Shown piece after piece: positions 1 through 64,000 of a stretch of 64,000 nucleotides of DNA. Position 1 is the stretch's first letter. Every line of letters starts with the position of its first letter. The position numbers were made by a program, and so were the translations under genes. The stretch comes from Phallusia mammillata (taxonomy: Eukaryota): the NCBI GenBank assembly GCA_965637545.1, contig OZ281494.1, positions 6,634,001 through 6,698,000 of the forward strand. The letters are read 5' to 3'. The notes beneath the pieces are model-generated. The model saw only the letters and a program-made list of their open reading frames with translations. It was not told the DNA's origin and made no database searches.

Positions 1-52
1 GCAAAATATTGTATTTTATTCAATGACTATTCCTTATTTCCAGAAAACAAAC

Positions 53-226
53 CAATTGTGTATTTGACTGTCATGAATTAAGTGAGAGTTGTGTTGCTCT
101 GTAGGTCATCAGTCATTGCAAGATTTCCACCCAGCAACGAACATTTCTCCTGTGCAGTGTTTGCATCAACAAGATCATCAGATAATATCACACTATCCAC
201 TACTGCTTGCATGGAAATTCCGCAAC
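53..226 (-). pseudogene. C-type lectin N-terminal-half exon with in-frame stop; paralog continuing off the left edge
   Basis: Phase-1 exon reading ...SDDLVDANTAQEKCSLLGGNLAMTDDLQSNTTLT*, nearly identical to exons 4525-4701 and 15992-16168; CAA is replaced by TAA at 78-80. Confidence 0.7.
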
Positions 227-1343
227 CTGACAAACAAGCTAAGAACTGTAATGATAGTTCCACAATATGTTACAGCGGAGTACATTTTACATGTTGGCTG
301 GGACGATCCAAATCATCACAAACACCACCCTTCTCGCCATCATAATTCAAAAATGTTCTGCAAATCACTTATGTATTTAAATGCATTCCAATAGTGAGTG
401 ATTACAATTTTCCTTGAAAAGTGTTGATTTTACAACCAATCTGCCACATAAAGTGTTTTAATTCATTGAATAATTTAATGTAGATTTAAACTGCTTTGTT
501 TTCGTAATATCCAACACAAAAAAGACAAATGCAGCTCCAAAAGATCACATTTATTGATTTCCAGTAACTCGAAACATCAATCAAAAACTATTATTACTCC
601 CAAAACAATCTACTGACCTATATTTCACGGCGAATAGACAGGAAAGTCATTTCGCCTTACGTTCTTCTGGTGTTTGTCCAATCAAAAGACTACTTAATAT
701 GGTTTGCAGCATTTGTAGCGCTTATTATATTTGAAATATATCTAAGAGCCAAACCATTCACTAGATTACACATAAATCAATCCCGGACATTTGGCTTTAC
801 TAGCTTGATTGTATTGGTGTGCAATACAGTTAGAAAATAACGAACAACACATACAAATGAAAAAGATTTTCCCGTTTAAAGTTGTTGTTCGTGACATGAG
901 ACACACATACTTAGTTTTGATTTAATGCACATCCAAAAAAAATCTGAGCTTCATTTAATTTACAAATACGTACAAAGTGTTTCTAGTAATTTAATGTAAT
1001 GGTTTAGAACGCACAATATCACATTAATAATGACACAAAAAAACACAAACATTTTCACCACTGCTATTGCAATGATACATATTTATTGTAAAACGATTAG
1101 GTCATCGCAATGCTAAAGACAGACATTTTCCAGGAAAATGGGGGTGGGAACAATAACATTCCGAAAATATATTTTAGATGATCCAGATGTAGTCTCAATA
1201 ATAAAAAAGCCAGTTGTACTGCTACGAAAGATTGTGAAATACTCTTTCGTAGCAATACAACTATCTTTTTGAAATCTTTTTGAAAAAGCTATCGAAAGCA
1301 GAAACACAAATAAATACAAGCACATTCGAGTGGAAATCTTGGT

Positions 1344-3357
1344 TTAGGTTGCTAGTTTATTATGGTACTTGTTGGCAACATTCTCTTTGAAATTTTCGTA
1401 CACCCGCTCGTTTGAATTTTGACCGAGAGTGGATCCTGCAAAAACGTCATATCACTCGCTTAACTAGTTTTTGTCTCCGTGCACTTTCCATTCCTCACCT
1501 TTTGTTGTTTGATTTTGTGACTTTGCGTTTTTTTCTTGGTGAGACATTTTTTTACGTAATAGCAAAACTACCAACACGACAATCACAAACACCAGAAACA
1601 CCATTCCACCAGCCAAAATCCAAAGGATTGTCAGATAAATACCACCATTGTCCACTGGTTGGTTTGTAGGTGAGGATATAGTCAATGCTAAAACATACGA
1701 CAGGGTAACCTCGTGTATAGGCTTAAGTGAGGCCTTCCTGAGTATTTATTGAAACCATAGTCATCGCATTTAATGTTTTCTGACTCAAATTAACAAAAGA
1801 TTTAGTTAATGTCCAAATGCTGTAGGATAAATTCCTGAATAGGATGAAAATGGCTAATTATTTGACTTTCAAGTTTTAAACGAAATGATAGAAAATATAA
1901 TGCTCTTCTCACCTGGAGGAAAGCAACTCGCCGGGGGATTTCCGAAGGTGGTTACGGTAAGATTGGAAGTGACGTTGGCCGTCAGCACACCAACAAGCAT
2001 TACAGTAACCTAAAATATTAAGTGATATAACATTCGTGCACTATTAGTGTAAAATCACTCATGTGTTTAACCAAAATCCTGATTTAAACGTTTCAAGTAC
2101 TCTGTCGTTGTAATGCATTTTGTACCTTGATGTTGTATTGGGTTGAGTAGTTAAGATTATTAATAATTCTTGACAAATCGCTGTACGAAGAATACATTCT
2201 CCAGTGTTGTGTCAAAACATTTATTTCAACCTAAATTAAAAGGCAAACAGAGTTGTCATGTTAAGAGCAACAAATGCATGAAATATTTGTTTAAACAGGC
2301 AATATTACTTGAGCAAATTGTCGATTTTTGTTGATAAATTGTTCGAGTCCAGTCCAACTGATCAAAACAGTTGAAGCGTTGCACGGAAATGTCTTTTTGG
2401 TTGTGATAACTGCACATGACAATGTAGTTAAGATGTTTCACAATGTGAATGCATATGAAAACACTCACGGTTTACTTGACAAGCGTAATAAGCCGGTTCA
2501 CCACTGCATTTTATGCTTGAATGCTCCCATCCGATCCCATAACGCAACGCTCCCTGCTGGCAAGTGGTAACCTTGGAAACGGGATAATTTGCCGGAGATC
2601 CGTCACTCCAATACCAATCATTCGTGTTGTAACGAGCTCCAATAATAACTTTAAGGTCTGATCAAAATGTACATGTTAGAGCATCCAAACTGATGTAGTG
2701 CGGTTTGTGGTTTGAAACAAACACTCACCTGGTGTCAGGAATGATCCATTGTAGTGTGAGAAAGTTCCAAATGTTTGATTAACACTTCGTAACTTGTCGG
2801 ACCTAATACCATAACTTCTAAAGTTGTAAATTTGTTTTTGACTGTTTAAAGTTTTAGAAAACAATGTGAATCTCACTTTCCAACCTGCAAAATGCATTTG
2901 TTATGCGATTGTTTGTGCACAATGATGTTAAGCAAGCGGTATACCGCAAAATTATGAAACTGAAAATTATGAACTGATATTTTGAGTATTTTTGTGGTTA
3001 AGCTTCGTGTACTTTCCTTAACGCAGTGAGTCGCGCACTCGCATTCCACAGCCACATGATTCGTTAAATATTCTGCATTAATTATTGTTTTGCCTGTAGT
3101 GATTAATCTTCGTTGGTGCTTTGTAAATCAGTAATTATCCGATCTATAAATGCTTGTTTCGTTTAGTCGTCATTGATTGTATTTTACTCTTTGAGTGAAT
3201 AATACAAAAAAAACAGGCATGATGAATAACAATTTTAAAAGTTTAATCCATAGCGTACACTTAGCATAGTTACAGCCATAAATTCTGAAACATATATCAG
3301 AAAATAATTGTAGTTACTATTATGATAGATATTGGATATTAAAAAGCTTTCTAAATT

Positions 3358-3429
<72 letters not shown>

Positions 3430-4879
3430 CAGGTCAGCGTGCAATAACAGGTCTCAGAACTATAGAAGATATTCGAAATACGGATCAAGTACTCAACAGG
3501 TTTGCCGGTGTTTTACATAAAGAACGAAATGCATTTCAGATGCGATGTTTCACCACTTGCACAGTACGGATGGTTCTGCCCCACGTCTGTACAGACTGCC
3601 GAAACTCCATAAGACAGATTTGCTCCATTGTGTATTTTATTGGAAGCCGGACCTACAACCTGGCGAAATACCTGGCTCGACTTGTGGCGCCCTTGCTAGA
3701 ATTCACTGTGAGGAATTCTGAGGAGTTTGTGAAAGCAGTACAGAGCAGCAGTCATTGGATGAAGACGAAACGTTGATTTTATTCATGAGTCAAGACTGTT
3801 GGATGACTACAGCCATGAGGATAAACGTGGTCGATGACACATTCTATACATCATGAAACATAGCCAGGTTAAAGCGTTTCTGGATCACTTAAACAACGGG
3901 CAGCAAGGAAACATTTGTCATGAGATTGCAAATTAACAACCGGCTTCCCTTTCTGGATGTGGAGGTATTACTGGCAACATACGGAAAACTTTCCACGCGA
4001 GTGTATCACAAACCAACGAGCACCAAGCTCCACTTGCATTTCACGTATCACCATCCTTTACACCAAGAGAGCTGTGGTAAAAGCACTTACAGATCAGGCC
4101 CGACGTCGATGCTGCCGCATCTCAAAGACCCCATAGATACAAACACAATGTGCATCGGCGAGAAGGTTTTGTATACATTATTACATTTTTGTACACACAT
4201 TATGCCTGAAAGCAACAGTTTATTTATGCAAAATACCTGTTTAAATATACAAACTTTTAACTTCTCTTTCAAACAAATGGATATCAAAACAAACATACTT
4301 TCAGTTTGCTTGGGCTTTACCTTTTGTACAAGTCGAAATACCACAGATGTCCGAGAGATTTTGTACTTTTCCAGAAATCCACTTCAGTCGAATTCTTTGA
4401 GTATTTGCATCTTTCATATGTGACGGGGTCATAAAAAATATAAACCCGCTGCAAACCTGGAACAAAGTTAGATTCCAGTTTTGATTAAATTGATGCACAA
4501 TCATACGTATCTCAAAAAACAAACCTTTCGTGTATTTGTCCGTCATGATTTGAGTGAGAGTTGTGTTGATCTGTGGGTCATTAGTCATTGCAAGATTTCC
4601 ACCCAGCAAAGAACATTTCTCCTGTGCAGTGTTTGCATCCACAAGATCGTCAGATAATTTTAACACACTGTCCTTCACTGCTCGAAATGTGTTTTCGGAA
4701 CCTGGAAAATCTCTCCTTTTTATTTCTTGGTTTATATCGTCGCGTAATTGTATTTTGCGCTAAACCACTACTGTACATTACGGTTTAAAATAAACATTTT
4801 TTTCTGTTTTGGTTTACTTTGAAAGTTCACATTTGAAACTTTTACAAGTTATTTAAGTATACTTACTTTCAGTTTGTCC
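1344..4879 (-). CDS. Gene A: single-pass type I receptor (split C-type lectin + FN3 + TM + short Tyr-containing tail); possibly disrupted
   Basis: Exons 4525-4701, 4321-4456, 2729-2884, 2469-2657 (IIGARY..WYWSDG..C..W..C..YACQ), 2309-2409, 2126-2230 and 1913-2009 (FN3: STVLISW...NNLNYSTQYNIKVTV), 1499-1687 (TM ILWILAGGMVFLVFVIVVLVVLLLRKK), 1344-1435 (tail GSTLGQNSNERVYENF...). Phases are compatible except that the expected phase2-1 exon between 4321 and 2884 is not cleanly found next to a Penelope insertion. Start codon not resolved. Confidence 0.7.
3361..3428. repeat. (CA)34 microsatellite
   Basis: Perfect CA run read directly. Confidence 0.98.
3430..4085 (+). mobile_element. Degenerate Penelope-like retroelement RT fragment
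   Basis: Motifs PRLYRLPKLHK, IGSRTYNLAKYL, VDDTF, LPFLDV...VYHKPT...HLHFTYHHP spread over broken frames; typical of PLE reverse transcriptase and the region following it. Confidence 0.8.
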
Positions 4880-6007
4880 CTGTAAGAAAAAAAGGAATTG
4901 GGCGTTTACAAAAATATGTTCGCTTGGTCTGGTCCTTCCCCCACGTTTTTGTTTCCTAAGGCGTTTTTGTTTATATTGCAACTTACAAAAAGATAGCGTC
5001 TGTTGTAAACTAATTTGCAACTTGTCACTTTTTTCAAATGAAAACAATCTTTCTCGGAAATTTGAAAACAACTGTTTTAATTTGCGGTCTTTAAAAGTTG
5101 CTATTCTTTTGACAACTTTGGCTGGTTAGCTTGTTCTTATTTGTCAAGGTAATTCACCCCAACATGTAAAATATTGAACAGTTTACTCCACTGTTGGTGT
5201 TTACTGTCTGTATGCTAGGTTCTCCGCGTTACCAATGGCTTGTTGTTTTGCCTCTGAGTATTTGTCTTCAAAACATACGCCTGTGTGTGGGAAAATATTT
5301 CGTTACGTTGCATAAGCACTGTGTGGGATATCAAGCACCACAGTTAACCAAACCCTGTACACTAATACTGTTAGTTATTACTATTAATAAAATGAATTGG
5401 TTACTGGGAACGGTAAGGCGTTGATACAAAGGCATCAGCAGAGGGTACAATGTCCTTGACTGCAGTGAAGCTCTGCTGCTGTTACTTCTGTATACTTACT
5501 TATCAATTTCCACTTCATATTGATGATTTATTGTGTACATTCATGTAAGTGATTCGTTATTCGCACACACAACCGCTGGTAGAGCGCCTCCAAATGATAC
5601 GTTACTGTTGTAGGTTTGATCTTACTCTAAAGCACGTGGACTGAAATACTTTGAAATGCTGTCTCCTGCATTACTTGTGCACTGTTGTTCAGCCTAATGT
5701 CTTTATAATATGATTGTGTTTCAACAGATGTATTTTGTTCAACATAAAGTACAAACACTCAATAAATTTTTAATAAAATATAACCAATTGCAAAAAGAAG
5801 GTTTCCATAAACTTTATTGATTATTATAACCAGGTACACATATAGTAGATAGTTTTGTTCGTACAACAGCTAAACTTTATTTCATTTGTCACCAGTTGTA
5901 TGGCAATGAACCTAAAATCAAACCGATACTGAGTTATATGTGGGTGCCTTTTTCATTAACACACGTCACAAAAGCACGCGGAAAACTTAAGTCATAATTT
6001 TGAACAT

Positions 6008-9000
6008 ATTGTAATTGTAATTGTAATCAATTGTTTATTTGTTTCAGCGCCCAAGCATAATCATAGGTCAGGTGACATGTAGGTAAACGTGTGAAATAAG
6101 GGTGGAAACAAAAAGGGTGCAGCTGGAACCACAATTGGCTATTTTTTAAAAGCTGACCCTATCTATTTGATGGTGAATTTTTAGTACAAATTGTAAACAC
6201 AAGAAGAAAAAATATAAAGTAAGCACTGCGTGACAACCGTTTTAAATGCATCGAGTAAATAATAAACATGAACACATGTGAAAATACGACAATAACAGTA
6301 GTTCAGTTTGCATTTCTTCAGGCAGTAATCGCACACCTGTCTGGAGGGATAATTAGAAAGCGGTAATTGGGTTGCGTAAGTAATCAAGACCATAACACCC
6401 CGTGGAATGTAAATAATGCACCACGTGGTGTGGTGCATGCCAAATGAACAGCTAATCTTGGGAATTTATAGAGTGACAGTCATGACTCATGTATATGTTT
6501 CCAGTATTAAAGATTTGCTGTTATTCATGAAAGCTTTTAATCCAGTTTTTTTGTTAGTTAATTTGTTGGGTAGTTTATTCCAAACTGTGGTGCACTTGTA
6601 TCTGAGTGTATTTTGGGCTCGGCTTGAAGAAACTTGGGGAACGAAAAATTTTTGTGTTGTGGCACCTCTTGTTGCATGTTTATGTATTAATGAAGTGAAA
6701 GTGAAAAAGTTGTCGAAAGCCGGAGGCAGTCTTTTGTGTACGAACTGAAACGCAAATTTTGCCAATTCCATGTTGTGCATGTCATGTAATTTGAGAATGT
6801 TAGTTTTTTTGTACAACTTGTTAATTGAGGTTCGAAGAGGGCTGTTGGTCATGATTTTTAAAATTCTATTTTGCATAACTGACAGTTGGTGTATGTCGGT
6901 TTTGTTTGCAAAACCCCAAGAGAGTAATCCATAAAGGAGGTGTGGATGCACCAAGGAAAAATAAAGACAGCGTAGCGTTGATGATTGCAGATAATGTCTT
7001 AGCTTGGAGAAAACTCCTGCAGCTGAAGCAATTTTATTTCGGATGAAGTGGATGTGTTCAGCCCAAGACATTTTCTCATCAAAAATCACACCCAGATATT
7101 TTAGTGACTTTACTTTTTCCAATTCCTTACCATTTACAGAGATTCGCAGATTGAAGGAAGCGGATTGCGGAGAAAACATCATATATTTGGTTTTTGTGTG
7201 ATTGAGGGACAGTTGATTGGCTCTCATCCACTTGTCAACCTTTGTCAGTTCTTCATTGACGGTCATCTGCAGTGTTGAAATGTTATCATTGGACATCCAG
7301 AGACAGGTGTCATCGGCAAACAAACGGGTTTCAAAGTTGGATGCAGTCGGAAGGTCATTAATGTAAATTAAAAAGAGCAGAGGGCCAAGGACTGAGCCTT
7401 GCGGTACGCCACATGTCAAGTAGCAAAATGGTGATCGGTGTCCTGAAAAGCAAGTGCTTTGTTGTCTTCTATTTAAATAACTTCTGAGAAACATGTTTAT
7501 GTGTCCACGAAAGCCATAATGTTCAAGCTTTTGAAGTAATACTTCATGATTGACTGTATCAAATGCTTTAGCTAAGTCTAGAAATATAGCACAAGTGTGA
7601 AGTTTTTTGTCCTTTGCTGCAACTAAGTTGTCATGAATTTCAGCAATTGTTAAGTTTGTGGAATGTAAAGGTCTAAATCCATTTTGATGTTTTGTTAATA
7701 CATGATATTTTTCCAAAAAGGTTGCCATACGCTTGTATATAAGTTTTTCGAATATTTTAGAAAAGATAGGAAGTAAGGAGATGGGACGATAATTTCCTAA
7801 TTGTTTGGCACAACCTGCTTTGAAAAGTGGAATGACTTTGGCGATTTTTAAGGAATTTGGAAATGAACCAACCTGAACTGCATCATTAAAAAGTGTGCAA
7901 AGAATTGGTGAAAGAGCAGGAGCTGCAAGCTTGATTAGACGGATTGGAATTTCGTATGGACCTATGGATTTTTTTTCGTCGAGATTATGGATGATATTAT
8001 ACACTTCTGTTGTGCATACATCATGAAACTGAAATGAGTTGGACATTGGATTGTGAAGATATGACTTGGGTGGAACTGTTGCAGGTACAATTTTTGAAGC
8101 CATGTCCTTACCTATACTTGAAAAATGTATGTTAAAAGTGTTAGCAATTTGCTTTGGGTTGGTGAGTGTTCTATTTTGATGGATTATTTGAGATGCCCGG
8201 GGGTTTGCTGAGTGCCTGTGTGAAATAATTTTGTTTATAAGTTGCCATGTCTTTTTCGTATTATTTGTGTTATTATCAAATAAGGTTTTGTAATAATTTT
8301 GTTTTGCTGCTCTGATAATGTTTTTTAGCCTTTTTGCATATTGTTTGTATTTGTCACTTATTTTACCAATAGCAACACATTGTTTGTACAGTTTGTTTTT
8401 GAAGAATGTAGTATGTAACATTTCTTTTGTTTAGGTCAAACAAACACTGTTCGAAGTGTGTGGAGAAAAATGTGATGCCAGGACCAGAACCATGTTGCTT
8501 GTATTGTTTGCATTTAACTTTGTTTCTGTGATTGCAATTATATGAGGCTCAAAGTCAATTGTATGCAGAAATTCTTCCATTATGTGTAAATTGTGTGCAA
8601 GACTTCTAACATTAAATTGTAGTAATGTTAAGTCATTAGTGGTAGCGGTGTGTATTAGTGTTTTAAACTCTTTTATATCAAAATATTTGGATTCTTTGAT
8701 GTTGGTCATGGATTTATTGGGGTATCTGATGAAAAATTGCTGTGTGATGCATTATGCAAATGGTGAAATGACAATAAGGGACATTTTAACAGGTGCTTAC
8801 AAATCAAGAAATTGTGAGGTGCAAAAACAAACAAAAAGAAAGAATACATACAGATTGGATTGCCAGTTGATGTGCTACAACAGTTATGATGATGTGGGAA
8901 TGTTGTTTTTCTGCATATCTCCTTCATTGTGGATCGCAATTGTAGAAGATGTTTCATTCTTCTTTAATAGAATGGTCCCGTTTCGTGTCCAAATGAACTT

Positions 9001-9350
9001 GTAGTTTTTTTGTCGCTTATATTGTAGACATTGGTAAAAACATTTTTTTGTTTGCTCTTGTAAGACTTTCATTTATATATATTGGTGACTGGTGTGAATT
9101 TTCCTCGGAAACCCTTGTTTTGAACAATTTAGACCGATTGTTGTAGATTTCATCACGGATTTTTCTGTTTGTAAACTTCACAATTATTGGGGTTGATTGT
9201 TTGTTGTGTTGTTCATTTTGCAATGAACCAAGTCTGTGGGAGATGCTTATGTTTTCTTTTCTAACTGTGACACCAAGACGTTTAGCAACTGCGACAACAA
9301 TTTCATCAGTACATTCATTGGTGGTTTGTGGGAACATAACCACATGCCTA
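6008..9350 (-). mobile_element. CR1/L2-clade LINE, 5'-truncated, with internal deletion in the endonuclease
   Basis: ORF1 C-terminal part (HRLG..PIIVKF..IYINESLT..FIWTRNGTILLKK, 8884-9355, frameshifted), APE N-terminus only (QFNVRSL..IIAITETKL, 8431-8709), 644-aa RT ORF, 3' stem-loop about 6114-6159, AATAAA then a (TTACAA)3 tail at about 6008-6040. Confidence 0.9.
6487..8421 (-). CDS. LINE ORF2 reverse transcriptase domain
   Basis: NYRPISLLP, FLDLAKAFDTV, GVPQGSVLGPLLFLIYINDLP, FADDT, KYLGV. Confidence 0.95.
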   Translation of the reverse strand: MLHTTFFKNKLYKQCVAIGKISDKYKQYAKRLKNIIRAAKQNYYKTLFDNNTNNTKKTWQLINKIISHRHSANPRASQIIHQNRTLTNPKQIANTFNIHFSSIGKDMASKIVPATVPPKSYLHNPMSNSFQFHDVCTTEVYNIIHNLDEKKSIGPYEIPIRLIKLAAPALSPILCTLFNDAVQVGSFPNSLKIAKVIPLFKAGCAKQLGNYRPISLLPIFSKIFEKLIYKRMATFLEKYHVLTKHQNGFRPLHSTNLTIAEIHDNLVAAKDKKLHTCAIFLDLAKAFDTVNHEVLLQKLEHYGFRGHINMFLRSYLNRRQQSTCFSGHRSPFCYLTCGVPQGSVLGPLLFLIYINDLPTASNFETRLFADDTCLWMSNDNISTLQMTVNEELTKVDKWMRANQLSLNHTKTKYMMFSPQSASFNLRISVNGKELEKVKSLKYLGVIFDEKMSWAEHIHFIRNKIASAAGVFSKLRHYLQSSTLRCLYFSLVHPHLLYGLLSWGFANKTDIHQLSVMQNRILKIMTNSPLRTSINKLYKKTNILKLHDMHNMELAKFAFQFVHKRLPPAFDNFFTFTSLIHKHATRGATTQKFFVPQVSSSRAQNTLRYKCTTVWNKLPNKLTNKKTGLKAFMNNSKSLILETYT

Positions 9351-9990
9351 TCCACTTAAATGTTTATTATTGCCATAAGACACTCGTACAGAATTAGAAA
9401 CTAAGCGTAGTTTATTTACAATCAATACACCAACCAGTGGAAGTAAAATTTTTGCACTATCGTGTATTTTGTACGCAACTTCTAAACAAATTCTGAGTTA
9501 TCCGTTCAACAAAAAATTAATAATTATATTGTCGATTTTCAACCTAACGGCTCTTCTTATTTTTTGTGATTTCACGTTAAGCTGAGAGTAGAACGACAAA
9601 CTAAATTTTAAAATTTATAATATTAAAGTGAATTATTTCACTTACATTTGGTTTGTCCTTTCGAGTAATAAGCAGCCAGCAACAAGATCATGAAAACCAA
9701 AAAGACTTTCCTTATTTCACTATTTCCTGTTTACCCCTAGTATACCTGTTATTGGCTTGTTCAATGTTAACTCTTCCTATTTTCGTAGATTGGAGTTAGT
9801 ATACAGGAGTAAACAGTAGCATGTTGTGTATTAGCATGTGTACATGGCCCAACCTACTCTTTGTAGGTTTCCTAGACTGCTTATTTCGTCTCTGATTAAT
9901 TGTTTTCGTAGTACTACACGTTTTGTTTTACTGCCCTGCTTTATGGTGTTGTAGAGATATTTTAAAAGCCAACTAGTCTAACCACTAGAA

Positions 9991-10455
9991 CAGTGGTTCT
10001 CAACCTGTTTTACTATGCGACCCCCTTTAGAGATTTTAGAACACAACGCGACCCCTTTACACACACACACAAGGTTTGGTTTGGGTGACCGCTAAGTAGT
10101 TTTAAGAGACCGCAAGTGTTTCATTCAAATACCAAAAAATCCAAAATTGTCCAAATTGGTCCAAAGTCCAAACGTGGCTGCAATAGTTTTGCGTTTTGCT
10201 GTCCCCTAGAAAATCCTTAAAATTGTGTTTTTGTCTCATTTTCACTAATCATTTCACTATTTCGTGTTTCTTATGTTTAAAAACCCAAACACCGCAAATA
10301 TAAAAGTATACAATAGCAAATATTGTTGCGCCCGTTCTAAATCAAATGGTCGTGTGAGTTACTATGATGAACAGAAGTCGCAAGTATTTATGATACGGGT
10401 AAAATTATCCGGTGTTTGGTTGCGTCTTCACGACCCCCCAGGTTGAGAAACACTG
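9991..10455. mobile_element. hAT (Charlie-like) MITE
   Basis: TIRs CAGTGGTTCTCAACCTG / CAGGTTGAGAAACACTG; 8-bp TSD CACTAGAA / AACTAGAA. Confidence 0.85.
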
Positions 10456-12839
10456 AACTAGAAAGAATACCTCTAAGGAGTATTTAGATCTATTCAAATT
10501 TAAATCAGTGATTAAATTTGGTTGTTAAAAAATGATTAATGTACAAGCAGCACGAATTTTACAAACAATGTAACTTTCCTGAAGTCATGGAGCATTTAAA
10601 AACTATTTTAACATCATTTATACCCTACTAACTCTGCAACCATACAGCACCAAACCAAATAAAGCATAACAATATGACTTATGGTAATGTAAACCACATA
10701 TCAAGTAAACATGGGAGTTTAATTCATAAAAAGTACGCAGTACTGGGTTGACATATACATTTAGATGGTTTGCATTTACAGCGGAATATTTATACAAGTA
10801 ACTTAACTGCAACGGTGCGTTTTTACATGACAATAAACATTATTGTGTAAAGACCTTTCCATATTTATTGTTTACAATTTAAAATTTAATACAGATGTAT
10901 ACCACGCTTTCTGATTCATTGCGAAATTTTTCTGTATTCGGGAAGTCATAGAAAAATTCCGATACCATGTTGTTGTCATAAAAAATTGTATCGCTTTACA
11001 CATTAACCTGATTAACATATAAAGCTTTTCCACATAGGGAACGATGACAGTTACGTTTGTTAAAAGTCACGTGACACATGCTCCAATTGCCAACATCACT
11101 GATGACGTAAGCGGTTTTGTAAATTCGAAATATGAGCGCCATCAACTGGATGTAAAGCGCCATCCACGTCATACCACAGTGCGCAATATATTTGCCAGCT
11201 ATGACGTTGATTAGATGTATGCTTGACTGTCACATCGACTTGTGGATATGTCTCGGCCAGAAAACGAACGCTAGGAACTGGCAGATTTGCGTGGGGTTCC
11301 TGGGCGTTTGCAAAACCAAATTATTGTTATGTAAGGCTTGCCAAGCGAAACGTTTATCTGACTAATATACAAAATTTCAGATCAGTGTGTTAAATATAAG
11401 TAAATCAATCTCCCCAGCACACATGAAGCATATTTTATAAGTTTACACAACAACGTTGTTACAGGCTACGGGTAGCAATTTCCTCGCAAATATAAACGCT
11501 AGTTGAATTTGTAACATTTGTCTTATAGCGGTTTTGAAAATGATGGAAATGCGTCTTTAAAACAGTACAGAGAAATGTTTTCTTCACTTAGCTGATTTGA
11601 CTGTGACAAGTAAGTATTTGTGGGAAATTGTTGTCACTCCTGCCAAAAACGAAAATGTTGTTTGTACACAAATCACTTGACACCGTCGTTTAATATCACG
11701 CGCCTGTAACATTGTATCATTGTACAAAGAGACAAATGTACATCTGACGCGACACAAATGAACTGCCATAACACGACAGACATGGAAAGGTGGTTTCTGT
11801 GTGTTTGCTGATAAATTTCCGGAGGTTTAACGTTTACTCCTGCCCAGAGACAGTCGGATATGAGGAACTCAATATGTTTTTCTGTAACGTGAAATTAATT
11901 TCATGGAAAATAACCGCAAACCGCATTTCAAAATAGAAATCACAGCGCGTTATACTGTGCAGAATGTAGATAAAAACAAAAGCCTTACAATGTAAAACTG
12001 CAAGTGATCGCAGCTAAAACAAGTGGAAAAATACTCACAGTCATGAAAGAATATTGGGATTTTTATTGTGAATCATTTGACCCTTTTCAATTTCAACCAA
12101 ATAATTCGACCCCAATCAAATAAATCGATGCAATAAGTTTATTGTTGTAATAGGAATAAACATGGCTTAGAAGGTAAACGAATTTAGTAAGTAAGACATT
12201 TGACTCCAATCTATGAAAAGTATAGAAAGACGAGCTTGACATAAACATTTTCTTTTCCTGCACTTACAGTCGACAAAAAATACAGATTATAATCAACTGC
12301 AACTTGTGCTTTTACATGACAATAAACATGAATGTTTTTGACAATCGTAGTTGCATATTTAAAGATTAAGACACGGATGAATATCACGCTTTCTATATAT
12401 TAGTACTTCTGTTGTCTGATGGACATAGATTATTTCGGCAGACAATGTTGTTGTTATAATATAAGGTGTATCGCTTTGCACTTTAACCGACTACAATACA
12501 AAGCTTTTTCGCATAATAAGCGATGACAGTTACGTTTGTTAAACGTCACGTAAAACAACCTCCAATTGCCAATTTTTACAATGATGACGTCACCGGTTTT
12601 GTGAATTTCAAGTATGAGAACCACCATCTGGATACAAAGCGCAATTTACATCATACAACAGAGCGACACAAATGCCAAACACACGATTGCTAATATCATG
12701 TAACGTCTAGAAAACAGGATTCTATCAAGGTGACGAAGACCGTAATAGGAAATTTAGAAAGCAACGGACGAAAAATAACTGTCACGAAAGTCAACTCCTT
12801 AGCGTTTGTCCTGTTACTTGTGGATCAGATCCAAACAGC

Positions 12840-15800
12840 TTAAAGCTTACACGGTAGACATTCCTTTCTGACGTCCTCATCTATGATGCAATACAACAGA
12901 AATACGACGATTCCTTGCGATCCGTTAACAAAAAAGAAAGGGTGCTATAACATTTTTTGGTGTATATTTACTAAAATGTAATTAATATGTTGATAGTTAA
13001 AAAGATCCAATGTACAATTATTACCTGTGAAAAAAGCCAAAATCCAAGTTCCGCCAAGCATGAGAAAGAGTAAGATGAAAGACTTTGCTGCTCTCAACGC
13101 ATCTCCTGTCCCCGGATCTTCCCCTCTGTTTTGCAGTCGCCTCGAGTTCAGCATTACATGTGTTGTCTTCAGGATAATCATCAGGTTGATGAAAAGGACT
13201 AGAGCAAGAGGAGCGATGACCGTTGTGTAGAAGATCGGAGTACCAGGCGTCAACCAACATCTGTCGTATTTTTGACTCTGTATAAATTGGTTACACTTCT
13301 CGTACAATGGTTGGGGCTTTATGTAGATTCCCATGAGAAACCCCACAGTAGTAGATATTCCTGCTAAAACAGCGGGAATAATCCAGCTAATCAGCATAAA
13401 GACCCTGAGACGTTTCGTCGAATCCTGAGTTTGAAACTCGACTGGAAAGGAAGTCGCCATTAACAGACGAATTCCTTCTACCAGGGTCGACATTCCTGAA
13501 ACAAACGATTTAATCGATCACAAACAAATCTTTAAATGGTTGAATTATTTAGTTAGTTATTTACCTGCACAGAGCAACAAATATTGATTAGCTGCTGTGT
13601 GAATCACACATGGAATTTCGTGCATCACGGCAAGATCATGAGACATGTTGACAGCGTGAAAGAGCAGAAGAGCCAGTGACAGGCTAATTTGAACCGGAAC
13701 CCGATCTCCACTGTGTTTCGAATTGTAGAGGATTATTATGGTGGCAATCAGAAACACGACTGATGTTGATTCTGTGACGTAAGATGTGTTCTGAAATAAA
13801 ATATTGCCTAATCATGAGTTGTTTGTTAAGTTGACATTTGAATCTTTACCTTAACACCCCTTGGTATGGTGGTGGATTCGACAGCCAGTAAAACTGTGAA
13901 CAAGGTGAGATGATTGCATTTGCAAGTGACGTTGCCTGTTATGTCATCAGTAGTTGTGACGCAACCACGATCGGAGTACTTTTCTTCAACTCTGTCGAAG
14001 TAAAGACAGATTGGTTTCATTTTGTTGATAACAAGGTTGGCATTGCTGATCTTTCTCGCTTTGATTTTCTTGCAGACTGATTCTGTTGACATTGGAAATA
14101 CTGTGAAATTTGCTCTCCCTTGAAGATGATTGCTTTCCTCGTTGCTGGTTGAATAGTTGTTGGATGTGGGTTTGAAGCTGTCTGCATTTCGACCAACAAT
14201 ATTAATAAAGGTTGTGTTCAATGCAGCTTCATACTTTGTTGAGGTTAGGGAGCCGGCTTGGAGCGGTTGCATCTGTACAGTTTTTGTTGTGTTTATCTTA
14301 AAGACATACACATCGATAACGACTCGTTGAACCCCGTTTGTCTGCAATGAGAAGTCAATCTTAGATGATACCAGCTGTATAGTTGAGTTATATGTCGCCT
14401 GGTTGATGTTTTTAACAACGATGTACAGTTGAGCTTCTCCATAATCATAAGTGGATCCGTTGGTTTCAGCATGAGTATGGGAAAGAATTCCAATTTGTTT
14501 TCCAATTTTTTTTATTTCTCCAACATTTAGTAAATTATTTTTTCCCAACTGTTGGAGAAATGACAGGGCTGCAAAAAACAACACCGTTAAAACAATTATA
14601 TACTACGACTAGCTCTCCATACTTTTATTAGGACAAACATTTTGTCATCCTTAATTGTAAAACGAACTAATATATTGTCATTCGGTAAGTCACTTTACTA
14701 TGGGCAAACAGCGCATTGAGGCATTGGGAGAAATGGCTATCAGGAGATTGTAAGTGACTGTTTTGATATGAAATATTTTGTAAATTAGTGCATGTATATT
14801 AGAATACTCACGTTTCACTTGGCAAGCATAGTAAGCCGGATCTCCACTGCAATTCATGCTTGACTGCTCCCATCCGATCCCATAATGCAACGCTCCCTGC
14901 TGGCAAGTTGTAACGTTGGAAACGGGAAAGTTTGCCGGAGATCCGTCGCTCCAATACCAACCATTCAACGACGTGTTGTAACGAGCTCCAAGGAAAATAT
15001 TTAGGTCTGAAAATCGTACACGAAACGGAATGTTTTGCTGAATTTAATTGTTTATTTTCTTTTTTTAACCTGGTACCAAGAACGATCCCGTAAATTCTGC
15101 AAATCCCCCATATGGCTCATTGACACTTCGTAATAGGTGTGAGTTGCTGCCACCATAGTAATTAAATATTTCCGTTTGGCCTTTTTTGTTATTAGTTTCA
15201 GAATACAGGATGTACTGTAATGTCCATCCTGAAAAATAGTAAATGAAATTGTTTTTGAAAGACGATTAATGTTTCAATCATATGTATTTGTCAGTAGGCT
15301 AAAACTGCAGCCCAAAACATAAACGGGGTTCCATCGCCGCGTTTTTAATGCGGTACTTGGATTTTGAGCTTTAATTGAATTCTTTTGTTTCAAAGATTTT
15401 GGTAAGAATTTCTTTGATTTTTTTTAAATGTTTGATTCCGTTTAATACACAGATAATTCTTGTACTCACCTGCAAATTTACAATGTCTTTTCATAGTTAC
15501 TGCCCATCTATACGGACTCCAACCCAAACAGAAGTAGATTGGCCGATACTCGTTATCAGGATTACTGTAGAAATCACCAGAAAAAATTCGAAAAATCAAG
15601 AATATATGTTTTGTAGTCTTAAAAAGAATGTCAACACGTTTTAATCATTTAACTATCAATGAAAATCTGTTCTGACGAATAGTTTTACCTCTCATATAAG
15701 TCGAAATACCACAGATGTCCGATATATTTGGTACTTTTCCAGAAATACACTTCAGTCGCATTTTTTTGAAAATTTGTATCGTTCGTATTTGACAGGGTCG

Positions 15801-16699
15801 TGAAAAACATAAACTCGCTGCAAAACTGAAATAATTTACATTTACTAAATCCATATCTAATCATCAAACGTTTCAACTGCTTTGACGTATATTTTAAAAT
15901 ATGAAAAAATCAGGTGTATTAACTCTAATTATCTTCCTTGAACAAATATTTTTTTGAAATAAACTATTAATTCATCAAGTCCGAACCCAACCTTATGTGT
16001 ATTTATCTGTCATAAGTTGAGTGAGAGTTGTGTTAATCTGTGGGTCATCAGTCATTGCAAGATTTCCACCCAGCAAAGAACATTTCTCCTGTGCAGTGTT
16101 TGCATCCACGAGATCGTCAGATAATATCAAAACAATTTTATTCATTGCTTTCCAAGTATTTTCGCTACCTGGACATGTTAAATTGAATTTTAATCATATT
16201 TAAGTTGTTGGCGCAAAGATTTTCTTTAAATTATTATGTTTTAGTGATTATTTAAAAGCGCTAGATTGAACTCGTATCTGATAAAAAAGTATACTTATGT
16301 CTAAGACATTAAAAAGAGTTGCGTTTGCGTGTGCATTGTGGATAATTGGTACTTGGTCTTTTCTTGAGTATTTGTACAGTTTTGCTGAGTTTCAACAACA
16401 GTTATTGTGATTTTACTAACAAAATTCTTGTAATATTGTGCTTTGGATACAAATAGAATGTGGTGAAAGCTTTTTACATTTGTTACATTTCATTACACAA
16501 TTTAACGCTGTTACGTTTCATCACACATTTTAAATACGTACATTTTTCTTTTGCTAAATTAACCAATACAGCTACATAATGTTGTCATAATCGTGACTTT
16601 CTCAAATACAAAACGCAGTGTGTTAAATCAATTTTACTTACTTGTGGAACTAACTAGTAACAAAGTTACCAGTACATTGGCTAGAAATTCTTTTGTCAT
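12840..16699 (-). pseudogene. aGPCR-1: adhesion GPCR with split C-type lectin ectodomain, probably pseudogenised
   Basis: Signal exon 16642-16699 (MTKEFLANVLVTLLLVSST); lectin exons 15992-16168, about 15689-15826, 15470-15564, 15070-15228, 14812-15006; GAIN exon 13870-14568 (CKCNHLTLFTVLL); 7TM exons about 13565-13790 and 13025-13497. Lesions: TAA at 15993-15995, +1 A at 15761-15767, and the acceptor plus start of the TM7 exon deleted near 12930. Confidence 0.8.
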
Positions 16700-17935
16700 A
16701 TCACTGCTTTTATTTTTGCCGTCGTGAAACAAAATCCTTCCAACAAAACTATTCCCAGTTGCAATTAAGCGTTGCCTAATTAGACGCACAGCATTTGCTT
16801 GAGCAAAGAAATGTCTGATCCAAATGCAATCTGTTAATTTGTGCAATGGCAAAAGCTAGCACGCTAACAGAAAAAAGCTCAATCGGTAGCTCTTAGCCTT
16901 CTTTTGGCTTTACTTCACAAAAAAGGTAAGGATATTGCGGCACTCAGCGACGAACGTACAACCGTCAAAGGATGCTTTTGCCAACCGACTTATTCTTATT
17001 GACAACTGAGAGAAGTTTAAATGAGTTGTTTATTTTCTAAGATATTGCTTAACGATGCAAAATTGTAATAAAATCAAGTCAATTAAATCCATAGCAATTG
17101 TTACTTAAGTAGTACATAAGTGCATTTAATGTCTAACATTTTGTTTTTTGTTTTTGAAACAGTCAGAAATTCAAACATTTATGTTTTCAGTTGTTTAAGG
17201 AGTAGTTTCTGCATCTTGTCCAACTCCTAAACAGGTTAAATTGGAAACAAAACTAATGTAACTGATTTTTGAAATAACTTTTCAAGCAGTAGCCATTTTG
17301 TTTGGTTTGATGAAATAATCAATACAAAATTTAAATGTTTAAATGAAAATGAAATATTTTCGTTGGGTACAGACCAAATTGTTTTCTTACTATCTGATTT
17401 ACCTCCTCGTGTCCAAATTCAACTTACACTACTATAATTTATCTTTCTACATTTTGTTTCTGTGATATAATGTTGGCAACAAACATTTTTGTTTTTCAAT
17501 AACGTGCAGAATAGTTTTGAATACTAATTGATGTGATATTTTCTGCCTACATTTTAAACCGTTTTGGTTTTCGGAATACCGAAAGAGTGTGATTTACTCT
17601 ACAACTTAAATGTAAAAATGCTTGTGTACCAAAACGTTTACAATTTTTTGTGTAACTATTATTTTTGTGCCATATACCACACTTAACGTTTGGTGGCAGT
17701 TGTTTTGTTTAGAAATCAAATCATTAAACTATTAAAAAAATATGAAATTCGACAAGGGTTAAAAGCCATTAAAATTAGGTAATGTTTTATAAATACATAA
17801 TAAAACATGAGGTGAAATTTATTTTTCGAAATTTGCCAAATATTAAACGAGAGATCGACAATATGAAAAAACAAACTGTGCCGGAAAAGGAAATGATCAT
17901 TTGCTACTATTTATTTGTTGGAATTCCAGTCTATT

Positions 17936-20900
17936 TTAATTGTTCATTGATACTCTGTTCATTTCCTCTCTCAGTGCAGAGTAGGGGCTAGCGCTCCAAT
18001 CGTAGTACGCATAGAGAGGTGTGAAAGCAGATTCGGTCATCTCTTCGCCATCGTCTTTCTCCTTCGCGTCAACCGAACCGAAGACGCTTTCCACATAAGC
18101 AGGTGGTGGATCTACAAGCAAAAGATCGTTGGTTCGAATCTCGGGTAATAAGCATTTGTTTGACAACGTAAAAGTCCTAAATATCAATTCCCTGTCGTAG
18201 CATATTGGATATTGACAAAGACCTCAAAACGGAATTCAAAACTGTGGTAAAGTAAACAAAAATCATGTTTATTTGGTTGTCTGCTTAGTAAATGCTGCCT
18301 TAATAATTAAATCTCATTGCCAGTGAAGCAAAGAACTGTATTAATATTTCATGACTGCAGAAAATTTCAAAATCAGTCGCTTGTATGCTTATCAGAAATT
18401 CCGGTATTTTTATTTAAAGCTGTTGCCGATATGTTACCGGTCTTATAGTTTTAGGCGAACATTTTTTTCTGTTGTACATTGTGCTTTCACATGGGTTACA
18501 GATCCTAAATATTGAACCATTTACAGAAAGCAAGTAACAATAATAATCTTACAATTCTGAGGCGCACTGTCTTCTGGTAGAAGCGGAAAAGTGCCAACTC
18601 GGATCGGTAAAGTCAAGTCAATGTTCTTTTTGCATGTGACCCGAATCTGTAAATTAAAAACTTCAGTTCGTTTGTTTGTTTTCTGCGAAGTTCGTTTCCA
18701 AGACAAGATACACGGAGCCGAACACGGCAATTTTATTTATTTTATCAAATTTTGCCTTGCATACCAGTTTTCAAGTCATTATCAACTTTGATAATGTCAT
18801 AATTTTGAAATCCATGTTATTTTGCCACTTTTAAGTTTTTCAAATACAATTACTGATGTAGACTGTTACCAACACTTATAATATTACCACATTTAAAGTT
18901 AATGTTATTTTGTCACTTCTTAGGGTTTTTTGCAGTCGCTGTCTGTCCCAACATTTTAGAATTTCAAACGGACCTGCAGTCTGTGTTTGAGATCAATGAT
19001 GCTGCAACCAGGAAGATCTGATGGAGGAAGACTTGGGATCAAAATCTTCCCTTGCCATTCACCTGTGGCGTTTTCTAAAAAGCAATCACAACTGTTTCAA
19101 ATACGATAACCATAAATTTCCCCTTCATTGTTTAGAGATTGAGATTTTCGTCAAAAATGTTGTTTCAGTTTGTAGTTATGGTATATATTTCCTCAAAAAG
19201 GATACATTTTAATATTCTACCATTCTTACAAAGTGTTTTAAGCCAAACTTACATTGACGTATCTCCGTGTTTCTTAACATTAAAACTAACACAGATTTTT
19301 AGGTACCTTTAACTGCTATATGTTCCTTAATTTTGGCTGCTGATGATTTGGTGACGTATTTTAGTGTTCCCAAAGCTTTACCATAAAACTTCGATTTCTG
19401 AAAAAAAAAATTGTCTGTGAAATGTAATGTAAACTTCTATTTGTTGGGCAGTTAATCAAAAATCGAAAAATCTTTTAGGTTCAGAAAACCGAAAGAGCTG
19501 TAAAGGAGAGGGTCGCCAATATAAACTAACACTCTACATAAAATCACCTTGTCTCATAAATAAAAATATATTTTGCTGGATATATATGGATGTATTTACT
19601 CCAAAACGACATTTGACCGAAAAAGATGCAGGACAAATACAACTAACCAAGTAAATGTGCTTTTCGGAAAGTCGTTACTGCAATAAACACTAGACAGAAA
19701 CACGCTCAATTTAAAAAGGTTACACAGAAACATATAACGTACTTGTTCCAACTTGACCTTGACCGCAGTGACGTCATATTCACTCTCGTTCTTGAAGGTG
19801 AGTGATATGTTGATGACCTCACCAGGGACGTAACCACCTTTGTCACACGAAGCTTCCACCAGCAGGGGGCGCCCTCCGAAAAATCCCTGTTTTTTTTCTT
19901 CGAAAACTTTCGGCATAATCTATGTGTTAAAAATTTGGTTATGTAAATAGCCAATTTGTTTACAGTTGCTGTATTTGAATTCGTGATAGTTGATATCTTG
20001 ATAACCATTTAATGATTAGTATTGTATTTACCTTAGCCTGTGGGTCTTTGTTAAGGTCAGTTGTAGGCACCACTGTGAATATTTTCTTTGTAGAGATATC
20101 TCTTCCCGATGGAATGTCAAACTTTACGTAAATTGTGTAGCGCACCCAACCGACACAACCTAAAACGAAAACACAAAGTTTATGCCAAAAAACAGAGTGT
20201 ATGTAGAGCAGGTTTGTCGGGGTATTGGCATTATGTTGAATTTACTGACTGTTTAACAACGCGTGACTATAAACATAATTTGGTGAATAAAAAGCGAAGA
20301 AAAGAAAGATTTTGTTTCAGTAAAGACAAATTTATGCAAATTGTTCAGCCGGCATTCGTTGACCTTCAAAAGTACATGGCGAGTTCTCTGAAAGAGTAAA
20401 TGAGAAAGGAAACTCGCTGACACCAGATGGCAGTGTTTCGCCCTCCCAAGACCGTCCACCTTAAAAAGAGAAATAAATAAATAATGAAAAAGTAATAATT
20501 ACGTGGATTGAATGCGTAGTTCAACGCCACAAGACTAAATGTGATAAGTCATAGGTTTACAGTTGCCCTCCGCCATTTCAAGTTTAAACCCGAACATTAA
20601 GTTGTTCAAAAAATACACGCTGATCATGTTATATGTAAACAGAGTGGTATACCAGTAATTATGAACAGAATTGACTGCATACGTATGCATGCATATCACT
20701 GTAGACAAATGAAAGTTTTAAAGTATTCCCCCCCCCCCCAAAAAAAAAATATTCACATGTTAACTAAATATAACTTAATATTTAACTTCCTACGCCATTA
20801 TTTAACTTGTGATGTGACGTTAGTTATTTTTAACTTACTAGAAGGCCACACCGACACAGTTTCGTCGGCGTAATATTCTTCTTTCTCGTAATACGCCTTT

Positions 20901-21508
20901 CTTGCAGCGTCGTACCAACCGTTGTGAGCTTTGCCGCGAAATCGAACTTCTACAGCTGAAACAGATTAAGTTTATATCAGAGACAACTGTCTGCAACTAA
21001 AATAAATTAACTTTGTGTAACATAATGATGGCAGTTCAGGCTAAAACACTTGTGCGGTAAGCCAAAATTGTGCAGTAATTTGAGCTTTAGGTATACCTAT
21101 GTATAGGATTATATTATTGAAGCTGATAACAAGACGTTAACCGCACGGCATGGCAGTTTATTGAAGCTTACACGCTGAACTTGACCTTAGCCTAACTATT
21201 TTATTAGAGCCAACGTTGTCTATTAGCACTTTTGCGATCTTATAAATCGCAACAGTGTCCAATGACTGGAGCACACTCATGTTTAGATGGGTATATTGTT
21301 GTTTATGCAACAGTTGTGGCGAAGCAACTGAGACATTCTAAAGTCAGGGTGAGTTCGGCAATCCAGAATAAGTAAAACCAACCAGAGTTAGCTCACCTCG
21401 ACACTGGAATGGAGAATCTGACGAGGCCAGGACTTTTCCTTCGACCTTTTCTCCCGGTGAAAACACCGCAGGATTTTTTGTAAACTCGACTCGGATTTTG
21501 GGACCCAT
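17936..21508 (-). CDS. Alpha-arrestin (arrestin domain-containing protein, ARRDC-like), 9 coding exons, intact
   Basis: Exons 21397-21508, 20839-20955, 20364-20459, 20032-20159, 19743-19919, 19307-19397, 18974-19074, 18553-18646, 17936-18111 splice in frame: VFSPGEKVEGKV, FRGKA, FPFSFTL..CTFEG..GWVRY, KGGYVPGEVI, IPSLPPSDLPGCSII, LPIRVGT, C-terminal PPPAY. Confidence 0.92.
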
Positions 21509-21860
21509 TTCAGTTTGGCAAATGGTTGAAATTGGAAGCACTTAAATCTTGTATGTTTTGTAATCACTGAAAAAATAGTGTATACTTTAGAATTGCGTGT
21601 GGTCACAGTCTTTTTTGCAGTTAGCCACGAGAAATCGACAAACTTTATTTCTGTCAAATTGATGAACTTATGTCTGAACTTATGACTTTGTAACGCTTTC
21701 TGAAACTTGGCAAATCAACTATTCTGACAAAAAATGCTCCCACTTGTTAAATATTTCGTTCATACATCCCTTACATTCGCTTTATGTTGCAAAAACGTAA
21801 TATGCCCAGCTAACGCAACGCGTCAAGTCAGCCTGTTCTCGATTTATAGCCGTCTGTTGA

Positions 21861-21954
21861 TCACGTGCGCAACGCATTTACAAACGTAATACCGCGCCGT
21901 CACAAAATGTCACGTGAACACAAGTAAGAAGTCACGTGAAAAAAATGTCACGTG
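21861..21954. promoter_or_regulatory. Cluster of four (G)TCACGTG E-boxes upstream of the alpha-arrestin gene
   Basis: CACGTG at 21862, 21911, 21933 and 21949, 350-450 bp upstream of the ATG; two more at 23104 and 23132. Confidence 0.6.
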
Positions 21955-23772
21955 GAAACATGTAAGGAGAAAGGACCTGGAGTAGACCAAAGAATACATT
22001 ATTTGCTGATTTTGCTGACTTTTTGCTTTCTACACCTTCTGAAGGGTGGCTGCTTTAATCTGATAACAAATTTTGAAAAAACAAGCGTTTAAATATTCCT
22101 GTTGTCTCAATCACAGCAGTTTGTACTGTGTTAGGACTTTGGATTCAAATATATATATATTACTTGCATGCAATTATCGTGACGTATTGCCCCGGTCAAA
22201 TTCGATCAAATTATACCTTGCCTTTTTCTATACAAAAGCTTGACCGATAAAAAAATCAGTTTTCAAATTACTGCACCTGTCCTAAAGCTATTATTGCACT
22301 GTTCCAATTGTCTACCTAAGGGTCAGTACACATGTGTTACTTAAGAAACGCCTTTTTAAAATCTAACCTTTGCCAGATCACACAGAAACAGAAACTGAAA
22401 TAAAATCGTTTTTTTTAACCTGCAGCCACTACCAATCGTCAACTGCTAAAGTTGTCTCTTTACCAGCCATATGCTCACCTTTGAGTAAGCAGGGAGTGCA
22501 TCGCGTAGTAAGCAAACAACAGTTTGTCAGAGATTTGTTGAACCGTTGTGATGTCGTTGAGCAAATATTTGTTTATCTCGTAAACGTAGTTTGTGTTATT
22601 ACGTTCCATTATCGATTAAGACAAACAGGTCACCGCGGCAAATATCGTTTTTACCATGTTATTGCCATTTATACAACTTTATGATTACATTTATTGTTTA
22701 ACCTGTACTCGACATTTTTGCTGTTTTCTTTCTTGTTGAAGAACTTACAACTGTGAGAAACCTCAATTCAATATCTCCTAAACTGAGTTGTTTCACTGTC
22801 TTTATAAATTTGTTGTCAGATTACATTGCTATGGCGGACACGTTATACTGCCCCTAAAGCGCCAGATTATATTGCTTCTTGTATTGCTTAAATATCACAC
22901 AGGGTGTTTATGCTTGTGATTATAGTGCAACCACGACCAAGAATAATCAAACTTTGTGACATACTGCTCACAATTCTCTTTTTCGTGGCAAATGTACACT
23001 GGCGCAACCATGTAGCACAAACCTTTGAAATCAAGGCGTGAAATTTTCGGCAGTAGCTGATACCGCACATTGATGCGCAGTGAAGCGAAACTCCCTCGAT
23101 AATCACGTGACGTCAAGCGTGGAAAGTGTGTCACGTGGTTAGTGACGTTCGGTCGCAAATATCTTGCCGAATACCTGGTCTAAATCGCCATTTGAACAAA
23201 CTTACACATTTTCATTGACTGTTAAATCCTGCAGATGTATACCTTAGATGAGACGGAACGCAATAAATCAAACCGACAACGATAAGCAGTATTGTAAATT
23301 GTCTTGTGTCCAATATATTGTTAATTTTCAAAATCAATGTACATACTTGTACCTTGCAGTTTATGCAACCTGGTAACAATAAGAATTAAGTTATGATGTT
23401 ATGATACAACAGACTTAACATATTTACGGATTAATTGTTCGTTCATGTTTTTGCAACTACACAGCAATTATTGATCACGTAGTTAGTTAATTATCACAAC
23501 CGACGCATAGAAGCGACGCAGTGCCAAGAACACTTTCAACAAGCTGTCCCAACGGAAGTCGTTCAGTTCGACGTACAATGCAATTAAGGAAGCAGTATTC
23601 CCTATTCAACCTTATTCCAGAATCAGCTTAATTTCTGTTCAACTGAGCTATAACTGACAACAAGATGCATCAAAACTTACATCATGAATATTTGCAATTC
23701 GGTAATAACTTTTTGGCCTTGGTTGCCATTTTCTCTGTTAAATGTACATCGGTTGCGAACAGATTGCACATC

Positions 23773-23863
23773 TAGGTTTATTGCATTAATTAGCCTGGAT
23801 TGTTAGGTTTTATGCATTAATTAGCCTGGATTGTTAGGTTTTATGCATTAATTGGCCTGGATT
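23773..23863. repeat. Three-copy 31-bp tandem repeat
   Basis: Unit TAGGTTTTATGCATTAATTAGCCTGGATTGT. Confidence 0.9.
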
Positions 23864-24474
23864 AAATGCACTCTGTTTATCTGGTACATAAATTAAACAC
23901 TGAATGGGATACATTTTGAGACTCATGAGCTAAAGAAATCCTCTTTTGCACGCTCGCTGTATTATGATGATAAGATAATCCGGTTGGCAGCTATCGGATA
24001 TATTTGTTTACCTTAAAGTGGGACAACGTTGATTGGAAACAGTTTGCAGCAAGACAGCGGGTTTTCAACACACATATGCTTAAGTTTAAAATTCAATGCT
24101 TGTTGTGGTCATTTGCTGTTCGCCGTAATATTTCTAACCTTAACTAGGTTTTAACTATTTGGTATCAGCTTTGTGTTGTCAAAACGATTTTTTCGAAAAC
24201 TAAGAAAACTTTTTGCATTGGGAGTTTTTGAAACTTTAGATCCATCGTGATATTTGGATTATCGTTTTTCCTAAACTGCAGAGTCTTTTTTATTCAAAAA
24301 TATTTACAGCGCTTTATACAATCATCAATTTGCAATATATTTTAAATCCACATTTATTCACATGTAACATTACACAAATAAAATCGTTGCGCTATGGAAA
24401 ATATCAATATATTTTAATTGTATTTATAAGGTGAATGTTGATGCGTTGTTCAAATTCACTACTAACGAAATCAG

Positions 24475-27286
24475 TTATCTAATTGAAGAAGTTTCGTGTT
24501 GTTGTCTGTTTGCAACAATAACATTTGATCCCAGCCCAGTGCTTCTTGTGTTATGCCAGTGTGAGGAAGCAGCGTCAGTTGTTTTACTCAAGAAAGGAAA
24601 GATTTTCACTCTGATTTCGTCATTCATGACGCAGTAGAGCACGAAAACGACGACTCCCTGCGATCCGTTCACCAAAGTGTGGATGTACATGGTGGCCGCA
24701 CTCGAAATCTTGTTTCCGAATCCTTCACACAAAAACGCACAATAAATAGGGTAATTTTTGGATTTTTTAAACCATTTGCCCCACCTGTGAAAAATGCCAA
24801 AATCCAAGTTCCACCGAGCATCAGAAAAATAAGGAAAAACGATTTTGCTGCTCTCAGTGTTTCCTTTGTTCCAGGATCTTCTCCTCTGTTTCGCATCTTC
24901 CTTGAATTGAAAATCACACAAGTCGTCTTCAGTATGATGAGTAAGTTGATGAAGAGGACGAGAGCAAGAGGAGCGATGACCGTGGAGTAGAAGACCGGAG
25001 TACCAGGAGCCAACCAGCATCTGTCATACCCGGGAGTGTTGTTACATTTTTCGTGTGATATTTTAGGTTTCATGTAAATGTTAAGTGGAAACCCAATGCT
25101 ACTAGCTACAGCCGCGATTAAAACTAAGACAATCCAACCGATGACCAGGAATATTTTCAGTCGTTTTGAAGGATTTTGTGCTCGAAATGTGTACAAGAAT
25201 GATGTGGCCATTAGAAGACGAATTCCTTCCACAAAAAGCCACATTCCTAAAACACAACAAGGTAGGAGCCACTTTCTATATGATTGAGCACTATCTTACC
25301 TAATGCTAGCAAACAGTAATGGTTGATCACTGTAATAATCATACATAGGAGCTTGTGCGTAACGAACAGATCATGTAGAATGTTGACAGCTTGGAGAAGC
25401 AGAAGAGAAATCGACAAGTTTATCTGTACAGGAATTCTGTCTCCATTGCTTTTGAATCGATTGAGGATTGCTATTGTTGCTATCAATGCTACGATGGATG
25501 CTGACTCCGTCATGTAGCTCGTGAACTAAATAAAATATACTTAATAACCTAAATTGGTAAATTTGTCATGAGAGTATTGCTAAAAAGTAGCATTTGCTTT
25601 AAATTAAAGTTTCTTGCATTTAAATTGCAGAGTTACAATGCGATTTCAACACAAAGTAAATATACGACTAACCTCAACGCCGGTTGGTATCACGATTGAT
25701 TCCACAGCCAAAAGTACGGTAAAAATACTAAGATGGTTGCACTTGCAAGTGACATGACCCGTTACGTCATCCGTCAGAGAATTTTCTTGCAACTTCATCG
25801 TAAAATAAACACTTTGGTTGAATTTTCTGTTCATGAGTTTGCCTGTGCTTTTATTTTGGTCGTCAATTTTTTGACAACTGGATTCTGTAAAGGTCTGAGG
25901 CATGACAAAGCTTACGTGCCCGGGTAATTGCTTATTTTCTGTAGCTTGATTAGACGATTCTATAAGCTCATCAGCATCCCATGCAACAACAACGATAAGG
26001 TTTGTGTTTTCCATGACCAGGTACCGGGTGGTCACGAGGGAGTCTAAATTTGCTGGACGAGTTTGTTCAATTATCTCCGCAACATCTATCTTGTCAACTA
26101 AAACAGCAGCAACGAGACGTAAAACGTTACTTGTTTCCAGTGTAAAGTTGATGTGAGATGATCCCAGTTCAAGGTTTGAGTTGAACGTATCATTATCAAT
26201 GTTGGTCACTATGATATGTAGCTGAGTATTTCCACGACTGTACGTGAATCCGTTTGAATCGAAATGATTTCGGGAAAAGTCCATGATTCGGTTTTCGATG
26301 TTTTCTAATTCTTCGTTATTGGTCAGATTCAACTTTGTCAAACCGGGTGGCACTAAACATTGCAATAAATATTTGGCAACTGGTGCAATGACAACCGACA
26401 AATGAAGCCAGTTTATATAGTAAGTTTAAATAATCATAAAACATTATAACCAACAAAGACTTACATTTGCAAGATAGCACGAAAAGTTCATTTGGACGTA
26501 TTTGATTTGGTTGCAGTGACTAATCAAATTCTGAAATTGTAGGAAACACTGAGGTTGTTCTCACATTGACTTTTTATTGTATTTTCAGCTTGAGATATAT
26601 TGCAGATTGTCGTGCAAAAACCGGTTAACATACAGACCCTATTGATAAATACAAACATCTCTTAAGTTACTATGTGTTGATTACTGATAGGAATAAAATC
26701 ATTGAATCATAACTCATGTAAACAAATCTCACTTACTTTGAAGAGTTTGATGCTGATATGAAAAGAACAGATTTAAATCGAAGTAGATTGTTGTTGGCGC
26801 ATTTTATGTCAATTCCACTTCCCCTACGAACTAAAAAAGCAATCTCTGGCATGCGAAGTAATTTTAGTTCTAACTTATGTCTTTAAAACGGCACTTATCT
26901 ATGCATTGCTTGTAAGCTTAGGTTTTGTATCGCTGACAATCGGATAAGTGTTGGGTGGCATTTAACTGACCTTGAAAAAAAAAACAAATTGAAGTAAACT
27001 AAAACAAAAACTGTTGTCCATCACTAAACCAAAGTTTCGACACACAATGACGAATCCGCCTTCGCGCTTACTGCTGCTTATCGCAACAAAAGAAGTAATT
27101 TTGTTCCATACTTACAGTAACTAATACATATTAACTTGGTTAAGCGTCAATCAACAAGAATTGCCAAGTTTACAGCTACACAATGCTGTTTTGGATATTC
27201 CGATAAATTTCAATCTTACCGTCATTGCAATATAAAACCAGGAGAAACATTGACGCTAATATATACTTGGAGAATACTCTCTTCAT
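24475..27286 (-). pseudogene. aGPCR-2: adhesion GPCR with SUEL/rhamnose-binding-lectin-like domain; frameshifted ectodomain, open 7TM
   Basis: Signal exon 27220-27286 (MKRVFSKYILASMFLLVLYCND); SUEL-like exons 26737-26830 and 26465-26638 (CEN.PQC...SHCNQIKYVQMNFSC, -1 near 26555); GAIN exon 25673-about 26352 (CKCNHLSIF); 7TM exons 25300-25525, 24785-25246, 24475-24722 (VNGSQGVVVFVLYC). Confidence 0.7.
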
Positions 27287-27738
27287 ATTGTGTCCAAATA
27301 TGTTACAAACTTTAAAATAGAATAACCCTAACAACACGAAACTTTGCTTAGATGTGCAAGTAATATCCTAATGAGAATACACATACGAGTTATGCATCGA
27401 AACCATGTATGTTCACATACTAAGTCGCACAGAACAAATCAGAAATAAATAAAACAACTGTTTATAAAGCATCAGAAAGCGCTGCGTTTGTTTACCCTGA
27501 GGTTTATTGAACACATATCAAATATTTTTACAGGTCCATTAGTGTGTCATGTAAAGTTATCACAACAGCAAAATGTGTTGACCGTAGAATGGTCCAGATG
27601 GAACAACATCCGTTATCGGGCATACAAAGGAGAAGTAAACAAAGTTAAATGAATTTTCCCAGAAAAACTGCGCAGTTTTACAGTAGCGATAGAAACCGGG
27701 TGAAACCGATATAGAGTCAATAAAAGCGTATATTAAAC

Positions 27739-30737
27739 TTATGTACAAAAAGGATTCACAATGCAATAAAGCAGAAATACGACCAATCCTTGAGAACCAT
27801 TTATCAAGCTGTTGATGTACATAAGTACCTTGTTTGACAAATCATTTCCCAAACCTGAAGAAAAAAGCAAAACGTGGTTATAACTAGTAACCCTGGGACC
27901 TGGGTGATTTTAAAAATATCTTTATGTGACATACTTGTAAAGAAAGCAACGCTCCACGTTCCCCCAAACATCACCAACATGAGAAGGATTGACTTTGCTG
28001 CTCTGATTCCATTTTCCCCACTACGATCTTCACCTCTGTTCTGCAGCCCTTTCATATTGATCAACACGTTGGTCGTTTTTATGATGATCATAAAGTCTAT
28101 GAAGAGGACGAGAGCAAAAGGGAAGACAACTGTCGCATGGAAGATCGCAGTATTCGGAGCCAACCAGCATCTGTCGTACTTGGGAATCGGCGAAGATTGG
28201 TTTCGATAGTTGTGGCAATTTTCGTACAATGGTTGGGCCTTCATGTAGATGCCATGTGAAAATCCGAAGGTCACAGCTATGACCACTATAAAAGCGGGAA
28301 CGATCCAACCGATAACCTTAAAGATTTCAAGACGTCTTTTCGGATCTTGGGCTTCAAAAGTATATGGAAAGGAAGTTGCCATCAGGAGGCGCATTCCTTC
28401 AAATAGAAACCACATTCCTGAAAACATCATAAATGTTTAGTAAAAGGAAATAAAATGCACTTTGTGTAAGCTTACCAACACAAAGTAGGAAGTAATGAAT
28501 GACAATAGTGAATATCACACATGGGATCTCATGCATGACCGCAAGATCGTGCGTCATGTTGATGACATGAAGGAACAGAAGAGCAAATGATAAGTGGATT
28601 TGAACCCGAGGTATGTCATCTTGTTTGTATTTGAACAGGGTTGCTATTGTAACCAACATGAAGACGATGGAAATTGATTGTGTGAAGTAGGATGTGACCT
28701 GAGAATATGATAAGAGATTATTTACAACAATAAATGTTTCAGCTAATCGCCACGACTTATTTCTACCTTAACCCCTTCCGGTATTTCGAGGGTTTCTACA
28801 GCTAGGAGGACTGTGAAAATGCTGAGTTGGTTACACTTGCAAGTGACAACCTTCGATAAGTCGGCAGCATTTGTAACACAACCAATATCTGAGTACTTTT
28901 TTGTAACTTCATCCAGAAATAGACAAATTGGCTGAAATTTTCTGATCGCATTCTTATTTATGTTAGTCGTTTCCTTTTCTATCTGCTTGCATTGCGATTC
29001 TGTTGAACTCAGTGGTACAACGAAGCTGGTTTTGCCTTGAAGTTGGTTCATTCTGGAAGTGTAATTCGGAAGGAAGCTCTGGGCATCCCAACCAATAATA
29101 ACAATCAAGGTTGTGATTTCAGGGGCAAGGTATTGTATTGTCACAAGGGAACCCGGATTAGCTGATTGAGTTTGTTCAATTATATTCGCTTTATCTAACG
29201 TGTGCACTAAGACAGAAGCAACCATTCGTGAAACGCTGCTTGTTTCCAGTGTAAAATTGATGTGAGACGATCCCAGCTTAAGGGATGAATTGTACAACCT
29301 CTGATGAAGATTGATAACCACGATATGCAAATGTGCGTCTCCATACTCGTAGATTGTCCCGTTTGTTAGTGGATGATTTCGAAAAACACTCTCAATATTG
29401 GTTTCTATATTTTGAAATTCTGCTCCTCCATTCGGTTTGAGATTCAGTAATTGAAGTACATATGATTTATCTGCAAAACGACGATGTTGCGATTCTTGGT
29501 TCGTAAAATTTTGTAAAATGATTAAACAAAACAATTTTTCTTCTTGGAACAGATTAAATTATATTGGCTTGTAAGTTATGTTTGCAAAAATTTACAGAAA
29601 ACTTACGTTTTGGAACAGAGCAAGTGAAGTTGATGTCAATGTATTTATTTACACCAGGACACGATTTTCCGAGTTCCCCATCGAAGCGACCAAAGCAATG
29701 AGGTTTGTCTTGACACAAACTAATGATTTTCATGCTGTTGAATTTGTTGGTGACTCCAACAGGTCTAGTGCCGTTGATTTCTTTTTTTGATTTGCATAAC
29801 CTGCAACAAATTAAAAAAATAATTTTGTCTTTTCAGTCAGGAGTGAAAGTTATGCGTCAAATTAATTTACCTAAAGGAGTGAAAATTAAACGTCCAACTA
29901 TACTAAAGTAAAATCTACTCCTTAAGCATTTTAAAGATCATTGATAGCAAACTAACTTACTGTGATGATGATTGGATTCGTTCATAAGAAGCCGATATTA
30001 CTTGTATAATTTTCCTGAAGGGCAAGTGATATTTATTGAATGACCTCCACAAACTGAAAATACAAGTTAAGTGAGTTCAAACGGTTTGTACATTTTAGGT
30101 TTTGCCATTTGTTTTACCCGTGCATCTTCTGTAACCCATTTGCTTCCAGCACTTAGGTGTGAGAGGTTGAGCTAGAAATAATAATAATTTCCATCAAATG
30201 CTGGTCAATGTAAAAAAGGATTAATGAAAGAGAAAATATCTAGGATCAATTTTACAGTTGGGTATAAGTATTACGTTTGGCAATTAGGTGTTTGATATCA
30301 AGGGTTCGATGAGGTAGGACCAAGAAAGGTAATAAAACAAAAGAAAATCGTAGAAAACTAATATCCTAATACTTAATAAAATAGTAATTTTTAAAAAGAG
30401 TAAACTTTAAAACATGTGAACGTGTTGTAAATTTTTAATAGCAACTTTGTGCTTTTTGAGTATTGTGATTCTATATATTCTTAGCCAAAGGTGAATTAAA
30501 ACTTATAAATAGCAGATGTGATTTTGCAAGAAGTAAACAAATAACCCATGACAATAGGCTCGACTTACGCAAAGGGAATAAGTCTGACATAAAAAAGAAA
30601 CTTACATTTGTTAACATAACACGTCATGTTGATATCGATGTATCGAAAATCATTGTAACAGTGTCTGGTGAGGTTCCGGAAACTAACCGGAAAAGACGAA
30701 CACGAATACAAAAACTTCGAACCCACAAATCCAATCC
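27739..30737 (-). CDS. aGPCR-3: adhesion GPCR with SUEL-type lectin domain(s), non-consensus GPS; one -1 frameshift
   Basis: Exons 30606-30737, 30118-30171, 29961-30053 (CGGHSINITCPSGK..IQVISASYER, -1 at 30010-30013), 29607-29800 (CQDKPHC...SCPGVNKYIDINFTC), GAIN 28767-29470 (CKCNQLSIF), 7TM 28476-28698, 27935-28417, 27739-27854. 5' end probably lies beyond the LTR element. Confidence 0.75.
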
Positions 30738-30758
30738 CTACATATGAAATAATAACAT

Positions 30759-31708
30759 TGTAGCGCTGTTTGTTTGCGCGAGTTCAAATATCGAATGAAC
30801 ACAAGACAGAAAGGGCGAGACAAAACACGTTGCAAATAGAAAAAGGCACGTGACGTATTGTGCGGTTCGGTTACGCGTGACTGGTTAACGCAGTTGGGGA
30901 AAACACCCAGTTGTCGCCACACAGCCCCCCTCCAGAATCGTACAATGCGCGACAATAATGATTGCAATGGTTGACGTCTGGTCGCATTCTCGCGAAGGCA
31001 TTGCATGCGTTTTTCTTCGGGGGCCGTCCTCTTCTTGGAGGTTGTGCAACCTGAACAGGCATAGTTAAATCGACCTGTGCTGGTTTGAGTCTGTCAACCG
31101 AAACGGTTTGTGGTCGCCCACCCAAATCCACTATGAAAGACTTCGCGCCGGTCTCAATGACTTTGTAGGGACCCTCATATGGCGGCGTTAATGGCGGTCG
31201 ATGGGAATCTTTCCTGATAAACACAAACTTTGTTGTTGACAAATTAGCTGGAATAGCTGACTTTTTAAGATCATGGCGGGACATGCGGATCGGAGCCTGC
31301 TTTAAAATGGTGTCTTCTAGAGTAGGGAGAAGTGTTGCTAAATCCGACGAAGGAATCTTCAGTGCAACGATGTCTCCCCATATCCGTATCGGCGCACCAT
31401 ATACAAGCTGAGCGGACGATGCTTATAAATCTTCTTTAGGTATGGTTCTAATTCCTAGAAGTATCCACGGTAACTCATCAATCCAATTCGAACTGCTCAT
31501 ACAGGCCATGAGAGCACTTTTTAAGTGTCTATGAAACGTCGGGGTCACCACTGCAGCGCTGTTTATTTGCGCGAGTTCAAGTATCGAATGAACACAAGAC
31601 AGAAAGGGCGAGACAAAACACGTTGCAAATAGAAAAAGGCACGTGACGTATTGTGCTGTTCGGTTACGCGTGACTGGTTAACGCAGTTGGGGAAAACACC
31701 CAGTTGTC
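30759..31708 (-). mobile_element. Internally deleted Gypsy LTR retrotransposon (LTR-PBS-integrase tail-PPT-LTR)
   Basis: Two near-identical LTRs of about 160 bp (30759-30923, 31552-31708), PBS TGGTGACCCCGACGT at 31536-31550, PPT GGAGGGGGGC at 30924-30933, integrase C-terminus (FHRHLKSAL..WIDELPWILLGIR..PYEGPYKV..VSVDRLKPA). Confidence 0.92.
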
Positions 31709-32649
31709 AATTTAATTTAATCTTTTCTCTACTACTTTGTTTTTTGTTACTGCCTTCATCAATTAACGTACTTAAATGATTGAAGTTTTTGACAGCTGTT
31801 TGTGCAATTAGCGTTAACCGAAAATTGATTGGAAGACCAAAACTCCATGTTAGAGCACAACAAAAGTGTGTAAATGTGATTGCTCATGTTATGAATTATT
31901 ACCAGTAAAATAAACTTTTAAGAGTTGTATTCGAGATAGTGTTTCTACTTTGTTTTAAAAAACACATAACAACTGTATAAACAGTGGCGTGTGACTTTAC
32001 CTGGACCAACAATCTATATCGACAGTATGTATATTCGACCTGTTACACTTTACCACATACCTGTGTTGCGAGTGATATCACTACTTTATTTATTGCACTG
32101 TTTTGTCACTCGTTTTGTTTGTTGTTTTGTCACTTATGTTGTTCGTTTCATCCTTTTTCGGTTGATTGCACAGTTGTTTACTGCCTTTGTTTGTTGCTAA
32201 TAATTTCACCTTTATTTATTTATTCACTATGTCAGCAGTAATTTTGTTTGTTACTTCCACTCTGTCACTGTATGTTTTTTACCTTTGTTTTCGTTGTTAC
32301 GTAAGCTTCCCAACCTACTTTGAATTTAATAGTTTTCTATAATAGTCTTGTATTATTTGCATTTCGAACGCAACCCGCCGCGCTGATTCGGCATTCCTAT
32401 TGTAGCTCGTATTTTCCCCGAGTGTGGCTCCTTAACGTGAGGGCGGGGCAACTGTAGTTCGGTAGACTTGGTTGGTCGGCCTTAGAAGAACGTGTTTTTT
32501 TACTTGGAGAAATTGTAGTACCGATTTGTCTGTTTTTCTTATCGTATTTGTAAGTGTAACGTTAGCCCATTTGTGGTGTCGTGCACCGTGCGTATTTTAG
32601 TCCGCTTTTATTACTATTTTAGTCCGCTTTTATTGGAATTATGAAAATC

Positions 32650-34370
32650 TGCGGCTAGCTTCCAGCGCCTTATGCGCATTGTTTTAGTTGGCGTCGAGTG
32701 GAAAGGAGCTTTGGCCTACTTGAACGATGTTGTTGTGTACTCATGTACATTTGATGAACACCTGACACGGCTTGAAACGGTGCTAGGCTGCCTTATAAAA
32801 TCTGGCCTAACTTTAAAACCTTCAAAATGATCGCTACTACGAAAAATGGTTAGTTTTTTGGGGCACATCGTGTCGGAAGAGGGAATAGCGTGTGAAGCTA
32901 GTAAGGTCGAATCAGTTCGCTCGTGTCCCACTCCGAAGAACGTACGTAACATACGACAGTTTGTAGCGTTGGCGTCAAACTACTGACGATTTTTTGAACG
33001 TTATTTTCAGATTGCCGCACTACTTCACAGGTCAAAGGAAAAGGGTGTAAAGTTCCAATGGACTGATAAAGAACAGGACGCCTTTGTGGAGTTGAGGAAC
33101 CGACTGACGACTGCTCCTATCCTGCAGCACCCGGATTTTTATAGAAGCTTCGTCCTTGATACAGACCCACCAGATACGGTGGTAGGGTACGTTCTTGCCC
33201 AAATTGTTGATGATAAAGAGTGTGCAATCGCATATGTAAGCAGGGCGCTATCTAAAGCTGAACGCAATTATTCCACGACACGCAAGGAACTGCTGCCGGT
33301 AGTTTATGCGTTTAAACTGTATCGTTGCTACCTATTAGGACGTAGATTCTTGCTTCGAACAGATCATTCATCCCTCCGCTGGCTATGGAAGTCGCGTGAA
33401 CTTTATGGACAGTGTGCCAGATGGACAGAGAAACTGGCGGAGTACGACTTCGAACTTGTACATCGCTTAGGAAAACAACATGCCAACGCTGATGCCTTAA
33501 GCCGTGTGAAGTGTGCTGACGAAGGCGACCTCACGCCTTTTTCAATTAACTTCGACTATAACAAAGTCACTGGATACGCAGGTACTGCTAATGTTTTCGA
33601 TTTTCGGAAAACAGTGGGTTGGCCGGTACAAACTATAGCGGAAGCCCAACAGGCAGATCCTGAAATTGCTGCAGTGTTTGAGTGGCTAGACGCAGGAAAG
33701 CGGCTGCCTTGTCGCGGGATTAAACGACTTTCCTCGATGACACGGTACCTTTGGGGCCAGTTTGGTAAACTTGCATTTAGTGAAGGGGTTGTTTATTATC
33801 GAAGTGATAACCCTAATCAACCAGGAGTTGACATTACCCCTTTACTTACTCCCCAATCTATGCGCCATGATGTGATCACCGCATTACACAACTGCCCACA
33901 TGGGAGAGGACATTTGGGGATTGCAAAAACTGAGTCTAAAGTTATGGAAAGGCATTATTGGTCGGGGTGGCGCACTGACGTAGAAACATTAGTTAGGAGT
34001 TGCTTGGTGTATGAACAAAGCAAGAAGTTTTGTGTTAAACGAGCACCTTTAGTGCCATCAGATGAAATGGGCCATGTGCAACGGGTAGAAATAGATGTCC
34101 TCGGTCCTTTGCCACAGTCCATAAATGGCAACGTGTTTGTTCTAGTGGCTTGTGATATATTTACCAAATACGTGCGCGTATGGCTTCTCGAAGTCAGAAT
34201 GCACCCGAAGTTGCCAGTTTGTTGTTTCATAGGTGGTTCACAGTCCATGGCGTGCCTGGCGTCCTCCATTCTGATCGAGGCACAAATTTCGAGTCCAAAC
34301 TAATCGCAAAACTATCGCGGATAATGGGTTGTCGACCCGAACAAACTCTTACCACCCCGAGGGTAATGGG
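32650..34370 (+). mobile_element. Degenerate Gypsy pol fragment (RT end, RNase H, zinc finger, integrase)
   Basis: LAYLNDVVVYS (YLDD decayed), SRALSKAERNYSTTRKELL, RTDHSSLRWL, HANADALSR, GHLGIAKT, IDVLGPLP, HSDRGTNFES; stops and frameshifts present. Confidence 0.92.
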
Positions 34371-35941
34371 TAATTTGACTCTATATATTGGGTTGTAATT
34401 TGTTTCTCGCAGTGCATTAGTTTATTACAGTTGTGTCAGAGTCTACCATATATACGTTTATCAAATAAGAACACGCCACACACATTTATTGCAATATTGC
34501 ATACAAAACAACTCAGCATTGATATAACATTTCAACGAAACAAATAGCAGGCGCAACGTAATGACAACCATGCATGTTATACCAAATTCCAGGATTTTAA
34601 TGTTAAACCTAAGGAAGACAAAATGTTTTCTTGTGACGTGCGAATTCTTGTGACCTGGTTTAATAACAAAACGAAATGAATGCACAAACACGAAGGCATT
34701 GCTATAGATTAAAAGCGTAATTTGAAGGACAAAAATGCATCAATAATGTAAAGTGCGTAAGTGTGTTAATAATTTAGGAGATAGTAATGTAATTACCTAA
34801 AGCAATTTTACTTATAGTTGTGGATTCTAACCTCTTTTCGTCATTTAAGTGGTTAGACAATCTACCTTTAGGTTAAAGGCACAAACATTGTGTATTGCAA
34901 ATTTGCTTGTCATTCATAAAACCATTGAATATTCCAGAACGTTGCAAACACGATGTGATTATGAGTGGTTTGTCACACAGTTAGTTACCATGTCAAAAAA
35001 ATACCCTTGTCATGCACTTATTTTAGACACACTTTACCTGAGCCAAATATAAAATTACACAAAGAAAAAGAATTTCAAAACGAATACAATACACAATAAA
35101 CAACCAAACAAGAAATTAGTAATTGATATTATTAAAGTTAGTTGATGATTATTTTAATAACACCCGTCACTATTTATTTTAACGTTACATACAAATTTGC
35201 AATAACATAAGATTACTATTGTCACAACACAACATTGTAGGAGCAACGAAATGACAATCATTTTATTTGTTTCATGTTAGCAGCTTTCGGAATTTTGACG
35301 TTAACTGGTGCCATTAACATTTTAATTAGAGGAAAACATGTAAGATGGTGACGTGTGAATAAAACGGACAAATAACACACAATTATACATAAACGAATGC
35401 ATTGGAATAAGTGAATGCTAGAGGATTGTAACAATTACTACCGGAACAATTATGTATGGTGCGAATTATTGTGTTGCCAGGTCAAAGAAGTTTATAGACT
35501 CATAAGCACAGGAAAAACGTAGAGAACACACCCACAAAAAGTTAAAACTTAAAAAACTGTTGTGTGATTATAGCAAAAAAAGCACGATTTAACAGTAACG
35601 AAATAGAAAATATGTCAGCCAAAATTTGAAAGACAAACTTGTAACGATTTCAAACACACATACTACATTGAAACAATTTAAAAAGAAGCTGCTGCCTCGC
35701 GGTTTGCTATATGTGCAACCTATGGCAGCGGATAAACACAAAACAATTTTAGCTTGAAAGACTGGCAACAAACCAAAAACACATATGCTTCATTTTACTA
35801 AAATGTGTTTGATTCCTTTAAATCATTTTGTGTAATATCCACTTTTAGACCACTTTGACCACACGCGAAATAAGTAGTTTTGCAGAGAGCCGACGATAAG
35901 GTAACGCAAAACAGACGCTGTAAATACTTAACTGCAAGTAT

Positions 35942-37905
35942 TTAAACATCTAAATTTGAGTCTTTACCTTCTTCTTCACTTAAAATTTGACAGCTTTTCT
36001 CGTTTGAACTTTCACATTGGAGCTCGATTGAACTTTCACCTTCTACCGGGTTTGAACTTTCACCTCCTACCGGGTTTGAACTTTCACCTCCTTCTGGATT
36101 TGCCACGTTCTCCTGCAGCTCAGCTCCGACATCAGCTTTACCCTTGCATGAAAAAAATTCCGGTCTGAGATCGCCATCCATGACGCAGTACAACAGGAAG
36201 ACGAACATTCCCTGCGATCCGTTCACCAAGTTGTGGATGTACATGAACACCTCGTTCGAAATATTGTTTCCAATGCCTGTAAGAAAGAATTTTTGTTAAA
36301 CAAATAGCACAAACAACGCAGGTACATTGATATAAATAATGAAGAACGAAAAAGTTCACACACACAAACATCACCTGTAAAGAAAGCAAAAACCCAAGTT
36401 CCACCCAGCATAAAAAAGAGACAGATGAAACACCTTGCTGCTCTCAACGCGTCGTCTGTCACTGGGTGTTCACCTCTGTTTCTTATCACCTTTCTTAGCA
36501 TCACATGTGTCGTCTTCAGGACAATCATGAAGTTGATGAGAAGGACGAGAGCAAGAGGAGAGACCACCGTTGTGTAGAAGATCGGAGTACCAGGTGCCAA
36601 CCAGCATCTGTCATACTTGAGAATCGGAATGAATTCGTTACATTGCTTGAACAATGGTTGGGATTTCATGTAGATACCGAGGGGAAACCCCACAGCCATA
36701 GACAAACCCGCTATGAAAGCAGGAACAACCCAACCAATCAGCCTGAATATCTTGAGACGGTTTGATGAATTCTGGTTGTGAAACTTAAATGGAAACGAAG
36801 TTGCCATGAAGAGACGAATTCCCTCGACCAGGAACCACATTTCTGAAGAAAAAAACGGTTGGATATCTTGCAATAACGTTTCATGTTCTGTTACATCATC
36901 TTGTTTCTTTAATCACCTGAACACAGCAGCAGATAGTGATTGGCTGCTGTGTGCATCACACAAGTAACCTCATTCAAGACGGCAAGATCATGTGATATGT
37001 TGATAACATGGAAAAGTAGGAGAGCCAGTGACAAATTGATTTGAACAGGAACCCGATCTCTGTTGTGTTTCGATTTGTAGAGGATTATTATGGTGGCAAA
37101 AAGAAATATGATGGATGCTGATTTTGTCGTATAAGATGCGACCTAAATGAAAAACGTGACTTACTTGGTTGTGTTTAATTTTACAGTGACCTGCTTACCG
37201 TGACGCCCTTTGGTATTTTGATGGATTCGACAGCAAGTAGAACAGTGAAAAGGGTAAGATGATTACACTTGCAAGTGACGTTGCCTGTTAGGTTATCTGT
37301 ACTTGTGACGCAACCACGATCGGAGTAGTTTCTTTTCACTTTATCGAAAAAGAGACATAACGGTTCCATTCGGTTGATCATAAGAGTTCCTGTGATTTTC
37401 TTTTCGGCACCGATCTTCTTACAAACAGATTCCGGTGAAATTGAAGGGACGAAGAAGCTTGCATTTCCTGGCAGTGAATGGTTATGTTTATCAGTAGTGG
37501 TTCGTCTGCGGCTTGAACCCAAAAGGCGATCGGCATCCCAACCAACAATACCAATGTATGGTGTGTTCACCGTAGCTATGTATCGCGTTGTTGCCAGGGA
37601 ACTTGCTTCGATTAGTTGAGTCTGGGCAGTTTCTGTTGTGTTAATGCGAAAGACAAGCACAGCAGTTACGAGACGACTAATCTCATTGGTTTGTAGCGTG
37701 AAGTCGATGTGAGTTGATCCAAGCTTAAGGTTTGAATTGTATTCACTATGATTCTGTTTGACAAGTTCAATGTGCAGTTGGGAGCTACCGTAATTCGCCG
37801 AGATATTCTTTCCTCCCGATACTTTTCTTTGCAGGAAGCTTTCGATCTCCTCCAAATCGTCAGCAGATGCTGGATTAAGATTTGCAACTTGGTCAACCAA
37901 AGAAT
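35942..37905 (-). CDS. aGPCR-4: GAIN/GPS + 7TM core, open frame, acidic Ser-rich C-tail
   Basis: Exons 37199-37905 (CKCNHLTLFTVLL), 36917-37142, 36375-36842, 35942-36276 splice in frame. Ectodomain exons probably extend to an ATG at 40647. Confidence 0.88.
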
Positions 37906-38891
37906 CTAAAGATAAGCAAATGTAAAATTTCTGTAATTTTTAGTTGTGAAATGATTTAAACCAAATTCAAACGCACTGGACAGAGACATACTTACCAAAG
38001 TACTTTGATACTTAAACATGACTCAAATCACTTAACATGTGTAGAGCGAAACTAGGTAAAATAAAAAAAACATATGTGTAATTTTAAAAAAGTTGCTGAG
38101 AGTGATTATATTGAGCAATACTGTGGTCTTTGACGTTCGTAGATTTTGACAAAAATAACTCAGAATGGAATATATGTTCGAAGTAATAGTATCAGTCAAT
38201 GCATTTACATCGACTATATCGATTTTGCCTGTCATCATCAGTTCTAAATGCTTGGTTGCACCTTTGCCTAGCGATATATTGGTGCACCAAACGATATAAT
38301 GTTGTAACATGCAATATAAAGATGCACCAGGCGTAATACCAATGCGCCAAGTAGTGATAATAAAGCACCAGCGATCCAAGTGATCAAAAATCCTCTATAT
38401 TTTAGATGTTCCCTTTGATAACGTTTAAGTTTAGATTGATACATTTTAAAACTCCCATTTGGAAGGACAAAATTCCCTTTGGAACTGTTTACAAATTGGT
38501 GCTGCAAAACTGACACAAAGTAGTTTTAAAAATGTTTAGATTTAACCAATAAATAAGTAAAAGAAGAAAAAACGTTTCCGTTTCTTACCCGTATGATTGC
38601 AAGATAGTACGAAGAAATTGACTTCTGAAAATATATTATTGTCAGTTGTAACAGTGTGACAAAGCTCCTTCAGTGCCAACAGTTACATTTTTAGTCGTTT
38701 AAATGTGCGCGTATTTGGTTGTTACTTGTCACCGATTGCATATTTAGACATAAGCTGTTCTGTTACTTGAGTCTGTTTGACTTTGAAGAGGAGCGCCTTA
38801 TTTCGGTTCAAATTTCTGCCTTTGGTGCCAAACACAACTACAGATATTTTATCTCTGTGCAGGGTAAATTTGTATGCAAAAAAATTACTTA

Positions 38892-40647
38892 CTGTTTCCA
38901 TTTTTGGTTGCTTGGACTTGGAAGCTTTGGTAAAACTTGAAGTTTACTAACTCCCACTTTTCAATGTTTTTGATATCGCACCCTCCTTTACGGCGATTTG
39001 CTTGACACAAAAGACAAAAAACTCATGGTAAGATTTGATTATAATTTATGTCATTAAATATTTATGCGAAAAACAAGTAAATCTCTAAATAGTTGTATCC
39101 ACAGTATTCCAGAACACCCGTGACCCTGCCTAGCAATGAACATGTAAAAGTGCTTGAAAAGAAAGGAAAAAGGGGTGTGGGTTTAAAACTATGACCCAAT
39201 GAATTATAACTACATGGGTCCTGCTGGTGACCAAAGACGTCTGAGAAAAACTAAACAATCAGCACAGAGTTGCAAGTCGGGCCGGGCTTTTCGGGCCGGG
39301 TTCGGGCTTAGGTGTTTGTGAGAAAACGGGCCTGACTTTACGTTCCGGTGTCCGTCATTAAAAAAAATCCCTCAGCTAAGTAACTCTGGCTCTGACCTAA
39401 TGCCCACCCTACTCTAAAACGTATTGTTTACCCCATTGTATACTATTGTCTACTGTGTTTGTTGTCTTTCTCATTTTTCTTTTTCATCCTTTGTTGCAAG
39501 ACTTTCGTGGATAGGCCTGTCAATCAAAATTTCGGGCCTACGGGCTTAGTAAAAACGTTTCGGGTTCGGGCCGGATTCGGGCTCAGATTTCGGGCCCGCT
39601 TGCAACTCTGAATCAGCAACAACACAATCATCAAACTTACAATCAGCAAAATTTTGCAATGCAAGTTTGCATTTAAAATAACAAACATGAAATGTTTAAA
39701 GTCGAAATTGAAAACTACCGTAACGTTTGTACTGTCGATATTGGTTTTTACCATTCTTACTCGATACCTCCTGATATTTAATGCACGCTTACCCAGGCGA
39801 TGAGTTGCTGCGTTGTAACATTTCCCTTCTGTGTAGACATACGTACAACATCCTTAGAAAAATATAGCTTTGTTTTTCAATGGATACAAGATCGGAAAAC
39901 AAAGATTTTTTTTTAAGTTTTAATGTAACTGTGGATTTTAGCGGAAAAATATGTTTTGAAACGAAACGTTGTTGATTAAGACTTTCTTACCAGGTGTGCC
40001 AGAAAAAATCACGACAATCGCACTCGGTTCAGGTGGGTCTAAAATACAAAAAAATAAACATATTCGTATTCACTACTTCACAAGGTTTGAGAAACAACAT
40101 TTAAAACTTTAAATTACACAAAACCGCCGTTTTTACTAAACTTGGCGTACAAACGGACTTAAGGTGACCTTTGCAACCGTTTATTGTTGTTACCTTAGAG
40201 TTTTAAGGGGCGCTAAAGTGTGGCCTAACTCAGGGCCGATTTTAACTTTTTTTTAATCAACTCGGTGTTATGTAAACTTTGTCCAAAACTCGGTCCAAAC
40301 TTGGCTTGAACCCGACCTCGAAGCATAGCTGAACCGTTGAACCTACTTTTAAACTGTTTTTTTTACAATCACTATATCGGTTTATAAGCAAAGTTTAATA
40401 TACAAACAACTGATTTTACCTGGGTTACTAGACGGACGTAGCTCAGCCAACTTCAGAGTGTTGTTAGCACTAGATTGTGGATCTTGCACAGATGCTTTGT
40501 TGTAAGGCAAGCAAAATTCGACTTCAGCTATAAATAAACAGCATTAACTGCGATTGAGTCAATAAATACCTACAAATGCAACCTACCTTGGGCAAGATTA
40601 ATAGAAAAGCACAAGAGTAATTTAAACGGCCAACAACGTCGATCCAT
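38892..40647 (-). CDS. Signal peptide and phase-1 exons of unknown domain, probable 5' part of aGPCR-4
   Basis: Signal exon about 40587-40647 (MDRRCWPFKLLLCFSINLAQ), then open phase1-1 exons about 40420-40527, 39991-40038, 39793-39852, 38892-39000. The link to the GAIN exon through 38.0-38.85 kb is not clean. Confidence 0.5.
39265..39610. mobile_element. hAT MITE with GC-rich subterminal repeats
   Basis: TIR CAGAGTTGCAAG / CTTGCAACTCTG, perfect 8-bp TSD AATCAGCA, repeated TTCGGGC motifs. Confidence 0.9.
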
Positions 40648-43089
40648 TTTTATTACAACCAGTTAGATTCTATATATTACACAATTAACGCTAATGACTG
40701 TCTTTGGACTGCTAAGCAAATTGATTGTTGGATACAATAAGCGAGAGGAATTTAAGCAAATTCCAACCAACTTAAATGTTAAATTTTTGATAATAGTAAA
40801 AACTTCTCAAACCTATAAGTTATACTTTCGAAAATTAGACATGGTTCTTGTGGGTAGCACTGCCTAATTTCTGCATCCACGCTATACAGTCACAAAAGCA
40901 ACTTCATTGTCCAACTAGGTCGTGGTCGCCTGAGACAAGACCAACCAATCGAATTGCGCCACAGTATGCGTCTACACACAGCACATTCTGACATAACAAT
41001 CCAGCTCAGAAACAACAAGGAATGTTAGATTCCACATATGACACGTATGTAGCAAACGTGTTACAAACGTCTTGTTACACTGCTAGATCTATTTTCGTGG
41101 TAACGGAGAGTAATTTGAAAGGAACGAGCCAGTATTTCGTGAATTTTGCCAGGATGCAGTTATACGTAAGAGCTTAGACAATCTATAGACCGGTCGTTTT
41201 AATCCTCAAATGTACCGACGTGATTGTTTGCACGTTTAGTTTACGCCGTAACCGTAAACTTTACTGTCTACGCGATTATTTAAAAAAAATACCTTTGAGC
41301 TTTTCGGCTAATACCCAGGAGCTGTCAGTCAGTTTTAAAGCAAATATTTTCTTTTTATAAAGCATAGATCCACATAGTACATTTCAAAAACAGAATGACT
41401 GGCGCTAAAAAAAAGTTAAGCAACCGTTAGGCGCAGAACACAACGTGTTCCACGGGAAAGACGCGGGCAGTCACCGGCATGTTGCCATCAGCCATTTGTG
41501 CCGTAACCACGCACTACCAATTTGCAAAAAGGCACACACAGAATGTAAATCAATTTGTGACATATGACATTATGCGAAAATTGTTCCCAGTGGTAGCTTT
41601 TTGTTTATTGTTGCGAAGTATCACAACTCATCGTAACAGATAAGTTCGAATTGACTACTTTTTGTGATGTTATGGGCTCACATGTTAAATGTCGTAGAAA
41701 GGCGCGTTTGTTGACCCAAACCGCCAATGTCAGTCTGGATGCTGTCGGTTTTTATTCCATTTTTTATAACTTTTTGTTATTTTAATATTGGTCACATTAT
41801 ATTGTAAGTTTATGTTTTCTCTGAGTCAGATGATGCCAACAAGGTTAAAAATTCTAAAATTTATGATGATTAAAATTCTAAATTTAAGGTATTTGTGATG
41901 ATTCTGGTATAGTATCAAGTTACAAGTAGGCTGAATGGGATGCGATGTAAGTAATTAATTGGGAGAAACAGGTTTAAATTGTGTGTGCACTTTATTGGTT
42001 ATAATTTCTCTGCAGATGATAATAAAGCAAGACATTTTGTTTGCAAATCGAAAACATTTCCATTTGAAAATATAATCAAAATTGTTTTTTACTTTATTGC
42101 ATGTTTTTATTGTGGTCGTTGGGTGTCGCTCTTGTGTTGTTAAGTGACATATGTTGCAGGTTACCGAGATTTAAACGTAACAGACAATAAAAGGACCTGC
42201 TTCCTTACAATTACCAACTGTTAGGCAACAAATTAGATGTACGCAGTTCATGTGACAAGCTTACCAAACACCCATTTTGGTTTCAAACTTGTTTCCTGTT
42301 TATTCACTAATTCTTAAAGCACGTGTTGCTTATAAAGTTGACATTAAAAATACAAATTTGCGTAAACTAATTCTTGAAAGTGTTGATGTACCAGACCATA
42401 AAAATACAAAGCAAGGTATTTTTTATATGATAAGATGAGAGCATGTACCGATTGGCTTCTTGTGACAGGTTCTTGTACGATTATAATTAGACGTTTGGTG
42501 CTACAGAGCTGTAAAAAACTGACTTGTGGTACATACTTTGCAAATTGCTTAACACGAAACTGAATGTTGTAAATCTTTTTCTTTGCCGCTGATTACTGCA
42601 CTCTATTAGCTGAGCTGTATTCCTCAGTTGAAAATTACTTCTGTCTAAGTTGATTCTTTGGTTGGAAAAGCAAAATTACCCAACACAATATAAATCATAT
42701 TGATGGGAAATGGTGTTGATCACTTTGTGTTCCCTCTTTATAAGAGAACTTATTTTCCAATTTAAGTTCAATTTGAATAAAGTTGTTAATGATAGCGTCT
42801 CAGCACAAACGAAACCTGATATTGAAAGCAAATTAGTGCTAGACTTGACTTCAACATAGATAAGGTCATTTAATGCTGGCGATTCACAGTACAATAGCAA
42901 TTACTAAATGCCTACATGTTTGAAATATCAGGGAAATTATTAAATTAAAAGTTTTGACCAAAACATATATTCACAGTCTCGACATGATTTCAAACAAATC
43001 GTTAAAACATTAGGGAACAGCAAAAGTTTCGACACAAAGTCATATCATTTTATGTAAACAACGCCAATGATTTAAATGTTTAACGGTTT

Positions 43090-44230
43090 AGAAAGCAGTG
43101 AAATGTGATCTTGCTGTCAATTGCAAGAGTCTGATGTCGTCATCAATAACGCAGTACAGCAACTAGACAACGATTCCCTTCGAACCGTTAACCAGGCTGT
43201 GGATGTACATGAACACCTCGTTTAAGCGCTGTTGCCGATTGCTGCAAAAGAAGACATTCGTTGCTTAACTTAAAGATGGTTTACATTAAATGAAGAATGG
43301 TTATTTCACACACATTTAATTATTACCAGTGAAAAAGCCAAAAACCAAGTTCCGGCGAGCATGCAGAAGAGTAAAATGAAAGACTTTGCTGCTCTTAACG
43401 TATCTACTGTCCCTGAATCTTCTCCTCTATTTCGTATCCTCTTTGAGTGCATCATCACACGTGTTGTTTTCAGGACAATCACAAAGTTGACGAGGATGAC
43501 TAGAGCAAGAGGAGCGACCACCGTTGCGTAGAGGATCGGAGTACCAGAAGCCAACCAGCATCTGTCGTACTTGAGAATCGGAATAAATTTGTTACATTGC
43601 TCAAACATTGGTTGGGATTTTATGTAGATACCGAGGGGAAAGCCCACAGCCAAGGATGTTGCCACTATAAAAGTGGAAAGGATCCAACCAATGAGCATGA
43701 AGATCTTTAGGCGTTTTGAAGAATCCTGAGTTTGAAACTCGACTGGAAATGAAGTCGCCATTAAGAGACGAATTCCTTCCAACAGGAACCACATTCTTGA
43801 AACAAACTTGATTTCAGAGGATGATGATTTCTATCGCGTAATTATACTGGTATGTGTAGCTTTTGCTTCAGCCACTGTTTTGCATTGTGTTAGATCAGTT
43901 ACGTGAATACCTGAGCAGAGCAAAAGGTTTTGATTGGCTGCTGCGTGAATCACACAAGCAACCTCATTTAAGACGGCGAGATCATGTGATATGTGGACGA
44001 CGTGAAAAAGCAGAAGAGCCAGTGACAAGCTAAATTGAACCAGAACCCGATCTTCGCTGTGTTTTAAATTGTAGAGGATTAATAGGGTGGCGGCCAAAAA
44101 CATGATGGTAGCTGATTCAGTGGTATAAGATGTGACCTAAGAATCAAACGTCTTGAAAACACCGATGGTAATTTTCAAGGTTGAATGTATACCTTCACGC
44201 AAGTGACGTTGTCTGTTATGTCATCAGTTG
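43090..44230 (-). pseudogene. aGPCR-5: truncated pseudogene (7TM exons only)
   Basis: 7TM exons about 43911-44136, 43327-43797 and 43090-43241 homologous to neighbours; GAIN exon reduced to about 38 nt; -1 at the end of the TM6 exon and a TAA early in the TM7 exon. Confidence 0.88.
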
Positions 44231-45993
44231 CAAAGTTGCATGATCTGAATTAAACAATACTTGTCAGTAATAAGCTGCAATGCTTAATTCCTTAACATAA
44301 AATTCTTAGTGTAAATTCTTAGTTTGTGTGATGCCTGATTGTATGTGGTCGTTAGGTGTCGCTCTTGCTTTGTTAAGTCGAATATGTTGTTGGTTACCAC
44401 GGTTTGAATGTGACAGTCAATACATGTAACCGCTTCTAAACACTTGTCAACTGTTGGATAACAAATTGGTTCATGTGACATGCTTTCCAAACTTCCATTT
44501 TGTTTTTGGACTTGTTTCCTGTTTGTTCACGATCCCGATTTCGAAACAAAATTATTGAAGCACCTGCTGTTCATAAAGTTGACATGACATTAAAAATACA
44601 AGTTTGCATCAACTAATTGTTGAAACTATCGATGTAACAGACCATAAAAATGCCAAACAAGGTATTTTTATGATGAGTGCATTTACTGATTGACTTTTTG
44701 TGACCAATTTTTGTAAGTTTGTATTCGAGGAATGATGCTGCAGTGCTATGATGTGTGGTGCATAATTTGCAAATTGCTAAATACGAAACTGATAGTTGTA
44801 AATCTTTTTCGTTGGCGCTAGTTGCTGCATTCTATTATCTAAGCTGCTTTCTCCAAAAGAAAAGCACTTTTGTTTAAGTTGATTCATAAAAGCAAAAATA
44901 CCCAACACACTACAATTATGTTAGTGGGAAATGGCGTCGGAACACTTTTTGTTCCCTGTTTTTAAAGGTAGTTATAAAAATTTATGATTGCGTCTTAGCC
45001 AAAGGGAACCTGATTTTTGAAAGCATTTTTTAGCTAGACTCGCTGAATGCAAAAGTGGAACAGGGCTAGGTGATTGTTTATGCTTGCGTTTGGATTGGCA
45101 AAGCCTAGAAGTTGTAATCCGTCAAATAAAGGTATTACATTTGAAATGACGTGTTTGCTTATACAGTGGCATTTTGAAGTATATAACCGTGTTTCAAAGT
45201 GAATCGTTCCGTTTTCGATTTTAGGTAATTTCCTGTGGAGATATTTTGTTTGCGCAATAAATAAAGTGTTTTTGACAAGATATATAACACACCAGACAGC
45301 CTCATAACATCACACCACACGCATTTATTACAAAGGTTACAACACATTATGGTAGGTTCAAAGGAAGCATAGCGTTGTTGCGTGACACCGATTTTCTGGG
45401 ATTTTAACGTCAACTGGCGTCGTAAAGAGTCGGATGACAGAAACAATACAGATTTCAGTTCGACAAAAAATTCATTGGTAAAAATCATGAGATTAAAGCA
45501 GGTGAGAATTAAAAGACAATATAGCAGTAACTGAATGCCTACATCGTTAAAATATCAGTGTAGTAATTACATTACCGAATTAGTCAATACTACACTTCAC
45601 ATAACTAGTCAATACTACACTTAACTCTTTGTTCTTTCTTCACAGATGTCGAATGTTTTCAAACAAACATAACTAAAGAATTAGGGTATAGGAAAATTTT
45701 CGACTCAAAATGATTTTGATGTAAACAACGTCAATGATTCAAAATGTAACAGGTTAAATGTTTAACTGTGGAAAACGTATTTGCATTGCACAACATTCCA
45801 TAATGTTTACTTAGTAAATCACGGAAGTTGAAAAGTGAAAAAAGAATATATTGTTCTCTTCTAATATTGTTTTGCCACAACCCAAATGTTTTATTAAAAG
45901 AGTTGAATAATTAGTAACGTTCTATTGAAGAAAGTTTAAACATCTACTTTAGTTAAGGTTTGAACTTTGACCCCCTCCTGTATCTGCCTTGTG

Positions 45994-48900
45994 TTACTGC
46001 TGCCCATGTCTGGCAACAGCCAAACAATTGCAAGAAAATATTTCTTGTCTAATTTCGTCATCAATAACGCAGTATAGCAAGAAGACGACGATTCCCTGCA
46101 ACCCGTTCACCAAGCTGTGGATGTACATGAACACCTCGTTTGAAGTACCGTTACCGATTCCTGTAAAAAATGTACTTCCTTGCTTAGCTGTAGCATGATG
46201 CGTCTACTGAAGGTTGGTAAGTCACACACGCCTAAATATTTCACCTGTGAAAAAGGACAAAACCCAAGTTCCGCCGAGCATGAAGAATAGTAAGATGAAA
46301 GTCTTCGCTGCTCGCAACCCATCTCCTGTCCCTGGATCCTCTCCTCTGTTTCGCATCTTCCTTGAGTGCAGCATCACATGTGTCGTCCTTAGGACAATCA
46401 TGAAGTTGATGAAAAGGACGACAGCAAGAGGAGAGACAACCGTTGTGTAGAAGATCGGAGTACCAGGGGCCAACCAGCATCTGTTGTATTTAAGAATCGC
46501 AATAAATTCGCTACAATGCTCATATAAAGGTTGGGGCTTCATGAACATGGCAAGGGGAATGCCCAGAGCCAAGGATATTCCCACTATAGTCACGGGAATC
46601 ATCCAACCAATCAGCATAAAGATCTTGAGACGCTTTGATGAATCCTGAGTTTGGAACTCGACTGGAGACGAAGTCGCCATAAAGAGACGAATTCCCTCCA
46701 CCAGGAACCACATTCCTAAAAAAATTCAGAAAATGATAATTTTATCCAAAAACTGCACTGGTAATAAGTTGGTTCCATTTCAACCTCTCTTTTCTGTTGT
46801 ATTAGATAACTGGTAAAATTTGAAAATTGGAAATGTCATGATTACGTAATTACCTGAGGAGAGCAAAAGGTATTGACTGGCAATAGTCTGAATCATGCAA
46901 GTAACATTATTCAGGACGGCAAGATCATGTGCTACGTTGACGGAGTGGAAAAGCAGAAGAGCCAGTGACAAGCTGATTTGAACCGGAACCCGATCTCCGC
47001 TGCGTTTCGACTTGTAGAGAATTATTATAGTGGCGACCAGAAACATGATGGATGCTGACTCAGTGGTGTAAGAAGTGACCTAAAAATCAAAGCCTTGTAA
47101 CCACCAAAGCACATTTTAAAGGTTACAGCTAAGTGTTTTTACCTTCACGCCCTTTGGTATTGTGATAGACTGGACAGAAAGTAGAACAGTGAAAAGGGTG
47201 AGATGGTTGCACTTGCATGTTACATTGCCTGTTATGTCATTAGTAAATGTGACGCAACCACGATCGGAATATTTGTTTTCAACTTTGTCGAAGAAGAGGC
47301 AGATTGGTTCTAGTTTGTTGATCATGAAATTAACCCCGTTTATGGTTTTTGCTCTAACCTCTTTGCAGAAGAACTTCAAGGAGATCGGGGGTCCTATGTA
47401 ACTCACATTTCCTGTCAACTGATGGCTTTGTTTAGCGGCAGTTGATCGTTTGCGACCCGAGCTCAGGAAGCTATCCGCGTCCCAAGCTATTATAGAGATG
47501 TAGGTTGTGTTTAACGTAGCTATGTACTGGGTTTGGGCGAGAGAACCGAATGTGACAGGTTGAGTCTGTGCCGTTTCGGTTATGTTTATCTTAAAGACAA
47601 ACACTGCAATCACGAGTCGTCTAACCCCATTTGTTTGTAGCCCAAAGTCGATGCGAGTTGAACTAAGCATTACATTTGAATGATATTCACTGTGGTTATG
47701 TTTGACATTTTTAATGTATAATTGGTCGTTGTCGTCATACGACGTTTTATTTGTTTCGTATAGTTGTCTTGCAGCGTTCTGCAAAAAACTCTCAACCATT
47801 TCCAGAGCATCTGCATCCGCTGGGTTGAGGTTTTCCGAATGTATAAACAAAGAAGACACGCAGTCTAAAAAGAAACAAAATGTAACGATTGTATACTGAG
47901 TATTGTTTTTTCTCACCGTTTCGCACAGGGTCCAATTGTTTACCATACGAACAAAGCATATTATCTTTTGAGTACTTCTATTTTTTGAGCGTTGGAATAG
48001 AGTAGTATATAAAGCAGCTGATACAAATGAGAAGATTGTTTACTTTTGCCTGTTGTGACAAAATGCAGGGAACAGCCATCTTTGACACTACAGCTTTATT
48101 TGAACATCAAGTTTAATCATAGATCAGCCTTGTAAAAGGTTATTACAGCATGGATTCAATAAAAACATTAAAAACATTATGACTGTTTAACTTTGACAAG
48201 ACACAACCACCCAGGTATCATGATACAAAGCATTAAAAGTGAAAATATTTAAAAATGCTTATGATCGCCAATCAAACAATTACTGGTTGTTACTTGACCG
48301 ATTGATCACAAGAAAGCAACTGTTTAATGTTGTTGTAAAGTTGTGGTCTAACCTGTATTATTTCCACCAAAATTACAATCACAACTGAAGCCACCATCGG
48401 TATTGCTGCAAGCAGCGTTGAAGTGGCAGTTGTTCAAATCAGGTTTGGAGCATTCGTCGATGTCTGAAACGAGTGAACAGAAAATGAACAGTGTAATACA
48501 AATTATTTTGTTTCTGCGCCGTCGCGTTCTGTATATACTCAAAAGGTGTTTGGTTGATTATAGCCATTATGCTAAACGGGGTATAATTACAAGTTTACAT
48601 GCTATTCAAAAACAACAGCAAATGAAATCTAGAAGGGTGGCTTAGCCCATTTTGCCATTGCAATTAACCTATAACATATATTAAAACTTTAATATATTCC
48701 CTACACTCATTTTATATGGGTCCCATATTAACCAAATTTTTTATTGCCTTGGTTGTTTCTGCAGGAAGAGACTCATGGATCCCAATGCAAAGTTAAAAAT
48801 AGCGCATTTCAAGAGGTAACCATTACTAAGTTTGGTGTTGTAAAGTAAACAGAGATCAGTACTTGGCTTCAATAATCATGCTATTAAAAGTACAAAATAG

Positions 48901-51900
48901 ATTGAATTCAGACATTGTTTGTTGTTCTATTTAATCTTATATTATAATGGGAAGAAAATGCATAGTGAAATAAAGTAAAACACGACAATCGACCTCTATA
49001 AATGGCAATTTTTTCAGGCTGTACAAATTTCATTTAATTTAAACATTCTTAAAAAATTTCTCGTTTCAGGGAGCTGGTGAAGGTTTATGGAGACCAAAGG
49101 GTTGAACACAACAAATCGACACATATAAATGGCGTATCCAAAAAGCTATACAAATTTCAGTCAATTCCGACAGTGTTTCAGTCAATTCCGACAAAAAACT
49201 CGCCCATTTTCGGGAGCTGGTGGGGTAAAGGTGAGGAATAACGGGTTGAACACAACAATACACACATATAACTGACATATTCTACATGTAAACATGCCTG
49301 TAAAATGTTGTCCAAATCAACCAACGTTTTTTTAAATGTTTTTTGAGTAACAGCCGTTCACGCTTCCAAAGTAATCAGGCTGTTAAGAAAACCCAAACTG
49401 CCAACTGCAAAAGCATTCAATAAATGAGCCAATAACACAAGTAACGTATGTCTGGTTGACTTTATAACACTACAGAAACTTGTCGTTTGTGGTGCGCACC
49501 AACTACATTTCACACTTTGGGGGCTAACGGGGTATATACGTGGGTTATCATGACAAACAAAACAGATGGGGCATCTACATAGCTATATCTACCATCTGTA
49601 AAAGTTTCAGCCAAATCCACCAAACATTTCAAGGCAAAAGATGATGGACAAACTTCAGGAATGAAAAAAAGAAAAAAACAAAATAAATCGAGAAAAATCA
49701 ACACGCGTCCGATTCAGGGAAAGGGACCCATAATACCTGTACATGTTATTCCGTTTCCTGTAAAACGAGAATTACAATCACAAATGAAGCTACCGCCGAT
49801 ATTGCTGCAAATAGCTTGCATGTGGCAGTTGTTTAAACCTGGTGTGGAGCATTTGTCGATGTCTGCAACGAGAAAATGAACAGTATATTGCACATATTTT
49901 AATTTCTCTGGCTGTTGCGTTCTATGTATACATATATAAGGTGTTTGATTGATCATAGTTATTTTGCTAAACGGAGTATAATTACCAGTTTACATGCTAT
50001 TCAAAACCAACAGCAAATTAAAACTATTACCTGCACATGTTGTTCCGTTTCCTGTAAAACCAGATTTACAATCACAACTGAAGCCACCATCGGTATTGCT
50101 ACAAGTAGCGTTGAAGTTGCAGTTGTTCAAATCGGGTTTAGAGCATTCGTCCATGTCTGCAAGGAGGAAATGAAAAGTACTATACAGTTCTTTTTGTTTC
50201 TGTGACTGTTTTATCTATCTATATTAGTGATGTTTAACCGCGGTTGCCGTGGCCGCATGCGGCTCCCAACTGCTTATTTTGCGGCCCGCACCAAACCTCA
50301 GAAAACAACCAAACATTGCTATTTTAGCTTCAAGGTAATAAGCTTCAGTTTTTTTCTTAACTTTCGTTTTTGCGGCTCCCTACACACTTATGAAAGAATC
50401 ATTTAGCCCCGACAACAAAAAAGGTTAAAAATCACTGATCTAGATGGTGTTTGATCGGCTATTGTCATTATGCTAAAAACCTACAGCAAATAAAAAATAT
50501 TACCTGCGCATGTTGTTCCGTTTCCTGTAAAACCAGATTTACAATCACAAGTAAAGCTACCGTCGATATTGCTGCAAATAGCTTGGATGTGGCAGTTGCT
50601 CAAACTGGAATTAGAGCATTCGTCAATGTCTACAACAACAAGTCAACAGTTAACCTGTAATACGAGTCATACACAAAAAATAATACCCCACTAACCTATG
50701 CAAACCTTTGATAAAATAAGTTTGTATCCAGTGTTGCAGATGCACGTGTATGTTCCAACAGAGTTGGTGCACGAAGCAGTTTGTAGGCCGCAAACCGTTT
50801 CGTTTAAGCATTCGTCAATATCTAGACGATAGGTTTTCTGTCAATTAGTGAGGCGTTCATAAACCCCAGATCGCACAAACCAAAGTTTATTTCGTTTACT
50901 TTAGTGCCGTTTCGAATTAAAGCAGTCTTGTAGTAAAAAGTTTTAATTGCTAAACATTTGCCTTTTTTGAATCAGTCTGCGATAAAATGCCAGCGTAAAA
51001 AGGGCCCGCAGTCCAAGAAAGGCTAGCAAACCCTGTTTTAGGTGACTCTATCTATATGCGGTTTGTAGTGATTATACAGTCATTTTATGAAACGGAGTTT
51101 GATTACCACTTGCCTTTAACAAACAACCAACCACATACAAAAATTATTGTTTTCCAGCTATGTTCTTACCTGCACATGTTGTTCCATTTCCTGTGAAACC
51201 GCGGTTACAAGAGCAAGTGAAAGAATCAACGGTATTGATACAAGTAGCGTCGATGGAACAGTTGTTTAAACCCGGTTCAGAGCATTTGTCTGGAATGGCG
51301 TCAATCGTTATAACCTTTTGTCAAACCAGCCTAAGAAAAATGTTACCCGACATACCTACGCAAACCTTTGCCGAATTAAGTACGTATCCAGAGTTGCAGG
51401 TACACGTGTAACTCCCAACAGAGTTGGTGCATAAAGCAGTATGTGGACCGCAGGCAGTACCGTTCACGGCGCATTCGTCAATATCTACAGGTTTGTTTGA
51501 AATGAGATTGGAAAACGCAATCGCTTACAGTTTCGCAGTAATACAGTTGTTGCTTCAATACTACAACACAGCAGTTGACATAATTGCCAAGAGGTTCGGT
51601 AAAAAGGAAAACAGCAGTCATTACAAAGCAGTTACAATATCAAATTAAACAAAAACCAAACAATATCAAATTACTATACTGACGGTTAAGATAATTACCT
51701 GCTTTCTACATAAAACAGTATTACCAAATCACTCCTGTTAAGCAATGTTTTGGTGTGGTATCGTGTGTCAAAATGTTTTACGATAACACCTAGTCGTTTC
51801 GAAAACTTCAGCTCACAGTTTTGGCTTATAAAGCTTCTGTGTATGTCTATGTTTTATAAAAAAAAAAAAAAAAAGAACCTACCTGTGCAGGCTGTTCCTG

Positions 51901-53262
51901 CTGGAACAATGGGTGTAACAAACATTTTTGTGCTTTGGTCGTTAAAACCACTCTTACACTTGCATTGGACCAAAGAAAATCCTGGTTCTGTGCAGTTGGC
52001 GTTCATATCGCAAGGATGGAGGTTGGTCTTGCATACGTCAGCAACTGAAAGATGAAACATTAAACTGAATTATTTATAAATGACGAGATTGTCTGTTATT
52101 CACGAACATTTAAGCAATAATCCTGCATTCATGTATGTAAAACAATAAAGTTTGTTTCTAAAATTAAGGGATTTTATGTGTAGAACTAAGATTGTAGTGG
52201 TTTGATTGAGTTAAAAACATACTTCCGATGTTGCCAAGGGCCAGAATAGCGTCTCGTGTTGATTGGGCGATAGATAAATTTGAATTGGCGATCACTTCAA
52301 CCGATGCAATAATCGTGCCTCCTAAACCATCCGGAATCGTGTTGCTGTACATGACAATAACTGAAAAAAGTTTTGCTTGCGAATTACAATCAATTTGAAT
52401 GCGTTTGAAGCACTCTTTTATGATAGAACGCTTAGCATAAACCACGTTAGACAGTAAAAGAAAAAAGTGCGCGCAAAAACAAGATAAAAATTCCACCGAT
52501 ATTTACAAAATCACAGGTCAAGTTCACAAAAATCCTAAATTTAGCGTGTGGAGGGAAATTTTGGTCACTATAAAAGAAATATTAACTTATTTGCAGCGTT
52601 AAAATCAGATACTCGACCTGCCTTACAACAAGCGTAGAGTCAAGGCAATTGTCACTACGATAAAATAACTTATTTTTTATTTCTTGCTTATAACTGAGTA
52701 TGCCATTAAGAAAAGCAATAATATTTATTCATCTTAACTCAAATATTAAAAAAAAACTGAATTTAACGTGTGAAAAAATATTAAAAGACCCACGTCTAGC
52801 GATGGTTTCCGATGCAGACAACAAATAAAATAAAGAAAAAACAAGCTGATTTACGATATTCCTTTAATTGGTGGTCTAAAAGGATTTGACTAAAGTTAGG
52901 TCAAGCATTGTGCTGATGAAAGTTACTCAGGCCTCTGTAAAACTACACCTTCCCACATTGATTCTTTGGGGGCTCGAATTCCACCAAAAGTCTGTTTTTA
53001 TTTTGTTGTTGTGGTATGCATTCTCGCATGAAAATGCTTAAAAAAAACGGCTTGGTACATCTTATCATGCTTGTCGGCTCCAGTCTTTAACTTAATTTTA
53101 TGTTCCTAAATTCATGAACATTCGCTAAAATGAGCATGAACATTTTCATGAACAGTTTGTTGCCGAAGTTTTTACATTAAACTTACCTGCGTCAGGTACA
53201 ATCTGGGTTGACACGCAACTGGCCAATGCAGCCAACAAAGCAATACGAACTACGTAGTTCAT
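45994..53262 (-). CDS. aGPCR-6: EGF-TM7-like adhesion GPCR (signal, partial SEA-like exon, 8 EGF/cbEGF, GAIN/GPS, 7TM); appears intact
   Basis: Signal exon 53187-53262 (MNYVVRIALLAALASCVST); 52223-52360; EGF exons 51883-52044, 51356-51484, 51170-51289, 50696-50821, 50504-50629, 50031-50156, 49737-49862, 48353-48463 (DIDEC motif in most, all phase 1-1); GAIN 47143-47864; 7TM 46854-47079, 46245-46715, 45994-46160. Confidence 0.88.
48629..49733 (-). mobile_element. 1.1-kb non-coding insertion, Helitron/Helentron-like non-autonomous repeat
   Basis: Absent from the paralogous intron near 50020; ends CTAGAAGGGTGGC...GGGACCCA are shared with the copy at 62165-62650; minus-strand 3' end is CTAG; no TIR or TSD seen. 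Confidence 0.5.
50225..50437. mobile_element. Short hAT MITE in an EGF intron
   Basis: TIR TAGTGATGTTTAACC / GGTTAAAAATCACTG, TSD ATCTATAT / ATCTAGAT; absent from paralogous introns near 48540 and 49935. Confidence 0.8.
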
Positions 53263-53351
53263 CACATTTGCTGAGATTTTGTTTCACTTGAACAAAATAA
53301 ACGTCTCAATTAAAAAATAAAAGCATTACCTCCTGTGCATAGAAGTTAAAA

Positions 53352-53600
53352 NNNNNNNNNNNNNNNNNNNNNNNNNNNNNNNNNNNNNNNNNNNNNNNNN
53401 NNNNNNNNNNNNNNNNNNNNNNNNNNNNNNNNNNNNNNNNNNNNNNNNNNNNNNNNNNNNNNNNNNNNNNNNNNNNNNNNNNNNNNNNNNNNNNNNNNNN
53501 NNNNNNNNNNNNNNNNNNNNNNNNNNNNNNNNNNNNNNNNNNNNNNNNNNNNNNNNNNNNNNNNNNNNNNNNNNNNNNNNNNNNNNNNNNNNNNNNNNNN
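53352..53600. other. Assembly gap (249 N)
   Basis: N run. Confidence 1.
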
Positions 53601-56586
53601 AAAGGTGCGAAACAAGCGTCGCATAAAAACGATAGATAAAAATGTTTCGCACCTTTTTTATCATTTATGCGACTAAAGTGTATATAAACGGATGCATTTG
53701 ATGTGGCCTTCATATCACTTATGATGGCATAAGCATTTGCCGAAACGTTTGAACAATAAAGCATGTCGCTTTTTACGTCTATTTGGGCCGTTATTTTCAC
53801 CATTAAACTTATGATACGATTTTTATTTGAAAATATAATTTGAATTCATTATGTCCTATAATGCATGGTTTTGTGACCACGGTATGAACGTGGTAGTCAA
53901 TACAAGTAACCGATTTCCTAATACACTTAAAAACTGTAGGCTATCAAACTGCATTATTGTTCCCTCCTCAGAAACGCACTTTGTGTTAATTTAATTCTTT
54001 CCGGTTCTTTCAAATGAACAGAATCGATTATGAAACGGGTTCATTGAAGCACCTGCACAAAGTTGAAGGGGAATGTAAAAGTTTACGTACACAAATCGTT
54101 AAAGCCATTTGTTAAGCACACCACAAAAACAAGAAGATATGTCAGGGTCCTGTACCTTCATATTTGAAGGTATGGCACGGGGCTGTGATATAATGATGAG
54201 TGGTACATAATTAGCAAATTGCTCAATACGAAACTGAATGTTGAATTTTTTCTTTGACACTTGCTGCATTCGTTTAGCTAAACTGGGTTCCCTGGTTAAA
54301 ACTACTTTTCTCTAAGTCGATATTTGGTTTAAAGTAAAACATTACCTAACACAGTACAAGTCATGGTATTAGGAAATGGTGTTGCAACACCACAATTGGA
54401 AAGGAAGTTATCAAGTTTGATGATTGCGTTTTAGCACAAAGAAATTTGATATTGAAAGCTTTTTTGCTAGACTGGCTGATTTCAATACTGGAACATGGCA
54501 AGGCCTTTTTTATGCTGGCCTTTGGATTGTCCAAAGTATGTAAGTTTTTAATCCATCGAAACTAAGGTATTACATTCAAAATGCTGCTTTTTAAAGTATA
54601 AAACCGGTTTCAAAGTGAATCGTTTGGTTTTCGATTTTAGGTGCTTTTCTGTAGAGACGTTTTGTTTTCGCAATAAATAAAGTATTATTAACAAGATATA
54701 TAATAAGCCAGGCAACCTCATGACATCACACCACACCCATTTGTTATGAACATTTACAACACATAATGGTTGGCGTAAAAGAAGCATCCAATGACGTCGT
54801 AAAGAGTCGGATGACAGAAGCAATACAGATTTCAGTTTGACAAAAAAATCATTGGTAAAAATCATAAATCATAGGAGTTGTAAATTGAAGATCAATAGTA
54901 ATCATTGAATGCCTACATGGTTAAAATAGCAGGGCAATTATTACATTACTAGTTTACGTGCTTTCGGCATTTCAACCCACGATACGAATCTAGGTTGTGT
55001 GTTTCGCAGCAACCCCCCTTTCCCCCATCTTTCTATTAACAACCGAGTTTATTCAAGGGAATATTATATTTAATGTTACACTCGTATATGGTATATGTCG
55101 CGTTTATCTGTCTTATGCGCGATTATTTGTAAAGAATAACCTTTTAAACTCTTTGACTGATACCTAGAAGCTGTCAGTCAGTTTCAAAGCCAATTGTTTC
55201 TTATTAAAACAGAGTACAGGTCCATACCGTACCGTCTCCAAAATAAAATGACTTGCGCAACCAAAACAAGTCAAAAAAAGAACCGCAATGCGCAAAACAC
55301 AACGTGTGCCTCGGGAAAGACGCGGGCAGTCACTGGCACGCTGCCATCAGGCACTTGTGCCATAACCACGCGCTACCAATTTGCATACAATGTAAATAAA
55401 TTTGTGACAGTATACCATGCGTAAAAACAAGACAGTTAATAAGTTACATAGATTCTGAGTACAAGTATTGTTATATGGATCGTAGCCAAAAGTATTACTA
55501 TAGTATACATAAGGCAAGAATAAAGTAATTAGTTGTTGTATATGTAATTGGTTATAAAGGTGCCCACCTTTGACTAGATAGATTTGGTGCAATAATCATT
55601 TGAATGTTTGTAAACATCAAATGTTTGTGTAATTAACATACTTTAATACTACGCATTAACGATGAAATTAGTCAGATTAAATATTCCCAGTTTGTCTCAA
55701 AAAGGTTCATTTTGCTATTTTGTTTTCTAGTGTAATCAGACTATATCAAAAACCGACAAATAATTTTTCATTCAATTTAGAATATTTTAATATTACTCTG
55801 ACATATTTTTTTTTCGAGCAAGATTAAAGTGGGATAAAAAGTGCATTAGTGTTTAAAAAATCTTGCATTTTGTGAAATAGGAGAAAATCACATCACAAAA
55901 CAACGTCAAAGAGTAGGTTTTAGTAAATGTAGACTATATTTAATGTCCGTGTATTATGTTTAGGCCTTGTAGCCTATGTCAAAAACTTTGTAAACGAATT
56001 AAAGTGTTGCTGGATAAAAAGTTTGTTGGAGTTTTAGGACTGGTAACGTTTCCATGAAAATTTGTTAACCTCCGCAGAAACTTATTGTGAAAGTATCAAT
56101 GTATTGTCCCCGACCCTTTTGAGTTTCTGAGTAGCTGTCTAGTAAACAAAACACACATATTTCTATACAACAGAAACCGTTTATATGGAGGTTACACAAA
56201 ATACAAAGTTCGCTAGACAATTCTGCTCAGAGTCTTGTTTCGATTTGTTAACAAAAAGCCCGCGAAGAAAGTTTATTCGAAAGTTTATGATCTATTGTGT
56301 TTTCGCTTTTTGCTTTTGCCATTTAATTATCCGCTGTTATTATTTTTAGCCAATAGTCGAAGCATGTTTCAGTTTCCAAATACACATATAGACACAATAG
56401 ACGTACACAACAACAACAGTTTGTATGGAGGATATACCATTTTGTTTGACAAATTTGAAGGTACAATATCATTGCTCTTTCAGCAGTTTTAATATAAATA
56501 ATTAAATACTTTTTCATAAAAATAATCGACACTTTGACGTCCAATACAAGACGCTTCCTTTAGGATAATGGCATATCTTGCAAAAC

Positions 56587-56638
56587 AAATTACCCTGATG
56601 AAGACGTCTTCTATTGGACGTCGAAACGTCGATTATTT
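56587..56638 (+). ncRNA. Minimal type I hammerhead-ribozyme-like motif (Penelope pLTR type)
   Basis: CTGATGA(A)-GACGTC-loop-GACGTC-GAAAC-GTC; stem I imperfect; a degenerate inverted copy lies at 56521-56570. Confidence 0.55.
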
Positions 56639-57227
56639 ATAACAAAATAAAAACGGCTGGAAAAACGATACTCGTTTATAGATTATGCCTGGCAGAAGTA
56701 GCTAATATGTATTTCTATTGATAAATTTCACAAAAATGCCGAAGTAAACATTTTACAACAAATGCATAATAGTTCCAGCAAAACTAAATGCCACAATCAT
56801 CATCATGGTGTAATTAAATGACACCTGTGTTGCAGATGATGTTGATGAAGCAATGCATTTATCTAAAAACAAATAAACAAAGTAACGATCACGTTTTAAA
56901 CACGATAATAAGATTTCTTCCAGCAATTGTTCATTTATAAAGGCTACTGCACTGAACAAACCTATGTGTCTTGCTAAACACATTGTGACATCACAAACAT
57001 ATTTTAGTTTTTGGTTTGGTTTGAGTTGAGTTTATTTCACTGGAATAAGCAAATCGCTGCAGCACAATTGCACCAAACTATTCACCAAACTGGAAATTGC
57101 TGCACAACGTTAAGACTTTATATAGCGGAACAAACTTTTACACAATTGGTGTATAGATGGTAGGCTTCACTGTTTATGCAGTGTCTACGTAATGACATCT
57201 AATAAGTGTTTTAGGAATACTTAAATG

Positions 57228-58246
57228 TTAATGAGGCAACGAACCCGTGTTACAGACGAATTTGCAGCTTTTGCCGATTCCAAACACCGACGAATAGCAT
57301 CCCAAAATGCCCTTAGCTGGTCCACACGATCTCTTCACGTGTCCAACTTTCAAATAAGATGCACCTGTGGCATAAGATATATGATTTAGAAAGTGATAGA
57401 ACAAACTGCTTGTGAACACCAACACACATTTAGAAAAACGTACTTAGTTTTTTGATGAAGGAAGTACGTTAATTGGCAGTTTTGTCGTATTAGACATCTT
57501 GAAAGTTACTTTATTGAGTGATTAACGTTTAATATTCTCACCAACTTCATTGAATTCAGCCACACACTGATTTGAAACTGGGCAGTCCTGTAGATACGTG
57601 TCTGGAATAGAGGGTCCTTCGCAGTCTGATTGGAGAAAATGGAGGCTGCCACAAACGTAGCATTGAATTCCTTTACCTTAAGCCAATAACAAAATATAAG
57701 TTATGAGGTCCAGATCTCCTAACCTTGATTTAAGAGAAAAGCTTTAACAAATACTACTTTAAACTCAAATCAGAAAAACAAACGGTTCTTAAAGGTAACA
57801 TTCAGCTTTTAACATTTAAACTATCTTGCTACATGTCGAGTAGATTTATTTCTACATTTTAGTTTTTTGTGTGGACATTTTATCGTGTTTTTCATTTAAA
57901 GATTGCAGAAACCATTAACCAAACTTTGGGTTTGGTCTCTGCTGGTACAAAAGTATTAAATATACTATTTGATTGGTTTAATTCTTTCATTTTAGACACT
58001 CACAAAATAAAAAAAATGTGAAATATTTTTCGGCACATACGATAGGCATCCTGCTTCTGTAAACAACTGTTTTGAAGCCAGACCCTTTGCTTCACTCAAA
58101 AACTTAGGCTGTATATGTTAAGTTAGTCCGAAACTTGTAAATAAAGCAAAGAGAATGATCTTAAGATTTGAATATTGGACAAGAAAACAAAAACACGTAC
58201 CTCTGGCAAAGAAAGTTGCGATAAGAAATATAATAATCAGCTTCAT
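57228..58246 (-). CDS. Ly6/uPAR (three-finger) domain protein
   Basis: Signal exon 58201-58246 (MKLIIIFLIATFFAR), exon 57542-57676 (IQCYVC..DC..QDCPVSNQC), exon from 57364 (KRSC..GC..SCKFVCNT). The terminal CN/GPI exon is unresolved. Confidence 0.72.
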
Positions 58247-58419
58247 GCTTGAATTTTGTTCCTTCCTTATTAACTTCAACAAAAAGTATATTTTGTTGTA
58301 AACACCATGAGTTTCACAAAATCGCAATTATCAACTGAACCTTCCCAAAATATTTAACAACTTTCAAACTTTACAAAGAAAGCTTCGAAAATCCGGTCCG
58401 GATGGACAATTGTCTAGGA

Positions 58420-58976
58420 CAGTGGTTCTTAACCTTTTTGGTGTGGTTTCCCACTAAAGTAAATCACCAAGTTCGAATTTCCCCCTCTGTTATTTTTATA
58501 AACATGTTTTGTGCCTAACACTAACAAAAAAATATTCTTTAATCGAAATAATTTTGTGAAGCCATTTGGTCAGGACCTTAAAGGTATACTGCAATCTTAT
58601 TTAGTTTGAATAGTGATTTCGTTAGAAAGTAAAATTGTGTGGAATTTTGAAAAATCTCATGTGCTTGCATTAGTCATTTATTGCATCACAATCAACAGAT
58701 CAAATGCATTTATTCGCGGACAATAACAAAGTCATTGATACTTTTAGTAATGTCTGTGATGTAACAAACGATTTTTGGATTTTTATGCGCCTGGTAAAAC
58801 TAGGTGAAGTTAATCTTACTTACATGTTATTGCGGAAAATATAGAATTAAATTAACTTTCAACGATTAATTTCAAACCACGGGCCCGAGTTTGGCGATTT
58901 CTGACTCACATAATTTTCCTCTAAAAACGTTAAATTTCCCACTAGTGGGAAATTTCCCACCGGTTAAGAACCACTG
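58420..58976. mobile_element. hAT (Charlie-like) MITE
   Basis: TIR CAGTGGTTCTTAACC / GGTTAAGAACCACTG, perfect 8-bp TSD GTCTAGGA. Confidence 0.93.
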
Positions 58977-59680
58977 GTCTAGGAGTATCGATGTGAAAAC
59001 TAAGACATTCGAACCGATTGTGTGCTGTCATTTTCGCTTTCTGTAGTTTATACAACAAGTGTCTTTTGGACTTAAAGACTATTAGTTTCTTTTGTTCCCC
59101 AGCGATTAACTTTATTCAGCCTTCCTTTTGGTGGAATATTGCACATTATAAGTTGCGTGAAAAGAATTTTGTCGTCTGTTACCGAGGTTTTTAAAATGTG
59201 TAGTAAGTGTCACATTTAGAATGTAAACCGGCTTCTTCATCAATGTTCAAGCAGATAATATTGTTTGAGTTATGTCCTCTGTCCAAAAACTTACCAATAG
59301 AAACATCTATGATCCAGATACACACCTGTTTTATCATGACCCTCTCGACCGCCCACCAACGTTTCATCTCCATTCCAGTTTACTCGCTGCGCACCAACCT
59401 CACTTTCTTGTGAGCGCTCGTCACATAACGCGTCATAATAAGGTGTAGCTGCAACGCGTTCAGCCATTATCCACCATTTGTGCCATTCAATGTTTTGCGC
59501 TCAGGAGCGAGTTATTGCTATGACGTTTTAACGTTTCGCAGCTTTTTCCGACTTGGTGATTGTTTTACTGCAATTGCGTTGCTATGTTTTCTTTTACCAA
59601 GCGAAATAAACTCAGCTCAACTCATTACTTGCAATACACAGTTTTAACTGCTTGGAGAAGTCGTTTGTACAGTAAACCAA

Positions 59681-60061
59681 GGGTGACACTAAAACTCATT
59701 GCTGAATATTGCTGGAGATTGCGGGACGTCGCGGAAACCGCTAAATGTCGGGTAAATTGCTGACGGTTAGTGCTATTAGGGTTGGGTTGAGGTTTCATAG
59801 TAGTATATAAATCAAAAAATGTCCCTGCCTAAAACTTATTCGGCTATTTCTTGACATTAGGCTATTTTTGCGGAACGTCGCGGGATATGGCGGGACGTCT
59901 CAGGCGGGGAATGTATCCCGCGAATTTTTTTTAATGATTTTCTATTAATAAACCTTATCCCAACCCCAATAGCTCTGAACCGTCAGCAATTTAACCCGAT
60001 ATTTAGCGGTTTCCGCGACGTCCCGCAATCTCCAGCAATATTCAGAGGTTTAGTGTCACCG
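59681..60061. mobile_element. Foldback/Mutator-like MITE with long TIRs
   Basis: About 115-bp inverted repeats (GGTGACACTAAA...), perfect 9-bp TSD GTAAACCAA. Confidence 0.88.
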
Positions 60062-62164
60062 GTAAACCAAACACAGTATGTAACAAAACACACGACTAAT
60101 TCTAACTGGTACCAGGAGCATTAAGCGTCCACTTTGTTAATGCCAAGATTTTCTTGACAAAATAAATAAATTTAATTCACAAAATGACGGAGTGCGCTTA
60201 AATCGTTGTCAAGAGAAAATTATTCTGTCCTACTTTACAGTTAGCTTCTCTGCTATCGGTATAATGAGGACCAAAGCGTACATGACAGTAAATTGTTTTC
60301 AGGCATATGAACAGCGTAATTGTGATAAAATTAGAATAATAATTTAGAATAAACATCCAACAAAAACTTTCAGGCAATGCCCATCCATCGACGATGCATG
60401 AACTAACGAAGTACTAAGAAAAATCACTTGGGTCAATGTTATTGTACTTGAAAATATAAGCGCACCGAAAATTTGAGAGAAGAGAAGATTAAAGATAGAA
60501 ACAATACAATAGGACTTAATTGGTATTTTGTACCCAGGACCAACTTATTAGGTGCCTGGTGGCTACCGTGGCGCACTATATAGGAGAAATGAAACCCCTT
60601 CTTTATGGCAACAAAAATAGCTAGTGAATTGTAAAAGGCCGGGTTTACACCTACACATATGTGTACACATATCTGCTTCTGTACTTAATGCATGGCCATA
60701 AATGACCTAGGTTAACAAGCATTTTGCACAAAAACTGATATTACAATGTGACTTTTTACCAAGAGGTAGTTTTCCCAAACTGAGAAAGGTCGCGGCTGCA
60801 GCCGAGGAAAAACGTTGATATACATAAATAGAAGAAACATACTATGATAAACTTGTACAAAAAAGAGAAATGCGTTGGGTCTTAATGCCAAACTCATAAT
60901 CGTTTTGTTCATTCAAACAAGAGTTTTTAAGGCTTGCTAAGTAAGGTGTTACCACAAATACATCTACCGTATTCAGATTTTTATAGCTTTTTCTATATGC
61001 TAGTTCCTTTTCAGATAAAACATACGCTCTTCGCACTGAAATAAACAAGAAAAGTGCAATATATACTCCAATGGGTAAAACAAACTAGATTTTTTTGCAA
61101 ATCACAAAGCTATTTCGTCAACTGCGTGTGCTATTGTGTTGCAACTTATCAATCTATTTCGAATAGACGTTTCCTAATTTGTACGATTTATAGGATTTTA
61201 AACAGTGCGCCTTTCCTTGATCGTTATTTGTAATACAAATCATTATTTATTCGTGTTTATGTACATTATACTTCGCTATTTTCAAATATCTGGAGACACT
61301 TAACTGCAAAAAAGGCTTATAAATAACAAACTAAGATTTGGACGCCATGAGGAAAGAGAGTTACGATTTCCTTTGAACGCAACCAATTTGGCTTTTCCAA
61401 GCTTGTACCACAGATAAGTCAAGTTTATAGACGTAGGTCTTCTCGTGGATAAAGTCACCAGGTTTCTCCTGGAAGCGGAGAAGAAACGGAATCTTTACCT
61501 CGGATTCCTGCGCCGACAAATATATCTTGATAATTTGAACACGACTATTAAATCAATTGTAACCAACAGAAGGGTGGCTTTTCTATATATTTCAATTGGG
61601 TTTGTCCATATGTTTTTCACTTTCTTGACCAAATGTTTTGAACAAACAAGCGTTTGACAAAAAATTGAAAAAGAGTTACAATGTTTCTACTTACCTCAAG
61701 TTTCTGGAGGTTTAAAATCTGAACAGGTGATTGAGTCAATGTTTCATGAGGCAAAATATCGAATCCCTCAGAATTAGACAATGTAATATTCTGCGCCTAA
61801 ACACACAAGAAACGGACTTGCAAAAAAAACAACTTAACGTAATACATGAAGATAAACTAAAAAGCCAAAATCGTAAAAAAAATTAACAAAAAAAATTAGG
61901 CAAAAAGGAAAACTTTACAAGTAGCGGGCCAGGTACAAAAACTGAACATTGAATCATTTAAAATATGCAAAGATATATATATCGATAGATCATATGCACC
62001 ATGACGTTACACTGAATCAAGCTAGCCTCCCAAAAATTCCCGTGTCAAAGTTGTAAGTAGACCAAAATTCGGGCCCGAACTATGAATCGTTTTTGTCATT
62101 TTGAGTAGCTTGTTTTAGCGCGAATAGCCTAAACATCCAGCAACTAACCAATTTATATTAAAAA

Positions 62165-62650
62165 CTAGAAAGGTGGCTTTCTGATATACTTCCATTTTAT
62201 ATATTCTATATCCTATTTACCAATTTACTGCATCATTTGATTTACATATGATTGTTTTTGGAAGTAAAAACGAATAGGTTCCCACACAGGTGTTTGTGCG
62301 GATTTGCGGTAAACAAATGTTCCGGTTATTTTTAGTTTCCGGTTACTAATTCGGATCAATAGCAAACATCTGTCCAAATTTGAATGAATTTCAAGCACTC
62401 TTTCTTGACCAAACCAGCGTTACAAACCAGCGTTTAACAAATTTACGTTTTGGGGGCCTGTGGGTGAACCGCTGGGTCATTCGTGGTCAACTTCAGGAGG
62501 ATCAAATTCGGATTACTAACTAACATCTGTCCAAATTTAAATAAATAAAAAGCACTCTTTCTTGACCAAACGAGCGTTACTAACCAGCGTTGACAGAAAA
62601 AAGGGAAAAAATAAAAAAAAAATAAAAAAAAATGTAAGGGGACCCACAAA
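62165..62650 (-). mobile_element. Second copy of the CTAG-ended repeat family, with internal tandem duplication
   Basis: Same termini as 48629-49733; internal repeat AACATCTGTCCAAATTT...TTTCTTGACCAAA occurs twice; a partial third copy lies at about 61567-61670. Confidence 0.5.
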
Positions 62651-64000
62651 AAATGCTGACACAGAAATGCGTCAGGTCATTTAAACAAGGCCTTGAAAAA
62701 TCGAGTTCGGGCTGATCCCAGTTATGAATGTATGTTCATCTTATCTGAAATATATCACTAACTTTACTGTTGTGTGTAAATTCTAACCTTCAGGCGATCA
62801 ATACGAACATAAACTTCACACTGGTTCAAGTTATTTGTGTTCACAGTGCTTGCTGTCACTTCGATACAGTTGGTGAGAATCGACTTAAATGAAACTGAAA
62901 AGGAAATTCCGTTTTCCTTGCATTGGATTAATACGGGAAGTTCCGGGACATCTGCAACAAAACAAATTACTTTAATTAAGTTTTAGTGAAGCTTTCAGTA
63001 CACTTAAATCAGTTTGTGTTTTTTGTTGTGCATTTTCCAATTAGTGTTAAATGTTTTTTGTGGCAATTGTTTTCAACAGAAATTATGCACCAATCATAGG
63101 GTAATAGCTAGTCAGTAAATATTGATTTACTAAGTACAAAATTATAAAATGAAATACAGACCTCATTTTCATACATATAGAGGTTTTAATGAACTGAGTC
63201 AGGTGCCCCAACAATAAAAGCAGATAAAAAGTGTCCTTAACGGTAACAATCCCAGTACACACGACCCATTTTAATAAATGCGTCCTATTTGGACTTAAAC
63301 ATTCCAATACCGTGAGTGCTGGTCTACATGAACGCTGACCCTAGTATTAAGTTGGTGTTCATCTTAAATGATGGTCAAACTTCCTCCACTACAAAGCTGA
63401 CATGTGCACAATGCGAGACAGGCAACGGTGCTTATCATTCAACTTCGTCAGGCTTAACACCAGCCTGTGTAGCTCATTGGTAAAGCACCAGACCCGCTTA
63501 GGCTCCAGACGTAATTTCGAACTTCACAACATTCTAGATTTTTCCAGCCAATGTCTTGTCCTACTTACCTACTTTAATCGATATTACACGTTTCATTAGC
63601 CTAGCCTACTACAATTAACACATGAGGGTGCTGTGATCGCTGGTCTGCATGAAAGATTCAAGGCCAATCCCAGTACTAAACGTATCTTCATTTCAGCTAG
63701 TTGTAGTTGCTGGCCAACGATAAAAAGACACAAAAGCAGCACTATTCAAAAGAACAAGTACTTTGCAAAGTGAAACTGTGAGTTTTGGGAAGAACAGCGC
63801 AGTATGAATAGCAATGGGATGGGTTGGACATCACGGGGACGCCAGCCATTTTCAAATGGGTCAATCCAAATTAGGAAGTATTTTGTAGCAAGTAAACGCT
63901 TACCATGCATTTCTTTCCATTTGCGATGAACTTCACTGTAACCCTTTCCAGCCTCCAGTCGATCCGTCAGACATCGGTTAAATGATAAAAGCGTTTTCAC

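Follow-up and report, generated by a model that had tools for sequence, protein, structure and literature searches.

A largely decayed array of adhesion GPCR genes in Phallusia mammillata samples a modular, fast-evolving ascidian receptor family

INTRODUCTION

The "Unclassified Adhesion" GPCRs of Ciona were described as an ascidian-specific, unusually dense set without vertebrate orthologs (Kamesh et al. 2008; PMC2396169), whose paralogous groups are 52 to 57% identical in the transmembrane (TM) region and of which a few carry EGF repeats and most lack a Pfam-recognizable N-terminal domain (PMC2396169). The Phallusia mammillata family described here is alike in being ascidian specific and dense, with few EGF members and mostly without a Pfam N-terminal domain. 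With at least about 60 loci, however, it is about double the entire Ciona adhesion GPCR (aGPCR) set of 30, and, unlike in the Ciona description, its apparently domain-less members bear mucin-like exons or small Cys modules that are conserved, while lectin-bearing members also exist. For the amphioxus aGPCR expansion, which acquired novel Cys-rich N-terminal domains including Lectin C-type, domain shuffling has been proposed (Nordstrom et al. 2008; PMC2246102). Phallusia shares with amphioxus a lineage-specific expansion in which Cys-rich domains, Lectin C-type among them, are carried on a GAIN/7TM unit, but the expansion arose independently in another lineage, and here its exon-phase basis can be seen, as can a neighboring gene that may have been the donor.

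Individual copies recall known receptor groups. Copy 6 has a row of calcium-binding EGF domains, each on its own exon, ahead of a compact GAIN domain and 7TM and in this resembles ADGRE5/CD97 and EMR (EGF-TM7), and the CD97 GAIN domain is among the best structural matches of the Phallusia GAIN model; ADGRE5 nevertheless has the lowest 7TM profile score among the aGPCR groups matched (84 bits versus 111 for ADGRD1), and since copy 6 falls inside the ascidian clade, its ADGRE5-like architecture is convergent. Copies 2 and 3 resemble latrophilins (ADGRL, RBL-OLF-HormR-GAIN) in having an N-terminal SUEL/rhamnose-binding lectin before GAIN and 7TM, but no olfactomedin or HormR exons were seen in them, the lectin abuts GAIN, the 7TM is not latrophilin-like, and both copies are damaged. 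Among solved 7TMs, ADGRD1 (GPR133) scores highest with the family profile, and NCBI labels the Phallusia proteins "D1-like"; it leads ADGRG2 and ADGRL3 by little, the family showed no pentraxin/LamG domain, and the likeness is one of profile score.

RESULTS AND DISCUSSION

Organization of the array and its shared core

The window (the whole 64,000-nt stretch of P. mammillata DNA that was analyzed) harbors the following array and receptor cores, identified using Pfam and tblastn.

12840-53262, minus strand: adhesion GPCR array, six head-to-tail paralogs
12840-14568, minus strand: copy 1 core; GAIN exon 13850-14568 (GPS HL↓T), TM-A 13565-13790, TM-B 13025-13495, TM7 remnant 12840-12970; Pfam GPS and 7tm_2
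24478-26379, minus strand: copy 2 core; GAIN exon 25673-26379 (HL↓S), TM-A 25300-25525, TM-B 24785-25246, TM7 and tail 24478-24722
27739-29470, minus strand: copy 3 core; GAIN exon 28767-29470, TM-A 28476-28698, TM-B 27935-28417, TM7 27739-27854; open ORF (507 aa)
35942-37905, minus strand: copy 4 core; GAIN exon 37199-37905 (HL↓T; fold supported by AlphaFold2 and Foldseek), TM-A 36917-37142, TM-B 36375-36842, TM7 and acidic tail 35942-36276
43094-44246, minus strand: copy 5 pseudogene; remnant of the GAIN 3' end of ~30 nt (about 44199-44227), TM-A, TM-B, TM7
45994-47864, minus strand: copy 6 core; GAIN exon 47143-47864 (HL↓T), TM-A 46854-47079, TM-B 46245-46715, TM7 45994-46160

The six head-to-tail paralogs reported in the first-pass annotation were confirmed, as Pfam 7tm_2 is matched by all six minus-strand 7TM exon sets and tblastn recovers six copies each of TM-A, TM-B, and TM7. 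The core comprises a GAIN/GPS exon followed by three 7TM exons, with junction phases of 0 (GAIN to TM-A), 1 (TM-A to TM-B), and 1 (TM-B to TM7). The GPS motif is present in five large exons (Pfam GPS), with none for copy 5, and the GAIN acceptor is phase 1 at the homologous position in all five. The four-exon core previously ascribed to every copy is consequently retained for copies 1, 2, 3, 4, and 6 but not for copy 5, which keeps only the short GAIN remnant. AlphaFold2 predicted a GAIN fold (pLDDT 86, pTM 0.83), the top Foldseek matches being the GAIN domains of BAI3, CELSR1, CD97, GPR110, BAI2, and latrophilin; judged by this predicted fold, the large core exon is a GAIN domain.

Pairwise nucleotide identity among the copies is 65 to 80%, with no exact match longer than 29 nt, which is at odds with the long near-identical stretches formerly attributed to copies 1, 4, 5, and 6. 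Based on spliced models assembled locally for frame checks, intact ORFs are restricted to copy 4, with 690 aa, and copy 6, with 941 aa, while stops, frameshifts, or deletions disrupt the remaining four (copies 1, 2, 3, and 5). An arrestin-domain (arrestin-like) gene, unrelated to the receptors, interrupts the array between copies 1 and 2 (17939-21541).

Ectodomains of the intact copies

The two intact genes differ in the exons located upstream of their cores.

52223-53262, minus strand: copy 6 start; signal-peptide exon 53187-53262 (ATG at 53262, phase-1 donor) and an unannotated 46-codon phase 1-1 exon, 52223-52360
48353-52044, minus strand: eight copy 6 EGF/calcium-binding EGF exons, one domain per exon, all phase 1-1
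38893-40647, minus strand: copy 4 ectodomain; exon 1 40587-40647 (ATG, signal peptide, phase-1 donor) and phase 1-1 exons 40420-40527, 39793-39852, and 38893-39000

The eight EGF domains assigned to copy 6 were corroborated, seven exceeding the Pfam EGF_CA or EGF_3 cut-offs, while the last (48353-48463) lacks the sixth Cys. The entire gene spans 14 exons with canonical GT/AG sites. Its signal-peptide and 46-codon exons are both conserved in the paralog L012, which encodes a signal peptide, a module, six EGF exons in which every Cys is kept, and GAIN. In the copy 6/L012 comparison, omega is 0.24 for GAIN and about 0.5 for EGF (0.85 for EGF1), and no omega above 1 was found.

Copy 4 comprises eight exons with canonical GT/AG sites and has its best DNA match (83%) at C1:6.528 Mb. 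Its three small modules all contain Cys and have no match in Pfam; they are collinear and conserved in five paralog loci (L014, L016, L017, L018, and L019), in which the AG/GT sites are preserved and indels occur in multiples of 3. The unrecognized exons noted previously are, therefore, real, although part of the upstream sequence proved to be non-exonic. The segment at 41271-41562, upstream in the copy 4/5 region, is a dispersed repeat of ~290 nt present in at least 35 copies, and three further segments (42098-42743, 44748-45575, and 54193-54949) come from family-gene 3' flanks that have been duplicated, listed below with their full extents, and are not exons of copies 4 or 5. The same 3'-flank segment also lies 3' of the EGF paralog at C1:6.54 Mb, and a conserved non-coding block is located beside the copy 4 ectodomain (41130-41180).

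42098-42743, minus strand: duplicated 3' flank, downstream of copy 5
44332-45575: duplicated 3' flank, downstream of copy 6
54193-54949: duplicated 3' flank, adjoining core not found

Ectodomains and lesions of the damaged copies

Lectin-related exons precede the cores of copies 1, 2, and 3.

16642-16699, minus strand: candidate first exon of copy 1; ATG, signal-peptide-like sequence, and phase-1 donor, proposed from the sequence as read and the phase chain
14812-16168, minus strand: copy 1 C-type-lectin-like cassette; N-half exon 15992-16168 and C-half exon 14812-15006, both phase 1-1
26465-26830, minus strand: degenerate copy 2 SUEL-lectin exons, 26737-26830 (94 nt) and 26465-26638
29607-30053, minus strand: copy 3 SUEL-lectin exons, 29961-30053 (93 nt, one base short) and 29607-29800

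The two half-domain exons of copy 1 agree with the split C-type lectin proposed earlier. Weak PDB matches to KLRG1 (0.025), CLEC4D, Dectin-1, and KLRB1, each on the correct half, together with motifs, hint at a C-type-lectin-like domain; neither half alone matched Pfam, and a homolog search with the candidate first exon found none. Phases agree along the chain of four 5' exons, which contains one stop (TAA), at codon 78; the N-half exon contains an in-frame TAA at 15993-15995, where paralogs read AAA/ATT. Alignment further indicates that the 5' half of the TM7 exon has been replaced, so that, according to which acceptor is used, TM7 is either truncated or interrupted by a stop, and the invariant TM3 Trp is lost. 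The lectin exons are 83 to 91% identical at the nucleotide level to lectin exons at 41-207, 2445-2673, and 4522-4706; no paralog in the window matches the copy 1 core as closely as these exons of neighboring receptor genes match the cassette, a difference suggestive of recent transfer.

The SUEL/rhamnose-binding lectin assignment of copies 2 and 3 was upheld through the C-half exon of copy 3, whose PDB matches are exclusively rhamnose-binding lectins (E value, 1.6e-4), with a weak match to Pfam SUEL_Lectin (16.8 bits). Copy 3 switches frame at 30014-30030, consistent with the phase arithmetic (93 versus 94 nt), and this frameshift site is the same in contigs of two other DNA runs/read sets; a further SUEL remnant lies at about 30606-30700, and the GPS reads QL↓S instead of HL↓S/T. 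In copy 2, the first Cys and the YGR motif of the lectin are gone and the second exon is out of phase; the GPS lacks Cys1, Cys2, and seven residues (Pfam GPS, 18.4 bits, under the cut-off), and a 13-nt deletion in the TM7 exon at 24706 is seen in both other read sets. The lesions of copy 2 are not the same across haplotypes, as an additional base behind 26555 in run X1 re-establishes the internal frame. Both cores are still open and may be used from another upstream exon. Copy 5 has lost both its GPS site and its tethered agonist to deletion; its TM-B acceptor has CAA in place of CAG, TTC has become TAG in TM7, one further nucleotide is deleted, and a donor is altered.

Phylogeny and turnover of the family

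The 240-Mb genome encodes at least about 60 family loci, an estimate based on at least 40 to 55 DNA matches at 72 to 83% identity, and on about 50 GAIN-exon matches to the deposited model P0001 plus about 9 loci of the type of P0003 (CAB3220058.1), a deposited P. mammillata protein that maps at 97 to 100% onto C1:5.64 Mb. TM3-TM6 identity is 47 to 72% among the six window copies, 47 to 77% within the ascidian family, and at most 39% to anything outside. Against solved 7TMs, the family profile scores 111 bits for ADGRD1, 107 for ADGRG2, 101 for ADGRL3, and 84 for ADGRE5, and all copies fall into one ascidian-specific clade (support 100/99) nearest to ADGRD1/ADGRG2. Ancient subfamilies matching the ectodomains, the outcome set beforehand as refuting the first-pass annotation, are thereby ruled out, and the lineage-specific 7TM clade stands. 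Its description as young is overstated, given a dS of about 0.25 between copy 6 and its closest paralog and the spread of the window copies over at least four subclades.

Every ectodomain exon definable in copies 1, 4, and 6 is phase 1-1, matching the phase-1 GAIN acceptor, a modularity that fits exon shuffling. Ectodomain type, however, tracks the subclades, with 10 label changes on the tree versus a shuffled mean of 18.5 (census of about 16 of the at least 60 loci); shuffling was thus occasional and old, rather than ongoing within the array, and the copy 1 lectin cassette may represent an exception. Birth-and-death turnover is strongly supported by the four broken copies, by stops in about a quarter of sampled paralog cores, and by the haplotype-dependent lesions of copy 2. 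Overall, the first-pass observations were partly confirmed, being largely correct, and their interpretation was partly supported: the window is a small sample of an ordinary but neatly modular, fast-evolving family, and the array itself is mostly decayed.

Proposed architecture and alternative explanations

We consider it highly probable that these genes represent a modular, Phallusia-type ascidian aGPCR family with one chassis, subfamily-specific ectodomains, and high turnover. The chassis common to all members consists of the compact GAIN exon, bearing the GPS autoproteolysis motif and tethered-agonist strand, and the three 7TM exons. Upstream of the phase-1 GAIN acceptor, a signal-peptide exon ending in phase 1 is followed by a subfamily-specific string of phase 1-1 exons, which specify EGF repeats, SUEL/rhamnose-binding lectin, C-type-lectin-like halves, Thr/Ser-rich mucin-like sequence, or small unannotated Cys modules; with such phases, any exon could be gained, lost, or swapped with the frame kept. 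A few ectodomain replacements would have been followed by whole-gene duplication and dispersal among clusters, and turnover has left only copies 4 (signal peptide, three small modules, GAIN, 7TM) and 6 (signal peptide, one module, eight EGF, GAIN, 7TM) intact, with copies 1, 2, 3, and 5 being pseudogenes or becoming so. The intact copies are predicted to act as standard aGPCRs, in which the ectodomain binds ligand and the strand exposed by GAIN cleavage at HL↓T (TLFTVLL...) activates the 7TM.

It is conceivable, but rather doubtful, that the array constitutes a working, diversified repertoire for glycan, microbe, or self recognition, held diverse by selection and ongoing phase-1 shuffling in the cluster. 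Lectin and EGF domains are typical recognition modules, the copy 6 ectodomain evolves faster than its core, the birth-and-death pattern with segregating null alleles is reminiscent of immune or chemosensory families, and the copy 1 cassette closely matches neighboring lectin exons. Against this, all three lectin-bearing copies are among the four broken ones, expression was not detected in the RNA runs examined, omega never exceeds 1, and ectodomain types follow old subclades instead of being shuffled inside the array.

Recent in-place tandem duplication, with different ectodomains acquired locally afterwards, is very unlikely. The head-to-tail order, the duplicated 3' flanks after copies 5 and 6, and the resemblance of copy 5 to a partial tandem unit would be expected of such a process, but the sister of copy 6 is a gene about 140 kb away (support 100/100), the best match of copy 4 likewise lies elsewhere on C1, the window copies represent at least four subclades, and their identities and exact runs are as low as reported above.

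Open frames and conserved architecture indicate that the ectodomain exons are probably spliced to the GAIN exon; no transcripts over window junctions, no copy 6 sequence words in the RNA runs searched, and no RNA contig on copies 2 and 3 were found. Least credible of all is the proposal that the ectodomain exons are separate genes or dead upstream fragments and that the true receptors are short GAIN-7TM proteins, as in the 21 models of Ciona classed as "GPS only": although P0001 begins just upstream of a GAIN exon, running into intron sequence, the Ciona family was described as mostly GPS only (PMC2396169), and the lectin exons of copies 1 to 3 are damaged, the GAIN exon starts in phase 1 without its own ATG or signal peptide and so needs an upstream partner, copies 4 and 6 form one open frame with canonical sites from signal-peptide exon through core, phase 1-1 exons are unable to end a gene (no terminal exon follows EGF8), exon order is kept in paralogs despite diverged introns, and the 2008 models were probably "GPS only" because small exons had been missed and some modules are absent from Pfam. 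In P0003 (a deposited record; cDNA or gene model), moreover, a lectin-like exon is joined straight to the GAIN exon.

A shared GAIN-7TM core

The array is real, neatly modular and mostly decayed, and it represents a lineage-specific gene family of a known kind. The Pfam profile 7tm_2 matches the main seven-transmembrane (7TM) exon of all six paralogs, here numbered copies 1 to 6 by rising window coordinate, with E values of 1e-14 to 1e-18, while full-length relatives score 103 to 116 bits against the same profile. The exons matched are the following:

12948-13517, minus strand, 7tm_2-matching exon (Pfam)
24672-25295, minus strand, 7tm_2-matching exon (Pfam)
27807-28436, minus strand, 7tm_2-matching exon (Pfam)
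36226-36912, minus strand, 7tm_2-matching exon (Pfam)
43309-43830, minus strand, 7tm_2-matching exon (Pfam)
46225-46725, minus strand, 7tm_2-matching exon (Pfam)

A local tblastn search with the exons of copy 4 recovered six sets of three 7TM exons against five GAIN exons. The three 7TM exons encode TM1 to part of TM3 (TM-A), the remainder of TM3 to TM6 (TM-B), and TM7 with the tail; in copies 1 and 5, TM7 bears lesions. The GPS motif was detected by Pfam five times, in each case in a large exon located upstream of the 7tm_2 exons, and in all five GAIN exons the acceptor is of phase 1 and at a homologous position; the intron between the GAIN and TM-A exons is of phase 0, and the two that follow are of phase 1. 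The four-exon core with a phase-1 acceptor that had been described in the first-pass annotation thus holds for five copies but not for copy 5, in which approximately 30 nt of the 3' end of the GAIN exon are left, fused to the donor region.

The large exon of copy 4, modelled by AF2 with a 24-paralog alignment (pLDDT 86, pTM 0.83), returned as its best Foldseek matches in the PDB the GAIN domains of BAI3, CELSR1, CD97, GPR110, BAI2, latrophilin-1 (CIRL1) and GPR97, indicating that this exon encodes a compact GAIN domain and not solely a GPS motif. Subdomain A of the model is short, comprising about two helices. The domain is positioned directly N-terminal to TM1 and is missing in copy 5. The GPS is complete in copies 1, 4 and 6 (CKCNHL↓T, with four cysteines), whereas Cys1 and Cys2 are lacking in copy 2, the triad is QL↓S in copy 3, and the motif is deleted in copy 5. 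The sequence that follows the cleavage site, TLFTVLLAV/SV, resembles the known hydrophobic tethered-agonist strand; autoproteolysis and activation by this strand are putative functions of the intact copies.

One ascidian clade with several ectodomains

Since single 7TM exons yielded no or marginal matches when searched by phmmer against the PDB, a family profile was used instead, which scored 111 bits against ADGRD1, 107 against ADGRG2, 101 against ADGRL3, 84 against ADGRE5 and 81 against E1, the latter two being the lowest among the aGPCR groups matched. Within a representative library, identity was 47 to 77% inside the family and did not exceed 39% beyond it. A maximum-likelihood tree of GAIN plus TM1 to TM6, whose rows were assembled from separately extracted exons (paralog loci L016, L019 and L008 being included with X at stops, and L026 being omitted as a duplicate of L002), placed the window copies and their paralogs from elsewhere in the genome in a single clade (support 100/99), apart from other ascidian aGPCRs. 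This topology, together with the profile ranking, indicates that the 7TM regions do not follow latrophilin or CD97, in agreement with the earlier proposal of one 7TM clade and contrary to a grouping with ancient subfamilies matching the ectodomains.

Assignment of copies 2 and 3 to the latrophilins (ADGRL) would be suggested by their rhamnose-binding lectin (SUEL) exons; however, latrophilins carry RBL, olfactomedin and HormR domains before GAIN, while copies 2 and 3 have SUEL exons only upstream, lie inside the ascidian clade, and are not ADGRL by their 7TM regions, as the family profile ranks ADGRD1 and ADGRG2 above ADGRL3. Similarly, copy 6 shares EGF repeats with ADGRE (EGF-TM7) receptors, but its 7TM region does not group with them and is nested among paralogs that lack EGF domains.

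Ectodomain type follows the subclades of the tree, which are well supported (EGF pair, 100/100; the type of P0003, a deposited Phallusia mammillata protein, CAB3220058.1, 100/100; Thr-rich, 100/99; SUEL copies plus the related deposited protein P0002, 94/94; small-module group, 100/99), and the ectodomain labels require ten changes on the tree, as opposed to a shuffled mean of 18.5. Ectodomains were, therefore, replaced only occasionally, with duplication of whole genes thereafter. Phase-1 exon shuffling, as previously proposed, is supported by phase 1-1 exons docking on the phase-1 GAIN acceptor, although as an infrequent event. The window copies span at least four subclades, and the sister of copy 6 lies 140 kb away; the array is thus no recent local burst. 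The earlier description of long near-identical stretches in copies 1, 4, 5 and 6 is incorrect: the copies share 65 to 80% nucleotide identity, with exact matches of no more than 29 nt.

Copies 4 and 6

Of the six, copies 4 and 6 alone appear functional. Exons were searched singly throughout, with spliced models being used for frame and phase checks only. In copy 6, a signal-peptide exon (ATG at 53262) is followed by an exon of 46 codons without a Pfam match and by eight further exons with one EGF or calcium-binding EGF domain apiece. Of the eight, seven exceed the Pfam cut-offs and the last lacks its sixth cysteine, in keeping with the eight EGF domains initially annotated. All nine exons behind the signal peptide are of phase 1-1, and the 14 exons of the gene form one open frame of 941 codons with canonical GT/AG sites. 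An EGF-bearing paralog elsewhere in the genome, L012, has the same architecture with six EGF exons; between the two, dS is 0.23 to 0.29, omega is 0.24 on the GAIN exon and approximately 0.5 on the EGF exons, every cysteine is retained, and the introns are unalignable.

The true 5' exons of copy 4 are revealed by five short collinear blocks common to five paralogs, between which the sequence is unalignable; AG and GTAAG boundaries are kept, and differences in length occur in threes. The second block contains a conserved ATG and signal-peptide-like sequence, and the three blocks that follow are exons of phase 1-1, each containing between one and three cysteines. Ectodomain exons and core together constitute eight exons with an open frame of 690 codons. 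The unrecognised exons formerly attributed to this copy are accordingly real, conserved and small, but the conspicuous repeats upstream are not exons. Among the latter, the candidate at 41271-41562 was ruled out as a dispersed repeat of approximately 290 nt, and those at 42098-42743, 44748-45575 and 54193-54949 as low-copy 3' flanks located behind family genes. The dispersed repeat, which recurs at 55118-55409, is SINE- or MITE-like and is present in at least 35 copies on many contigs, with 75 to 83% identity. For both copy 4 and copy 6, the open, in-phase exon chains predict that ectodomain and core reside on one polypeptide. None of the RNA runs searched for copy 6 contained it, which does not show that the gene is silent.

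Decay of copies 2, 3 and 5

The C-half SUEL exon of copy 3 matched rhamnose-binding lectins only in the PDB (CSL3, 1.6e-4; RBL, 2.3e-4), which upholds the SUEL assignment made earlier for copies 2 and 3; its score against Pfam SUEL_Lectin, 16.8 bits, is under the cut-off because only half of the domain was searched. Copy 3 carries a frameshifted form of the domain and copy 2 a degenerate one. In copy 3, the first SUEL exon, at 93 nt, is one base short of its homolog in copy 2 (94 nt, the length demanded by the flanking phases), resulting in a stop at codon 18, and this frameshift site is identical in contigs of two other DNA read sets.

In copy 2, the SUEL exons, which had no Pfam match when searched singly, lack the first cysteine and the YGR motif and are out of phase, while the GPS has lost seven residues in addition to two of its four cysteines. 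At 26555, one read set has one additional base at precisely the point where the frame changes, restoring the SUEL frame, and at 24706 a 13-nt stretch of the TM7 exon is deleted, relative to the assembly, in both other read sets. These differing indels show that copy 2 is broken differently in different haplotypes. RNA evidence on copies 2 and 3 in read sets X3 and X8 was confined to a 43-nt piece derived from a paralog, which does not constitute proof of silence.

Retroelement fragments occupy 30686-34300, just upstream of copy 3; this interval contains a plus-strand ORF at 32987-34300 with RNase H and integrase zinc-binding domains, a minus-strand ORF of 183 codons at 30874-31422, and direct repeats at 30756-30915 and 31549-31708 that are 97% identical.

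Copy 5 has lost the cleavage site and the tethered agonist; in addition, its TM-B acceptor differs from the consensus, one nucleotide is deleted, a TAG interrupts TM7, and a donor is altered.

The lectin-like cassette of copy 1

Copy 1 possesses two C-type-lectin-like half-domain exons. Matches of these halves in the PDB to KLRG1 (0.025), CLEC4D (0.12), Dectin-1 and KLRB1 align with the appropriate half, amid unrelated matches, and neither half matches Pfam alone; the split C-type lectin proposed for this copy is a tentative assignment. A candidate signal-peptide exon, the lectin halves and the GAIN exon chain in phase and are open but for one stop, a TAA that is the last full codon of the lectin N-half exon and is represented in two paralogous exons by AAA and ATT. 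In addition, unrelated sequence reaching a stop has taken the place of the 5' half of the TM7 exon, the sole in-frame alternative acceptor would yield half a TM7, and the TM3 tryptophan that is invariant in the family is absent.

Similar exons are present in the neighbourhood of copy 1:

41-4759, minus strand, one or more neighbouring genes with lectin exons (N-halves at 41-207 and 4522-4706, C-half at 2445-2673)

A single-pass TM exon is also found in this region, at 1467-1745. In nucleotide comparison, the lectin exons of copy 1 and one intervening block are 83 to 91% identical to 41-207, 2445-2673 and 4316-4706, the similarity ending within approximately 25 nt of the exon ends, whereas the core of copy 1 shares only 65 to 80% identity with any window paralog. 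Because the cassette is the more similar of the two, these identities fit a later transfer or conversion of the lectin cassette between adjacent receptor genes, and the neighbour gene is a plausible module donor.

The wider family and its significance

The nearest proteins, which bear the name "adhesion GPCR D1-like", come from Phallusia mammillata. One of them, P0003, maps at 97 to 100% identity to C1:5.64 Mb, on the contig whose positions 6,634,001-6,698,000 form the window, so that the genome is that of P. mammillata or of a very close species; in P0003, a lectin-like exon is followed immediately by the GAIN exon. For the core, at least 40 to 55 DNA matches are present in the genome (72 to 83% identity); approximately 50 GAIN exons match the related deposited protein P0001, and P0003-type loci, about nine in number, form a cluster. 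Ectodomain types were read at about 16 of roughly 60 or more loci, leaving aside clusters such as those at 3.95-4.06 Mb and 1.28-1.70 Mb. Before the same GAIN exon, other paralogs in this sample carry mucin-like Thr/Ser/Pro-rich exons, short Thr-rich repeats accompanied by Cys modules of no known type, or lectin-like exons as in P0003, and Pfam searches of ten upstream stretches of paralogs gave a weak Lectin_C match in L024 and nothing else. The long mucin-like repeat exons of three paralogs (L014:5660-6238, L017:5067-5609 and L016:5856-6113) precede the GAIN exon by approximately 1.2 kb and are built of units of about 20 residues in varying number.

Stops occur in about one-quarter of the sampled paralog cores, and such broken members outside the window indicate that pseudogenes are common in other clusters also. 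In-frame stops or fragmentary cores were seen at L016:7051-7779, L008:6619-7329, L019 TM-B and L010:1502-3360.

Protein searches with P0001, whole and then restricted to TM3 to TM6, returned, apart from P0001 and P0003, a single read-through fragment from Logan and remote ADGRG proteins of fish and birds only, with no EGF- or SUEL-bearing transcript models in the database searched. P0077 was discarded, being an intron read-through from another species.

Of 30 aGPCRs reported in Ciona, 24 form an unclassified, probably ascidian-specific set, within which a GPS is the sole domain recognised in 21 and EGF repeats occur in two (PMC2396169), while novel domains of amphioxus aGPCRs, including Lectin C-type, have been attributed to domain shuffling (PMC2246102). 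Our literature search found no papers on this aGPCR family in Phallusia. As shuffled-domain lineage expansions have already been described in Ciona and amphioxus, knowledge of the class is unchanged; the locus nevertheless affords an unusually clean exon-level view of aGPCR ectodomain acquisition, with fixed phase-1 docking at the GAIN exon and modules of phase 1-1. Sea-squirt "GPS-only" aGPCRs probably carry small modules unknown to Pfam, and, for annotation purposes, most window copies are pseudogenes which should not be counted as receptors. It is conceivable, though we consider it improbable, that the family constitutes a large ascidian innate-recognition system in which a signalling-competent GAIN-7TM chassis is repeatedly re-armed with binding modules from neighbouring receptor genes, as the copy 1 lectin cassette would exemplify, and in which selection would maintain ectodomain diversity and presence/absence polymorphism among individuals.

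Other features of the window

Between copies 1 and 2, the window harbors one further gene:

17939-21541, minus strand, alpha-arrestin-like (ARRDC-type) gene (Arrestin_N at positions 2-148 followed by Arrestin_C, in order)

Its tail exon contains a PPxY-like motif. Past 53.3 kb, a search for a seventh copy found no core exons outside the N gap at 53352-53600, only an orphan family 3'-flank copy (54193-54949) that adjoins no identifiable core; the gap lies between this flank and the first exon of copy 6. A minus-strand open frame of 647 codons at 6490-8430 matches RVT_1 with 125 bits and is probably a non-LTR retroelement, and a small Cys-rich open stretch at 57525-57677, also on the minus strand, has weak Ly6/uPAR-like matches (QVR, DUF753 and DUF7368; E values of 0.001 to 0.04).
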